A DNA stretch of 64,000 bases from Tubulanus polymorphus (lineage: Eukaryota; Animalia; Nemertea), in NCBI RefSeq assembly GCF_964204645.1, contig NC_134029.1, positions 14,440,950 through 14,504,949 of the forward strand, read 5' to 3'. The stretch's first letter is position 1; each line of letters starts with the position of its first letter. The notes beneath the pieces were generated by a model that was not told the DNA's origin, made no database searches, and worked only from the letters and a program-made list of their open reading frames with translations. Of this stretch, positions 1-64,000 are shown piece after piece. The position numbers and the translations under genes are program-made.

Positions 1-379
1 TTCCGGATTGATTCACCGCATAGTTTTTTCATGGTGAGCATTTGAGTATATGAATCAATTAACATGATTGACAGACCCGAGTGCGGTTTTATCAGCTGTT
101 GAAGATGTTCGATGTAAACAATAATTTTAACCACGTGCGCGATGAAAACTAAGAAGCACTTAATTTTTTAATTACATGTAATTTGAATAGGCATCTGTGC
201 TCGTTTTTCAAAAAGTTGAATTTTAATTGACTCCTATTGCATTGGCCTAAGCCAGGCCCTCTGGAATTGAATTGAATTCGACACAGTAATTCGCCTGTAA
301 TTTGCAATGAATCTTTTTGAAAATTAGCTTGAAGATTGGGTCCGGCGAGATGTCCACCCCTATTGTAAAAGAATGTCAT

Positions 380-974
380 TGGTGATCAAATATGGCTGCC
401 ATTGGGGTGGCCATCTTGAATTTCTTGTTTGCACGATGCAACCCGCAATTCTTGATGGATTTTCACAAAATTTGTTGTGAGGATCAGGGTAGGTAAGCTG
501 TCCATGCCTTTTGTATATGGAGGTCATCGGCTTTCAAATATGGCCGTCAGGTCAGCCATCTTGAATTTCTAGCAAGAATCGGCCTGCAATTCTTGATGCA
601 TTTTCATTATACTAGGTGTAAGAAATTTGGTAGGCAAAATGTCTACCCCTTATTGAAAATTGAGTTCAAGTATGGCCACCAGGGTTGTCCTCCATCTTGG
701 ATTTCTTTTCAGCACGATGCCTACACCAATTCTTGATGCATTTTTTCATGTAGTGTGATCTTTGGGGCAGCTAAAATGGGCTTGTAAGGATACGGGCTTT
801 TAATGTAAGGATATACTAACAGGAAATAACATTATCGCCACATGGCCTATGCCATCTTAACTATTTTAAAACTTGTTACATCGTTACAATGTTAATCTTT
901 CTGTAAAACTTTGAATACTGAATCATTCTTCTTCTACTGCGTCATGAAGGTATAAGGCCCGTGGGCCTCTTGTT
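380..974 (+). mobile_element. Helentron-type non-autonomous element (HINE) remnant with internal tandem subrepeats
   Basis: Repeated CAAATATGGC...GCCATCTTGAATTTC blocks; ends in hairpin AGGCCC-GT-GGGCCT followed by CTTGTT. The 5' boundary is approximate. Confidence 0.5.
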
Positions 975-1175
975 TTATTTTGGGATGCAAATAATGACAA
1001 CTTATTAGATGAGATTGACTGGAGTGTCTTGTCGACGTTCAGGTTGGGCTAAAGCCCACAAATAAGTTTGAGACTAATCAGTAGTAATAGTGCGTAGGCA
1101 TGGGTTGGGGTACACCAAAGTTTTGCTTATTCAAGGAGATTCTCTATGAGATCACAAGTTGGCTTCCAATTTCAG

Positions 1176-1275
1176 ACCATTATCCGAACAAGAACAGGAA
1201 GATTTGGCTCTAGCCCAAGCATTAGCTGCAAGTGAAGCGGAGCAATATCAACACAGAAGACAGAATTCACAAAAT
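1176..1275 (+). CDS. ZFAND2B: Penultimate coding exon of AN1-type zinc finger protein 2B (AIRAPL)-like gene; ubiquitin-interacting motif
   Basis: TTTCAG acceptor and GTAGGT donor; encodes PLSEQEQEDLALAQALAASEAEQYQHRRQNSQN, closely resembling the AIRAPL second UIM (EEDLALAQALSASEAEYQ); splices in phase 0 to the exon at 23516. Confidence 0.85.
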
Positions 1276-1358
1276 GTAGGTCCATTTTTCTACAATAATC
1301 ATTATTTTTCTGTTAACTTCTTGTTCTTCTTTAATGTCCATGTTACTTAGGTAGATGC

Positions 1359-2515
1359 TTTCTATGCTCCTGGCTCAACTTAAGTTGAGAGGGGGCATAT
1401 AGATTCACCCCTGTCTGAGTACACTGCCGCCGCAAGTGACGCCTAGAGGCCGCAATTGTTGACCTATTGTTTTCAACTTAATGACAACTTATTAGATGAG
1501 ATTGATTGGAGTGTCTTGTCGATGTTCAGGTTGGGCTAAAGCCCACAACTAAGTTTGAGACTAATCAGTAGGAATAGTGCATAGGCATGGGTTGGGGTAT
1601 ACCAAAGTTTTGCTTATTCAAGGAGATTCTCTATGAGATCACAAGTTGGCTTCTAATTTCAGACCATTATCTGAACAAGAACAGGAAGATTCAAATTATG
1701 GCCACCAGGGGGGCGACATGAAAAACAACGTTAATAGCCTAGAGGCTGCAATTGGTGACCGATTCATTTCAAACTTCGTACACAAGTAGGATATCACTTG
1801 GGCCAGAACCTTATTTAAAATTGGGTCAATTAGATTCAAATTATGGCCACCAGGGGGCTGATATGAAAAACGACGTTAACAGCCTAGAGGCTGCGATTGG
1901 TGACAAATTCATTTCAAACTTAGTACACAAGTAGGATATCACTTCGGCCAGAACCTTATTTAAAATTGAGTTGATTCAATTCAAATTATTGACACCAGGG
2001 GGCCGACATGAAGAACGATGTTAACAGCCTAGAGGCCACAATTGTTGACCGATTGTTTTCAAACTTTGTACACAAGTAGGGTATTACTTGGCCCCGAATC
2101 CTATTTAAAATTGGGTCAATTCGCATAATGGCCACCAGGGGGCAGGCATGAAAAATTACGTAAATAGCCTAAAGGCTATTTACGGCTTAATTTCAAACTT
2201 ACACAAGAAAGTACAAAAAAGTACACAAGTAGGGTATCACTTGGGCCAGATCCCTATTTAATTGGGTCAATTCGATTCAAATTATTACTAGAGGCTGCAA
2301 TTGTTGACCAATTCAAATTATGGCCATCAGGGGAAAACAGTCTAGAGGCTGCAACTGTTGATAAGTTATTTACACTTTGTACACTTGTTCTCTAATATCA
2401 TTCGTACAGAAATAATTGTGGCCATGATATTTCTAACGCATTTACCACAAACCCTGTAACTTCATGTGGCGGTGAGTTTCAGGCCAGGGGCATTCGAGGC
2501 TGCCTCATTCTAGTT
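1359..2515 (+). mobile_element. HINE with an internal array of about 145-bp tandem repeats
   Basis: SubTIRs ATGCTCCTGGC (1364-1374) and GCCAGGGGCAT (2483-2493); 3' hairpin GAGGC-T-GCCTC then CTAGTT; repeat units start at about 1691, 1836 and 1981. Confidence 0.7.
1479..1690 (+). repeat. Near-identical copy of 992-1203 (intron, splice acceptor and first 28 nt of the ZFAND2B exon) embedded in the HINE
   Basis: Direct match from TAATGACAACTTATTAGATGAG to GAACAAGAACAGGAAGAT with few substitutions. Confidence 0.9.
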
Positions 2516-2659
2516 GAACATTCACTACAATGAGAATTCAGGCGGGGATCTAGACAGATTAAACTAACTGCATGGCTCGAATTTGAAGTGTCCTTCAAAA
2601 TTTTTGTATGGTATTCAAGATTTCATACGGTAATGGCCTTTGGTGATCGTCACCGGCGT

Positions 2660-2900
2660 CATGAATGAAGAAATCCCGTAATAGAATTTTAAATATGATA
2701 AAATTTGTTAAGGTGAAAACGCAACGTTTCGACTGTTGACTGACAGCAATCTCAGGTGGAATGTAGACATTCCTAGTGATAAGGGCTTTTAGTCAGATGG
2801 CTGTCAGTCAACAGCCGAAACGTTGTGGTTTAACTTTAATAAATTTCATGATACAAAATTCTGTTGTTGAATTTCTTTATTTAGTTAACACGGTTTAGAG
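2660..2900. mobile_element. Inverted pair of Penelope-like pseudo-LTR fragments with degenerate hammerhead-like cores
   Basis: CAACGTTTCGACTGTTGACTGACAGC (about 2722) is the near reverse complement of GCTGTCAGTCAACAGCCGAAACGTTG (about 2800); the stem-GAAACGTT layout resembles Penelope minimal hammerheads. Confidence 0.5.
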
Positions 2901-3307
2901 TATTGTATTCGACTAATTCGGGTCCTGTAGTCGTTAAGATCGAAAATTATCTACTTTTTGGCACGGAAGGGATATACAACCGTGTCGGTCGCTATGAAAG
3001 GGATTCCCTGTATATATGCACCTTAAATCGGTACCTTTGTTGGTTCTAGCCTGCATTCACTTCCAAATTCAAAGGACATGTGACAACTTTTCCAAAGAAC
3101 CCCAGTTTTTAGTCGCATATCGTTGGTCTATGGTCACATTTCTCATAGGGATTGCAATCTTGATTGAAAATTGAATGAATTCGATTAAAAAGGTATTTTA
3201 ATAGCGAATTCTTCCATTCCGTCATGTACTGTTTCCATTTACCGGATATGACGTCAGCGCCAGAAGGGCGGCGCTAGCCGTAATAGACAGATACATGCCA
3301 TTCAGAT

Positions 3308-5085
3308 ATGTGGGATAGTCACAGTGATCTTTCTACGGACGATGAATCGATTAATAGCAATTATGCCGTTGAAAATGACCAAGAAGATCAAGAAACTGAC
3401 TCTTCTAGTGATGAAGAGGTCATTAACCCATATTTACATGAGCCGTTGGCTGAAGAAAATGAGCAAATTGAAGGAGAACGACCAGACAATCGGCCGGATC
3501 GAGAGTATAGACTTCAACCATACAGTCTCGAACAATGGTGAGTTATTCATCACGATCGTTGCCGATAAATAACGATTGTTGTTAAATACAAAAGCACTCA
3601 AATAGCACATTATTCGTCGAGCTTTCGCAAATCCTGGAAGTACATGGGCCCAAAACTCGATGAATAATATGCTACTTCTCATTTGGGTAAATTCAAGTAA
3701 AATTCAATTAAATTTTAGTAAGCCTAGAAAATTGAAATTGCGATAGTTTGCAGTAAAGACTGTAAGCATATATCTTCTTTTTGGAGTAGCTTCACGTGAT
3801 GTATACGGGGATGAAAATCTTGCGTGGAAATCCGCGGTTGGATATCTATTTTTATCATTCTTGTGATTCATGTAGATCCGTTGAGAAAATAGGGGGGATA
3901 CCTGTAGTGGTTATAGTTTTTAGGAAAAGTTCTGAGTTGAAATCATAGCACACTTAATGAACAGACCGTAAAAGTGTCTTATAAAACCGGTGCTACAATC
4001 TCTTAAACTCTCATATACAACATTGTTGCGAAACATCGGTATTGTCTAAAGCCACCTGTCAGCGCGAGTTTCAACAAATCAATATATTGTATATAACAGC
4101 GCTGGCGCTGCGCGGCAGATTTATATTTAGAATTTGCAGTCGCGCGTCATTCGACAAGGAATATATGTACGTAATCAATAATAAAATTAGTCATTGTTTC
4201 AATCCACGCACTTTGTGTTGGTCCTGAGCGATGGATAGGAAAATTAAAGATAGGGGCTCCGCTTTGGACCCCTCAACAATTACCTGAGGGATTCGAACCT
4301 AACTGGTCTCACTATATGTATCTAAGATTTGGATATTGTCGGAGCCATCCTTTTCATTAAAATAAACAACAAACGATCGACCGCGCGTGGTAGCAGTCTT
4401 ATTTTGTCATGAGTCACTGCTGGATAATGGACCTCAGATGCGCCAAGAACCCCTTGAAATTTCAAAATTTTCTGGGGGGAGGATCCCAAAACCCCCCGTA
4501 AGGGGCTTAGCCCCTTTCGGTGCTCGCGACTGCTGGCTACGCCAGCACTTTTCTCGTAGTTGTACTTCCGCGTTTTTCAAAGTAGTCCGTTTTCATCCCT
4601 GTATATAAAACATGATATAAATAAAAAACTATAATTTTTATATTTATGTTTTAGGTGTCATTGTAACCACTGTCAAGTCATGCAAACTGAACCAGAATGT
4701 ACTTGTTGTCGGGAGATTCAGCCGGTCGAGTCTAGGCGTGAGGAAATAGAGACTTCGGTAGTTGAACCTCATTCGATCAAGTTTATCACGGACACTCCGG
4801 GATTTGCAACTGTGTGCTTAGATCCGTCGGTACTACACACAGCGTAGCTGGCATATAAGGCGCAATATGGACGGAAAGGATTTGATGGAAATAATAACCA
4901 AAAAATGCGTCATATAGCCTACAGACAGTGTGTACGATGGTGCTGGGGTTTTTGCGGTAAAAACAATAGGGTAACCTATTAGGTATGAGGGTAACCTCAT
5001 GCGTAGTGTCGTGCATCCGGTCGCATTTCCCATTGGATAATGGAGATCAAGTCTACAAGGGTTTTCGTCTTCCAGTGCTTGATAA
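3308..5085 (+). pseudogene. KolX / P2X7 C-terminal ballast-like Cys-rich protein, 2 exons (3308-3537, 4655-about 5085)
   Basis: Splicing TG|gtgagt...ttttag|G gives W-CHCNHCQVMQTEPECTCCREI, then RHIAYRQCVRWCWG...CVVSCIRSHFP...YKGF; one in-frame stop and a small duplication. Confidence 0.85.
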
Positions 5086-5124
5086 GATTTTTCTCTTTAT
5101 TCTTCCTCATTCAATCATACGTTT

Positions 5125-7260
5125 ATGACGCACCCCGGTACAGTGTACAATTATTGTGAAATTTCGTCCAAAAGAATAAAATATATTCATTCATTTCACT
5201 GGTTTTCCTATGTTTCTTCGAGGGGTTTAAAGTCCGTGTACATCCGATGTTGGGCAAAATCCTACAATCCCAGGTTTAGTACAGCTTCATACTCAGAGGT
5301 GCCAACCTGTACGTATTTTTCGTAATTTTTCGTATTTTTCGTAATATATTTTGAATCCATTGTTTTATGTCTTCATTTCCTTTGCGTTTTGTCAGCTTCT
5401 CCAGTTTCTTTGCAAATGCTGAATAATACCTAAGTTGCCATAACAATGTTATCTTATGTTCTGACTCGACGTAGGAAAAAAACATGTAAAGGGCAAAAAT
5501 ATCAATATTGTGACAATATCATTAGTTCTACATGGCATGTTGTGTTTTTGAACGATCTCTTCCTTTAACGCAATGCCAACAGTCATAGAAATGAGGAACA
5601 TTCCAACATTCGCGTGTCCATTTCCTAACAGATAAGTGCATATCGGTAAAAAATGCGGATACACTGAATTTCACCAAGGTCTTCTGACATTGTTTCAGCC
5701 CCTCCAATTCCATCACGTTTGACGACGTTGTGTCGTTACTCTGTAAATAAAATTTTAAAAAAAACATCAACATTGATCAACCTACGTATGACAATCAAAA
5801 TAATGGAAATCCTGCAGAATTGAAGATTGAATTTACCTGCACTAATTCTGATGTAAGGATTCTATTTTGCCGCAAGTCCATTATTGTGTAAAAGCAATAC
5901 TTCGCTGAATGACCTGGGCTATCGCAGCGACCATCCCCTCCCAGCAGTAGTGGTTTATTTCCGATGGAATCCAATTGCAGCTTTTCTCTTTTCATTGAAG
6001 TATTTTCTTATTGCATGGTGAATATACCGGGATTGGTGTCTGTAAACCGTTCTTATTGTGGAACAATGAATTTTCATTAAACTGAAATCATGATAAAGTC
6101 TATCAGCTGTATGACTAATGGGAACAGTCTATCAAAATATTATGAAGTAGTCTTCTAGAAAGAATCCATATACCCGTTAGAATAAATGTAAAAATACTAT
6201 TTCAAGTGACACTTACTTGAACAGGCGGGTCACTTTGGTTGTTAGATTACCAGTCAAAATTATCATGGCACTTAGCATTATGCTACACACTGGAATGCCT
6301 CGGATTGTTGATTCACTCTTCCATTCAGTTGCGTTATGGCATGAAGTGCATTTTGTTCTCACAGTGATTTGATTTCCAAAAATTTGACGCCAGACCCTGT
6401 TTGATGCCTTACAAATGACGCACGATGCAAAAGCAGCAGCAGGGCAGATTGTAAGACAACAAATTTTGACTGATCTCTAATGGGCAAATCTGATTCATCC
6501 CTAAAATAGAAAAGAAAAAATTGAATTGTTTCTCAGATTAGTTACCAGCAAAGAATTATAGAGAAAACAGCACTATGCAACGGCTTTCATGTCATACCTC
6601 ATCTCTTCAAATGCAAACTTCTCAAAATCATTATCGTCAAATTCTATCTCGGATTCTGAGTCAGTTGTCTCGGGGAGATATTCCATGTGATGTCTTTTTA
6701 ACTTTTGAGGCGTCATCTGTGTGGATCTTGTCACCCTGCGTCTTTTCTTAGTCATATGTCTTCGCGTACATACTGGTTTTCAGCTTGAATACCTATTTAT
6801 TTTCGTGTGTACGAAAAAATAGAACCCCACACCGTGCATCACTTGGGGATACAACTCTGGAATCTCTGCTGATGATTAAATCTTCTAAGAATCAGTCTTT
6901 GAAGAATTTGAGTGATACACAGGTGAAAAGCTTGCAAGGTTTCGTACTACCGCTTCGTGAAAAAAAGTAAAACGTAGTTTTCTCTTTGACTTGATAAAGG
7001 ATTGCCTGTCAAGCAGGGAGAGTCCATACCTGTTATGTGCTTTGTAATGTAATGTGTGTATCTTTTTATTGGTTTGAATAAAGAAAAACGTGTCTAAATC
7101 ATGAATATGCGTGTCATCTTAACTCAAATGTTTTATGGCCAGAGCTTCCGAAAAACTTGTGGAAACTACTCATTGTCATAAAATTTGTTGCATTCTACAC
7201 ATTTTCATCTTTGGCAAAACTACCCAAAAATTGAGGAAATATGGTCATTCTACACATTTT
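5125..7260 (-). pseudogene. Kolobok-type DDE transposase, intron-containing and disrupted
   Basis: LLLGGDGRCDSPGHSAKYCFYTIMD (5795-5995) and SSNVMELEGL...TDMHLSVRKW...HFYDCWH (5528-5773); the upstream limit is uncertain. Confidence 0.8.
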
Positions 7261-7879
7261 ATATTCAGTATTCAATCAGTAAAATTACTAATTTTCCCAA
7301 ATTGAACTACACATTTGGTAGATATGGGGTAAGCAGGTCTGCAAAAGCCTAACTAAGGAAATTGACTAGTCTCGGGTCAACTGATCTGAGTCTAGCACTG
7401 ACACACAAAAAAATAGGCCTATCGATGTAGCTGCCTGTAGTAATACAAATCTCTTACTCATTATTGGTTAAACGGTACAAACCCGACCACTTCGATGTAG
7501 GCCTACACCGAGGTAAGAATTTGTTTGTACCCTGGAAGTATAGTAAAGAAATTCAGTCATATTCCAGGAGTATCTAATACTTACGTTCACAAATGAAACC
7601 CTTTAACTCGTGATAAATTCTGATGTTTATAACCATTGCGTCTAGAGAGAACGGCTTAACGTCATGATGATGTACAATAGATTCGTTCACGGCCACCGAT
7701 AATATTGATTTCTTCAAGTTCTTACAATGATAGCCGTCTTCCATGGAAAGTTAGCAAGGACAAATAAGAAAGTCAGGAAGTTTGTTAATTATTGATTTGA
7801 ATTGTTCCTTTAAATAGTTCTATGGACATTCTTTTGGCGATAGCAGGTGACGCACAATGGGACAGGCAACCAGTCAAAT

Positions 7880-8205
7880 TGATGAGTCGATTCCGTAACC
7901 GATGGTAGAGACCGGTAACAAGTCTACTCGACTCCAAAGACAATTTAACGGCCCATATTACACCCCGAAATTGACTATAGCATATGAATTATGTTATGTT
8001 ACAACGTATCATTATTCATCATCTTATTTTATCATGACTTTGGAATATTACTCGCACGATATTGGGAAAAGAAACATTAAACTACACAATTTGAATTTGA
8101 TTGTCCGGGATTATAACTGTATATGCAACATAATCCACTTTCAAGAATAACGTGACACTCGACTAAAATGGCGATCTATTCAATAAGGTGTTAATTTGCT
8201 TAATG
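7880..8205 (+). repeat. Dispersed repeat; second copy at about 9200-9495, partial third at about 59540-59660
   Basis: Shared TCTACTCGACTCCA...GACAA in all three and TTACTCGCACGATATTGGGAAAAGAAAC in the first two. Confidence 0.75.
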
Positions 8206-9719
8206 TTCAGGCAAGAAAATTTTGTTAGAATGAAAACGATTCTGTTCCATCGAAAAATATACTTTTTGTTTGAACAAAAAACTTTTCGTTCGAACCAAGG
8301 AAACTTTGTTCGACCAAAAAAAATTTTGTTTGAATGATTTTTTGAAATTGGTTCGATCGAACAAAATATTTTTGGTTCAAACATTTTGATGTTCCGATGA
8401 AAAAATGTGTTCGAACGAAAGGGTGTTTGAACGAACAAACGATATTTTCATTCGTAGTAACTAGAGCCATCAGGAATGAATAAATTACCAGTTTCATTTA
8501 TGATGAAAAAATAAAAAGTCTGGTTTATTTAGTTGTCTGCTCAGACGAAATTTTCAAAAAAATCTTCATTTTTGCCGATAAAATATAATTTATAATTGTG
8601 ATTGATCATTACAAGTCAAAACCAGTTAGGCTAATCACTAATACATGTATTCTAATAGATCTGATTCATCATTTACAGGGAACTTTAGGCCTATGTATAT
8701 GCATAGGCCTGGCATCCGTACAAAATAGGCTTATTGAATTTCAACCCACCTAAACATCGTATTCCTACACCTCATTTGACAGGGATAGGTCTCTGGGCTA
8801 TTTAATGTTTCCGGGTTTTTTATTGCAAATTTTGTTATGAAGATCAATCCATGAAACCGTTAATAATCACAACCATTATAATGTGTTCGAGACAGTAGGC
8901 CTAAAGGTCGCGTACAATTCAATGACCATTATAAGCGACCTATAAACGATTTCCTATCCCCACGGCGAACACTAATCCAAAAATCGAGCGTGAGTCCAGC
9001 TACGGATAAGAGTGTGTTATATAGGGCCTTCTTGCATTTAGTAAATAACTGTGGATTTGATAAAGATCGATATAACTATAGGAAAAATAAGATATTGATA
9101 AATGGTGAAGCCCGCGGGCGAACCAAGTAATAGATTCTTTTATTTTGATACCTCGTCGACGCAACAGCTTTTCTCCGCTTCATCTGTTCGGCAACTGAAG
9201 GTAAAGACTGGTAAACAGTCTACTCGACTCCAAGGACAACTAATCGTTTCGCATAACACCCCCAAAATGACTAAGGCATATGAATTATTTTATGTTATAA
9301 CCTATCGTTATTCATCATCTTATGTTATCGTCACTTCGGAATATTACTCGCACGATATTGGGAAAAGAAACAATAAAGTACACAATTTGAATCGGATTGT
9401 CCGGGATTAGAAACTGTATAGGCGACACACTCCACTTTCAAGAATAACGTGACGCTCCATTAAAATGGCAAACTATTCACTATGGCGTTAATTTGTGCTG
9501 TTTAGAGGCTTTAAGTGATTAAACGGTGAGGATCTGATAAAAAAACCTGTGCAGTATTTGTCAATGCAACGTAGTACTTGTGATAAAATAGGAAGTAAGA
9601 CCACGATCGCATGTATACTGACGCAGCCAAACCATGCTATTGAAAATGAAGGGAATCCTGTTCAACGGTCAACATGGTTTTAAGGTCTACAAACAGTCAA
9701 TTAGGTACTACATCAGCGA

Positions 9720-11737
9720 TTACTAAACAAGCTATTAGGAAACATTCACCAAAATCAGCACTTTTTACACGTTTTTGAGGGAAATTTTGAAGACGCTTTG
9801 ATCAATTACCTTGATCTTTCGTATATATTTGAATCCCCCAAGGGCCCATCAGCATAAGACAAATTGGGTCGATCAGACTCAAGATGGCCGTCCTATGACC
9901 TTTTTAGTGGCCAAAAATGTTAATTTTGACGGTAATTCTGGGTCCTGTAGCTTCCTACTGGTTTACCATTTCTCATTGCAATTTGTGATGGGTATTCTTT
10001 GGAAATGGATGCTTTATACCTGAGACAGGTAATTTTGATCAGCCAATTATGAGGCAATTGGCGGCAATCTTGGTGTCATCAGTACTCATTCATAGGTCGG
10101 AAAAGTTTTTCCACATTATATTGAAACCTAAGCATATTGTGTTACTGCAATCAATTGGAAAGTTGTAGCCCATAACGTGTTCTGTGATATTGGTGAGTTT
10201 CAAGGTCATTGGTTTTTGTATATGGCAACCAGGGGGTGTTGAATAATACAATAACTTAGTATTTCTATATTATATTTGTACCTGTACATATTTTGTTACT
10301 ACAATCAATTGCAAAGTTGTAGCTCATGACATCGTCCATGATAGTGGTGAATTTTAAGGACATTAGGTATTCTATATGGTCACCAGGGGGCGTTGAATAT
10401 TGAAATTGTTAGATTGTTGAGCATTTAAAATCACTTCCCAAGTTGGCATGGTGTCCCTGGGCCCCTAGTTACAAATTCTTGGTTTTTGAAGGAAAATTTG
10501 AAGACGCTTTGAGCAATCACCTTGATCTTTCTTTGAATCCCATAAGGGCCCATCAGCTTACGAAAAATTGGGTCGACTAGACTCAAGATGGCCATCCTGT
10601 GACCTTTTTTGCCCAAAAATGTCAATTTTGGCCCGTATTCCGAGTCCTGTAGCTTTCTACTGGTTGTAATATTTTTCATTGCAATTTTTGATGGGTATTC
10701 TTTGGAAAGGAATCTTTAAAGCTAAGCACACACGGACAAAGCGACTGGAGACTACAAGTTGCTAGTGAGCGAGTACATCGAAAATCTAATGAAAACCAGC
10801 AACTGCGTGGCTCATGCTGGTCGCTAGGTCCATAGCGCACACATCAACAGCAACTGAGTTGTGTAATCTAGCAAATATTCTCAGGGCATCTCGAATCACG
10901 TGACAAATTGCTTTGTTTTAGTCAGTTGCAACCATGTGTTTTTGATTATGGAGCGCCCACATCGACGAATATGACAGCAACTGAGTACAACTAGATGCTC
11001 AAAAGTAGAACATGGGCAACTGGCTGGAACTGGAGATAGATGGACGCTAACCAGTTGTAAGCTAGCTCACATTGACACATTCTAGCAACTGGTTGTATCC
11101 AGCCAGTTGCTCTCACGCGCCTAAAACTGCCCGGCAACTTGTTGTCTCCAATCGCAGTGTCGATGTAGGCTAGCCCTAATACGTGAAACAGGTATTTTTG
11201 ATCAACCATTTATGACGCAATTGGCAGCCATCTTGGTGTCATCAGTACTCATTTGTAGGTTGAAAAAGTTTTTCCACATGACACTGATACCTAAGCATAT
11301 TTTGTAACCACAATCAATTGGAAAGTTGTTGCTCAAAACATTTTCTATGATTTTGGTGAGTTTTCAGGTTATTGGTTTTTGTGTATGGCCACCAGGGGGC
11401 GTTGAATAATACAATAACTTAGTATTTCTATATTATATTTGTACCTATGCATGTTTTATTACCACAATTAATTACAAAGTTCATGACATGGTCTCTGATT
11501 GTGGTGAGTTCCAAGGTCATTAGTTATTCTATATGGTCACCAGGGGGCGTTGAATGGTAGAATAACCTAGTATTTCCTTATTATATTGGTATGTAGGCAT
11601 ATTCCTAATTATAGTCGTGAGTTTCAAGGTCATTTTTTTTGTATTTGTACACCAGGGGGTGTTTAATATTGAAATTGTTAGTATTGAGCATTTGAAACCA
11701 TTTCCCAAGTGGGCATGGTGTCCCTGGACCCATAGTT
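9720..11737 (+). mobile_element. Tandem HINE-like copies with internal subrepeats; related fragment at about 22820-23270
   Basis: Two matching ends TCCCAAGT(T/G)GGCATGGTGTCCCTGG(G/A)CCC(C/A)TAGTT at about 10470 and 11737; repeated CCAGGGGGCGTTGAAT units. Confidence 0.6.
10720..11176. mobile_element. PIF/Harbinger-like MITE
   Basis: Imperfect TIRs of about 45 bp (GCGACTGGAGACTACAAGTTG / CAACTTGTTGTCTCCAATCGC), TAA duplication, and an empty site in the sister repeat at about 10015. Confidence 0.7.
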
Positions 11738-14134
11738 ATGTTTTGGAAATTATTTCCGGGTTTCCCAGGATGACGTCATTCACATGTTAGTGGCGCCATC
11801 TACAGACATTTCAGCACATGACGTCACGGTGTAGAAATGTCTTCGCGGTACGGATTTGTCTTTATCACGGCTTTATAACTACGCGTAACTAAACAAAGTC
11901 TTTTTGGCTGGGATTTTTTTTTTGATTGTCACCCACTCTCCATATGATTGTGCAACAAAACAAAGTTCAGCCAAAAAGACTTTGTTTAGTTACTTTGTTG
12001 TTCAAAGTTCAGCTCTCTTCAGAGAGCCAGCGGACGATAGTTTATGGTGCCAATTAGACTTTATCGGATGATCGTAGTGGATTGTCATTTGATGGAAATG
12101 CAACTTATTCTTGCTTTATGTCATTATTATGTGGGCCTCCTATTTATTTTCGTGTTTGCTTCTCTTCACCTGGAGTCACTAGAGTTAGTCACGTTTTTTT
12201 TCCTTCAGCAGTAAATTTTCCTACGCAGCAAAATTATTTCAGCACAATCTTCATAAGTAATCTAGTAATTATCAACATAAAGGACACCGCAATATTAACA
12301 GCCATCTATTAGCTTGCACTTACTTACAATACAATAAAACCATTCCGATTCCCAGTCCCCGGGCAATGATATTTCATGTAACAATGTAAGAAACACCTAT
12401 CCCTTAGCTCTTTAAAAAGTAATCATTCAGCAAGCCCATTTTTAGAATTTATTTCTTGTTGAACTATATTGCTTTAAATGTGTGGTGTCGAAAAGCGCAA
12501 AAATGGCTGAAAATAATTGAATTTTAAGGGTAGTTGTAGGGTAAACAAGAAAATTAATTTTAATGAATATTTCACGCCTGCAAAAAAAATGTAGAATTTT
12601 TGGGATAAGCTAATGTGGGATTGCAAATTTGAAATCTGAAAGTTTTTAGAAATTTGGAGAATTATAAGATTTGGCGATTGTGTAGGTGATACAGGGTTCG
12701 ACTGTAAATAGAGGTTTAATTTTTTATGGAAAATTGTCAATAATGATAACTCCTCACCGACTTTATTCACTTTTGCCTCTAATCTGGTCTTCAACTTCAT
12801 TGCCTCCATGGTAGTCTGAGGAAAGAGCTCTTCGTCGTTGCTTATAATTATTAGATTCAGCTGTGCAGCAGCTGAATCTATTAGTTTACTTAATGTTGCT
12901 GACTGATTAGTGTTGCACATCTTCTCTGCTGAATCTGTAGCGCATCTAACACTATGAATGTTATGTCAAAAGGACTGTTACAGTTGTATGGTAATAATTT
13001 CTGGTGGTATGGATATCTGGTATATCTAATTTGGGCCCTGGGGGCTAATTTCCATACGATTTTGGGCATTTCTAGAGAGACATGTGACATCATTTTCGCG
13101 TGGAGGGGCTGCAGCACATCCATCTGAGTGACATTTATACATGTACATATACGTGCTGTAAAAACATCCTTATACCAGTAGGCCTACATCGTATCACACA
13201 AGTCTGAAACTGCAAGTATTTTCTAAGTAGATGCAATGGAATATCGTCCCTTAAGACTGTAATCATATTTTTCGGGAAAATATAGTTCTCATTCGCTAGA
13301 AGATAAATACTGAATATTGCGGATGGATACGTGACTACGCCGCGCCGCCATTGATAGGCTGTGATGCGAGTCGAGAGGTAGGTACGTACCGGCATTTTAC
13401 ATTGTTTTTGTGAAAATAACTGGATTTGATGTGTAAATTATGTTCAGACTACATTTAAATGTGATGAATTGTGTTTTGTCGAGAATAAGAGTTGTCAATG
13501 CGTTTTTAACTGGCAATTACGCTGATGATATGCCTGTCAGTACCTGCTGTCCGCGGCAGCACAATGCCTAAACATACGTCATTTTTTGTTTTTCGCTTGC
13601 TCGGCCGGCACTTGTAGGTGATGTCAGGATATAACTAGCCAATATTTCCACGTAGCCAGTGGTATTGAATCCACGATGATGTATTTTTATCGTATTATTC
13701 GGTCTATGAATTACGCAAGTGCTTAAGTTCAGTGATGCTTCATTGAATGCATTCGTGACCACATATACGCACTGTGTTGGAGTGCTACAGTCATCGATGT
13801 TATACAGGCATTGATACATATAGTTGTACAACCGCAGACGCAATTCAGTTCATTTAAAAAAACATTACTGCTGAAGTTACCGTTTTTGGCTTAATAAATA
13901 TTCCAATGACATATAAGGCTACTTTATTTTCATCCTTGAGTTCATTAATTTTTCAACAAGAAATACATACCAGTATAGGCGTAGGCTTTATATAGATCAA
14001 GTCATTTGAAACCCAAGTTATTTGGTGGGTTTCATAGATGTGGAAGAAAAATAGTCCCTGGGAACATTTTGAAATTTGTCTTTTATAACCATGGTTTCTT
14101 ATTGTAACTATGGTGGTTGTTACCCAGATTGAGG

Positions 14135-14261
14135 TATACTCCGATATTTACCCGTCACTACTCCCCATACACCAATATTAACCCTTCACTACTCCCCATA
14201 CACTGATATTAACCCATCACTACTCACCATACACTGATATTAACCCTTCACCACTAACCAT
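14135..14261. repeat. 31-bp minisatellite, left part
   Basis: Units of CCATACACTGATATTAACCCTTCACCACT type; the array resumes at 20567. Confidence 0.85.
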
Positions 14262-15687
14262 GCAGTTACAACATAGAAGACGACTGATGGACATATTCCA
14301 TCACACCACCCCCCTTCAACTTGTTCAAACTCCTATTTGAATAGGAATTTATAGTCAAAATATCTACACAAATTTAAACAATTATAGTCCTTATTTTACA
14401 ATATTAAGCTCCAAACTTCTCGGCTCTGGATACAGTAGACATCTAACACGACACCTAACCCTTGTAGTTGTTGTTTCGGGTTATATCTCAGTGATTATGA
14501 TATATGCAGCGATCTCCACTAATGGTTTGTGGTTCGTTTTCGGGGCGCACCTAAGTGTAGCGTCTAACCAAAAATATCTATACCATCAATAGGTAGATAC
14601 GGCCAATGCACGCTGCACTTGGCTTGCCCCTCTGCCACTGTTCCTCATCCTGGGAAGCTGAAAAATATAATTAAAAGAAAACGGAAAGAAACTGTTCAGT
14701 GCTACATCTGGGGGGTCACGTGTGGTAGTATTTGGACTGAATGGCTTTTTGTCACTAACATTACAAAGAATTAGCGACTCCAGGTGAACCATCGTTAGGT
14801 ACCGAAGGAAACACATTCAGACGCGATCTACCACACGGATTATTTCCCCTCGTGGCGGCTAGATAACTGGTCTAACTCGATACAGTCCATACTAGAAATG
14901 ATAAATAGTTCAAATCATGAGTTTGCTGCAACGACAAGACTAAATGGCGGGAATTTTATTCATTCAGATACCACCCAAATCATGCAAGGTGGGTGGTCCC
15001 ATCCATACCATCAGGAGGTGCAAGGGGTCTGAAATCCTATACATATATATATATATATGTATAGGATTATATATATATATATAGGATTTAAGCCTTTGAT
15101 TTAAGGTACCGGCCCATTTCTAACCAGTAGCCTTTCCTCACGTTAATCCGGGACCGAACTTCGCGACATTTCTGGCAACTTTGGATCAGTTCTATATCAA
15201 AAATGTTGCTCTGCTCAATCTTGTCCGAGGCGACTGGAGGTCCTATAGCTGTGTTTGGATCCACCAAAGGGTCTGAGGCCCTTTTTTGGTTTACTAGCGA
15301 ATCATCGTTGTTGACTGTACATGAGTTTACGAACCGACTAGGGCGCCTGATCCCTACTCTGGGCCTGAGTCTTTTGTGCTCCTCAGTGTTAGGTCTGCCT
15401 GTAATGTTCAAAGGCCCAGGCTTGGAGCGGTTTTGAGTAGGAGGCTCGCGATGGTTGGGTAGGGCCTGTTATAAGAGGTTCTTGGATAACAGCCGTTGTC
15501 TCGGGCTGTGACCATGTCCAGACACAGTCTTCATCTTCCTCCCCCTCGTCGTCGTTGAGGGTTGGTTGCTCCTCGGGATCGGTCGTTTTAACCAGTTCCT
15601 GTCTAGGTTTTTTATGACCTATGGTCACGGTCTCACTAGACAGGAGGCACGGTTTCATATCAGTGAAGTGCACAACCCGCTTTCTCT

Positions 15688-18600
15688 TCACCGCCCTCGG
15701 ATCGTCGTCTGGTTCCATGCGAGGTCCATGCAATACTTAGTCCTTGGTTGGGGGTCCTCGGGCAAGCCTACGCTGATGTCGATTGGTAGTGACATTCCCT
15801 CGGCGTACATCAAGTAGAACGGCGTTTCAAGAGTGGAATGCTGGACGGTTGAACGAAATGCCATCAAACACGCAGGTAGTTCTTCGCCCCAGTTTGTTCC
15901 ACACTCATTGACGGCTGTAGTCAGCATGGCTTTCAGGGACTTATTGAAATTTTCCACCTGCCCATTGCCCATAGGATGGTAGGCAGTGGTTCTGGTCTTT
16001 TCAATAGCCAAGATCCTACACATCTCCATGAAGACTTCGACTCAAAGTTCGCGCCTTTGTCCGAGTGGATGGATTCAGGGCAGCCATAACGGGTGACCCA
16101 TTCGTTCACAAGGACACTTGCCACCACGGAGGCCTTTTCTGTGCGAATTGGCCATGCTTCGGGCCACTTAGTGAATGCATCTTGAGCGACTAGAATGTAG
16201 ACGTTACGGCGGCCGGTTCTCGGTAGTGGGCCCACGATGTCTACATGTACTCGCTGGGAGTGTCGCCCTACCGGTGTAGACATCATTGGGGCTTTTGGTA
16301 GTTTGGACGGGGACTTGCACTCTTGGCAAGTTTTGCAGCCCCGGACAAAATCCCTGACCCTAGCTGAGAGGCCTAATACCCAGAATCTTTCCCTAATTTT
16401 ACACTCTGTCTTTTAGTACCGAGATGTTTCCCCGCAAATCCCTGATGTATGGCTCCTATGGTTCCATCAGTCAGTAAAATGGGTAGCACCACTCTGTGTC
16501 TCGTTGAGGTAGCCCCCGGAAGTGGTTTAAGTGCTAGAATGCCATCTAAAAGCTCTAAACGCTCAACCAGACTATAGAGGCTCCTCGCTGTTCTACCACA
16601 CCGTTGTAGCCGTTTCCTGTCCTTGACCCCATCTCCGGCCAAGAACTCTCTAATTTCTGATATTTCGGGGTCATTTACTTGAGCCTCAATTATCTTGTCC
16701 CTGGACATACCAGTGGGGTGCGCTGCCAAATCGCCTTGATGTTCAGTCACCTGGTATATAAATGGACCAGTGTCACCACAAGTTGGGCAGTCCCCATGTT
16801 TCCTCTGTCTCTTAGGGATGCGAGACAGGGCATCTGCATTCAAATGTTTGCTTCCAGCTCGATGCTCGATCACGAAATCATATTCCGACAGGCGTTCAAG
16901 CCACCGAGCCACTTGACCCTCAGGGTTTTTGAAGGTTTGTAGCCACTTGAGTGCTGCGTGGTCTGTGCGAACTTTGAATTTCCTGCCTAGTCATTGGTGG
17001 CGGAAGTGATCAATCATGTCAACCAAGGCCAACATTTCGTGCCTGGTGGCACAGTAGTTCTCCTCTCCACCTTTCAGCGTGTGGCTACTGTACTCGATCA
17101 CTCTCTCAGAACCATTGCGTTGTAGCTGTGACAGCACCCCTCAGATAGCCTAGTTTGAGGCGTCACAGTCCAAAATGAACTCTCCAGCGCCCTCCGAGAA
17201 ATCTGGGAATGCCAGGACAGGGGAGCTGGTCAGCTTTTCTTTCAGTCCGTCAAATACTAGTTGTTGCTTGGATGTCCAGACGAATGGTTCGTTTTTCCTC
17301 GTAAGACGGTGTAGCAGGGCTGTCAAGTCGGTGAAATCCTTGATGAATTGCGAGTAATATGTCACAAGACCAAGGAAACTACGCACTTCGGTAACTGACG
17401 TCGGGGTCGGCCAATCTCTGACTCTATCGCATTTGGCACCGTCGGTTTCGACACCGGCCGCGCTTACTACATGCCCCAAAAACTTGAGGCACCGCTGGAA
17501 AAGCGAGCATTTTCTCAGTTTAAGCTTGAGACCGGCTTTCTGAAAGCAACGAAATACCGTTGGTAGATCATGACTAAACACCACATCATCCAGGTAGATA
17601 AGGCATGTTTTCCATACAACAACATCCAGTACCATCGCCATCAGTCTGCTGAATGACGCCGGGGCATTACACACTCCAAACGGCATGACATTCCACTCAA
17701 ATAGATGGTTTTCAGTCGTGAATTCGGTCTTATGTTTGTCTGATTCCTTTATCGGGACCTGCAAGTATCCGCTGGTCAAATCGAGGGACGAGAACCAGGT
17801 TGCACCCAATAAAGCCTCTAGGGTACTGTCTATTCTACCTAATGGGTGAGCGTCTTTGACTGTCGGGTCAGTGAGTCGGCGGTAATCGCAGCATAGACGC
17901 AGGGAACCATCAGCCTTTTCCCTAGAACTATTGGGCTTGACCACGGGCTGGTGGATGGCCGGATCAAGTCTAAAAGCTCCTTGGTCGTCCCCTCAACAAA
18001 AGCTCTCCTACCAGGGGGTAGCGGACGGGGATTTTGTACTATCGGTGGGTGCTCACCGGTGTCAATCTCGAATTCAAGCGGATCTGTTCGACCGATGTCA
18101 AAGTCTCCCATCGAGAATACTGACTTGTGCTCCTGTATGATGTCAACGAGCTGTGTTTTCATGACAGTGGGGATTTCAAGCTAGTCGATTTTCAATTCTC
18201 TCAAGAGGTCCATGAATTCAGTATTGTCACCACCCTGCAGCTGGATTTTTTGAGTTGACGGGTTTTGAGCATGGTCGTCGACAGTCATGATGTCAACTGA
18301 CTGTAGGGGGCAGAATAAACCAATAGTCTGGCCCCTGTCGACTCTACAAGCCTCATCCGAGAAGTTAGCTAGCCAAACCGGTATCTGGTTTGCCTCCGGT
18401 ACCACCAGTGTTTTCCCAGTGCAGAAATTATTCCCTCCACAGCTGCTGATCATCCCTGAGGTCGAATTATTATGAGCATAACTACGTTTCATGTATCCAT
18501 TTACCACCACTTCGGATCCAGCTGGAATGATTTGGCTCTTACCCTGCAAGCACTCGCGCGTTTGGGGCTCTGGCGGACAGGCACCTCGCTGAGGCTTCCG

Positions 18601-19020
18601 AAGCAGAGCATTTTGTTACGGTAATCTATGTTGCAGCCATATTTCTCGACGAAAGCAGTGTTGGGCCAAATCCTCGCTGACGATCATGGGGACATGAAAT
18701 TCTTCACTTCCAACTCTCATACATACCTCAGCTAAGCCACGTAACTCCATTGGCTGACTGGTAGCTGTTGTCACGATTCCTTCGATTGGCCTCAGTGCAG
18801 CGGCTTCACCCGTCGGGCTACTAGAGTCCCATACTGAACCTCTAATGATGGTGCAGGAGGCACCAGTGTCCAGGAGTACCACCGCTTTCGAACGGTCATT
18901 TACTACGGCATCACAGAAAAGGCCCGAGGCGTGGAGCCTCACTGTTCCGATGTAACTAAGCTTGTCTGGGCTGGTTCCGTTCCTGTTGTTTGAACCTTGG
19001 TGTCGCGCAACTTGTGACAA
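15688..19020 (-). pseudogene. Gypsy pol (protease, RT, RNase H, integrase) with frameshifts and stops
   Basis: LLDTGAS; LDLTSGY, MPFGVCNAPASF, YLDD; LDCDAS; VHVDIVGPLP, IHSDKG, YHPMGNGQVE. Confidence 0.95.
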
Positions 19021-19392
19021 GTGTTTTCCGTAGCCGGACTGGGAGCCTCACTGTTCTCCGAAGGGTCACGTCTATTTTCTTCTATACTTTGGGTATGTTG
19101 TGGTGGCCTAAGAGTGATTGTTCTAGTTGGATGCGGACCATCAGTAGGTGTATCTCCACTAGAATCACATGCCGGGCCAGCAACCACATATCCATCTTGA
19201 GGTGTCTTTGGCATATGGTTTGATGGTCTCGATATGATTTGAATATGGTTTGATGGTCTCACGGTGGTGGGGCTAGTATGATGGGAGCCATCAATAGGTG
19301 CATCTCTACTTGCATCACACGTTAGGCCATTTGCCATATTCATCTGATTTTTCCTACGTCTTGCGGGGGGTATATACAGTGGTACAGGGGGA

Positions 19393-20289
19393 CTATTTCC
19401 TGATGGGGTTTCCCTTGCCCCCTTGAAAACCCCGCTTCTCGTTTCCCTGAGGTAGGTGGCAGTTACTTGAATAGTGACCACTCCCCCCCGCAATTATAGC
19501 ATTTAACTTGTGGGCACAAGTTTTTGGGGTGGTCTGCGTTCCTGCAACGCCAACATTTGTCATCAGCAGGCGGTCGACGATTGCCATTACAAGAGACAAC
19601 CGCTTCCAAATGGCCTACTCGAGTCATCAGCGTTCCCATCATCGATTTCAATTCGTCGAGTTGTTTGGCTATAGCGAACTTGGCTGGGCCGCATACATTA
19701 ACTGCTTCGCTGAGACGGGTAGGCTATTACCTTTAAGAAATTGGTCTTTGGCCAATTCATCCTGTAGCTCGAAGGCAATGCCAGGGTACGCGTTCCTTGC
19801 CAGTTCTGCTAACTCGTCGGCATAGCATTCCACAGATTCTGTTGTCTTTTGGTCCCACCCTTTCAACAACATCTTAAAGTCATCCACAGTCTTTGTTGGA
19901 AATGGGATGATAGCCGCCAACAGAAATCATCATACGACTGGCTCGAGTCGAGACCTAGGTTCGTATGCCTCATGGTCAAGTCCCATCATCAGGTGTGATT
20001 TACGCTGTTCGCCCCCATTGATGCGAGAACTAATCTGAGCCAGGTCAGCGAACGCGTCAAATCTTTCGAGCCAAATGCGGAAATTGTGTCCCATGGTATA
20101 GGGCTTGGGTGCCGGAATATTGTGCATTTTTGGGGTGGGTGCATCTCTCGTCACGACCCTCTCCATCACTTCAGTCAGTCGCTGGAGGATGGAATCCTCA
20201 GATGTTTTTAAATTTTCAGCTTTCGTCTTCGTTGGATGGCCACGTTTTGGAATTACGAAGCAGGTAAAAAGTACGTAAAGTACACGCAA
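19393..20289 (-). pseudogene. Gypsy gag, frameshifted
   Basis: Capsid-like Q...ESVECYADELAELARNAYP; CCHC knuckles CWRCRNADHPKNLC and CYNCGG/GHYSSNC. Confidence 0.85.
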
Positions 20290-20373
20290 AAAGTAACCGT
20301 AATTTACACAGACTAAACGGAGAAAACGTGTTCACCGCTTCAACTCAATTTCAACTGGTTTTTTCACAATCAA

Positions 20374-20391
20374 ATCCCACCGCTGCCACCA
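20374..20391 (-). promoter_or_regulatory. Primer binding site complementary to the tRNA-Leu 3' end
   Basis: TGGTGGCAGCGGTGGGAT, 2 nt after the LTR-terminal CA. Confidence 0.85.
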
Positions 20392-20566
20392 GATGTTACG
20401 AGGTCTTATTCTGCCTGTTCTACAGTAGAAGTATCCTCCAAATATCAAGTAAAAAGGCGGACAAAAGATATTAACACAATCACCTATTATTCTGTATTTT
20501 TCAAGAGAGAGGGCACCACCCTCCAGTTACAACATTGAAGACGACTGATGGACATATTCCATCACA

Positions 20567-20885
20567 TTAACCCATCACTACTCACTATACACTGATATTA
20601 ACCCTTCACCACTTACCATACACTGATATTAACCCTTCACCACTTGCCATACGCTGATATTAACCTTTCACTTCTTACCATACACTGATAAATACCCTTC
20701 ACCACTTACCATACACTGATATTAACCTTTCACCTCTTACCAGACACCGATATTAACCCTTCACCTCTTACGGCCAGACAGCGATATTAACCCTTCACCA
20801 CTAATCATACTCCGATATTAATCCTTCACCACTTACCATACTCCGATATTAATCCTTCACCACTTACCATACTCCGATATTAACC
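20567..20885. repeat. 31-bp minisatellite, right part (about 10 units)
   Basis: Units of TACCATACTCCGATATTAATCCTTCACCACT type. Confidence 0.9.
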
Positions 20886-23515
20886 GATAGTAGCCTAGTA
20901 AATAGAATATCTGACAAAATATGTAAAATATGACTCCAGCAGGTATTTATTACTGATATGCTATGATTTCTAGTGTTAAAATCGATAAGGAATAAATAAA
21001 TATGTTATATTTCATGTCATCTCGGTTGATCTCGGTTCATCTCGGTAATAAGGAGGACCGGTTGAGAGAGCTGTGTCATGTACCGTCATGATGCATTCTT
21101 GCTTTCTATTGGTATCCTTCACAAGATATTATAACATATTGTCAATATGAAATGTTATGCATGACCATCTGATATAATTTTTCTGAATTTTTCTGAGGTA
21201 TGCGATTTCCGAGGTATATAAGGTCCACAAATTTTGTCATAAAAAAAATTGTTGCTGACGCGTGGGCTCAAATTATCCTTCTTATACTAATCTATGTTGA
21301 ATAAACATTGTATATGTACCATATCTGACAGGTTTTTATTGTTATTTCAATCAAAACCTCATATCCCCCGGGAGATTTGACTTGTCGTCTTTTATATAAA
21401 AACATCGTACTGTAGTACACCAAGTAAAGCCTCCTTCCCAGTTGAGAGAATTTAAAAACACGTGGGTTTGATGTGCAGTGACAAGTCTATAGCTCCGCCT
21501 ACATCCATTCAATTGACTATTCGTATTAAAGACAGCCGAGAACTAGCGCGACTGGCACGCTTCCAATTCTTACAGTCATCAGCATATCTATCGCAATACA
21601 CGTGGTAACACAGTACAGATGTTGATTCACGTCGCGTCCAAGAACAGGTATTGATTAATCTGTTTCAAGTTGTTATGCAGTAGGCTAGGGATGTGTTTCT
21701 GAAAAAATATTGTTGGGACGATGTTCAGAATTTCCGAGGTACACGATTTTAGGACTCAATTTATAAAAAAAATCATTCTGAGGTATGCGATATTCCGACG
21801 TATGCAACTCCGAGCTACTCGGAGATTTTCATTTAAGAAATAATTGCATTAAGAAAAATATTTTAGATTTGTTCTGAGCTAAGCAATATTCCGAGGTGTA
21901 TGGCTCCGAGGTATGCGTTGTCTACTGTACATGTATATATTATATTTATGTTTGCTGCATTGTGTATCCTAAGTCGGTCAGGTCAGTAAATTACTATAGT
22001 ATTTACTACAGAAGTATAGTACGGCATTTTACTGTTAGATGGCGAATACATCTTTTTAACCAAATTTTAGCCAGGGCTTAAAATGAATATTTTGACTCCT
22101 AACTTGACGACGAGAAAAACTGGCATTAAGCAACAGTAAAAGGACGTTTCAATGCATGCATTAATTTTCTTTACAATGCGTTGCGGTAAAAAACATCCAT
22201 TCTGCTTTATAGTCTAGATTTCTATTCACGCCTGCCGCTTCTGATATAATCTTACATCCATTACTATTACAATACGACTTCTCATGATATTCAATGCAAT
22301 ATGATATTTTCGAAGTTCAAATAGGGCTCATTATATAATCACGGGAAGCCATTCTACATCTTTGTCAATAATATTTTGCCAAATAGCTTGTATGTGTACA
22401 CATAGACCTGTGACCTTTTGCACATCGATTTTGGGTTGTGATTTGTAAAATTACGCTGAATGGTTAACATTGTTTAAGTTTCATAATGGTAACGTTTTAT
22501 AAGGCATCAAAAAACTTTAAAAGGGTTAAAATGTTTTCAGAATAAGTACTAGAGGTCTCGTCTTGCTCTCGTATCCGGTATCGGTGGCCATGTGTGGGCC
22601 ACATGAAAACTCTTTATCATGCGAGTTCTTACATAGTACAGTTTACTTTATTTATAGTAAGAAACAACCTACATAATGTATTGTATCTCAAAATATTATA
22701 TAAATGGGTTTTCCTCATGTACAATATATAGCTCAAAACTTCTAACTCAGTTGCTGGGTCGAGTGTGATTGCGAAATTGCATTTCATTCGGCCGAGTAAA
22801 CAATTTTTAGAGCTCACTTAGGACTTAGTCCCAGCAGGCTATTGCGTTCACTTTTCGTCCGTTTGTCCGTAAATCCAGTTATTTTGAGAAGTTTTGAAGA
22901 CACTTCAGTGGATTTTCTTGATATTTGGTTTATATATGTATCTATCCTAGATACATCTTCTGCCCAAAAAACTGGCCCGATCAGAATCAATAAGGCCGAA
23001 TGGCAGCCATAATTGTTCACCTAAATCAGATTTTTTACGCATTTTTGTAGGCAAATTCCAGGGCGCTTCCATCAATTATCTCGATCTTTTTTGTAAATTT
23101 GTATCTTCCAAGACCCAAGATGGCCGTCCTGTGACCTTTTTTTGTGCCAAATTTTGGCCTAAATTCCGAGACCTGTAGCTTGCTGATGGGTTTTGCGATC
23201 AGTCAAATATCATGCAATTGGCGGCACTCTTAGTGTCATCAGTCTTCATTTGTAAGTTAGAATACGTTTTTTTACGAAAATATCAAGGTTTGAAATTATA
23301 GTCTTGAAATTTGATTATTATAAGCAATTTTATATTGATAGTTTTGCTAGCTTGTATGAATGAAACAACTTGAATACACTTTATACAATTTGTGCAAGCT
23401 TGGTCAAATATCTTGTTGCATGGCGAAAAGTTTTTACCCGACAATTAAACTGCAATTCACACACAATAATTTTGTATTGATCAGTTTTAATTTATGGTTC
23501 CTATTTCATTTTCAG

Positions 23516-23551
23516 ACACAGAAAAAAGACAGCAGTTGTTCACTTTCATGA
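23516..23551 (+). CDS. ZFAND2B: Terminal coding exon of the ZFAND2B/AIRAPL-like gene with CAAX prenylation motif
   Basis: Pyrimidine tract plus TTTCAG; encodes TQKKDSSCSLS-stop (AIRAPL ends in CSLC); phase matches the exon at 1176-1275. Confidence 0.8.
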   Translation, partial: TQKKDSSCSLS

Positions 23552-24899
23552 CATGGAGATGATAGACATATTATTCTACTCAATGATTTTGAATGTAGAT
23601 TTCTAAATGAATGTAATTCATCTCATCTGACTTAAAGTTTTAAATATTATTATGTCTAGTGGTATTCCTTTCTTTATAAGTACTAATGATATTTTTTCTT
23701 ATCAGATTGTATTTCTATTCTTTTCAAGTTTCAAAATGGTGATCATACTGACCCTAATTTCACCCCTGGTGACGTCTTTGTCAATGTACATTTTATAACA
23801 CCATTGCCATGTTGCCGGGGGCAGGGTGTCATCATGAGGTTCCCCTTAGAAGGGGTCATGATGTCTTCTGTATCATTCACAATCACTTTTTCGTCAATTC
23901 CTGTTAAAATTTTAAATTCAACTGATGAATTGATGAAGCTTTGGAAGGAATGAGTCACATGACATACGTCTGCACTTACTTTTTATACCCTGGTTCTACA
24001 TTACGCTCGAAACATCTGAAGTAAGTATAGACGCTACTCACTATGGCTGAGGGTTTTTGTTCACCCCACGTGCATCAAAAATGAGTTATCGTAGTTATGG
24101 TTTGATAGAGCTCCAATGGATTGGAATTTGTAATGGTTTGGATACTTACATTATTACGGTAGTGTATCATATGAATTTTTCCAATTTCCTGTAGAAAAAT
24201 GTACTTAAGAGACTTAAACAAAAAATGATTTAGTAAGAACACTTAGATTTGAAACGTGCACCTTACTTTGAAATTAATATTCAACAAACTGAAGCGTGGA
24301 TAGATTCGACTAAAATATGAAAATATAGGTGCTAGTGGTTACCGCTACATTTCCATCTTCTGATGTATCCATGGTTTCTTCAACGATACACTGATTCATT
24401 TTGAAAAACTAAGCAGCAACTGGTGCATTCATTCTCTGTTTCTGTGAGGTTCCTGCGGATCCAGGGGTCAAATCTGAGTACTGCTCAAAGTAGTATTGTC
24501 TCCCTGAGTAGATTGCCGAAGGCGTGATAGCCTAGTGGGGGGGGGGGGGGTTCAGGGTCTTCCTCCATAGAATTTCGAAATTTTAGGTGCTCTCATATGC
24601 ATAATATTTCATCACCATCAAAAAGAACAAGGTTGAATTGTCACGATATTTCTATTTTCAATTTTCTACTTACAACGGCGTTACTATATGATTCGAATGG
24701 TTCTACAAATTGCATTCTATTTTCAACAACCACAAGTACTGCCTAAAAACATTTCCAAGGCAGCCATCGTCAATCGAATTTTGATCTGAAACACAGAAAT
24801 TTTGGTTGTTTCGTGGGGAGATTAAACTCCGTAAATAGTCGTCTTTTTTCATTCGGCCGCTCTACTATTAAGTAATCATTTATGTATTCTTCACTTTGT

Positions 24900-25592
24900 G
24901 AGAATATTCGTAGAGTGTTAACCAGGTTTAAAATAAGTAACGAGACGAGTAGTACTGTACAGGTTAACTATTTATTTGACGCACGGGCTTTCGCTTCCAA
25001 TGAATAGAAGCTTCATCAGGTGAATGAGTATAGTCAATGGAAAAACAACAGTATTTATAGGTAGACTGACACTAATTACAGAGAACTGAGTGAGAAGAGT
25101 AATTACAAATAAATGATGAGTGACATGATAATTAATAACTAAGTGAGGGAGTAGATAATTTATTAATTAAGGAACAACAAACTGAAACAAATCAAAGAGA
25201 AATAAATCAAAATGAAACTATGTATATCAAAGTAAAATAAACAGAAGAGCAACGAATAACAAGAAATGGAAGTCCGATACAACGAATAACAAACAAAATT
25301 ACGTTCTGCAGTGGGACATGAATCCTAGATCGCGATTGAGGCCAAGATTAACTGACGGTGTGGTTCGGAAGATTGAAATGTTCGCCGATAGGTTTATCCA
25401 TTTTCTTGTGTCTGATATCAAATTTGTGACCGTTCAAGCGTTGACGTAATGTTTTTCCAGTTTCTCCGATGTAGATGGTTCCAGGGCAGATATCGCATGT
25501 GATGGCATGTTATTAATTAGTTATTAAGTTACTTAGTTATTATCATGTCACTCATCATTTATTTGTAATTACTCTTCTCACTCAGTTCTCTC
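24900..25592 (-). mobile_element. Penelope-like element 3' fragment: GIY-YIG endonuclease, pLTR and short inverted duplication
   Basis: Minus strand about 25505-25355 reads ITCDICPGTIYIGETGKTLRQRLNGHKFDIRHKKMDKPIGEHFNLPNH; about 25080-25145 is inverted at 25530-25592; hammerhead-like core at about 24978-25020. Confidence 0.8.
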
Positions 25593-25599
25593 TAAATCC

Positions 25600-26920
25600 A
25601 CCTTAGTTGAACTAATATCATAACATTATTCAAGATCAGAGTCAGCGAGGATTTATTGAAATAGTTGAAGATTTGGTTTCGGCCAGATCATATCTGGATA
25701 GGTCATGTCCAATACATACCACATCACACTATTATAAACAACAGTACCACTTAACCAATAACAGTAGTGTACGATTGTAGATGTCACATTCCTAGTAAAT
25801 CAAGTCTAGATGATTATTTACTCAAAGGCCCTTCTTTGATTAACTACCTAATTATGTTCGATTTTAATGCGTTTCAGGTTTCACACCTTAGCTCTTTGTT
25901 CAGATATTGGGATATTCATTTCAAATGCAACGTAAGAACGTCATTTAGAATTGAATCAGGGTGTGGTAAGTGATTACATGCGGCAAAATATCTATGCAGA
26001 TAATAACATTTCTGGCTGTTATTCAATTAGGGATTAGATCAGTTATTGTAAGCTTTTACGGGAATTATTTTTCTGAAGCTGGATTTAATCTAGGAGAGGG
26101 GAATTCGAACAGTATTCAGTTATGTAATTTAAAAAAGATTGATAATGTGTGTAGTGAAAAAAGAATTGTTAAGTTTAGTGTGGAATTCTGATTCATCAGA
26201 CTGATGAGATTAAGTTAGCGGACTTCCATAACCAAAAGAGACGTGGTCAGAAATTCTACTGAAATCTTCAATCCATTGGGATTTGTAACGCCAATCACTG
26301 TTAATGCAAAATTGTTCGTTCAGAAGTTGCAACTTGAAAAATTCGAACAGTAAACCATTTAGTGATGTTTTGATAGATGAACGGCGTTTGGTAAATTCAA
26401 ACTTGGCGTAGTCTTTATTTATCATTTCCCACGTTGGTATATGACAACTGGGGGTATAGGTGGAAAGTGTGAAGTTCACGGGTTCTCTGATTCGGGTAAA
26501 CACGCTTATGACACAGTTGCGTATTTAAATTACAACTAGCAAGTTTCGTTTCTAATGTCAAAAACTGAGTAGCACCTACAAAGGCTCGTAGTTAAGTATA
26601 CCAAAAATGGCATTGTTGGCTGCACTTCTAGATGCTAGATTATCAGATTTCATAAGGAATTCATTACTACGTAATTTGGAACTGGTTTTTCACTATTGGT
26701 GTGATAGTACAATAGCGTTGCAATGGATTATATCTAGTAAAGATTTATCTTCTTTCGTAGCAAATAGAGTCTCTGAAATAAGGAATTTAACATAGGTGGA
26801 TAATTGGTTTTTTGTGAGGGCATAAATAATCCGGCTGATTATTGTTGTCCCGAGGCTCATAATTTACGAGAAATTGATTTGTGGTGACAAGACCCACAAT
26901 TCCTATTATCTGGTCATTAT
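25600..26920 (+). pseudogene. BEL/Pao retrotransposon pol remnant, heavily decayed
   Basis: RGFIEIVE, YIPHH, SLDDYLLKGPSLIN, IFNPLGFVTPITVNAKLFVQKL, YWCDSTIALQWI, FVANRVSEIR, NPAD. Confidence 0.85.
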
Positions 26921-28886
26921 GAATCATTTGTAATTTGGGTAAGATTGATACTGATTAGTTTTTTTTGCAATAATCGAGTATCTGTGAATATTGCAGAGAA
27001 CTGTACTGTTGAAGAAACTAGGGACATCTGGTAAACAGTTGTTGAACGATTGTAGCGCGGGAATGATGGCAAAGTTGGGCGAGGGGATACGCTTGGCGTA
27101 CGACACGGCCAATTAACAAATTTTATCCTTTGGATATTTAAAGGCCAAGTAATTTTGGAGAATGAAAAGGTTGTCATCCCCTGTGCTATTGCTCTTCGTG
27201 TTTACACTTCTCGGCGTGCAAAAATTAATGCAAAGAAAATCATTTACTTTTCTTCTCGTCGGGCGGGCGATGACGAAGGTTAAATTGTTACTATTGATCA
27301 TAAGCTACAGTAGAATAATGTATATTAAAATGTATTTAAACTGAATGTTATATTGAAGTAGATAAAGTGTCAGATAATCTTGAATTAGAAATGCACTGAG
27401 TTTCACGCCTGATTATCTTGGGTTATATATATTTGAATAATAAAGTTTTCATGCAAAGCTGTTCTATTCTGTTCTGTATAGAAAAACTACGTTGTTCGTT
27501 CGTTCTCCCGTCTGGCGCGTCTATGATTTCGTCTGCCCACCAGGGAAACTACACAACTGACTCGGATTGACACGAATGATACCCTGTCCGGCCTATGAAG
27601 TAGAACAGAAAGATATAGTGAGAAACTTAAATTTATTTTCACTGCCAAGTGTAACCGGCTGGTTGTTGTATCGGCAGGCTGGCTGGGGAACTAGCATTTA
27701 CACCAGCGGTACAGGATTCCATCCATTAGGAACAAGGCATTTAAACCTTATATGTACAATCTTTATTGCATCCCGGAATGAGAATGATTATCATAACTTT
27801 ACATTGTCTTTGTATACAGAATCATGAGTATAATGTGAGAACTAGGTGTCAGATAATTTGTCGACATCAGGACTGACAAACTAACACCTAGTGACATATT
27901 TGAGAGACATAATTATTGATGAGCACTGACTAAAGCTAATTACTATGAAAACATATTGAGTTATGTCACATGTTGATTACGATTAAAGCACATTTATATA
28001 ATTCATAAGTTATATTACATTATTAATACTATTATTATTAGGCCAGCCATAGGGTGAGCCTATTACTATACAAATGGAGCGATTTTAAATGACATGGTTT
28101 TCAGATGGCATGGTTTTTACTGTGCAACTGAGCATGTATTCATACAAATCATTCATTAGAGCATTATCCATTCTCCAAACTCTACGTAGCTGAATTTTGA
28201 AATAGGGCCTCGTTAAAATCTATATGAGCTTTTTGGCGAATATCTGATCGCAAAAATATTGGTTTTGTAAAGCCAATCAGAAAGCAAAGACTCCTCTATG
28301 ATTGGCTTAGCCGCAGAAATCAGCAGGTGTTCAAGTTCAAGTTCAAATTTATTTCACAGAAAGCATAACAGGCTATGTACACAGGTTGAGAGAAAAAAAA
28401 CAATAAAAGGGATTTATTTTCAGATCTAAAATTGTATTTCAAGATCGATTTCTGTGAAAGCTTTAGTTGATTTGGTTGGGAGGAATATTTTTATCAGCAC
28501 TACAGAAAATATCATCGACCATTTTGCAGTCCGGGAAAAATAGCTTTTTCTTAAATCGGATAGATGATATGCTAATTGATATTCTAATTAGCCATGTGCT
28601 CGAACTACAAATTTTATTCTATAAAAAATAGCAAATCCAATTCAATTTTACTTTATTGAAAAAATAAAGACATCAAATCCAATTCAATTTTGTTTTATTG
28701 AGCAAATTTCAGAAAATTCAATTCTATTCCGCATCAAATTCAATAAGACCAAGGGAAAAGATTTATCTCAGGTATTTGATCCTGCCAGATTCAGTCGCTG
28801 TCTGTGCTACTTTTGTATTCTACGATTGTATTGTGTAAATTATTGACTCTGAGCTGGGAGTGTACATGTATATAATACAAAATATA

Positions 28887-31805
28887 ATTAGTTAACTAAA
28901 TCAAAACCAATCGATGAAAATAATTTATCATATTATAAAGATGATAATATTAATGGATCAAGTTGTATCAAATTACCATTTAAAACTAATGCTGTTATAA
29001 ATGTACAAAATTCTGATGATAAATGTTTTCTATGGTCAATAATTAGTTGCTTACACCCTGCAACTGATAATATTTGTAGGTTAACACATTGTAAACCATT
29101 TGAAAATAATTATAAGATAGATAATTATCCAGTTAGAATTAAAAATATTCCAAAAATAGAAAGAGATTATAATATAAAGATAAATGTATTCGATTTAATC
29201 AAATTACCAAAAACAAAATGTAATAATATTAAACATTTTACATTAGAACCTTTATACCTATCAAAAGATTATGATTCAAATGGTGTTATAGATATATTAT
29301 ATTATGAGAATCATTATATGTGGATTAAAAGAATTGATTTATTTTTTCAATCAGAAAATGATTTTGATAATAAAATATATCTATGTAGAAAATGTATAAC
29401 TAGATTTAGAACTTGAAGTGCATTATTAAATCATAAACAATTTTGTGAAAATCATGATTATTGTAAAATGATTTTAGCAAATGAAAAGGATAAAGTATTA
29501 GAATTCAAAAAATATGATTACAAGAATAAAGTACCATTTGTAATATATGGAGATTTTGAATCATTGAATAAAGAATTAACTGATCAAGATAGAAAAGAAA
29601 TATATCATAAAAGAAAGAAATTAAATTCTAATGCAAATGATATAATTGATTATTCAGATCCTCTAATAACAAATACTATTAAAAAGATTCATCAAAGTGC
29701 TGCAGCTTTTGGATTATATATAAAATCTGATTATCCAGAACTAATCAAAAGTGAATATTATAATTATAGAAATGAAAATGTTATCAATCATTTTTGTGAC
29801 TTATTAATTGAGTATGAAATCAAATTTAATGAAAAGTTAAATGAAAATAAAGAAATAATTATGACAGAAGAAGATAAAAAAGAATTTGATTTAGCAGATA
29901 AATGTTATTATTGTGAAAAGATATTTAATATTAAAGATAAAAAAGTTAGAGACCATGATCATTTGAATGGAAAGTTAATGAGAATTGTAACTTACAAGCA
30001 AAGAAAATTGACTTTGTTCCAGTAATATTTCATAATTTATCAGGGTATGATGCACATTTATTCATCAAGCAACTGTGCCATGAAATAGAAATCAATAATG
30101 AAATAGAAAGAGTAAATTCAAATAGATCAAAGATAAAATACCAACATATAAATTTAAAATGTTAGCTAAAACATCTGAGAATTATATATCTTTCCAATTT
30201 GGGTGTCTAAGATTTATAGATTCATATAGATTTTTAAGCAGTTCATTAGAAAATTTATCAAAATCATTAGTTGATGATGAATTAAAAATATTAAAGCAAC
30301 ACTATCCAAATAATGATGATTTTCAATTAATGAGATATAAAGGAGCAATTCCATATTCATTTTATAAATCGCACAATGATTTCAATATAACTGAATTATT
30401 AAAAGAACAATTCTATGATGAATTAAAAATGAATATGTTAAAGATGAAGTTTATAATAGAACATTGAATATCTGGAATCATTTTGGAATAAAAAATCATG
30501 GAGGATAAGTAGATCTATATTCAAAATCAGATGTATTATTATTAACTGATATATTTGAAAGGTTTAGAAATGTAATCTAAAATATTTTAATATTGATCCA
30601 TGTCATTGTTATTCTAGCCCAGGTTTAACTTGGGACCGTGGTTTAAAATTTACAGATATAAAAATGCATTTATTGACAAATATAGATAGATCAATTATTA
30701 TTATTTGAAAAATCTATAAGAGGAGGAGTTTCGAGTGTACTAGGTGATAGCTATTTCAATGTAAATGATAACCCTGGATATTATATATAGATGCATATAA
30801 TCTATATGGTTGGGCAATGATGGAACCACAGCCTTATGGAGTATTTGAAATAACTGAAGTTTTACAGTATGAAAATAATGATAAATTTGATTGGAAGAAA
30901 AGAATTCTAGATATTGCAGATGATTCAGATACTAGTTACTTCTTTGTTGTAGATTTAGAATACCCTGAAGATAAAAAATTTAAATCTAGAAATCTAGCAT
31001 ACTGTCCCCAACATAAAACTGTTACGCATGAAGAATTGTCAAATTACCAAAAAAGAATTAAACCCGAAAATCATATTCAAACTGAAAAGTTAATGGTAAC
31101 TCAGGAAGATGAATATAATTATGTAGTGCATTATAGAATGTTGAAGTTTTATTTGAATCAAGGAATGGTTCTAAAAAAAGTACACAGATATATTTCATTC
31201 AGTCAATCTAAATGGTTAGAAAAATATATAGATTTTAACACCAAACAGAGAACTAAAGCCAAAACTGATTTTGAGAAAGATTTCTTCAAACTAATGAATA
31301 ATGCATTCTATGGTAAGACTTGTGAAAATATTAGAAATAGAAATGATATTGAGTTAGTTAGCAATGGTAAAGAAATTAGACATTTACAAACATATCCTAA
31401 ATTCATTGGTAACAGAATATTTGATAAAAATTTAGCTGCAGTTAAAATGAGGAGAACTTCTATGAAGTTCAATAAACCAATTTATGTTGGTGCTTCAGTT
31501 TTAGAAATATCAAAGTTACTAATGTATGAATATAATTCTACTATAACGTATTACAACCTCATTTTGGAGGAAGCATATAGAAATCTTATATTTTGATACT
31601 GACAGTTACATATTGAAGATAAAAACTAATAACATAACAGATGATTTAAAAACATTAAAACATCATTTTGATATCAGTAACTATCCAAAAGATCATGAAT
31701 TGTTTAACAATGATAATAAAAAGGTGCCCGGTAAATTCAAAGATGAATTAGGAGGTGAAGAAATGATTGAATTTATAGGTATTCGATCTAAAATGTATTC
31801 ATATA
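28887..31805 (+). pseudogene. Polinton copy A protein-primed DNA polymerase B, 5'-truncated and frameshifted, interrupted at MYSY by copy B
   Basis: INVQNSDDKCFLWSI...NHYMWIK (OTU-like protease region), YGDFES exonuclease, RDHDHLNG EndoVII-like insert, KLMNNAFYGK, GKFKDE. Confidence 0.93.
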
Positions 31806-32310
31806 AGTAATAGGGATAATGGGCTTTCATACCAAAGGTCGAAAGGTCGAGCTCATAAAAAATGAAAAATATGAAACTAATAACAATTTCTATTTGAATT
31901 AGTAGCGAAACTCATATAAAATGAAAAATAATTCTCGCACACTCGAATTTATTTTTCATTTTATATGAGTGTCACTCCTAATTCAAAAAAAAATTATTAT
32001 TATTCTCATATTTTTCATTTTTTACTCACTAGCCCTTTCAACCTTTGATATGAAAGCCCATTATCCCTATTACTCTTAAAATATTTATATACATGAATAA
32101 AATATATATGAATAACATATAAATTGATAGATTATTCAATATAAAAGTGTGAGTAAAGTGAAAGCTCTTATAGAATAGATATATAGATATATTTACAACA
32201 TTATTTCAATATTCATATTTGTATGAGTTAGATGTTTAAACATTAAAAGTGTTAGTAAAGTGTGATTGAAATAATTCATATTTAAATCATTGAACTTCTA
32301 AAATCAATTT
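31806..32310 (+). repeat. Left terminal inverted repeat of Polinton copy B (about 505 bp); first 269 bp form a fold-back palindrome
   Basis: Starts AGTAATAG after CATATA (31800-31805); near-identical to 61254-61759, after which the two copies enter different genes. Confidence 0.88.
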
Positions 32311-32332
32311 TAATAAAAAATTTAGTATTAAA

Positions 32333-35105
32333 ATGGAAGCAAATACATTACATTATTAAATCATAAACAATTATGTGAAAATCATGATTATTGTAAATTA
32401 GTTTTACCAAATGAAAAGGATAAAATATTAGAATTCAAAAAATATGATTACAAAAATAAAGTTCCATTTTTTATATATGGAGATTTTGAATCATTAAATA
32501 AAGAATTAACTGATCAAGATAGAAAAGAAATATATTATAAAAGAAAGAAATTAAATTCTAATGAAAATGATTTTTCAGATGAACCACCAAAAACAAATAC
32601 AATTAAAAAGATTCATCAATCAGCTGCAGCTTTCGGGTTATATATAAAATCTGATTATCCAGAACTAATTAAAAGTGAATATTATCATTATAGAAATGAA
32701 AATGTTATCAATCATTTTTGTGACTTATTAATTGAATATGAAATAAGATTTAGTAAATTATTGAATACAAATATAGAAATTATAATGACAGAAGAAGATA
32801 AAGAAGAATTTGTGTTTTCAGGTAAATGTTATTATTGTGAAAAGATATTTCATTATAAAGATAAAAAAGTAAGAGACCATGATCATTTGAATGGAAAGTT
32901 TAGAGGCGCTGCACATGAGAATTGTAACTTACAAGCTAAGAAAATTAACTAATAAGTACCAGTTATATTTCATAATCTATCAGGATATGATGCACATTTA
33001 TTCATCAAACAGTTATGCCATAAAATAGAAGAAATTAATAATGAAATAGAAACATTAAATTCAAATAGATCAAAAGATAAAATACCAACTTATAAATTTA
33101 GAATGTTAGCTAAAACATCTGAGAATTATATATCATTCCAATTTGGGTGTTTAAGATTTATAGATTCATATAGATTTTTAAATAGTTCATTAGATAACTT
33201 ATCAAAATCATTAGTTGATGATGAATTAAAGATATTAAAAGAATATTACCCAAATAATGATGATTTTCAATTAATGAGATATAAAGGAGCAATTCCATAT
33301 TCATTTTATAAGAATCATAATGATTTTAACATAACTGAATTATTAAAAGAACAATTCTATGATGAATTAAAAAATGAATATGTTAAAGATGAAGTATATA
33401 ATAGAACATTGAATATTTGGAATCATTTCAAAATAGAAAATCATGGGCAATTAGTAGATTTATATCTAAAGTCAGATGTATTATTATTAACCGATATATT
33501 CGAAAGGTTTAGAGATGTAAACCTAAAATATTTTAACATTGATCCTTGTCATTGTTATTCATCACCAGGTTTAACATGGGATTGTGGTTTAAAATTTACA
33601 GATATAAGAATGGATTTGTTAACAAATATAGATCAATTACTATTATTTGAAAAATCTATAAGAGGAGGAGTTTCAGGTGTATTAGGCGATAGATATTTCA
33701 ATGTAAATGATAACCCTGGATATAAGTTATTATATATAGATGCAAATAATTTGTATGGTTGGGCAATGATGGAACCACAACCTTATGGAGTATTTGAATT
33801 AACTGAAGTTTTACAGAATGAAAATAATGATAAATTTGATTGGAAGAAAACAATTCTAGATATTGCAGATGATTCAGATACTGGTTACTTCTTTGTTGTA
33901 GATTTAGAATATCCTGAAGATAAAAAATTTAGATCTAGAAATCTAGCTTACTGTCCCGAACATAAAACTGTAACTCATGAAGAATTATCAAATTACCAAA
34001 AAAGAATTAAACCCGAAAATCATATTCATACAGAAAAGTTAATGGTAACTCAGGAAGATAAATATAATTATGTAGTACATTACAGAATGTTAAAGTTTTA
34101 TCTAAAACAAGGAATGATTCTAAAAAAAGTACATAGATATATTTCATTCAGCCAATCTAAGTGGTTACAAAAATATATAGATTTTAACACCAAACAGAGA
34201 ACTAAAGCTAAAACTGATTTCGAAAAAGATTTCTTCAAGTTAATGAATAATGCATTCTATGGTAAGACTTGTGAAAATATTAGAAATAGAAATGATATTG
34301 AGTTAGTTAGTAATGGCAAAAGGATAAGGCATTTACAATCATATCCTAAGTTTTTAGGTAACAGAATATTTGATGAAAATTTAGCTGCAGTTAAGATGAG
34401 AAGAACATCAATGAAATTTAATAAACCAATCTATGTTGGCGCTTCAGTTTTAGAATTATCAAAATTACTAATGTATGAATTCTATTATAATGTATTACAA
34501 CCACTTTTTGGAGAAAAGCATATAGAAATTCTATACTTTGATACAGATTCTTACATATAAAACAATAATAATAATAATAAACAATAATAATACAGATAAA
34601 AACTAATAACATAACAGATGATTTAAAAACATTAAAACATCATTTTGATTTTAGTAACTATCCTAAAGATCATGAATTGTTTAGCAATGATAATAAAAAA
34701 GTTCCTGGTAAATTCAAAGATGAATTAGGCGGTGAAGAAATGATTGAATTCATTGGTATTAGATCTAAAATGGATTCATATAAAACTAAAGAACATGAAG
34801 CTAAAAAGTTAAAAGGAATAACCAAAAGTGTAGTAGAAAAGAATATTCATTTCAAAGATTACATCAATTGTATATTCAATGAAGAAGTTAGAAAACATAA
34901 GATGAGATGTTTAAGATCTGAGTACCACGAAATGTTTATTGAAGAAATTGAAAAGATAAGTCTAAACCCATTTGATGATAAAAGATATATTTTAGATGAT
35001 GGAATTCATACAGTTTCTTATGGTTGCAATTTAGATGAATACTTAAAATTTAAAAGAGAAGAAACAAAAGAGAACGAGATAATGAAAAGAATTCTAACGT
35101 GTTAA
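32333..35105 (+). pseudogene. Polinton copy B pPolB with N-terminal deletion, one stop and a microsatellite insertion at about 34557-34595
   Basis: VIFHNLSGYDAH, YIDANNLYG, KLMNNAFYGK, YFDTDS, LNPFDDKRY; ATG 32333 joins at about 32350 to sequence matching copy A 29421. Confidence 0.93.
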
Positions 35106-35134
35106 TCAAATTTTAATAAAAATATGTTATTAAA

Positions 35135-35488
35135 ATGGAGAGTAAACAAACACACAGTGAGAACAACAAATCATTTCTAGATAGAATAAAAGATACTTCA
35201 AACGTCAAATCAGTAGATTATAAATTTAAGAAGTTAAAAGAATTAATAATCCATAAGAAATATCTAATTACAAATATTGATACAGTTACTAATAACTATG
35301 GAGATAAATTAGTTATACACTTAGAATATGAAGGATTAAAAGGAAATACATATAAATTCAGAACATATTTACCAGATAGATTTCATAGATTATCAAGTGA
35401 AGATTTTGAAGAATTATGTTCTGGAGATTTCTACTTCGTATACAAAGGTAAGAATGAAAAAGGGCATCATGAAATAGATTTCGAATAA
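35135..35488 (+). CDS. Polinton 117-aa protein downstream of pPolB, possibly OB-fold/SSB-like
   Basis: Intact in both copies (paralog 46044-46397); beta-rich pattern with YLPDRF. The function is inference only. Confidence 0.7.
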   Translation: MESKQTHSENNKSFLDRIKDTSNVKSVDYKFKKLKELIIHKKYLITNIDTVTNNYGDKLVIHLEYEGLKGNTYKFRTYLPDRFHRLSSEDFEELCSGDFYFVYKGKNEKGHHEIDFE

Positions 35489-35502
35489 AATATGTAAAAT
35501 AA

Positions 35503-36262
35503 ATGGTGGAATTAAAAGAATACAGAATATTTGTTGATTCTAGAAGGCTTACAGATTATAAATCACATAATTTACTAGTACAATTAGATAGAGAATTTAA
35601 GAATTGTGTAGATTTAAAATTAGTTAATATAAGTTTATGTAATTCTTTTTATAATATATCGGATAAAACTGTTGAACATAGAGCTTTTTTAATTTTTAAT
35701 AAAAATAAAAATGAATGGGCCTATATATATTTAAAACCGGGGTTATATAATTTAGATACATTGGCACAAGAAATTAATAGAAAAGCCTGGCACAAGTCAG
35801 GTAATAATTCCGGGTTTAATATTAGATTTTTAAAAAGTGAGAGTACTGACAAAATAAAGATAAGGTTGTCTGATATTGAAAAACATGCATTTATGGTAAA
35901 AAAAACCTATAGCTAAACTGTTGGGAATTCCTCCAGATAAATCTTTTACAAATATTGATGCTACACCAAACTTAATACCTTTTACACACTTTTATATCTA
36001 TTGCAATTTAATCGATCCTACAAAAACATTCGAAGCAACTAAAGATATAACTTGTAATTCTGGTTTACTTAACATTTTACCATTGAAGAATGTTAAAGAA
36101 TTTGGAACGCAAATAAATTATAATTTAACAGAATGTGATTTCAAACCATGCATTCCTCGTTTTAATAATTTTAGATTAGAAATTAGAAATCACAATGGAT
36201 ACTTAATTGATTTAAATAATTTCCCTGTAATTTATGAATTAGTTATAAGATGTAGAGAGTAA
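35503..36262 (+). pseudogene. Minor capsid protein (penton, single jelly roll), one frameshift
   Basis: About 250 aa: IFVDSR, SFYNIS, LKPGLYNLDTL, FYIYCNLI, LLNILPL, LEIRNHNGYLIDLNN, the pattern of Polinton/PLV pentons. Confidence 0.8.
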
Positions 36263-36602
36263 TTTTTTCACTATATTAATGAATATAACTGTTGGACAGA
36301 GTATATGTTTTGGGTTTGATTTAAACATGGTAAAGAAATGAGAATTAAACTAAATGATGTAATTACTGATATAAAAAGTAAATCATTTAACAATGCATCA
36401 ATGATTAATAAAGAAAATTATAATATAGAAAAAGTAATTGATTTAATTAAAACACCTTTAGAATATTATGAATTATTGATGATATTAAAAACATATTAAC
36501 CAAAATATATGATAATCATAAAAGTAGTAATGAAATAAATGTTGAAATAATCATAAATAAGTTAACTAAATATTTTGATGATAGTAATTTTTTGATAAAT
36601 AA

Positions 36603-36824
36603 ATGAGTGATAATAAGTGGATAATAACTGGATTATATAATGGAGCATTACTATCAGTTGGAACTGTTGGTTATTCAATGGTATTAAAAAAAGTATTTAA
36701 AATGGGAAGTGTTAATGTTGATAGATTTGATATCAATGATATTTTAAAATTAACATTAGCAGTTACTTTATCTAATTTAACTATTGATTATTTAGAAAAA
36801 CAAAAATATATTCCTCCCATATAA
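36603..36824 (+). CDS. Polinton 73-aa hydrophobic protein
   Basis: Intact ORF with TAAATG start; homolog at about 44697-44918 on the minus strand. Confidence 0.7.
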   Translation: MSDNKWIITGLYNGALLSVGTVGYSMVLKKVFKMGSVNVDRFDINDILKLTLAVTLSNLTIDYLEKQKYIPPI

Positions 36825-36848
36825 ATGCGTAATTTTTTTGCTAAATAA

Positions 36849-37271
36849 ATGGCTTCTGCAATTATAACTATTATAGGATCAGCAATTGTTAACGCTTTAG
36901 CATTTACTGGTGGCGGATATTTATTTAAGCATATTGATAAAAATAGTTCATTAGGAGAACAAAGAGGACATAACTTAGCATTAGAGAAATACAATAAAGC
37001 AGCAGAAGAATATAGAGAAAAACGACAAAACTATATGGATTATATTAACAAGGAATTATATGATCAGAAGATTTCACATAGAGATTTTCAATCAGTCGAT
37101 GATGCAATGAGTTTATATAACGCAGTAACCAATAAAGAAAAATTACATCTATACAAACCTAAATTATCAGATTATTATACCCCAAGTAAAGAACAACAGA
37201 AATATGAAATAATTTGGATTTTAGGTGGAACAGTTGTTGCTATATTTGTTGCTTATAAGTTTACTAATTAG
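36849..37271 (+). CDS. Polinton 140-aa protein with hydrophobic N- and C-termini and central coiled coil
   Basis: MASAIITIIGSAIVNALAFTGGGYLF...IIWILGGTVVAIFVAYKF; homolog at about 44253-44670 on the minus strand. Confidence 0.75.
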   Translation: MASAIITIIGSAIVNALAFTGGGYLFKHIDKNSSLGEQRGHNLALEKYNKAAEEYREKRQNYMDYINKELYDQKISHRDFQSVDDAMSLYNAVTNKEKLHLYKPKLSDYYTPSKEQQKYEIIWILGGTVVAIFVAYKFTN

Positions 37272-37291
37272 TAATTTTTTTTCTAAATAAG

Positions 37292-37725
37292 AGGAAGATA
37301 AAGTTGATAGTATTGATATTATTCCTCATGATATAAATAAGACTAAATTAAAAACATATTTAGAAAAACAAATATTAGAATTTGAAAGTGACTTAAAGAT
37401 AAAAAAGAAAAAATATTTAAAATCTAAAATTATATATTATTTGATTATAAGTGGTTCGGTTACAATTAGTTCTGTAATAACATTTCTAGCAATATTCAGC
37501 CCATTAACACCTTTAGCTATATCAATTGGTGTATTAGGATTAAGTTCAAGTGTATTAACTGGTATCAGTTCAAAATTAAATATAAAAAATAATAAAGAAA
37601 AAATTAAAACTAATATAAAAGAAATTAATAAATTAAAGAATACACTAGATTATATAATAAGTTTAAATGGTCATATAACAGTTGAAGAACAAGATAAATT
37701 ATTAAAAGAATTAATAAATTATTAA
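37292..37725 (+). pseudogene. Polinton two-TM protein; start codon lost in copy B (intact ATG at 44229 in copy A)
   Basis: IISGSVTISSVITFLAIFSPLTPLAISIGVLGLSSSVL; the copy A homolog is split by a HINE. Confidence 0.65.
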
Positions 37726-37741
37726 TTTTTTAATTATATAA

Positions 37742-40195
37742 ATGGTAGATAGTTTTCCAAAAGCTTTCCAATATAATAAATCAATTAAATATAATATTCC
37801 AGCAATAGATTTTAATAAAGATATTACATATAGAAATGAAGTTTTAAATTCATTAATTGATTTATATATTTATGTTACTGAAAATAATAATTTTCATGTA
37901 AAGATGGAAAATATATTTCATGTGTATACAATTAATTTCAAAAATTTAAATGAGGCAAAACAATGGTTATTAAAATCTAATATGAAGTATTGGCAGAACC
38001 AATTAAATTTTGCTGTTTATTGCGCAACAACAGGATGTGGAATTAGTTGGAATGATCATTTAAACAAACCAAGTTTACCATTGATGTTATCACTTTTTAG
38101 ATTTCATACTTATTTTCAAATAAAATTAATATTAGATGAATTAGAATATCCTTTACCAGGTTCAAAATATTTTAAAGAATTGAATAATAATATTAATTTT
38201 TCTAAGTTTTATAAAATATGTAATGAATTTAATATTAATTCGAATAAAGATTTTAGAGCAAAAATTGGAACAATGGGTGGATTAGGAATATTGTATACTA
38301 AAGAATTTGGAAAAATAATGACAAATTCAGATATAAGAACACTAAATTGGAATGAATTACCAAAATATTATAATAATATACAACAACAAAACAATAATGG
38401 TTGGGTTAATTTCATTTTAGAAAATAGTGAAGGTTTTACTTAAGCTGGTATACAAAGAATAAATCAATCTATTAGAACTTATTTGATATGTATTTTTGGT
38501 GCGCAAGTTGAAACAAGATCCCCAATAGTTGGAAATGATAACACTTCATTTGATTCGCAGAAACAATTCAAAGTATTATTTGAAGATTCCATTCATAATG
38601 ATGAAAATAGATCGATTCCAGAAAACATAGTAGGATATCAAAATTATTTAGATAAATCACATATTAGATTAAATTATTGTATAGGCCCTAATCTATTAAT
38701 TATTTCTAATGATTTAGTATTAAAGATGGGAAATATAATTGGTTATAATAATCTAATTAAAACTGCAACAATAAATAATTCATTTGGATTAAATGATATA
38801 AATAAAAAGATTATTACTGCTCCAAAATTAATGGAAGGTGAAAAAAATAAAAAAAATATTCAATCAACTGAAACTAAAACTAAGAATATTAAATTGGATA
38901 ATGATTCCAAAATAAAAGATTACAATACATCAGAAGATATAACAAGAAAATTAACTTAAATAAATTATTTGACGCCTGCGAAAAAATGTAGAATTTCTGG
39001 TATAAGCTAATGTGGAATTGCAAATTTGAAATCGAAGTTTTAAGAAATTTCGGGAATTATGAGATTTGGCGATTGGGTAGATGATACAGTCTTCGACTGG
39101 TCTAATAAAAAAAATTGTCAATTTGTGACTTCGATTCACTTTTGCCTCTAAGCTGGTCTGCAACTTCATTGCCTCCATGGTTGAAGAAAGAGCTCTTCTG
39201 ATGTCTGCTTCATCATGACTTTGAGCATATCGTGTAGCCAGCCAGCCCAGTCCTGGGGCCCGGTCTTGCTGTCACTTGATATCCTAGACTTGAGTCTGGG
39301 TTGAAGTAGACATTGTCATATAATTAACTTATTCATGTTATTCTGTATGAATTACCCGTGTGTCTTGTATTTTCTTATTTTAAAATTTGTAAATGTATTG
39401 ATTTTTGGAATTTTATCCCGGAATTTCAATGTAATAAGGATCAATAAAGTATTGAATTTAATTGTCACCTTATACACATGCCATCAGTGGACGCGGAGCC
39501 GTATATGACAGCTATGCTATAATAAATTGCTAATCTCATGAAACCTGCATACGTCTAATATCGAACATATTTTCTAAAACATTTGAATATTGAAATTATT
39601 TTACACGTTTTTATATAGACCGCTTGTAGCCGCCGATGAAATTCACGCCGGCCCAACTCAGATCGTAGATAACTTCGTCATTCCACTAGCAGCCCCATGT
39701 CAGGGTCTGACTTTTATATCAGACTTCCAAATCGTGTATACATCCGCCATTTAACCGAATGATCCGATTTACTTATCATTTCTATTTATCCCTGCCGCTC
39801 CTGATATAATCATACATCCTTTACTATTACAATACGTCTTCTCATGATATTCAATGCGATATAACATTTCGACGTTCAAATAGAGGTCATTATATAATCC
39901 CAGGGAGCCATTCTACATCTTTATCAATAATATTTTGCCATATAGCTTGTATGTGTACACATAAACCTGTGACGTTTTGCACATCGATTTACGGTTGTCG
40001 TTTGTAAAATGACGCTGAATGGTTAGCATTGTTTAGGTTTCATAATGGTAACGTTTTATAAGGCGTCAAAAAACTGATAATATTCAACATGAAATAATTA
40101 AACTAAATGATGATAATAAATCCCATGAAAATGCTAAATTAGCTTTAACTTGTATAGGAATTGTTATAGGAGGAATATTATATTTTAAATTTTAA
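37742..40195 (+). pseudogene. Polinton protein of about 440 aa, unknown function, C-terminal TM anchor; one stop and a HINE insertion
   Basis: WQNQLNFAVYCATTGCGISW and FRFHTYFQI motifs; resumes at about 40072 to LALTCIGIVIGGILYFKF-stop; homolog at 42591-41273 on the minus strand. Confidence 0.75.
38941..40071 (-). mobile_element. HINE (1.13 kb)
   Basis: Minus strand TTTTTGACGCC...GGCGTCAAATAAT...TTCTTGTT, no TSD; copy A shows the empty A/T-run site at about 41345. Confidence 0.85.
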
Positions 40196-40211
40196 TTTTT
40201 TTATTATGTAA

Positions 40212-41265
40212 ATGGAAGAAGGTGGAGGAGATTATGAAATGGAAAACATGGGAAATAATGATGATGCCAATACTAACAATGATGATTATGTGTCTGCTGA
40301 TACAAATATTGATAATGATAATGATACAACATATAATACTAATTTACCAGAAGTTGTTTCTGGTTCTAAAGCCCCATCAACAGATGAATTTGATAGAAGA
40401 ACTAGATCGAGAATACCTATTGAAAATGAAAATCCAGGTTTATTAAAGGAAAATTTTGAATATAATGAATATATTTATAATTTCAAACCTATATTTGAAA
40501 AATCTGGATATGATATAAATGCCAGAGGCGCCAGACTTTTAGTACAAGAATTAAAATCTTTAGATGGTGAATATTATTATCATTTGAAAGATGATTATTA
40601 TATTGATATCTCTTATAAAAAACAAAACAAAATATTAGCAGAATCAACTTTGCTTAAGTTAGACCTATCTAGAATTAAAAGAATAAGAAATAGTAATGAA
40701 ATAGAAGATGTAACACAAGAAGAAATTATTAAAAATGAAAGAGTGTTTAAACAAAGAATTAACGATTTATTTGAAACAATCGATAATAATTTAGAAACAG
40801 AAACAACTTCTGAACAGAATATAACTTCCAAAACTAGTAAACTTAAATCAAATAAAGTTCCAATTGAAAAACTTTTACCGAATGGTTTACTTGATGCAAC
40901 AGATCAAGAATTAGAAGATTTAGATATATTTTCTGATAAAGCAATTAGAGAAATTATTAGTATGAGAAATGAAGCTGATAAAATTGCGCATGATAAAAGT
41001 ATGAGATTTAAAAATAAGAACTTTAGAAGATGAATTATTTAAATCAAGAAAAGAATCGGAACAACTAAAATTAGATAGAGATAATAAAGTTATTGAAAAA
41101 ATTGAATTTAAAAAAAGAAATGCGTATTTAGAAAAAGAAAAAGATGATTTAGAATATAACATAGAATTTCAGAGAGAAAAAATGAAATTATTATTTAAAT
41201 CATATGATTATTGTATTAATAGATTAAAAGTTGTTGTTAAAGAGTTAATACTAATAAAAGTAATA
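40212..41265 (+). pseudogene. Polinton acidic/coiled-coil protein, frameshifted at about 41030 and truncated by the inversion
   Basis: 273-aa ORF with TAAATG start, followed by a charged helical continuation in another frame. Confidence 0.6.
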
Positions 41266-42920
41266 ATACTAATTATTTAGTATTTTCATGGGATTTATTA
41301 TCATTAATAGTTTTAATTATTTCATGTTGAATATTATCAGTTTTTATATTTTCTGATGTATTGTAATCTTTTATTTTAGAATCATTATCCAATTTGATAT
41401 TATTAGTTTTAGTTTCAGTTGATTGAATATGTTTTTTAATTTTTTCACCTTCCATTAATTTTGGAGCAGTAATAATCTTTTTATTTATGTAATTTAATCC
41501 TAATGAATTATTCATTGTTGCAGTCTTAATTAAATTATTATAACCAATTATATTTCCCATTTTTAATAATAAATCATTTGAAATAATTAATAAATTAGGG
41601 CCTATACAATAATTTAATCTTACATGAGATTTATCTAAATAATTTTGATATCTTACCATATTTTCTGGAATCGATCTATTTTTTACCTTATGAATGGAAT
41701 CTTCAAATATTTTGTGTATCAAATGATGTATTTAAATTTCCAATTATTGGGGATCTTGTTTCAACCTGTGATCCTAGAATACATATCAAATAAGTTCTAA
41801 TTGATTGATTTATTCTTTGTATACCTGATTCAGTAAAACTTTCACTATTATCTAAAGTAAACTAAACCCAACCATTATTGTTTTCTTGTTTTAAATTATC
41901 GTAGAATTTTGGTAATTGATTGAAATTTAATGTTTCTAAATCCAAAGTTGCTATTTTACCATAACCTAATTTATTATTATAGATATTATAAAAACTATTA
42001 GATGGTATGGGAAGTTTACAATATCCTGCAATCTTTTTAGGGCTAGGAAGTGATCTTATTGTTCCAATTTTTGTTCTAAAATCAGAATGATTTATATCTA
42101 TATTAAATTCATTACAAATTTTATAAAACTTTTATAAATTAATATTACTATCTAATTCTTTAAAATATCTAGATCCTGGCAAAGGAGTGTCTAATTCATT
42201 TAATATCAATCTTATTTGAAAATAAGTATGAAATCTAAATAAACTTTGAATTAATTTATATTTAGAATTATTTAAATGATCATTCCAACTAATTCCACAT
42301 CCTGTTGTTGCACAATAAACAGCAAAATTTAATTGGTTCTGCCAATATTTCATATTGATTTTAATAACCATTGTTTTTCATCTTTCAATTTTTTTAGATT
42401 AATTAAATATACATGAAATATATTTTCCATCTTTGCATTTAAATTATTAGTTTCAGTAACATAAATATCTTAATTAAGTAACAAATTTAAAACTTCATTT
42501 CTATATAAAATATCTTAATTAAAATCTATTGCTGGAATATTATATTTAATTGATTTATTATATTGGAAAGCTTTTGGAAAACTACCTACCATTTATAGAA
42601 TAAAAAAATTAATAATTTACTAATTCTTTTAATAATTTATCCTGTTCTTCAACTGTTATATTACCATTTAAACTTATTATATAATCTAATGTATTTTTTA
42701 ATCTATTAATTTCTTTTATATTAGATTTTATTTTTTCTTTATAACTTTTTATATTTAATTTTGAACTTATGCCGTTAATACACTTGAACTTAAACCTAAA
42801 GCTCCAATTGAGATAGCTAAAGGTGTTAATGGTGAGAATAATGCTAGAAATATTATTACAGAACTTATTGTAACTGAACCACTAATAATAAAATAATATA
42901 TAATCTTAGATTTTAAATAT

Positions 42921-44112
42921 TTTTTGACGCCTTATAAAACGTTACCATTATGAAACCTAAACAATGTTAACCATTCAGCGTCATTTTACAAACGACAGCC
43001 GTAAATCGATGTGCAAAACGTCACAGGTCTATGTGTACACAAATAAGCTATCTGGCAAAATATTATTGACATAGATGTAGAATGGCTTCCTGTGATTATA
43101 TAATGACCTATATTTGAACGTCGAAATGTTATATTGCATTGAATATCATTAGAAGACGTATTGTAATAGTAAAGGATGTATGATTATATCAGAAGCGGCA
43201 GGCATAAATAGAAATGATAAGTAAATCGGATTATTCGGTTAAATGGCGGATGTATACACGATTTGGAAGTCTGATATAAAAGTCAGACCCTGACGTGGGC
43301 ATGCCGGTGGAATGACGAAGCTATATACGATGTGTGTAGGGCCGGCGTGAATTTCATCAGCGGCTACAAGCGGTCAATATGAAAATGTGTAAACATATAA
43401 TTTCAATATTCAAACGTTTTAGAAAATATGTTTGATATTAGGAGTATGCAGGTTTCGTGAGATTAGCAATTTATAATAGCATAGCTATCATATACGGCTC
43501 CGCGTCCTCTGATGGCATGTGTATTAGGTGACAATTCAATTCAATTCTTTATTGATCCTTATTACATTGAAATTTCGGGATAAAATTCCCAAATTCAATA
43601 AATCAATAAAAATAATCAATACAACATACATGACACACGGGTAATTCATACAGAACAACATAAGCATGTTATTTTAAATGACAATGTCTACTTCAACCCA
43701 CCCAGACTCAAGACTCTAGGATATCGAGTGACACTGCCAAACCCGTGGCCCGGGCCCGGGGACCGGGCCGGCTGGCTAGGCCACACGATATGCTCGAAGT
43801 CATGATGAAGCAGACATCAGAAGAGCTCGTTCTTCAACGATGGAGGCAATGAAGTTGCAGACCAGCTTAGAGGCATAAGTAAATGAAGTCGGTCGCAAGT
43901 TCGCGATCAATTATTGAGAATTTTCAATAAAAAAATTTAAACCACTAGAGTCGAAGACCCGCTGTATCATCTACCCAATCGCCAAATCTCATCATTCCCC
44001 AAATTTCTTAAAACTTCGATTTCAAATTTGCAATTCCACATTAGCTTAGCCCAGAAATTATACATTTTTTTTCGCAGGCGTCAAATAATTTTCTAAAATT
44101 AATTTTCTTGTT
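42921..44112 (+). mobile_element. HINE (1.19 kb), same family as 38941-40071
   Basis: TTTTTGACGCCTTATAAAACG...GCAGGCGTCAAATAAT...TTCTTGTT; empty site in copy B at about 37405. Confidence 0.85.
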
Positions 44113-45269
44113 TCTTTTTATCTTTACGTCATTTTCAAATTCTAATATATGTTTTTCCAAATATAATTTTATTTTAGTTTTATTTATATCATGAGGAATA
44201 ATATCAATATTATCAACTTTATCAACCATTTATTTAGAAAAGAAATTACTAATTAGTAAATTTATAAGCAACAAATAATACAATAACTGTTCCACCTAAT
44301 TCCAAATTATTTCATATTTCTTCTGTTCACTACTTGGTGTATAATAATCTGATAATTTAGGTTTAAATAGATGTAATTTTTCACGATTTGTAACTGCGTT
44401 ATATAAACTCATAGCTTCATCGACTGATTGAAAATCTCTATGTGTAATTTTCTGATTATATAATTCTTTATTGATATAATCCATATAGTTTTGCCTCATT
44501 TCTCAATATTCTTCTGCTGCTTTATTATATTTCTCTAATGCTAAGTTATGTGTTCTTTGTTCTACTAATGAACTATTTTTATCAATATGCTTAAATAAAT
44601 AACCACCACCAGTAAATGCTAAAGCGTTAACAATTGTCGATCCTATAATAGTTATAATTGCAGATGCCATTTATTTAGCAAAAAAATTACGCATTTATAT
44701 AGGAGGAATATATTTTTGTTTTTCCAAATAATCAATTGTTAAATTAGATAAAGTAACTGCTAATGTTAATTTTAAAATATCATTGATATCAAATCTATCA
44801 ACATTAACACTTCCCATTTTAAATACTTTTTTTAATACCATTGAATAACCAACAGTTCCAACTGATAGTAATGCTCCATTATATAAACCAGTTATTATCC
44901 ACTTATTATCACTGATTTATTTCTCAAAAAATCACCTTCAAAATATTTAGTTATCTTATTTATGATTATTTCAACATTTCTTTCATTACTACTTTTATGA
45001 TTATCATATATTTCAGTTAATATGTTTTTAATATCATCGATAATTCCATCTTCATTTACTTCATAATATTCTAAGGGTGTTTTAATTTAACCAATTACTT
45101 TTTCTATATTATAATTTTCTTTATTAATCATTGATGCATTGTTAAATGATTTACTTTTTATATCAGTAATTACATCATTTAGTTTAATCCTCATTTCTTT
45201 ACCATGTTTAAAACCAAACATAAAACATATACTCGGTCCAACAGTTATATTCATTTATATATAAAGAAA

Positions 45270-46029
45270 ATTCCTCTTTACATCTTATAACTAATTCATA
45301 AATTACAGGAAAGTTATTCAAATCAATTAAATATCCATTATGATTTATAATTTCTAATCGAAAATTATTAAATTGAGGAATGCAAGGTTTATATTCGCAC
45401 TCGGCTAAATTATAGTTTATTTGAGTTCCAAATTCTTTAACATTCTTCAATGGTAAAATATTCAATAAACCAGAATTACAAATTGTATCTTTAGTTGCTT
45501 CAAATGTTTTTGTAGGATCAATTAAATTGCAATAAATATAAAAGTGTGTAAAAGGTATTAAGTTTGGTGTAGCATCAGCATTACGTATCCTTACATCTGG
45601 GTTAATTCCTAAAATTTTAACGAAAGGTTTTTTAACTAGAAATTGATGTTGATCTTCATTTCCTAATTTCATTCTTACTTTATCAGAGCTATCACTTTTT
45701 ATAAGTCTTAATCCAAATCCAGCAGATGCGCCCATTTTTGAGCGTGCTTTTTTATTAATTTCTTGAGCTAATGTTTCTAAATTATATAATCCAGGTTTAA
45801 GATAAAGATGAAACCATCTATTTTTATTTCTGTCATGAATTAAAAAGACTCTATGTTCAATAGATTTATTCGATATATTATGAAATGAGTTACATAAACT
45901 AATATTTACTAATTTTAAATCTACACAATTTTTAAATTCTCTATCTAATTGTACTAATAAATTATGTGATTTATAATTTGTAAGTCTTCTTGAATCAACA
46001 AATATTCTTTATTCTTTTAATTCTACCAT
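45270..46029 (-). pseudogene. Penton of copy A with an early nonsense codon
   Basis: Homolog of 35503-36262; TAC changed to TAA at codon 7. Confidence 0.78.
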
Positions 46030-46043
46030 TTATTTTACACATT

Positions 46044-46397
46044 TTATTCGAAATCTATTTCATGGTGCCCTTTTTCGTTCTTACCCTTATATATGAAATA
46101 GTAATCACCAGAACATAATTCTTCTAAATCTTCACTCGATAATCTATGAAATCTATCAGGTAAATATGTTCTGAATTTATATTTATTTCCTTTTAATCCT
46201 TCATATTCTAAGTGGATAACTAATTTATCTTCATATTTGTTAGAAACTGTATCAATATTTGTAATTAAATATTTCTTATGAATTGTTAATTCTGTTAAAT
46301 TCTTAAATTTATAATCTACTGATTTAGCATTTGTGATATCTTTTATTCTATCTAGAAATGATTTGTTGTTCTCAATGTGTGCTTGTTTACTCTCCAT
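46044..46397 (-). CDS. Polinton 117-aa protein, copy A
   Basis: Intact, highly similar to 35135-35488. Confidence 0.7.
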   Translation of the reverse strand: MESKQAHIENNKSFLDRIKDITNAKSVDYKFKNLTELTIHKKYLITNIDTVSNKYEDKLVIHLEYEGLKGNKYKFRTYLPDRFHRLSSEDLEELCSGDYYFIYKGKNEKGHHEIDFE

Positions 46398-46771
46398 TTT
46401 AATAACATATTTAGGGTTTTCTGTTTCTGCACAGAAAACCCTATTGAAATTCGCGTGATTATTAGGGTTTTCTGACTTTCGTCGAAAACCCTTTTGTAAT
46501 TCTGTTGATTGTTATTATTATTATTTACATATTTTCCACTTTTTTTCGCACATAAAATTCATCTTCTATCAGATTCGACAACTAACTGCTTCTAATTGAA
46601 ATGTAGAATTCTGATAGTAAAATAACACGCATTCGCTCCGCGTAGATTATACCTATGCACTCTCCGTCCTATTTTAAACTTAAAATTACTTACTGAAAGA
46701 TAACACCGGATGATAGTAGCAATCGCGACTCGCCCTGTGCGGTACTCCCACTAACGATAAAAACAGCGTCC

Positions 46772-46844
46772 TGTCTTGTGGCATGGTGGATAAGGTGTTT
46801 GACTCCCAGCTGAGAGGTCGAGGGTTCGAATCCTAGTGAAACCA
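46772..46844 (+). pseudogene. tRNA-derived sequence (SINE head or tRNA pseudogene)
   Basis: A box TGGCATGGTGG, B box GGTTCGAATCC, terminal CCA; acceptor and anticodon stems pair poorly. Confidence 0.65.
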
Positions 46845-48778
46845 TGCATTATCACAGTACAGCGCCGGCACGCAATAATTGTTTTATCAATGAAACAACA
46901 TGGTGGATGGTTGAAATCATTTTCGGCTTAAATTTATCGCGAGTTTTAGGACTTTAGTGAATTTCACGAAACCATGATTTCTAAAATGAGTCAATTAATT
47001 AATTCTATTCGTTAATCAATTTACGTTGGCTACATTTCCTGAAGATTTCGGGGTCAAATCAACGTGATATGGACAGAAATTGTAGGAATTTTCACACGGA
47101 ATTTTACTTCCGCGTTGACGACTCGGATCGATGACAACGACAGCGGAGTTTATGTATTTTAAGGTGAGAATCCGTTAACCAGGGAATGTATTAAATGATT
47201 TCTTTAATAATATGAGTATGGTAGCAAATAGTTAGTTACCTAATCGTTGGTGGTAAGCTTTTTATAATCGGATGGGCTTATACCAACGTTAGGGATGACA
47301 AGGACCCATTCACGGTTGAAAAAAGTAACACTTAAAAAATATACTTTCTATTCACTTCAGTCCACAATTAATGGCTTTATTCACAAACTAACACAGGTAC
47401 CTTTCGAAATAATCCAATTTTATGTATGTTTCGAGTGATTAATCAACATTATTTTGAGAAATTAATTAATTTCTCCACAAATTTCGCCATTGGCCGCCAT
47501 TTCTCTGTATTGCACATGTGGCATGATAAGTCAAGGGGACCTGCAAGGATTTATATAAAACTTCCAAGACGAAACGACAATTTTTATTTTTGATGGTTTT
47601 CCAACTTTTATTTCAAATCTTCGTGTTTTCCATAACAAATAATGAAATAATAAATTTCTGGTAAAAGAAAAATGTGAATAAGTGTTGATTTCTTAATTTT
47701 TTTTTAATTTCGTCGTTTCGCTTTGTTAGTTTGTGCTGTTGTCCTGGCCTCAGTCCACAGGTGCCAGCACCTCCAGTAATTTTCAAAATGGCAGCTGTTG
47801 ACTGGACGGAAATTTACTCTCACTTTACGGCCGATTTGCACATGGATTAAGATCGTCAGGTGAGGTGTTATAGGTATCAGACAAACTACGAATCCGTTGT
47901 GCGTCGATTACAACAAAAATTAGACAGATATCTTAAGAGACAATGAAATGCCAGGCAAATTACTCGTCAGTCAAATTGGCTGACGAAGATTTCATACAAA
48001 AATGACCTTCCCATTCCTGACTGTGGTTTGTGAAAATATCCGATCGTGAAACTAAACCACAGACAGGTTACTGACTAGGTAGCAAATGAGTAGGCCTACT
48101 CGGTGAAGCAATGATCATTGTTGCCTACTTACTTAATGCCTAGCTTTTTTGGGGGATGCGCCTAGAATAGATTTAGGCCCTGGGTAGAGCCAGTCAGTGG
48201 AATGCCTTAATAGCAGGGCCTGGTTTACACTGAATGTGCATGACAATTTATTTTGATTACTTTCTTTCCAGCTATTATTCGTGGAATGAACTGGGCACTA
48301 CGGTCTTCAATTCCTTTGCGGATTCTTGCAGGAATATTAAACCACAGTGCGCAAATGTATGTTTCAAATTAGGCTTTTTCGACATTGACAGCCAAAGACG
48401 TAACTTAACACGCTAACTTAAGCGCAACTGTCTCAGATGCTGTAAGTACTTGACGTTTTGCGTAATTTTTTTGTAATGCAATATTTGGATTAGTAATCAG
48501 TCGTGCTAACGTACATGCATAATTGGATTCATTGTAATTATGGGATGATAATTCATGGGCGTCACGAGTCCTGCGACATACCCTTGATATGAAGCTTTTT
48601 TAATGTTAATCATTGACTTGTTTTGGAGTAAACTGAATAGCCCTTAAAATACCAATGCCACGTGGCTTGGTGTCTATGCTCTACGAGACTGTAGTAATAG
48701 ATTTTCACAACAAACTCATGATTTCAAATAGTCTCCTAAGATATCTATATATTATTTCGCTCCTTACCTAAGTAATTC

Positions 48779-48959
48779 CAGGGAAGTGTGATGAGATGGA
48801 ATACGGACGCTGTTGATGTTGACTGGTGTTCAGCTGGTAACACACACTCGATAAGCGTAGCTTACTGCTGTTGCGGTAACCTTTGATGTACGGGCTGAAT
48901 TGAATAGCCTACATCCGGCAATTAAAAGCGTCCGTATTCCATCTCATCACACTTCCCTG
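48779..48959. mobile_element. 181-bp MITE with 33-bp perfect TIRs and 7-bp TSD
   Basis: CAGGGAAGTGTGATGAGATGGAATACGGACGCT and its reverse complement, flanked by GTAATTC on both sides. Confidence 0.85.
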
Positions 48960-50129
48960 GTAATTCTTACATTTGATTGCTTAATTACAGATGGAAAGAG
49001 GTCAGATGGCATGAAAATCGACTGTGGCTGACTAATTGGCGCGAGTAACCAAAATGCTTCAATCATCAGGGGTAGACAAATTAGCCGAAGATGAATGAAA
49101 ACTTCACCTTGATGATCATCAGTTGATTTTGCTATAATTATTTGCCTGGATATATCCTTCATTTCAAAATCTGTCTCCAGTAGAATTTCTTTCAATAAAA
49201 TATTTTGAAGATTGAATTTGAATTGATCTTAAAACCAGAGAAAGCATTCAGAAATTTAGAAAATCCTTGACTCATAATCAAATTCTGGGAAGTCAGTTAA
49301 GGTCTTTTTGGTCGAATCAAGCCGAGGGCTCAGGTGACTAAAACTCAATTCCTCACTGTCTTATAATGCCGAGTACGACGGAGTTTACACACTGAAACAC
49401 GTTGGGCTGTGTAATTGTAATTTGGATAAGTCCACAATATAATGACCGCCCTACCCCGCTGCATCTGAAACGTCAACAAGTTAGACTGTATTGCTTCGAT
49501 GACAAACTGACTTCTACGCAAGATGACCATCCAATTCAAATGTAAATTAAAAAAGAAAACAACAAAACTAGTTGTGTTGATCAACAAAAATAAATCAATA
49601 GTTTATTACAATACTTCAATTTCAAAATAAGGATAGGAAAAAAAGTGAACAATAAGTGTGTTTGCCAAGCGTCTTTAAATATTTCCCAAGAATATGTCTT
49701 TGTCTGGCCACCACCTGCCTCGACGTCAGACTTTTTCGAGATTTTCGCTAAAAATACGAAACAAGACAAAATTGATGGATGGGAATCATACATGCTACAT
49801 TCACTTTTACTGGGAACATTGGAATGAGCTAAAGCAATTTTCTAGGAGGAAAAATTGAGTCAAATGATATTTCAAAATCTGCATGGGAAAAGTTTTACTG
49901 AATTGTATGGCTAATGGCAAATACATGTTTATATTGATAAGGTAAATATCTGTATAAAAGGTTGTATAGCAACTTGAATTGAAGGATTAATGCAATAGGT
50001 CTCTTATTCTAAAAGACGAGTGAGCCATACTTACTAGATTGGTCATGTGAATCAACATCAAATTTAGAACTATCATCCATTTTTAGTTTTCAATCAAAGA
50101 CCAACCTATGAAATAAAGTACATATTTTT

Positions 50130-50670
50130 CTGATAACAACCTGGAATAAATTAAAATAAATCTGAGGAATTCACCAAATTTCTGTATCGAACCCCTAATA
50201 GGGCCTATATAACCTATAGATTGATACTTACATACGACAAATCGACGAAGAAACTTCATTTGACAGTATACAAACTCGCGGACAAACTCCCAAAATGAAT
50301 CATGTCCTATTCACCTAGAATCAAACAAAATACAACTAAAAAATTCACAATACAGATTTCGGTTTCGAATCCTTCAAATAGCTGTTTACTTACATGAAAC
50401 GAATTATCAAACTACTTCTGCCGACAGCATACCAACTCGCTGACAAACCCCCAAAATGAAACGTGTCATGATAAACATCTGGAATTAAACGTAATAAAGC
50501 TACAAAATTTACAAAATGTCGGTTTCGAATCCCTCAAATAGCCTTACACTTACAAATGATGGATTATCAAACAACTATGAACTCCCACAACGCCACATGT
50601 CTTTGATAATCTACAGTGAAAACCTGGAATTAAATGTAATAAATCTTAAAATTCCGATTTGAACCCAACG
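50130..50670. repeat. Degenerate tandem repeat, units of roughly 150-170 bp
   Basis: Recurring CCTGGAAT(T)AAA, TCGGTTTCGAATCC and CAAACTCGC.GACAAAC blocks. Confidence 0.55.
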
Positions 50671-51596
50671 TAGGCCCTCTCTCTACTTGTAGGCCTAAGA
50701 TCTTGAAATAGGATAAATAATGTTATGATGAAAGAGGCATAATGGTTCGGAAAAAATTGAATTCAATATGGCTCTTGGCCCGGCAAAGTTTGCTTTTGAA
50801 ATATCCTTTTGATTAGGCATAGTTACACATTTTAAAAGCAAATTTCATTTTGCATCAAACTAAAAGCGGCTTTGTTGAGGAAAAGATTCGTTTGAAAATT
50901 TATAGCCTAGAACCAATTTCTTCGTCAAAGCGTGATGCACAATTTTGACTGGGTCTTATTTCCACGTGGTAGTGGACAGAAAATTGAATAGGCCTAAATA
51001 ATAGAATAATCTTTCTTAGGTTTCATGATAAAGATGCAGCATTAACATAGATTAATGCTTATCTTTTACAATTAGGCTTATGTTTCAAAGGAAAACGCCC
51101 ACAGTTGGTCGAACAGGGGTTAGGCATTGATGGTAGAGGGGCTGTGTGTGTGCTGAAACAGAGATAAAAATGTACGGGAACGAGTTTGTCGAGTGAAGCT
51201 TATTATTCCATCAGGGATAGTGTACTATAGTCATCTTATAGGTAAGATTCAAGAATAGGGGACTAGGTTGTTAACACAATTTATATCAACCCGCCATCTA
51301 AATAATTACCTCCACTGTAATTTGCAACAGCCGACGTTTTTTGGTCAAAGTAATAGACTACTTAGAAACCACAACAACCCAAACTAATCCGTCAATATAA
51401 TGCAAAAGGTAGAAAGTTTCTTTTGGTTTAGGTTTAGGTTTACGTTTATTTATTTCGCTCTAACCAAACATTGGTACATAGAGGTTACAAGAATTTGTAC
51501 AATAAAATTTATAATTTACAAAACTTAAAAACAAGAAAACAGAGATACACATAGAATAGAATAATAATAGAGATAACAGATATGTATACATGAATT

Positions 51597-54500
51597 TTAC
51601 TTAAGTAGCTTGAGACCAGCATTTACAAATCTTGCGAGTTTAATTAATATATTGTTATTTACAGCATTAAATAATTGTGACATTTTAAAAGTGTTTGGTC
51701 TATTTACATAAAAAGGTGTTAAGAAAACTCTTCGTATATTGTATAGTTTGGAACACTCAAAAAGAAAATGGAATTCATAACCGATTTTGTTAAGACTACA
51801 ATATGTACAAATACGTTCGTTTCTATCAATATTTACATTACTAAATTTGTTGGCATCTAATTTACGGCTACCGATCCGAAATTCAGCGAGACTATACATG
51901 AGGTGGTTCGGTACAACGGATAAATAGTTTTCATAATCATATTTAAGTTTAAAGATTCTATAATATACGCGTATGTCACTATTTTGCAATTTTTCCCTCC
52001 ATGTCTGAATGTATCTATCTTTTAGAGATTGCTTTATGATATTTATCGACCGTAGATCGATTACGTGGTCTTGCCACACAAAGTTCAGCCCACAGTTTTG
52101 TATAATTTCCTTAATTTGGCAAATCCAATCAGATACATATAAATCTTTTCTGTATAAGTCGTACAAAATATTATACATTACTAGATTCAGCTTTGACTTG
52201 TTAGCATTTAAAGTTTTGTTCCAATATTTAATCATTCTAAGTTTAATAGTAGTCGATAAAGGTAATGTGCCAGTCTCGCCATATATCATAGTATTATGGC
52301 AGAATTTTGGTACTTTTAGAACTAATTTACAAAACCTTGTGTGGACTTTTTCTAGTATATCGATATTTTCATGGCCCCATATTTCACACCCGTACAATAG
52401 AATTGGTGCCACACAACAATCAAATAATTTAAAAAGTAAGTCTGGAGGAAGATTACATCTTCTGCCTTTTTGAATAATAGCAAACATTGCTCGAACAGCT
52501 TTGTCGTGAATTGCTTTTTTCGCTTTTGTAAATTTTCCATCCCAATTAAACAAAATTCCAAGATAATTGTACTCATCTACTCTTTCCAATGTCTCATCAC
52601 CGAATAGAAAATCGGGAAGGTTTTTTAATCTTTGCTTCGATCTTGCGAACATCATTATTTTCGTTTTATCAATGTTAACAAATAACTTGTTTACTTGGCA
52701 ATAATCATATAGTATATCTAAATTTTTTTGTAATTCAGATTCTGATTCTGCAAATAAAATTGTGTCGTCTGCATATAATAATACAAATAATTTCAGTAAT
52801 ACCTCAATTTCTTCTTCAAAACTTTATTTGTATAGTTTGCTAATAAAGGTGAGTGAGTTACTATTGTTATCGTTGAAGAATTTATCAATATCGTTAAGGA
52901 AAATAGCGAATAACAGGGGAGAAAGACTTTCACCCTGTCTTACTCCGATGTTTGAAGGGAAAAAATTTGAAGTATCACCTTTAAACGATACACACGATTT
53001 GGAATTCAAATAGAGGTTGTGAACGGTGTTAAAAAAGAGACCTTTTATACCTAAAGCCATCATCTTTTTCCATAAAGCAATTCTCCATACGGAGTCAAAG
53101 GCCTTGCGGAAGTCTACGAAGCAACAGAAAAGACGTCTACCTTGATTAAGGTATAGCTCAACAATAGATTTAAATGTGAATAGATGATCGGTAGTAGAAT
53201 ACCCCGCTCTAAAACCTGCTTGATTTTCACTTAAAAGTTGATTTACCTTCATAAAACATGTTAATCTATTATTAAGGATATTTGTAAAAAGTTTGCCTAA
53301 ACAACTAACTAGCGTTATACCTCTATAATTATCCGTACAATTAATATTGCCTTTATTCTTAAATATCGGTTTAATAGAGCCTATAGTCCAGCTTTCTGGG
53401 ATAATGCCACTCATCAATACAATATTAAAGAGTTGAAGAAAGGATGAGCGTAAGTTATCATCGGAATTTTTTATCATTTCATTACAAATTAGATCCATAC
53501 CGGTAGCTTTGTTGTTTTTTAAGGAAGAAATGGCTTTATTTAATTCTAGCATAGTTATTTCAGCATTAAGCATAGAGTCATCTATATCGTCTAAAAGTAG
53601 ATCTGTTTCCGTATCCAAAACTTCAGTCTCATCGTGAGCGTTTAGGTCAGCGAAGTGATCAAAAAAGTCATTGGATGTAAGGGTGACAGTGTCAGTTGGA
53701 ATGTTAGAATTGCTGTGCGAATTTATCAATTTCCAGAATTGTTTTGGATCTTTTGATTCACAGGATCTTAGTTCATTAATAAATGTAGTCTCGGCGGATT
53801 TTTGACGTTCAAACATAGCTTTTTTATAGTTTTTGCCAGCAATTTTCATATCATTTAAATTCGTATCCACTTTGTTGTATCTATATTTGTTCCTACGACT
53901 ATCAAATATCTTTTTTAGTCTCTTGCATTCATTATCATAACATTTATGTCTCCCTTTAGTGGTTACTTTTCTAGGCCGACTTAATCTGGAAATACCGCAG
54001 GAATCTGCGGCTGTGACCATTATATTCGAAAGTTTGTTTGTCAAGTCATCGACTGAATTTTTGTTAATAGTTGTGGGATTTACATTAGTTAAATTTCTAT
54101 TAAGCTCGGTCAATTCCGCATTGTTAATTAGCGTTCTATATTGTTGAGATTTGTCTCTTTGCCATTTAATAGATTTGATAGGTTTGTGCCTAGGTATTGT
54201 ATCAGTAACTCTATTGGCTGGGAAACTTTTATTATTCAATTCAATCGTCACAAGATGGTGACCATCTGAAAATAAAGGATTAAAAGTGTCGACACTTAAC
54301 TGGCCGATTGATACAAACACGTCTACTGAGCAAACAAAGTAATCAATTACGCTGTTTTCTTTGAATGTATAATTACCCTCTAAATCCCCAGGCGCCCTCC
54401 CATTAACAATCAAAAGCTCTAGTCTTTTACAAAGATCAATTAACTGATAGCCAGCTGTGTTGATTCTGGAGTCCTTATTGTTTCTATGGGTTATATTTGC

Positions 54501-54965
54501 CATTTGGCGGTTGAAAGGATTAATATCATCAAGATAAATGCAATTTCTATTTCAATGTCGTCGAATTTATAGTTGTTAAAAAACTTCGAGCCTTCTGGTG
54601 GAACATAAATACTACCTAAGAGAACGTCTTTCTCAGTATTAAACACACATTTATCAATTTGGAGCCATAATATGTCCTTATTTTTGGTTTGTATTTCTTT
54701 GACATATTTACTATATATGCTTCGGTATATTATCCCAATTCCGCCAGATTTTCTAACGGCTAGATTATGTCTGTTCTTAAAAATAGCACTATATCCGCTA
54801 GGTAGTTGTTCTTTAACTAATTCCGAGTCGCACGCATCGAGTTTAGTTTCCGATAAACAAAAAAAGTCAAATTGTGTTATACATTCGCCTAAGTCAGGTG
54901 ATTTCATTTTGTTAAATAATCCACTAACATTTAATGCCGCAATCCGTATGTTGGTCTCGGCAACA
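51597..54965 (-). pseudogene. LINE ORF2 (AP endonuclease, RT, C-terminal Cys/His motif), two frameshifts
   Basis: LNVSGL, LSETK, SVIDY, NYRGITL, FVDFRKAFDSV, GVRQGESLSPLLF, LYADD, CTYC...EFHFLFEC. Confidence 0.92.
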
Positions 54966-55727
54966 TCCTATTCGCGGTGCGTCGGGCGCGGCGCGTGGTT
55001 CGCCACGGAACACTTCTTTACCGTTTACGATTAGTTTATCTCTAACGAATTTCACTTTATAACCATTCTTTTTCGCATCCCGATATTCACCCATTCGCGA
55101 TTTTCTCCGATCCTGCCATTCTTTTGGAATTTGTTCGGACATTCCAAACGAGGTTCCAGTCAGATTACGACCTGCGCTAAGAACTCTTTCCTTGTCGGTG
55201 TATTTATGGAATTTCGCTACTATCGGTCTGGTTTTTCCGCGTTTATGTCCTCCCAATCTGTGTACTCGATCGAGTACCGGTTTGAAGTCCGCAATTCCTA
55301 GATCATTTTGTATGAATTTCTGTATTTTGTCATTGCAGTCCTCATTTTCCTCTTCTTTGATCGAGTAGAAGATCGCGTTTTCGCGCATAGATCTCCACTG
55401 CAAATCCAGTAACGCTTCATGATCCGCTCGTTGCTGTGCTAGGATAACCTCTTTCGCTTCACTATTTTCCGCTACGTCCTTTTCTAATCGTTGGTTTTCT
55501 AGCTTTAGCTCGTTGATAGTTTCATGACAAAATTCTAACGATTTCGTCAGATTGGCGATCTCCGCGATTAGATTATCTGGTACATCCAGTTTATCGAGCT
55601 TCTTTAGTTGGCTAAATATTTCCGAAATTGCCGAATGTACATCCAACTCGTCTTGCGATTGATTTTTATTCTTGGCTCGCAGCTTTGTATCTGGTGAAGA
55701 TCTAATAGATTTCGTGGTTGGTGCCAT
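54924..55727 (-). CDS. LINE ORF1, coiled coil plus L1-type RRM
   Basis: 267 aa with RSMRENAIF, LDRVHRLG, RPIVAKF, DKLIVNG. Confidence 0.88.
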   Translation of the reverse strand: MAPTTKSIRSSPDTKLRAKNKNQSQDELDVHSAISEIFSQLKKLDKLDVPDNLIAEIANLTKSLEFCHETINELKLENQRLEKDVAENSEAKEVILAQQRADHEALLDLQWRSMRENAIFYSIKEEENEDCNDKIQKFIQNDLGIADFKPVLDRVHRLGGHKRGKTRPIVAKFHKYTDKERVLSAGRNLTGTSFGMSEQIPKEWQDRRKSRMGEYRDAKKNGYKVKFVRDKLIVNGKEVFRGEPRAAPDAPRIGCCRDQHTDCGIKC

Positions 55728-57354
55728 TGTATCTGTAGTTGTCGTGTTGAAATATTAAGAGAGCACCGAAAACGCGTCTGCATTCGTTAACCACGTTGGA
55801 TTTTGTCCAATGTCGTATAGCGCCGCCGCGGTCGAAAATCGAACTAATCTGTCAAGTCGATAATTTTCTAAGTGAGAAGACGCCGCGTTCAGTTCGCGGT
55901 ACACTGTACGTACAATTTTTCGATACACTGCTGTTCAACAAATTTTTTTTGAAGTTGAAGTTCACAGCGCGCTATTCAGTTTTCAGAAGTAGAGGGCTAA
56001 AAATAACATCATTCGTAAGATCTCAGATTGAATATTTTCATCAGATTCAGAGCCCAGTTCATTGTATAAAATGTGTTATTTCATGTATTAGACAGTTACT
56101 TCTATTACGCTGACAGGAGTTTTTATGTCATAATTTGTTTACCTCATGTGTAACTCAATTATAGCAGAGTTGATAGTTTAATCATCAATTATTAATTTAT
56201 AAATAAATTAGTATTATTAATTTAATTATTGGATTGATTATTATTAAGAGATACGACATTATAAACATATATATAATGCACAGATATGGATGTTATATAT
56301 AATGCAAAGATATGGATGTTATAATGATAATGTATTTCTACTCGCATAGAAATGAGACTTAAGTTTTCCTGTTTGGATATTCTAAAATCTTATAAGTCCT
56401 TTGCCAAGGATATGAATGGTTTGTGATGATATCATGTTAACTAAATTCATTTGTTGGTTGAACGATTTCAATTAATATCGCAATATTTAGCATTCGTGAT
56501 ATAATTAATATGATAGAGATATGGCCATTTGTCTATTGTTTATGTTAGCAAAAGATTGCATTTGATATAGAAGGCTTTAAAATGTTTTGATGTATGGTTG
56601 AGATTTTCAAAATAAATGTTATGCTTACATGAGATAATTGGAACTAGATGTTTTATTTCATTTTTATCAAGTATCGATGGATGAGAAGTCTTTCGACGAT
56701 GTGCAGTTAGCCCATTAGAGTTTGCCTTAAAATACTTTACTCTCAGTCTAAGCTGAATTTAATTCATACCGCCGTTACAGTACTATAAAATTCACACAAA
56801 ATCTTTAGCGTCATTGGAATAGGACGTCCCCTGTTTCACATCCGGCAGGTGTTTTGACGGTGGGTAAGTTTAATAAGGTGCACCAAATCTATTAAAACGA
56901 TCGCTATTTTAAAATCAAATCATCCCGAAGAAAATGGGGATTTGAACCTATCGGATATATACTGGTACTCGGCGTCTTTCCACTTAACAAAACATCGTCA
57001 ATAACATTAGTTCTTATTATTGCTAAGCGGCGCTACCGGTACTGTCGATCGGACATTAGAAACTTTCTACCTTTTGCCAATAGAATCACAAATAAACGAA
57101 CACGGCCCGCCATGATTTCACACTAATTACCACCAAAAACCGTCCGACTACTATCATCTGAAGCGGGGTGTCCAGCGGGCGCAACGGAAAAGCCGCCAAT
57201 GATATAATTTCAACCAGTAATTTAACACCCGTTCTTTGGATAAATGGAAAACAAAATTACGGTGACAAAAACAGACACCACACAAAAATGAAGAGACAAC
57301 AAAATAAGGGGGCACCTCCATATTCACAATTCACATGCCAAACCTACGATCTTA

Positions 57355-57770
57355 ACACACAGTCCCAGTACCGTACACTCACTCTCACTCACAGTACACG
57401 CTTACACTCACACTAAATTATTAGACACTCTCATTCTCACTCGTACTCAAACTACACACTCAGTCTCACCTACGAGCAATTATCTAGTTTAGATAATTGC
57501 TCGTAGCTCTCACAGTACACTCACTCTCACAGTACCGTACACGCTTACAGTCACTGACACTCACATTGCACTCTCACTCAAACACTCACAGTACACACTC
57601 TCACTCACCGTACACGCTCACAGTCACTCACAGTCTCACTCTCACTCAAACACTGTCACTCACTGACACTCACAGTACACACCCACTCTCACTCTCACTC
57701 ACCGTACACACTCACTCTCTCACACTCACAGTACAAAGTACACAGTACACTGTACACAGTACACTCACTC
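57355..57770. repeat. CA/CT-rich low-complexity repeat
   Basis: Runs of (CACT)n and CACAGTACA. Confidence 0.85.
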
Positions 57771-57799
57771 ATCTTTTATCTGAATCTGTTCAACATTTT

Positions 57800-58410
57800 T
57801 TGAGGTGTAGTCGTAGAGCTGCAGAGCTGTAGAGTTGTCTGTACATGTACCACGTTCTATATATATATTTTTTTTCAGTTGTTGAGGTGTCGAGGTGTAG
57901 AGGTGTAGAGTTGTCTGTACCAAAACCACATTCTCTCTATATCTTTGTCAGTTGTTGAGGTGTCGAGGTGTAGAGTTGTCTGTACCAAAACCACATTCTC
58001 TCTATATCTCTGTCAGTTGTTGAGGTGTCGAGGTGTAGAGCTGTAGAGTTGTCTGTACCAAAGCCACATTCTCTCTATATCTTTGTCAGTTGTTGAGGTG
58101 TCGAGGTGTAGAGTTGTCTGTACCAAAACCACATTCTCTCTATATCTCTGTCAGTTGTTGAGGTGTCGAGGTGTAGAGTTGTCTGTACCAAAACCACATT
58201 CTCTCTATATCTTTGTCAGTTGTTGAGGTGTCGAGGTGTAGAGTTGTCTGTACCAAAACCACATTCTCTCTATATCTCTGTCAGTTGTTGAGGTGTCGAG
58301 GTGTAGAGCTGTAGAGTTGTCTGTACCAAAGCCACATTCTCTCTATAGCTTTGTCAGTTGTTGAGGTGTAGAACTGTAGAGTTGTCAGTCATAAAATCCA
58401 CGTTCTCTCT
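57800..58410. repeat. Minisatellite with 65/73-bp units, about 9 copies
   Basis: GTTGTTGAGGTGTCGAGGTGTAGAG(CTGTAGAG)TTGTCTGTACCAAAACCACATTCTCTCTATATCT(T/C)TGTCA. Confidence 0.9.
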
Positions 58411-60923
58411 TTATCATCATGTGTAGGCTATGTCGCACCGCCATTTATCCACCAGTCCCTTTTGGATTGCTAAGTATCGCCAGGTACCATCTATAGACAA
58501 TTTACGGGAGCTACCACCCGCTATAGTCCCCTATTCTTAAATCGCACCCATTTTTTACATATTACATCACTTACAACGATAAACATCCGTCGCCGACTGA
58601 AAAATTCACAAAAACTTCCGCATTGAGAGCGCCACCGCACCAATTCAAATTGGATCGGAAACCCTCCAGCGATGCACTCTATGATCATTAGAACCTGTCT
58701 TTGCTGACTGGGAATAAGATATTTCTCAGCGCGAAGGGGGCGGGGCGCAGCGTCACCAGGTCCCGCTCCGCGAGGAAGCTAGATTTTCAAAGAAATGAGT
58801 GCACGCGACGGCCGTGACCACTTGTTAGTGACGTCATCAAGAATGATGGCTCCGAGGATCGCCACATCACAGGTTACTGTGAATAAATGGGATTCGACCA
58901 TTCAAAAGTTCAAAATGTACTTTCTTGTTTTGTAAAACAAGTTTATTCATGTCGTTATATAAAGCATTTTGTTTGAAACATTCTTTAATAATGTTTGTTG
59001 AGTTTAAAGCCAATTGTCGTTGTGTAATTCGATACTGGTCACTGACATCAAAGTTTTAGTTTCTGTTCACATGTTTCGACTTATAAATATCCAACTTGTA
59101 TGTTCTATCATTTAATACAGGCCATGTGATTAATTGCGTATCACTCCATTAGTTTAAAAAAAGAGCACATATTTCGATATTGTTAAATAATTAACAACAT
59201 TTTTTTCTGTCACACGTTGATTTTTACCCATCACTTATAAAATTCAAATGTACGTGATGTATTCCGTAAGCTATGTAAGCTTGTTCTGAAAAATACACTA
59301 TGAATTTTCAATTTGTACTGACCATAATAGTTTATTTTTCGTAAATAAAATTTATATTTTAATTAAATAATTTCAAAATCTTTTCTATGCCCTCTGCGAC
59401 AGAAAGTTACTAAGGACTATTACATATTCAGATGTACGTTGATAATTGATTTCAATCCTCCATTCAAATAATTATATGAACATTATTTCGGAAGATGCAG
59501 GTGGCGCACAATCATAATACATACAACTCATCAAGCTGACGAGTCGTTTCCGTAACCTATGTTACAGACGGGTAACCAATCTACTCGACTCCACAGACAA
59601 CTAAACGACCCGAGTAACCCCCAATTTGACCATAACTATAAATTATGATATGTTAAACCGCATTGGTGTGACTTGACACGTCAAATGCGTATCCCGTATT
59701 GATATATTTCTATTATCCACTTTTCAAACTATGAATAGCACGCCTGCTCAGAAAACCCGTTGTCGCTGCTTTGCAGCTATATTCATTATTATTTTTTTTC
59801 CCTTTTCCACACAGTTTTTGTTTAAAGTGTAAAGGCTTCCTTACCTTACCGCTGTCGCCGATACAATCCGTATGATATCCTTCAGCTCACTTCAATCTCC
59901 AGATACTGCATGGGAATTTTGATAAATCCACGTTATAAAGGCACTGTCGAGCCGTAAACATCGGAAATTTGGCTCCGTTCAATTAGTAGCCATGTTGTAT
60001 TTTCTTTCCGAAATTTCTCTCTTCTTTATGAGGAAGAGCTATCGAATTATTCCCTCTCTTCTCCACAATCAATTTCAAAGTCAATTTTACGAATTTATTG
60101 CTGAGCGGGTCCGAGCACAGGGGCTCGTATCAGAGTTGTAGGTAATGTAAAAACGATAATCTGTTAATCCAATGTATATAGTATATATAAAATAACAAGG
60201 GGGCTAACGACGCTCACAAACTCCTCAACTTCAGTCGCTTACTTTTTCGTTATTTTTCATCTGATTTTGATAATCCAGGCATGATATGAAAGCTAATACC
60301 TTCCTGCTTCTAACGAAACTAATCCCGTTAATTTCCGATGAATAGTTCGTGAATTATATGTCTTTGAACGCGAAATTAGGGCCGAAATCGCCTGGACCGA
60401 AAATGCTATGACGCCGGTTTTTGCCGATTTCGAAATTTAAAACGTTGATCACTACAGAATTTGTAATCCATAAAAGACAAAATCAACATCAGCCGGAAAC
60501 CCAGACCAGATCAATTCATAATTTATTGATTGAATCTACACTACAATATATGTATCTATTCTAAATCATAGTACGTTCTTATCTGTAAATTCACTCAATC
60601 TATTGACTCAGCAGGTGCTTAAGATGAGTTCTTAATAGGACAGATTCATTTTTAAGCATGGTGATAATACAGTATCATGATGTTTGAATGCCAAAATAAA
60701 TGCCTGGTCAAATAAATTAATATTTGTGATTGTACGTCCGCGTATGTTCGGTTTCAAAGCTGAATCATATTTGACGTTTACACAGCATATTAGGTTCGAA
60801 TCTGTCAATGCATTTTATTCTATGTATCGATATTTCAATTTACTACAATTCCCATCTTTCTGAATGGCTTTGCAGAAAACCCGTCATCGCTGCTTGGCAG
60901 CTATATTTTTTATCAAAATTGAA

Positions 60924-61253
60924 TTAACATGTAATAATTCTTTTCATAATCTCATTCTCTTTTGTTTCTTCTCTTTTGAATTTTAAGTATTCATCTAAGT
61001 TGCAACCATAAGCAACTGTATGAATTCCATCATCTATAATATATCTTTTATCATCGAAAGGATTTAAACTTATCTTCTCTATCTCTTCAATAAACATTTC
61101 ATGATCTTCAGATCTTAAACATTTCATCTTATGTTTTCTAACTTCTTCATTGAATATACAATTGATGTAATCTTCGAAATGAATGTTTTTTTTCTACTAT
61201 ACTTTTGGTAATTCCTTTTAACTTTTTAGCTTCATGAGTTTTAGTTTTATATG
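60924..61253 (-). pseudogene. C-terminal part of copy A pPolB, continuing from 31805
   Basis: Resumes at SYKTK, the codon region where 28887-31805 stops; LNPFDDKRY; TSD TATATG at 61248-61253. Confidence 0.92.
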
Positions 61254-61759
61254 AGTAATAGGGATAATGGGCTTTCATACCAAAGGTCGAAAGTTCGAGC
61301 TCATAAAAAATGAAAAATATGAAAATAATAACAATTTCTATTTGAATTAGTAGCGAAACTCATATAAAATGAAAAATAATTCTCGCACACTCGAATTTAT
61401 TTTTCATTTTATTTGAGTTTCACTCCTAATTCAAATAGAAATTATTATTATTTTCATATTATTCATTTTTTACTCACTAGCCCTTTCAACCTTTGATATG
61501 AAAGCCCATTATCCCTATTACTCTTAAAATATTAATATACATGAATAAAATATATATGAATAACATATAAATTGATAGATTATTCAATATAAAAGTGTGA
61601 GTAAAGTGTAAGCTCTTATAGAATAGATATATAGATATATTTATAACATTATTTCAATATTCATATTTGTATGAGTTAGATTTTTAAACATTAAAAGTGT
61701 TAGTAAAGTGTGATTGAAATAATACATGATATAAATCATTGAACTTCTAAAATCAATTT
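61254..61759 (+). repeat. Right terminal inverted repeat of copy B, now in direct orientation because of the inversion; 269-bp hairpin at 61254-61522
   Basis: Near-identical to 31806-32310. Confidence 0.88.
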
Positions 61760-61781
61760 AGTAAAAAAATATGTATAATAA

Positions 61782-62459
61782 ATGGAACCAGAACAACCAC
61801 AAACTATCAATATTACAAATAACACTGGCGTCATAAATATATACTACAAGAAGTGTTCTAAATGTGAATTAGATAAATTAGCTATAACAGAATTCAGTAA
61901 GCGTAAGATTAGCAAAGATGGTTTTCAATATTGTTGTAAAACTTGTTTTAAACTATATACCAAACAATACCGAGAAGATAATATAGAACATTATAATTAT
62001 TATATGGCAGAATATATGAGAGAAAGATATCAAACAGATCTTAATTTTAGATTGAAACAATGCTTAAGATCTAGATTAACACAATTATTCAACAAAGAAA
62101 CACATTCAGAAACACTATCTAATTTATTGGGTTGTACAGATGAATTTTTCATATCATGGATAATATATCAATTCGATGATAAAATGAATATAGATAATTA
62201 TGGTGAATACTTTCATATTGATCATGTGTTACCAATATCTAAATTTAACATGAATATGGAATACAATAAAAAACTTATTTGGAATTGGAAGAATTTAAGA
62301 CCTTTAGAAAAGAAGGAAAACATAATTAAATCTAATAAACTAGATTTACAGTTATATTTAGAACAGTTAACAAAGGCAAAGAAATTTATTGATCAATGGA
62401 ACAATGATCCAAATAATGAACAATACGTTGAGGAATTTGATATCAAGGATCCGAAATGA
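61782..62459 (+). CDS. HNH-type endonuclease with N-terminal CxxC...CxxC zinc finger, resembling NCLDV families
   Basis: KKCSKC...CKTC; LLGCT..F; FHIDHVLPISKF...WNWKNLRPL...NIIKSN; intact 225 aa. Confidence 0.8.
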   Translation: MEPEQPQTINITNNTGVINIYYKKCSKCELDKLAITEFSKRKISKDGFQYCCKTCFKLYTKQYREDNIEHYNYYMAEYMRERYQTDLNFRLKQCLRSRLTQLFNKETHSETLSNLLGCTDEFFISWIIYQFDDKMNIDNYGEYFHIDHVLPISKFNMNMEYNKKLIWNWKNLRPLEKKENIIKSNKLDLQLYLEQLTKAKKFIDQWNNDPNNEQYVEEFDIKDPK

Positions 62460-62770
62460 CTTATCTGATAGTTATAATTACTGCTCCTAATAGATAAACA
62501 AAAGTAGTGAGATATCAAATAGAATTCAAATAAAATATATTAAAAAAACAATAACTTCAACTAGCCATTATTTCTATTTTAATTTTTGATATTTTCTTTT
62601 ACAATTCTTTTCAAAAGAGAATACTTTATATTTTGAATAGATTCAAATAGAAATTCTTTAAATTCAAATAGCTAGTACCAGTAGTCAATACTAGAATTCT
62701 TTAACTTTAACTATCTAGTATCATTTTATAATACTTATAATATTTTTCTTATTAAATTTCTCCAATATAA

Positions 62771-63379
62771 ATGTCAAAGAAATCGAGTAAGAATAGTATT
62801 GATATTGAAAAAACATTAGATGATTTGGGTATTAGTGATAATAAGGATCCAGTTGTTTCTAATTCTATTCAAGTTAATTGTAAAATAGATTATGAATACT
62901 ATTTATATTGTAAGCATCATCTAGAACTATTGATTGCCGGTGGAAAAACTAAGGAGTTTTTAAATAGAATCATTACTTTTCAAGAACTAGACTCTATGAA
63001 ACCAGATAAAGTAATAAAATATTTTAAGATTTATGAAGAAGCTAGATTAGCTAGAATAAATGATTCTATTTCAGATGGTATTGTCAAATGTTATTCTAAG
63101 TTATGTAACCGGTTAATACCAATTGATGATGAAAATAAATTATATAGTGATTTGAAAAATGACTATTTAGTTATGACTGAATTACAAAAATGGGTTGGTT
63201 ATGCTTCATTCCAATTAGGATCGGTTATGACATTAATTTCTACTGGTGTCATAACATTTTCGAATATTAAGCCTATGGAATATAAATCAGGTAAGAACGA
63301 AACAGATGACGCTGTACTACAACCAAACAGTGAAACAGAAAATGAATCAGAACAAAAATTAACTAAAATAAATGAGTGA
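62771..63379 (+). CDS. Polinton 202-aa hypothetical protein with a hydrophobic segment near the C-terminus
   Basis: Intact ORF with TAAATG start. Confidence 0.7.
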   Translation: MSKKSSKNSIDIEKTLDDLGISDNKDPVVSNSIQVNCKIDYEYYLYCKHHLELLIAGGKTKEFLNRIITFQELDSMKPDKVIKYFKIYEEARLARINDSISDGIVKCYSKLCNRLIPIDDENKLYSDLKNDYLVMTELQKWVGYASFQLGSVMTLISTGVITFSNIKPMEYKSGKNETDDAVLQPNSETENESEQKLTKINE

Positions 63380-63735
63380 TGGCGTTAAGAAAAAGCCTAG
63401 ATCCGAGAAACAAACTAAATGGGCAAGAGAATTAGGTAAAAGATCTTCAGAATTAAAAAAAGCTAAGAAAAAGAAATTAACTGAAATGAATCACAGACTT
63501 TATCTGATATTGATTCAAATAATAATCCATCTTATTCTTCTAATGCTGGAAGTAATTATAAATTATATATTACAATTGGATTAGTAACAGTTATTATATT
63601 ATCCGGTGTAATATATAAATCAAAATTCAAATCTAATGATAAAGATGATTCCAATTAAATAAACCTATTATACCAGAAAATAAATCAAATGATAAAGTCA
63701 TTGAAAATAACCCAAGATTATTATTAATGGATTAA
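63372..63735 (+). pseudogene. Basic N-terminal protein with probable TM segment, frameshifted
   Basis: MSDGVKKKPRSEKQTKWARELGK; IGLVTVIILSGVIY in a second frame. Confidence 0.55.
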
Positions 63736-63741
63736 AATAAG

Positions 63742-64000
63742 ATGAAAAAAGAACAATATTTAAGAGAGTTATATTATAACCCAGAAAGTGAAGTATCATA
63801 TTCTAACGTTTCAGAATTATGGAATAAAATTAAATCTGATAATGAAAATGGCGCCATACGGCACCCACATGGTGGTATAAAATATAGCGAATTAAAATCA
63901 TGGTTACAAAATCAACCAACATATCAAATTCATAAGAAAATGGATAAAACTTATTTAACAAGAAAAGTTATGGTTTCATATATCGATCAACAATGGCAAG
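63742..64000 (+). CDS. Polinton retroviral-like (RVE) integrase, N-terminus, runs off the window
   Basis: LYYNP...LKSWLQNQPTYQIHK...RKVMVSYIDQQWQ, the typical lead-in to the WQADL first catalytic Asp. Confidence 0.85.
   Translation, partial: MKKEQYLRELYYNPESEVSYSNVSELWNKIKSDNENGAIRHPHGGIKYSELKSWLQNQPTYQIHKKMDKTYLTRKVMVSYIDQQWQ

Follow-up and report, generated by a model that had tools for sequence, protein, structure and literature searches.

Whether animal Polintons are helper-dependent viruses bears on how their genes are transcribed; in the available part of PMC8097293, dependence on iridoviruses was proposed as a possibility. The question is posed directly by a 64,000-nucleotide stretch of the Tubulanus polymorphus genome (hereafter the window, to which all positions refer), in which most genes of a Polinton begin within the hexamer TAAATG: which RNA polymerase would read such gene starts? 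The signals concerned, of 25 bp, make helper dependence directly testable. Should they prove functional, they would indicate a pox-like virus infecting an invertebrate, promoter mimicry of the mavirus type would extend from protists to animals, and the helpers of other Polinton lineages would become predictable from sequence alone.

Architecture and gene content of the element

The element is a Polinton that encodes an integrase and has many copies in the host; the window contains two nested broken copies together with an inversion. Copy B begins at 31806, a left end backed by 1141 loose-ended reads stopping before this position, and its insertion cut the degraded 5′ part of the DNA polymerase gene of an older copy D (about 28850 to 31805, plus strand). 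The terminal repeats of copy B, of ~507 bp (31806–32312 and 61254–61761, both given on the plus strand), are 96% identical, and a 6-bp target-site duplication, CATATA, was found at both junctions (31800–31805 on the plus strand and 61248–61253 on the minus strand). The left repeat starts AGTAATAGGG and contains a long imperfect palindrome (31806–32074; hairpin z = –19.9) with AAAANTGAAAA on each arm, and the right repeat is inverted relative to an intact element, an orientation for which, we infer, the inversion accounts. The inverted rest of copy D, with many breaks, constitutes copy A (41260–46415, minus strand), running from the 117-aa gene to the 440-aa gene, and the 3′ end of the copy D polymerase gene runs on from the target-site duplication (60907–61253, minus strand). 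Between these two remnants lies a 14.5-kb insertion of host repeats with a LINE; homologues of this LINE are 34–44% identical, and the named ones include those of a mussel, a pseudoscorpion and symbiont bins of bivalves. Since copies A and B are ~90% identical, they were counted once.

All genes of copy B lie on the plus strand. The first encodes a protein-primed family B DNA polymerase (pPolB; 32333–35105; PF03175, E = 3.8e-14 in a profile search with the window frame); it is in pieces and 82–87% identical to intact relatives (P0001–P0003), the pPolB of intact relatives measuring 1,319–1,365 aa. It is followed by a 117-aa gene (35135–35488; 46397–46044 on the minus strand in copy A), 62–65% identical to genes of the Polinton loci L004 and L008, and by a penton-like minor capsid gene split over two frames (35503–36262; copy A start at 46029). 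Single-sequence folding of the penton-like frame yielded no confident model (pLDDT 34.5), and the assignment is backed by a homologue (P0265, 51%) that matches the Sputnik minor-capsid and DUF5901 clusters at 0.97. No other capsid-module gene, neither major capsid nor ATPase, was found in the window, which holds part of the element; two loci with the same gene module, L027 and L015, encode both a capsid-like protein and an A32 ATPase, and a PDB sequence search with the L027 capsid-like protein gave no meaningful match.

The block that follows comprises a broken ~100-aa gene (36279–36590; copy A start at 45254), a 73-aa gene with homologues in L015 and L027 (36603–36824, its signal at 36586–36605) and a 140-aa gene with hydrophobic ends, 33–34% identical to L027 and L015 genes (36831–37271 including its signal at 36831–36851; copy A start at 44670). 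Next come a 145-aa two-helix membrane gene with its T-run (37272–37725; copy A start at 44229), weakly SLATT-like (PF18142, E = 7e-4, below the cut-off), and a ~440-aa gene with a C-terminal hydrophobic helix (37724–40190 with its signal; copy A start at 42592), broken in copy B by a stop codon and a ~1.1-kb insertion (about 38960–40075). A capsid role for the 440-aa protein was ruled out by a confident, mainly helical model (pLDDT 77) with no BFVD, PDB or Atlas match, and scans of viral contigs for this family returned no locus. A 273-aa coiled-coil gene and an extra 85-aa frame (40194–41259, signal at 40194–40214) end at the inversion breakpoint. Inward of the right terminal repeat, the first gene is HNH-like (61782–62459, or 61766–62459 with its signal), 43–55% identical to genes of L004, L006 and L008 and weakly matching HNH_4 (E = 0.14); it precedes a 202-aa gene (62771–63379), a broken 129-aa-type gene (63372–63584) and the 5′ part of a retroviral-type (rve) integrase gene (63742–64000), 72% identical to an L006 gene that matches PF00665 at E = 6.5e-9.

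TAAATG at gene starts and two classes of upstream signal

Enrichment of the motif over background had been set beforehand as the test, and it was found: with each Polinton gene of the window counted once, 10 of 13 starts lie in TAAATG, compared with 25 of the 396 non-start sense ATGs of the element (Fisher P = 1.4e-9), and 100,000 random draws from the 30 nt upstream gave at most 7 and never 10. Two further starts (32333 and 35135) lie in TAAAATG, as the preliminary description had claimed, and the TAAATG positions that it gave were exact in 12 of 13 cases, 42591 having to read 42592. It had also correctly located and transcribed the strings of T-run, spacer and motif at 36588, 36833, 37726 and 40196, and correctly placed A-runs upstream of the pPolB, 117-aa, penton-like and HNH-like genes; the intergenic gaps, put at often 15–30 bp, measured 14, 24 and 16 bp. 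Exceptions outside its list comprise the integrase start at 63742, with neither motif (the L006 integrase likewise has no TAAATG), the ~100-aa gene of copy B, whose start at 36279 reads TTAATG (TAAATG in copy A), and two genes devoid of an ATG, namely the 145-aa gene of copy B, which has TAAATG in copy A, and the 73-aa gene of copy A. Stop–start coupling was rejected, the upstream stop not being the TAA of TAAATG at the measured junctions (gaps of 14–24 bp or overlap).

Two classes of signal were distinguished upstream of the starts, the labels having been given after the motifs had been seen. In the T-class, which heads membrane-type and uncharacterised genes (among them the ~100-aa, 73-aa, 140-aa, ~440-aa and 273-aa genes), a T-run occupies –16 to –10 from the ATG; the run is weak before the TAAATG of the 202-aa gene, as against T8 in L006. 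In the A-class, an A-run at –18 to –13 is followed by T and T-G-T; this class comprises the pPolB and 117-aa genes, both at TAAAATG, and the penton-like, HNH-like and 129-aa genes, the TAAATG of the last overlapping the upstream gene. At least five T in the –13 to –8 window upstream of TAAAT were counted in 6 of 7 T-class genes and at 0 of 25 non-start TAAATG. A T at –10 is present in 6 of 7 T-class genes and missing in 4 of the 5 A-class genes of the window.

According to the available text of PMC11980589, vaccinia late promoters carry TAAATG on the start codon and have a T ten bases before TAAAT, and intermediate promoters have TAAA, no such T and an A-preferring upstream tract. At the level of sequence, the T-class matches the published late signature, and the A-class is a looser, intermediate-like match, with TAAA and no such T in 4 of 5 genes but with its A-tract 10–15 nt upstream of TAAA, nearer than the 15–19 nt of vaccinia intermediate promoters. 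A literature search for an intermediate-promoter consensus found nothing. Two of the A-class starts lie next to the terminal repeat, which is common to both ends, and are thus not independent. Moreover, class does not track function cleanly, since the pPolB start of L005 has a T-run and the penton-like gene is A-class. A role of the T-runs as early terminators was also rejected: TTTTTNT is depleted in genes of the clade (19 versus 32.9), but T5NV, T4 and A6 are depleted too, so this reflects generic homopolymer avoidance.

It was also considered whether the motif acts in expression by the host's RNA polymerase II, as an A-rich Kozak context, the poly(A) signal of the upstream gene or a TATA-like box, which appears quite improbable. 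The element does integrate in the nucleus, and the A of the start codon is the last base of AATAAA at 6 of the 13 window starts and of TATAAA at 3. Against a Kozak role, T occupies –3 in 19 of 21 classed starts, while among 30 other Polinton loci an ordinary Kozak A at –3 is found in 64% and TAAATG at 16 of 267 starts. Genes that are not preceded by another gene in the same orientation (61782 and both divergent pairs of L002, a distant Polinton) start with TAAATG as well, and the motif is thus not the poly(A) signal of a preceding gene. TATAWAW has no fixed position at –25 to –60, and a TATA box abutting the ATG would put the RNA start within the gene. Dense sense-strand AATAAA, which would cut Pol II transcripts, is a weak argument: clade genes show no avoidance (135 versus 138.5 expected, one per 170 nt), as is common also in Polintons lacking the TAAATG motif.

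The comparison with relatives bears on whether the motifs could be a relic of a pox-dependent ancestor, or have spread among gene starts by local copying, their promoter role having been lost. Every window copy is broken, T-class signals are alike and often come after the upstream stop codon, and A-class signals look like the terminal repeat end. However, close relatives (73–87% pPolB identity) have TAAATG at 10 of 11 starts, and the motifs persist, though spacers differ, in relatives whose polymerases are intact (1,336–1,365 aa) and whose genes are ordered differently. Among host copies, variation in at least 4% of reads was listed for four spacer positions and one T-run position and for none of the TAAATG positions, although 0 of 12 motif positions falls short of significance (chance probability about 0.25). 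Such a relic or spread without promoter function is judged very improbable. L002 has TAAATG at 7 of 7 starts, and a scan with its polymerase found no close kin. Homologous genes of L027, L015 and L055 carry other motifs abutting the ATG, and EMALE types likewise differ in motifs, according to the portion of PMC10945749 available.

The polymerase that would read the signals

The TAAATG signals are probably compact poxvirus-type post-replicative promoters, one per gene, and the RNA polymerase reading them would be that of a pox-like helper infecting the same cell. The promoter-like half of this reading, already advanced in the preliminary description, is well supported, because the signals are lineage-specific, have fixed spacing, fall into two classes matching the vaccinia late and, more loosely, intermediate signatures, and carry a T at –3 opposite to Kozak; the pox-like helper half is plausible. 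Helper dependence is inferred rather than observed, because no helper virus or pox-derived gene was found and because similar initiators also occur in yeast linear plasmids and among other relatives of giant viruses. Under the proposed mechanism, the helper polymerase would act in the cytoplasm and RNA would begin inside AAA, where slippage would add a poly(A) leader supplying the A-rich start context that the DNA, with its T at –3, lacks. The A-run genes (polymerase, penton-like, HNH-like, 117-aa and 129-aa) would fire first, intermediate-like, and the T-run genes of the membrane-type and uncharacterised block later, as late genes; the integrase, devoid of the motif, would be under different control. 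Integrated copies would stay silent until helper infection, as for mavirus and CroV.

Searches for the helper and its genes gave the following picture. When viral contigs were scanned with the T-run motif, a true poxvirus topped TAAATG enrichment among 79 loci, with 7 of 13 starts, and 6 of these 7 have a T at –10; the A-class scan yielded one match, in a tailed-phage contig and away from listed gene starts. No pox-derived gene was detected among the 13 element frames of the window, nor when 18 frames from the window and from relatives were scanned again at E ≤ 1, and a literature search for marine-invertebrate poxviruses found nothing. No RNA run was listed as containing the element, which has no bearing on whether it is expressed. 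The scanned frames of the window and relatives contained no RNA polymerase, which does not prove that the element lacks one of its own, because it is incomplete in the window.

This incompleteness also fits the idea that the promoters are of a real cytoplasmic type but are served by a non-pox polymerase, whether from a different large DNA virus whose initiator is TAAA(T), a companion element or, as in pGKL, the element's own part outside the window; we consider this rather unlikely. An 18%-GC giant-virus bin ranked second in the motif scan (5 of 9; P = 1.9e-3, uncorrected), the accessible part of an egovirus preprint, in which promoters are not mentioned, describes pox relatives with basal branches in marine sediment, and pGKL genes have a TAAAN initiator and poly(A) leaders made by their own pox-related polymerase (PMC6211774, in its available part). 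The ATNTGA box that pGKL requires was, however, not seen at a fixed distance in the upstream strings inspected by eye, ASFV late genes use an ATA/TATA initiator, and the late-class T at –10 with the A-versus-T split is the vaccinia pattern. Moreover, in the 13.4 kb of L027 and the 11.8 kb of L015 covered, loci of the same module, only the pPolB ORF has a length that could accommodate a large RNA polymerase subunit.

On the preferred reading of a pox-like helper, a broader proposal can be made tentatively, at somewhat less than even odds. The lineage may be an endogenous virophage of an undiscovered marine-invertebrate poxvirus, wired into the intermediate and late stages of its helper, and animal Polintons may generally carry promoter signatures specific to their helpers. 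Such signatures would be TAAATG in this lineage and, independently of it, in L002, and types such as TCT...TAAAATG or TATATAATG in other lineages; gene-start motifs would then be a record of the large DNA virus that each lineage parasitises.

Comparison with known systems

Like other animal Polintons/Mavericks (adintoviruses; Polintoviricetes), the element has pPolB, an rve integrase, a penton-like gene, many host copies, long terminal repeats starting AGTA and a 6-bp target duplication, but it stands in its own pPolB clade with ~23% GC, and TAAATG starts are missing from most relatives. Promoters of this type are not described in PMC8502044, which mentions neither promoter nor helper, nor in the available part of PMC8097293, and our search found no paper on them in animal Polintons. 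With vaccinia, as described in the accessible portions of PMC11980589 and PMC5294985, the late promoters share TAAATG on the start codon and the T-run with a T at –10, and the intermediate promoters are matched more loosely, through TAAA, an A-rich upstream tract and no –10 T. The candidate signals, known from sequence, differ in sitting on a Polinton, in an A-tract about 4–5 nt closer and in the recurrent A-class T-G-T at –10 to –8 from the ATG, which has no counterpart in those portions.

The novelty had been placed in lineage and host only, which understates it, since the paper on Polinton-like viruses in entomopoxvirus occlusion bodies (Barth et al. 2024, PMC11296320) contains no promoter analysis. 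Compared by description, those elements are also Polinton-like and proposed poxvirus hyperparasites, but they come from lepidopteran virus occlusion bodies, have a protease, and lack an integrase or carry a tyrosine recombinase. The yeast linear plasmids pGKL1/2 are likewise AT-rich pPolB elements with a TAAAN initiator and short gaps; according to the part of PMC6211774 available, they differ in encoding their own polymerase, in the ATNTGA upstream box and in not integrating. Finally, mavirus and the EMALEs of Cafeteria are integrated elements with rve and pPolB whose promoter motif matches the late promoter of the helper; as presented in the available part of PMC10945749, they differ in their protist host, in a helper of mimivirus type and in reactivation shown experimentally. 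Mavirus and CroV thus offer a protist precedent for the pox-like helper proposed here.

TAAATG at the gene starts

When each gene of the window's Polinton was counted once, the start codon lay within TAAATG at 10 of the 13 starts and within TAAAATG at two, and the gene with neither was the integrase. The TAAATG positions reported in the preliminary description were exact in 12 of 13 cases and off by one base in the other. The enrichment over internal ATGs, for which it had suggested a check, was confirmed: away from the gene starts, 25 of the element's 396 remaining ATGs on the sense strand had TAA before them (Fisher P=1.4e-9). In 100,000 random draws from the upstream 30 nt, none gave as many as 10/13. 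The integrase was the sole gene lacking the motif in both copies seen (63742 in the window; 6216 in the relative L006).

A T-run upstream of some of these motifs had also been described, at a spacing not obviously explained by background. The pattern AATTTTT-N6-9-TAAATG matched six times in the window and always at a start (four distinct genes), with 0.24 matches expected; it had been built from those same starts. For this reason, the presence of five T in the -13..-8 window was the fairer test, and it revealed a spacing beyond background, with 6/7 of the genes with a T-run (T-class) and 0/25 of the non-start TAAATG sites. The pattern of the genes with an A-run instead (A-class), allowing up to 2 mismatches, had eight matches in the window, five of them at starts, with 1.16 expected.

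Two classes of start and the vaccinia promoters

Class logos combined the starts of the window with those of the relatives (13 A-class and 8 T-class), which were classed by gene after the motifs had been seen. TAA stood directly before the ATG in 19/21 of these starts, both classes together. T-class starts were marked by a T-run that spanned -16..-10 from the ATG and was preceded by AA (-18/-17). In A-class starts the A-run covered -18..-13 and was followed by a T (-12) and by T-G-T (-10..-8). The T-class comprised the genes of the ~100-, 73-, 140-, 145-, 440-, 273- and 202-aa proteins, with clear hydrophobic helices in the 140-, 145- and 440-aa products. The A-class comprised the pPolB (protein-primed family B DNA polymerase), 117-aa, penton-like, HNH-like and 129-aa genes, the first four of which had already been described as preceded by an A-run; the HNH-like gene is so labelled partly from the appearance of its motif. 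The ~440-aa protein (37742-40190; P0121) gave a confident fold (pLDDT 77, pTM 0.75) with no match in BFVD or PDB, and may represent a new type of fold, anchored in the membrane at its C-terminus.

According to a review of vaccinia promoters (PMC11980589) and also to PMC5294985, vaccinia late promoters carry TAAAT(G) over the start codon and a conserved T ten bases upstream amid other Ts, whereas intermediate promoters carry TAAA without that T and an A/T-rich tract 15-19 nt upstream. The T at -10 was present in 6/7 T-class window genes, missing from 4/5 A-class window genes and present in 10/25 non-start TAAATG sites. Judged by sequence, the T-class is a close match to the late promoter and the A-class a looser match to the intermediate one, because the A-tract of the latter class sits 10-15 nt upstream rather than 15-19 nt. 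No description of pox-type promoters in animal Polintons was found in the mainly open literature consulted, including the accessible portions of PMC8502044, PMC8097293, PMC10945749 and PMC7163114. The words 'promoter', 'motif' and 'transcription' were absent from the main text of Barth et al. 2024 (PMC11296320) and 'promoter' from its supplement archive, as it was from the text, supplements apart, of the preprints 10.64898/2026.10.13.758929 and 10.1101/2024.03.23.586382.

Distribution among Polintons and viruses

The TAAATG start signal is a real, lineage-specific feature. In the relatives L004, L005, L006 and L008 (73-87% pPolB identity, other gene order) it was present at 10/11 starts, the exception being again the integrase; left out of this count were two ORFs beginning at an internal Met of a cut polymerase (the first one of L006 and the long one of L007), the short ORF of L007, which sits at the true start (TAAATG), and the HNH start of L008 (identical to that of L006). 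These relatives grouped with the window in the pPolB tree with support 1.0 (FastTree; 71 sequences, 468 columns; deep nodes weak). Among 30 other Polinton-type loci, selected by an ORF of 1,100 aa or more and with L002 and L086 set aside, TAA preceded 16/267 first ATGs and A occupied -3 in 64%, an ordinary, Kozak-like context; the T at -3 of the clade, that is, the window element and its close relatives, is the reverse of this preference. Moreover, L027, L015 and L055, which have a gene module in common with the window (25-37% identity), had other motifs abutting the ATG. Therefore, AT-richness and Kozak context, against which the preliminary description had cautioned, do not explain the motif.

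By eye, the motifs adjoining the ATG elsewhere were of the type TTAAAAA..TCT..TAAAATG (L027, L040, L046, L063, L033, L086, L088 and L091) or TATATA(A)ATG (L015 and L055), the latter recalling the ASFV late initiator. Sister-clade polymerases (P0009, L010) contained intein/LAGLIDADG domains. L002 (9,034 bp, 38% GC), placed far from the window in the pPolB tree and with a different gene set, presented TAAATG at 7/7 starts (P=7e-10) and is likely an independent case; it also encoded a protease-like N-terminus fused to an rve (retroviral-type) integrase and a chromodomain. L086 had 5/13 starts (P=3e-3), not significant across the 64 loci tested.

Viral contigs were scanned with TAATTTTTT-N6-8-TAAATGG, covering 8/64 parts and yielding 120 loci, with DNA of 80, 79 of which had at least 3 ORFs. 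The highest TAAATG-start enrichment among these 79 (7/13, P=4.6e-6, one start being the scan match itself) was that of L186, a chordopoxvirus core region (Pfam: A8, P4a, A11, A12, A14, A15, A17), in which six of the seven TAAATG starts had T at -10 and the seventh an A-run. A giant-virus bin of 18% GC ranked second (5/9 starts, P=1.9e-3).

Integrated copies and their possible expression

Besides host DNA of 35-40% GC, with short repeats, LINEs and a Gypsy element, the window comprised two low-GC blocks (20-26% GC), one from about 28.9 to 46.4 kb and the other from about 60.9 to 64 kb. These blocks were made up of Polinton pieces, with pPolB (Pfam PF03175 match), the start of an rve integrase and a penton-like gene. 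The element is a Polinton by membership; every copy in the window was broken and the element was incomplete there. A terminal repeat of ~507 bp, beginning AGTAATAGGG, occurred at 31806 and 61254 (96% identity), both copies being flanked by the 6 bp CATATA, where the older pPolB gene was cut in two. In the simplest history, the younger copy would have inserted into the polymerase gene of the older one, and a later inversion would have turned everything from about 41260 onwards. Under this history, the stretch previously called copy A (41260..46415, minus) would be what is left of the older copy, in inverted orientation. Reads of a DNA run with the same species label covered 30/30 bins, with 1141 loose read ends at 31806, and therefore indicated an integrated many-copy family.

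In each terminal repeat, an outer stretch of ~270 bp (31806-32074, 61254-61522) formed an extended, imperfect palindrome (hairpin z=-19.9), whose arms carried the consensus of vaccinia early promoters, AAAANTGAAAA (31858+, 32022-, 61306+). The palindrome may serve as an end structure in replication or be a feature akin to a pox telomere. A ~1.1-kb host repeat (38960-40075, 42925-44090, 22218-22522) had inserted separately in both Polinton copies at AT-rich sites, and the older copy contained a 14.5-kb host-repeat insertion (46420-60900), within which lay a minus-strand LINE (51597-55727) and, at 57747-58396, a 65-bp satellite. LINE homologues were found at 34-44% identity and are loosely suggestive of an invertebrate, probably marine, host. 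The window also carried a degraded Gypsy LTR retrotransposon (15088-20331, minus) with 31-bp tandem arrays (14096-14302 and 20485-20911), and 145-154-bp repeats (1687-2177, 10104-11681), each with CCACCAGGGGGCG, a word labelled CTCF-like partly from its appearance.

AATAAA was not avoided in clade genes (135 vs 138.5 expected, 23 kb), whereas it was in the frames of the window's LINE (4 vs 9.6 expected, z=-2.6). This would favour non-nuclear transcription weakly, because Polintons without the TAAATG motif likewise showed no avoidance. The depletion of TTTTTNT in clade genes was generic and was rejected as a specific signal. TAAATG as the poly(A) signal of the upstream gene was also rejected, because the motif heads genes without a co-oriented upstream gene and AATAAA was missing from 4/10 TAAATG starts. 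In host copies of the signals at 36603 and 36849 (about 700-1,100 reads deep), 0/12 TAAATG positions varied in at least 4% of reads among the variants listed, with four spacer positions and one T-run position doing so, a difference that was not significant.

The motifs, their two classes, their lineage restriction and their match to published and real poxvirus starts make it fairly probable that the TAAATG signals are pox-type post-replicative promoters. The polymerase of a putative helper would read them in the cytoplasm, A-class genes would be expressed before T-class genes, and a poly(A) leader made by slippage, by analogy with vaccinia (PMC6211774), would reconcile the T at -3 with the start context. 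The Polinton would work like a virophage. No RNA carrying the element and no helper sequence were found, nor any pox-derived gene among the 13 frames of the window element or the 18 window and relative frames rescanned (E<=1); these negatives and the incompleteness of the element speak against the pox-helper reading. Among known systems, the yeast linear plasmids have initiators similar to those of the window Polinton, a likeness that also counts against this reading.
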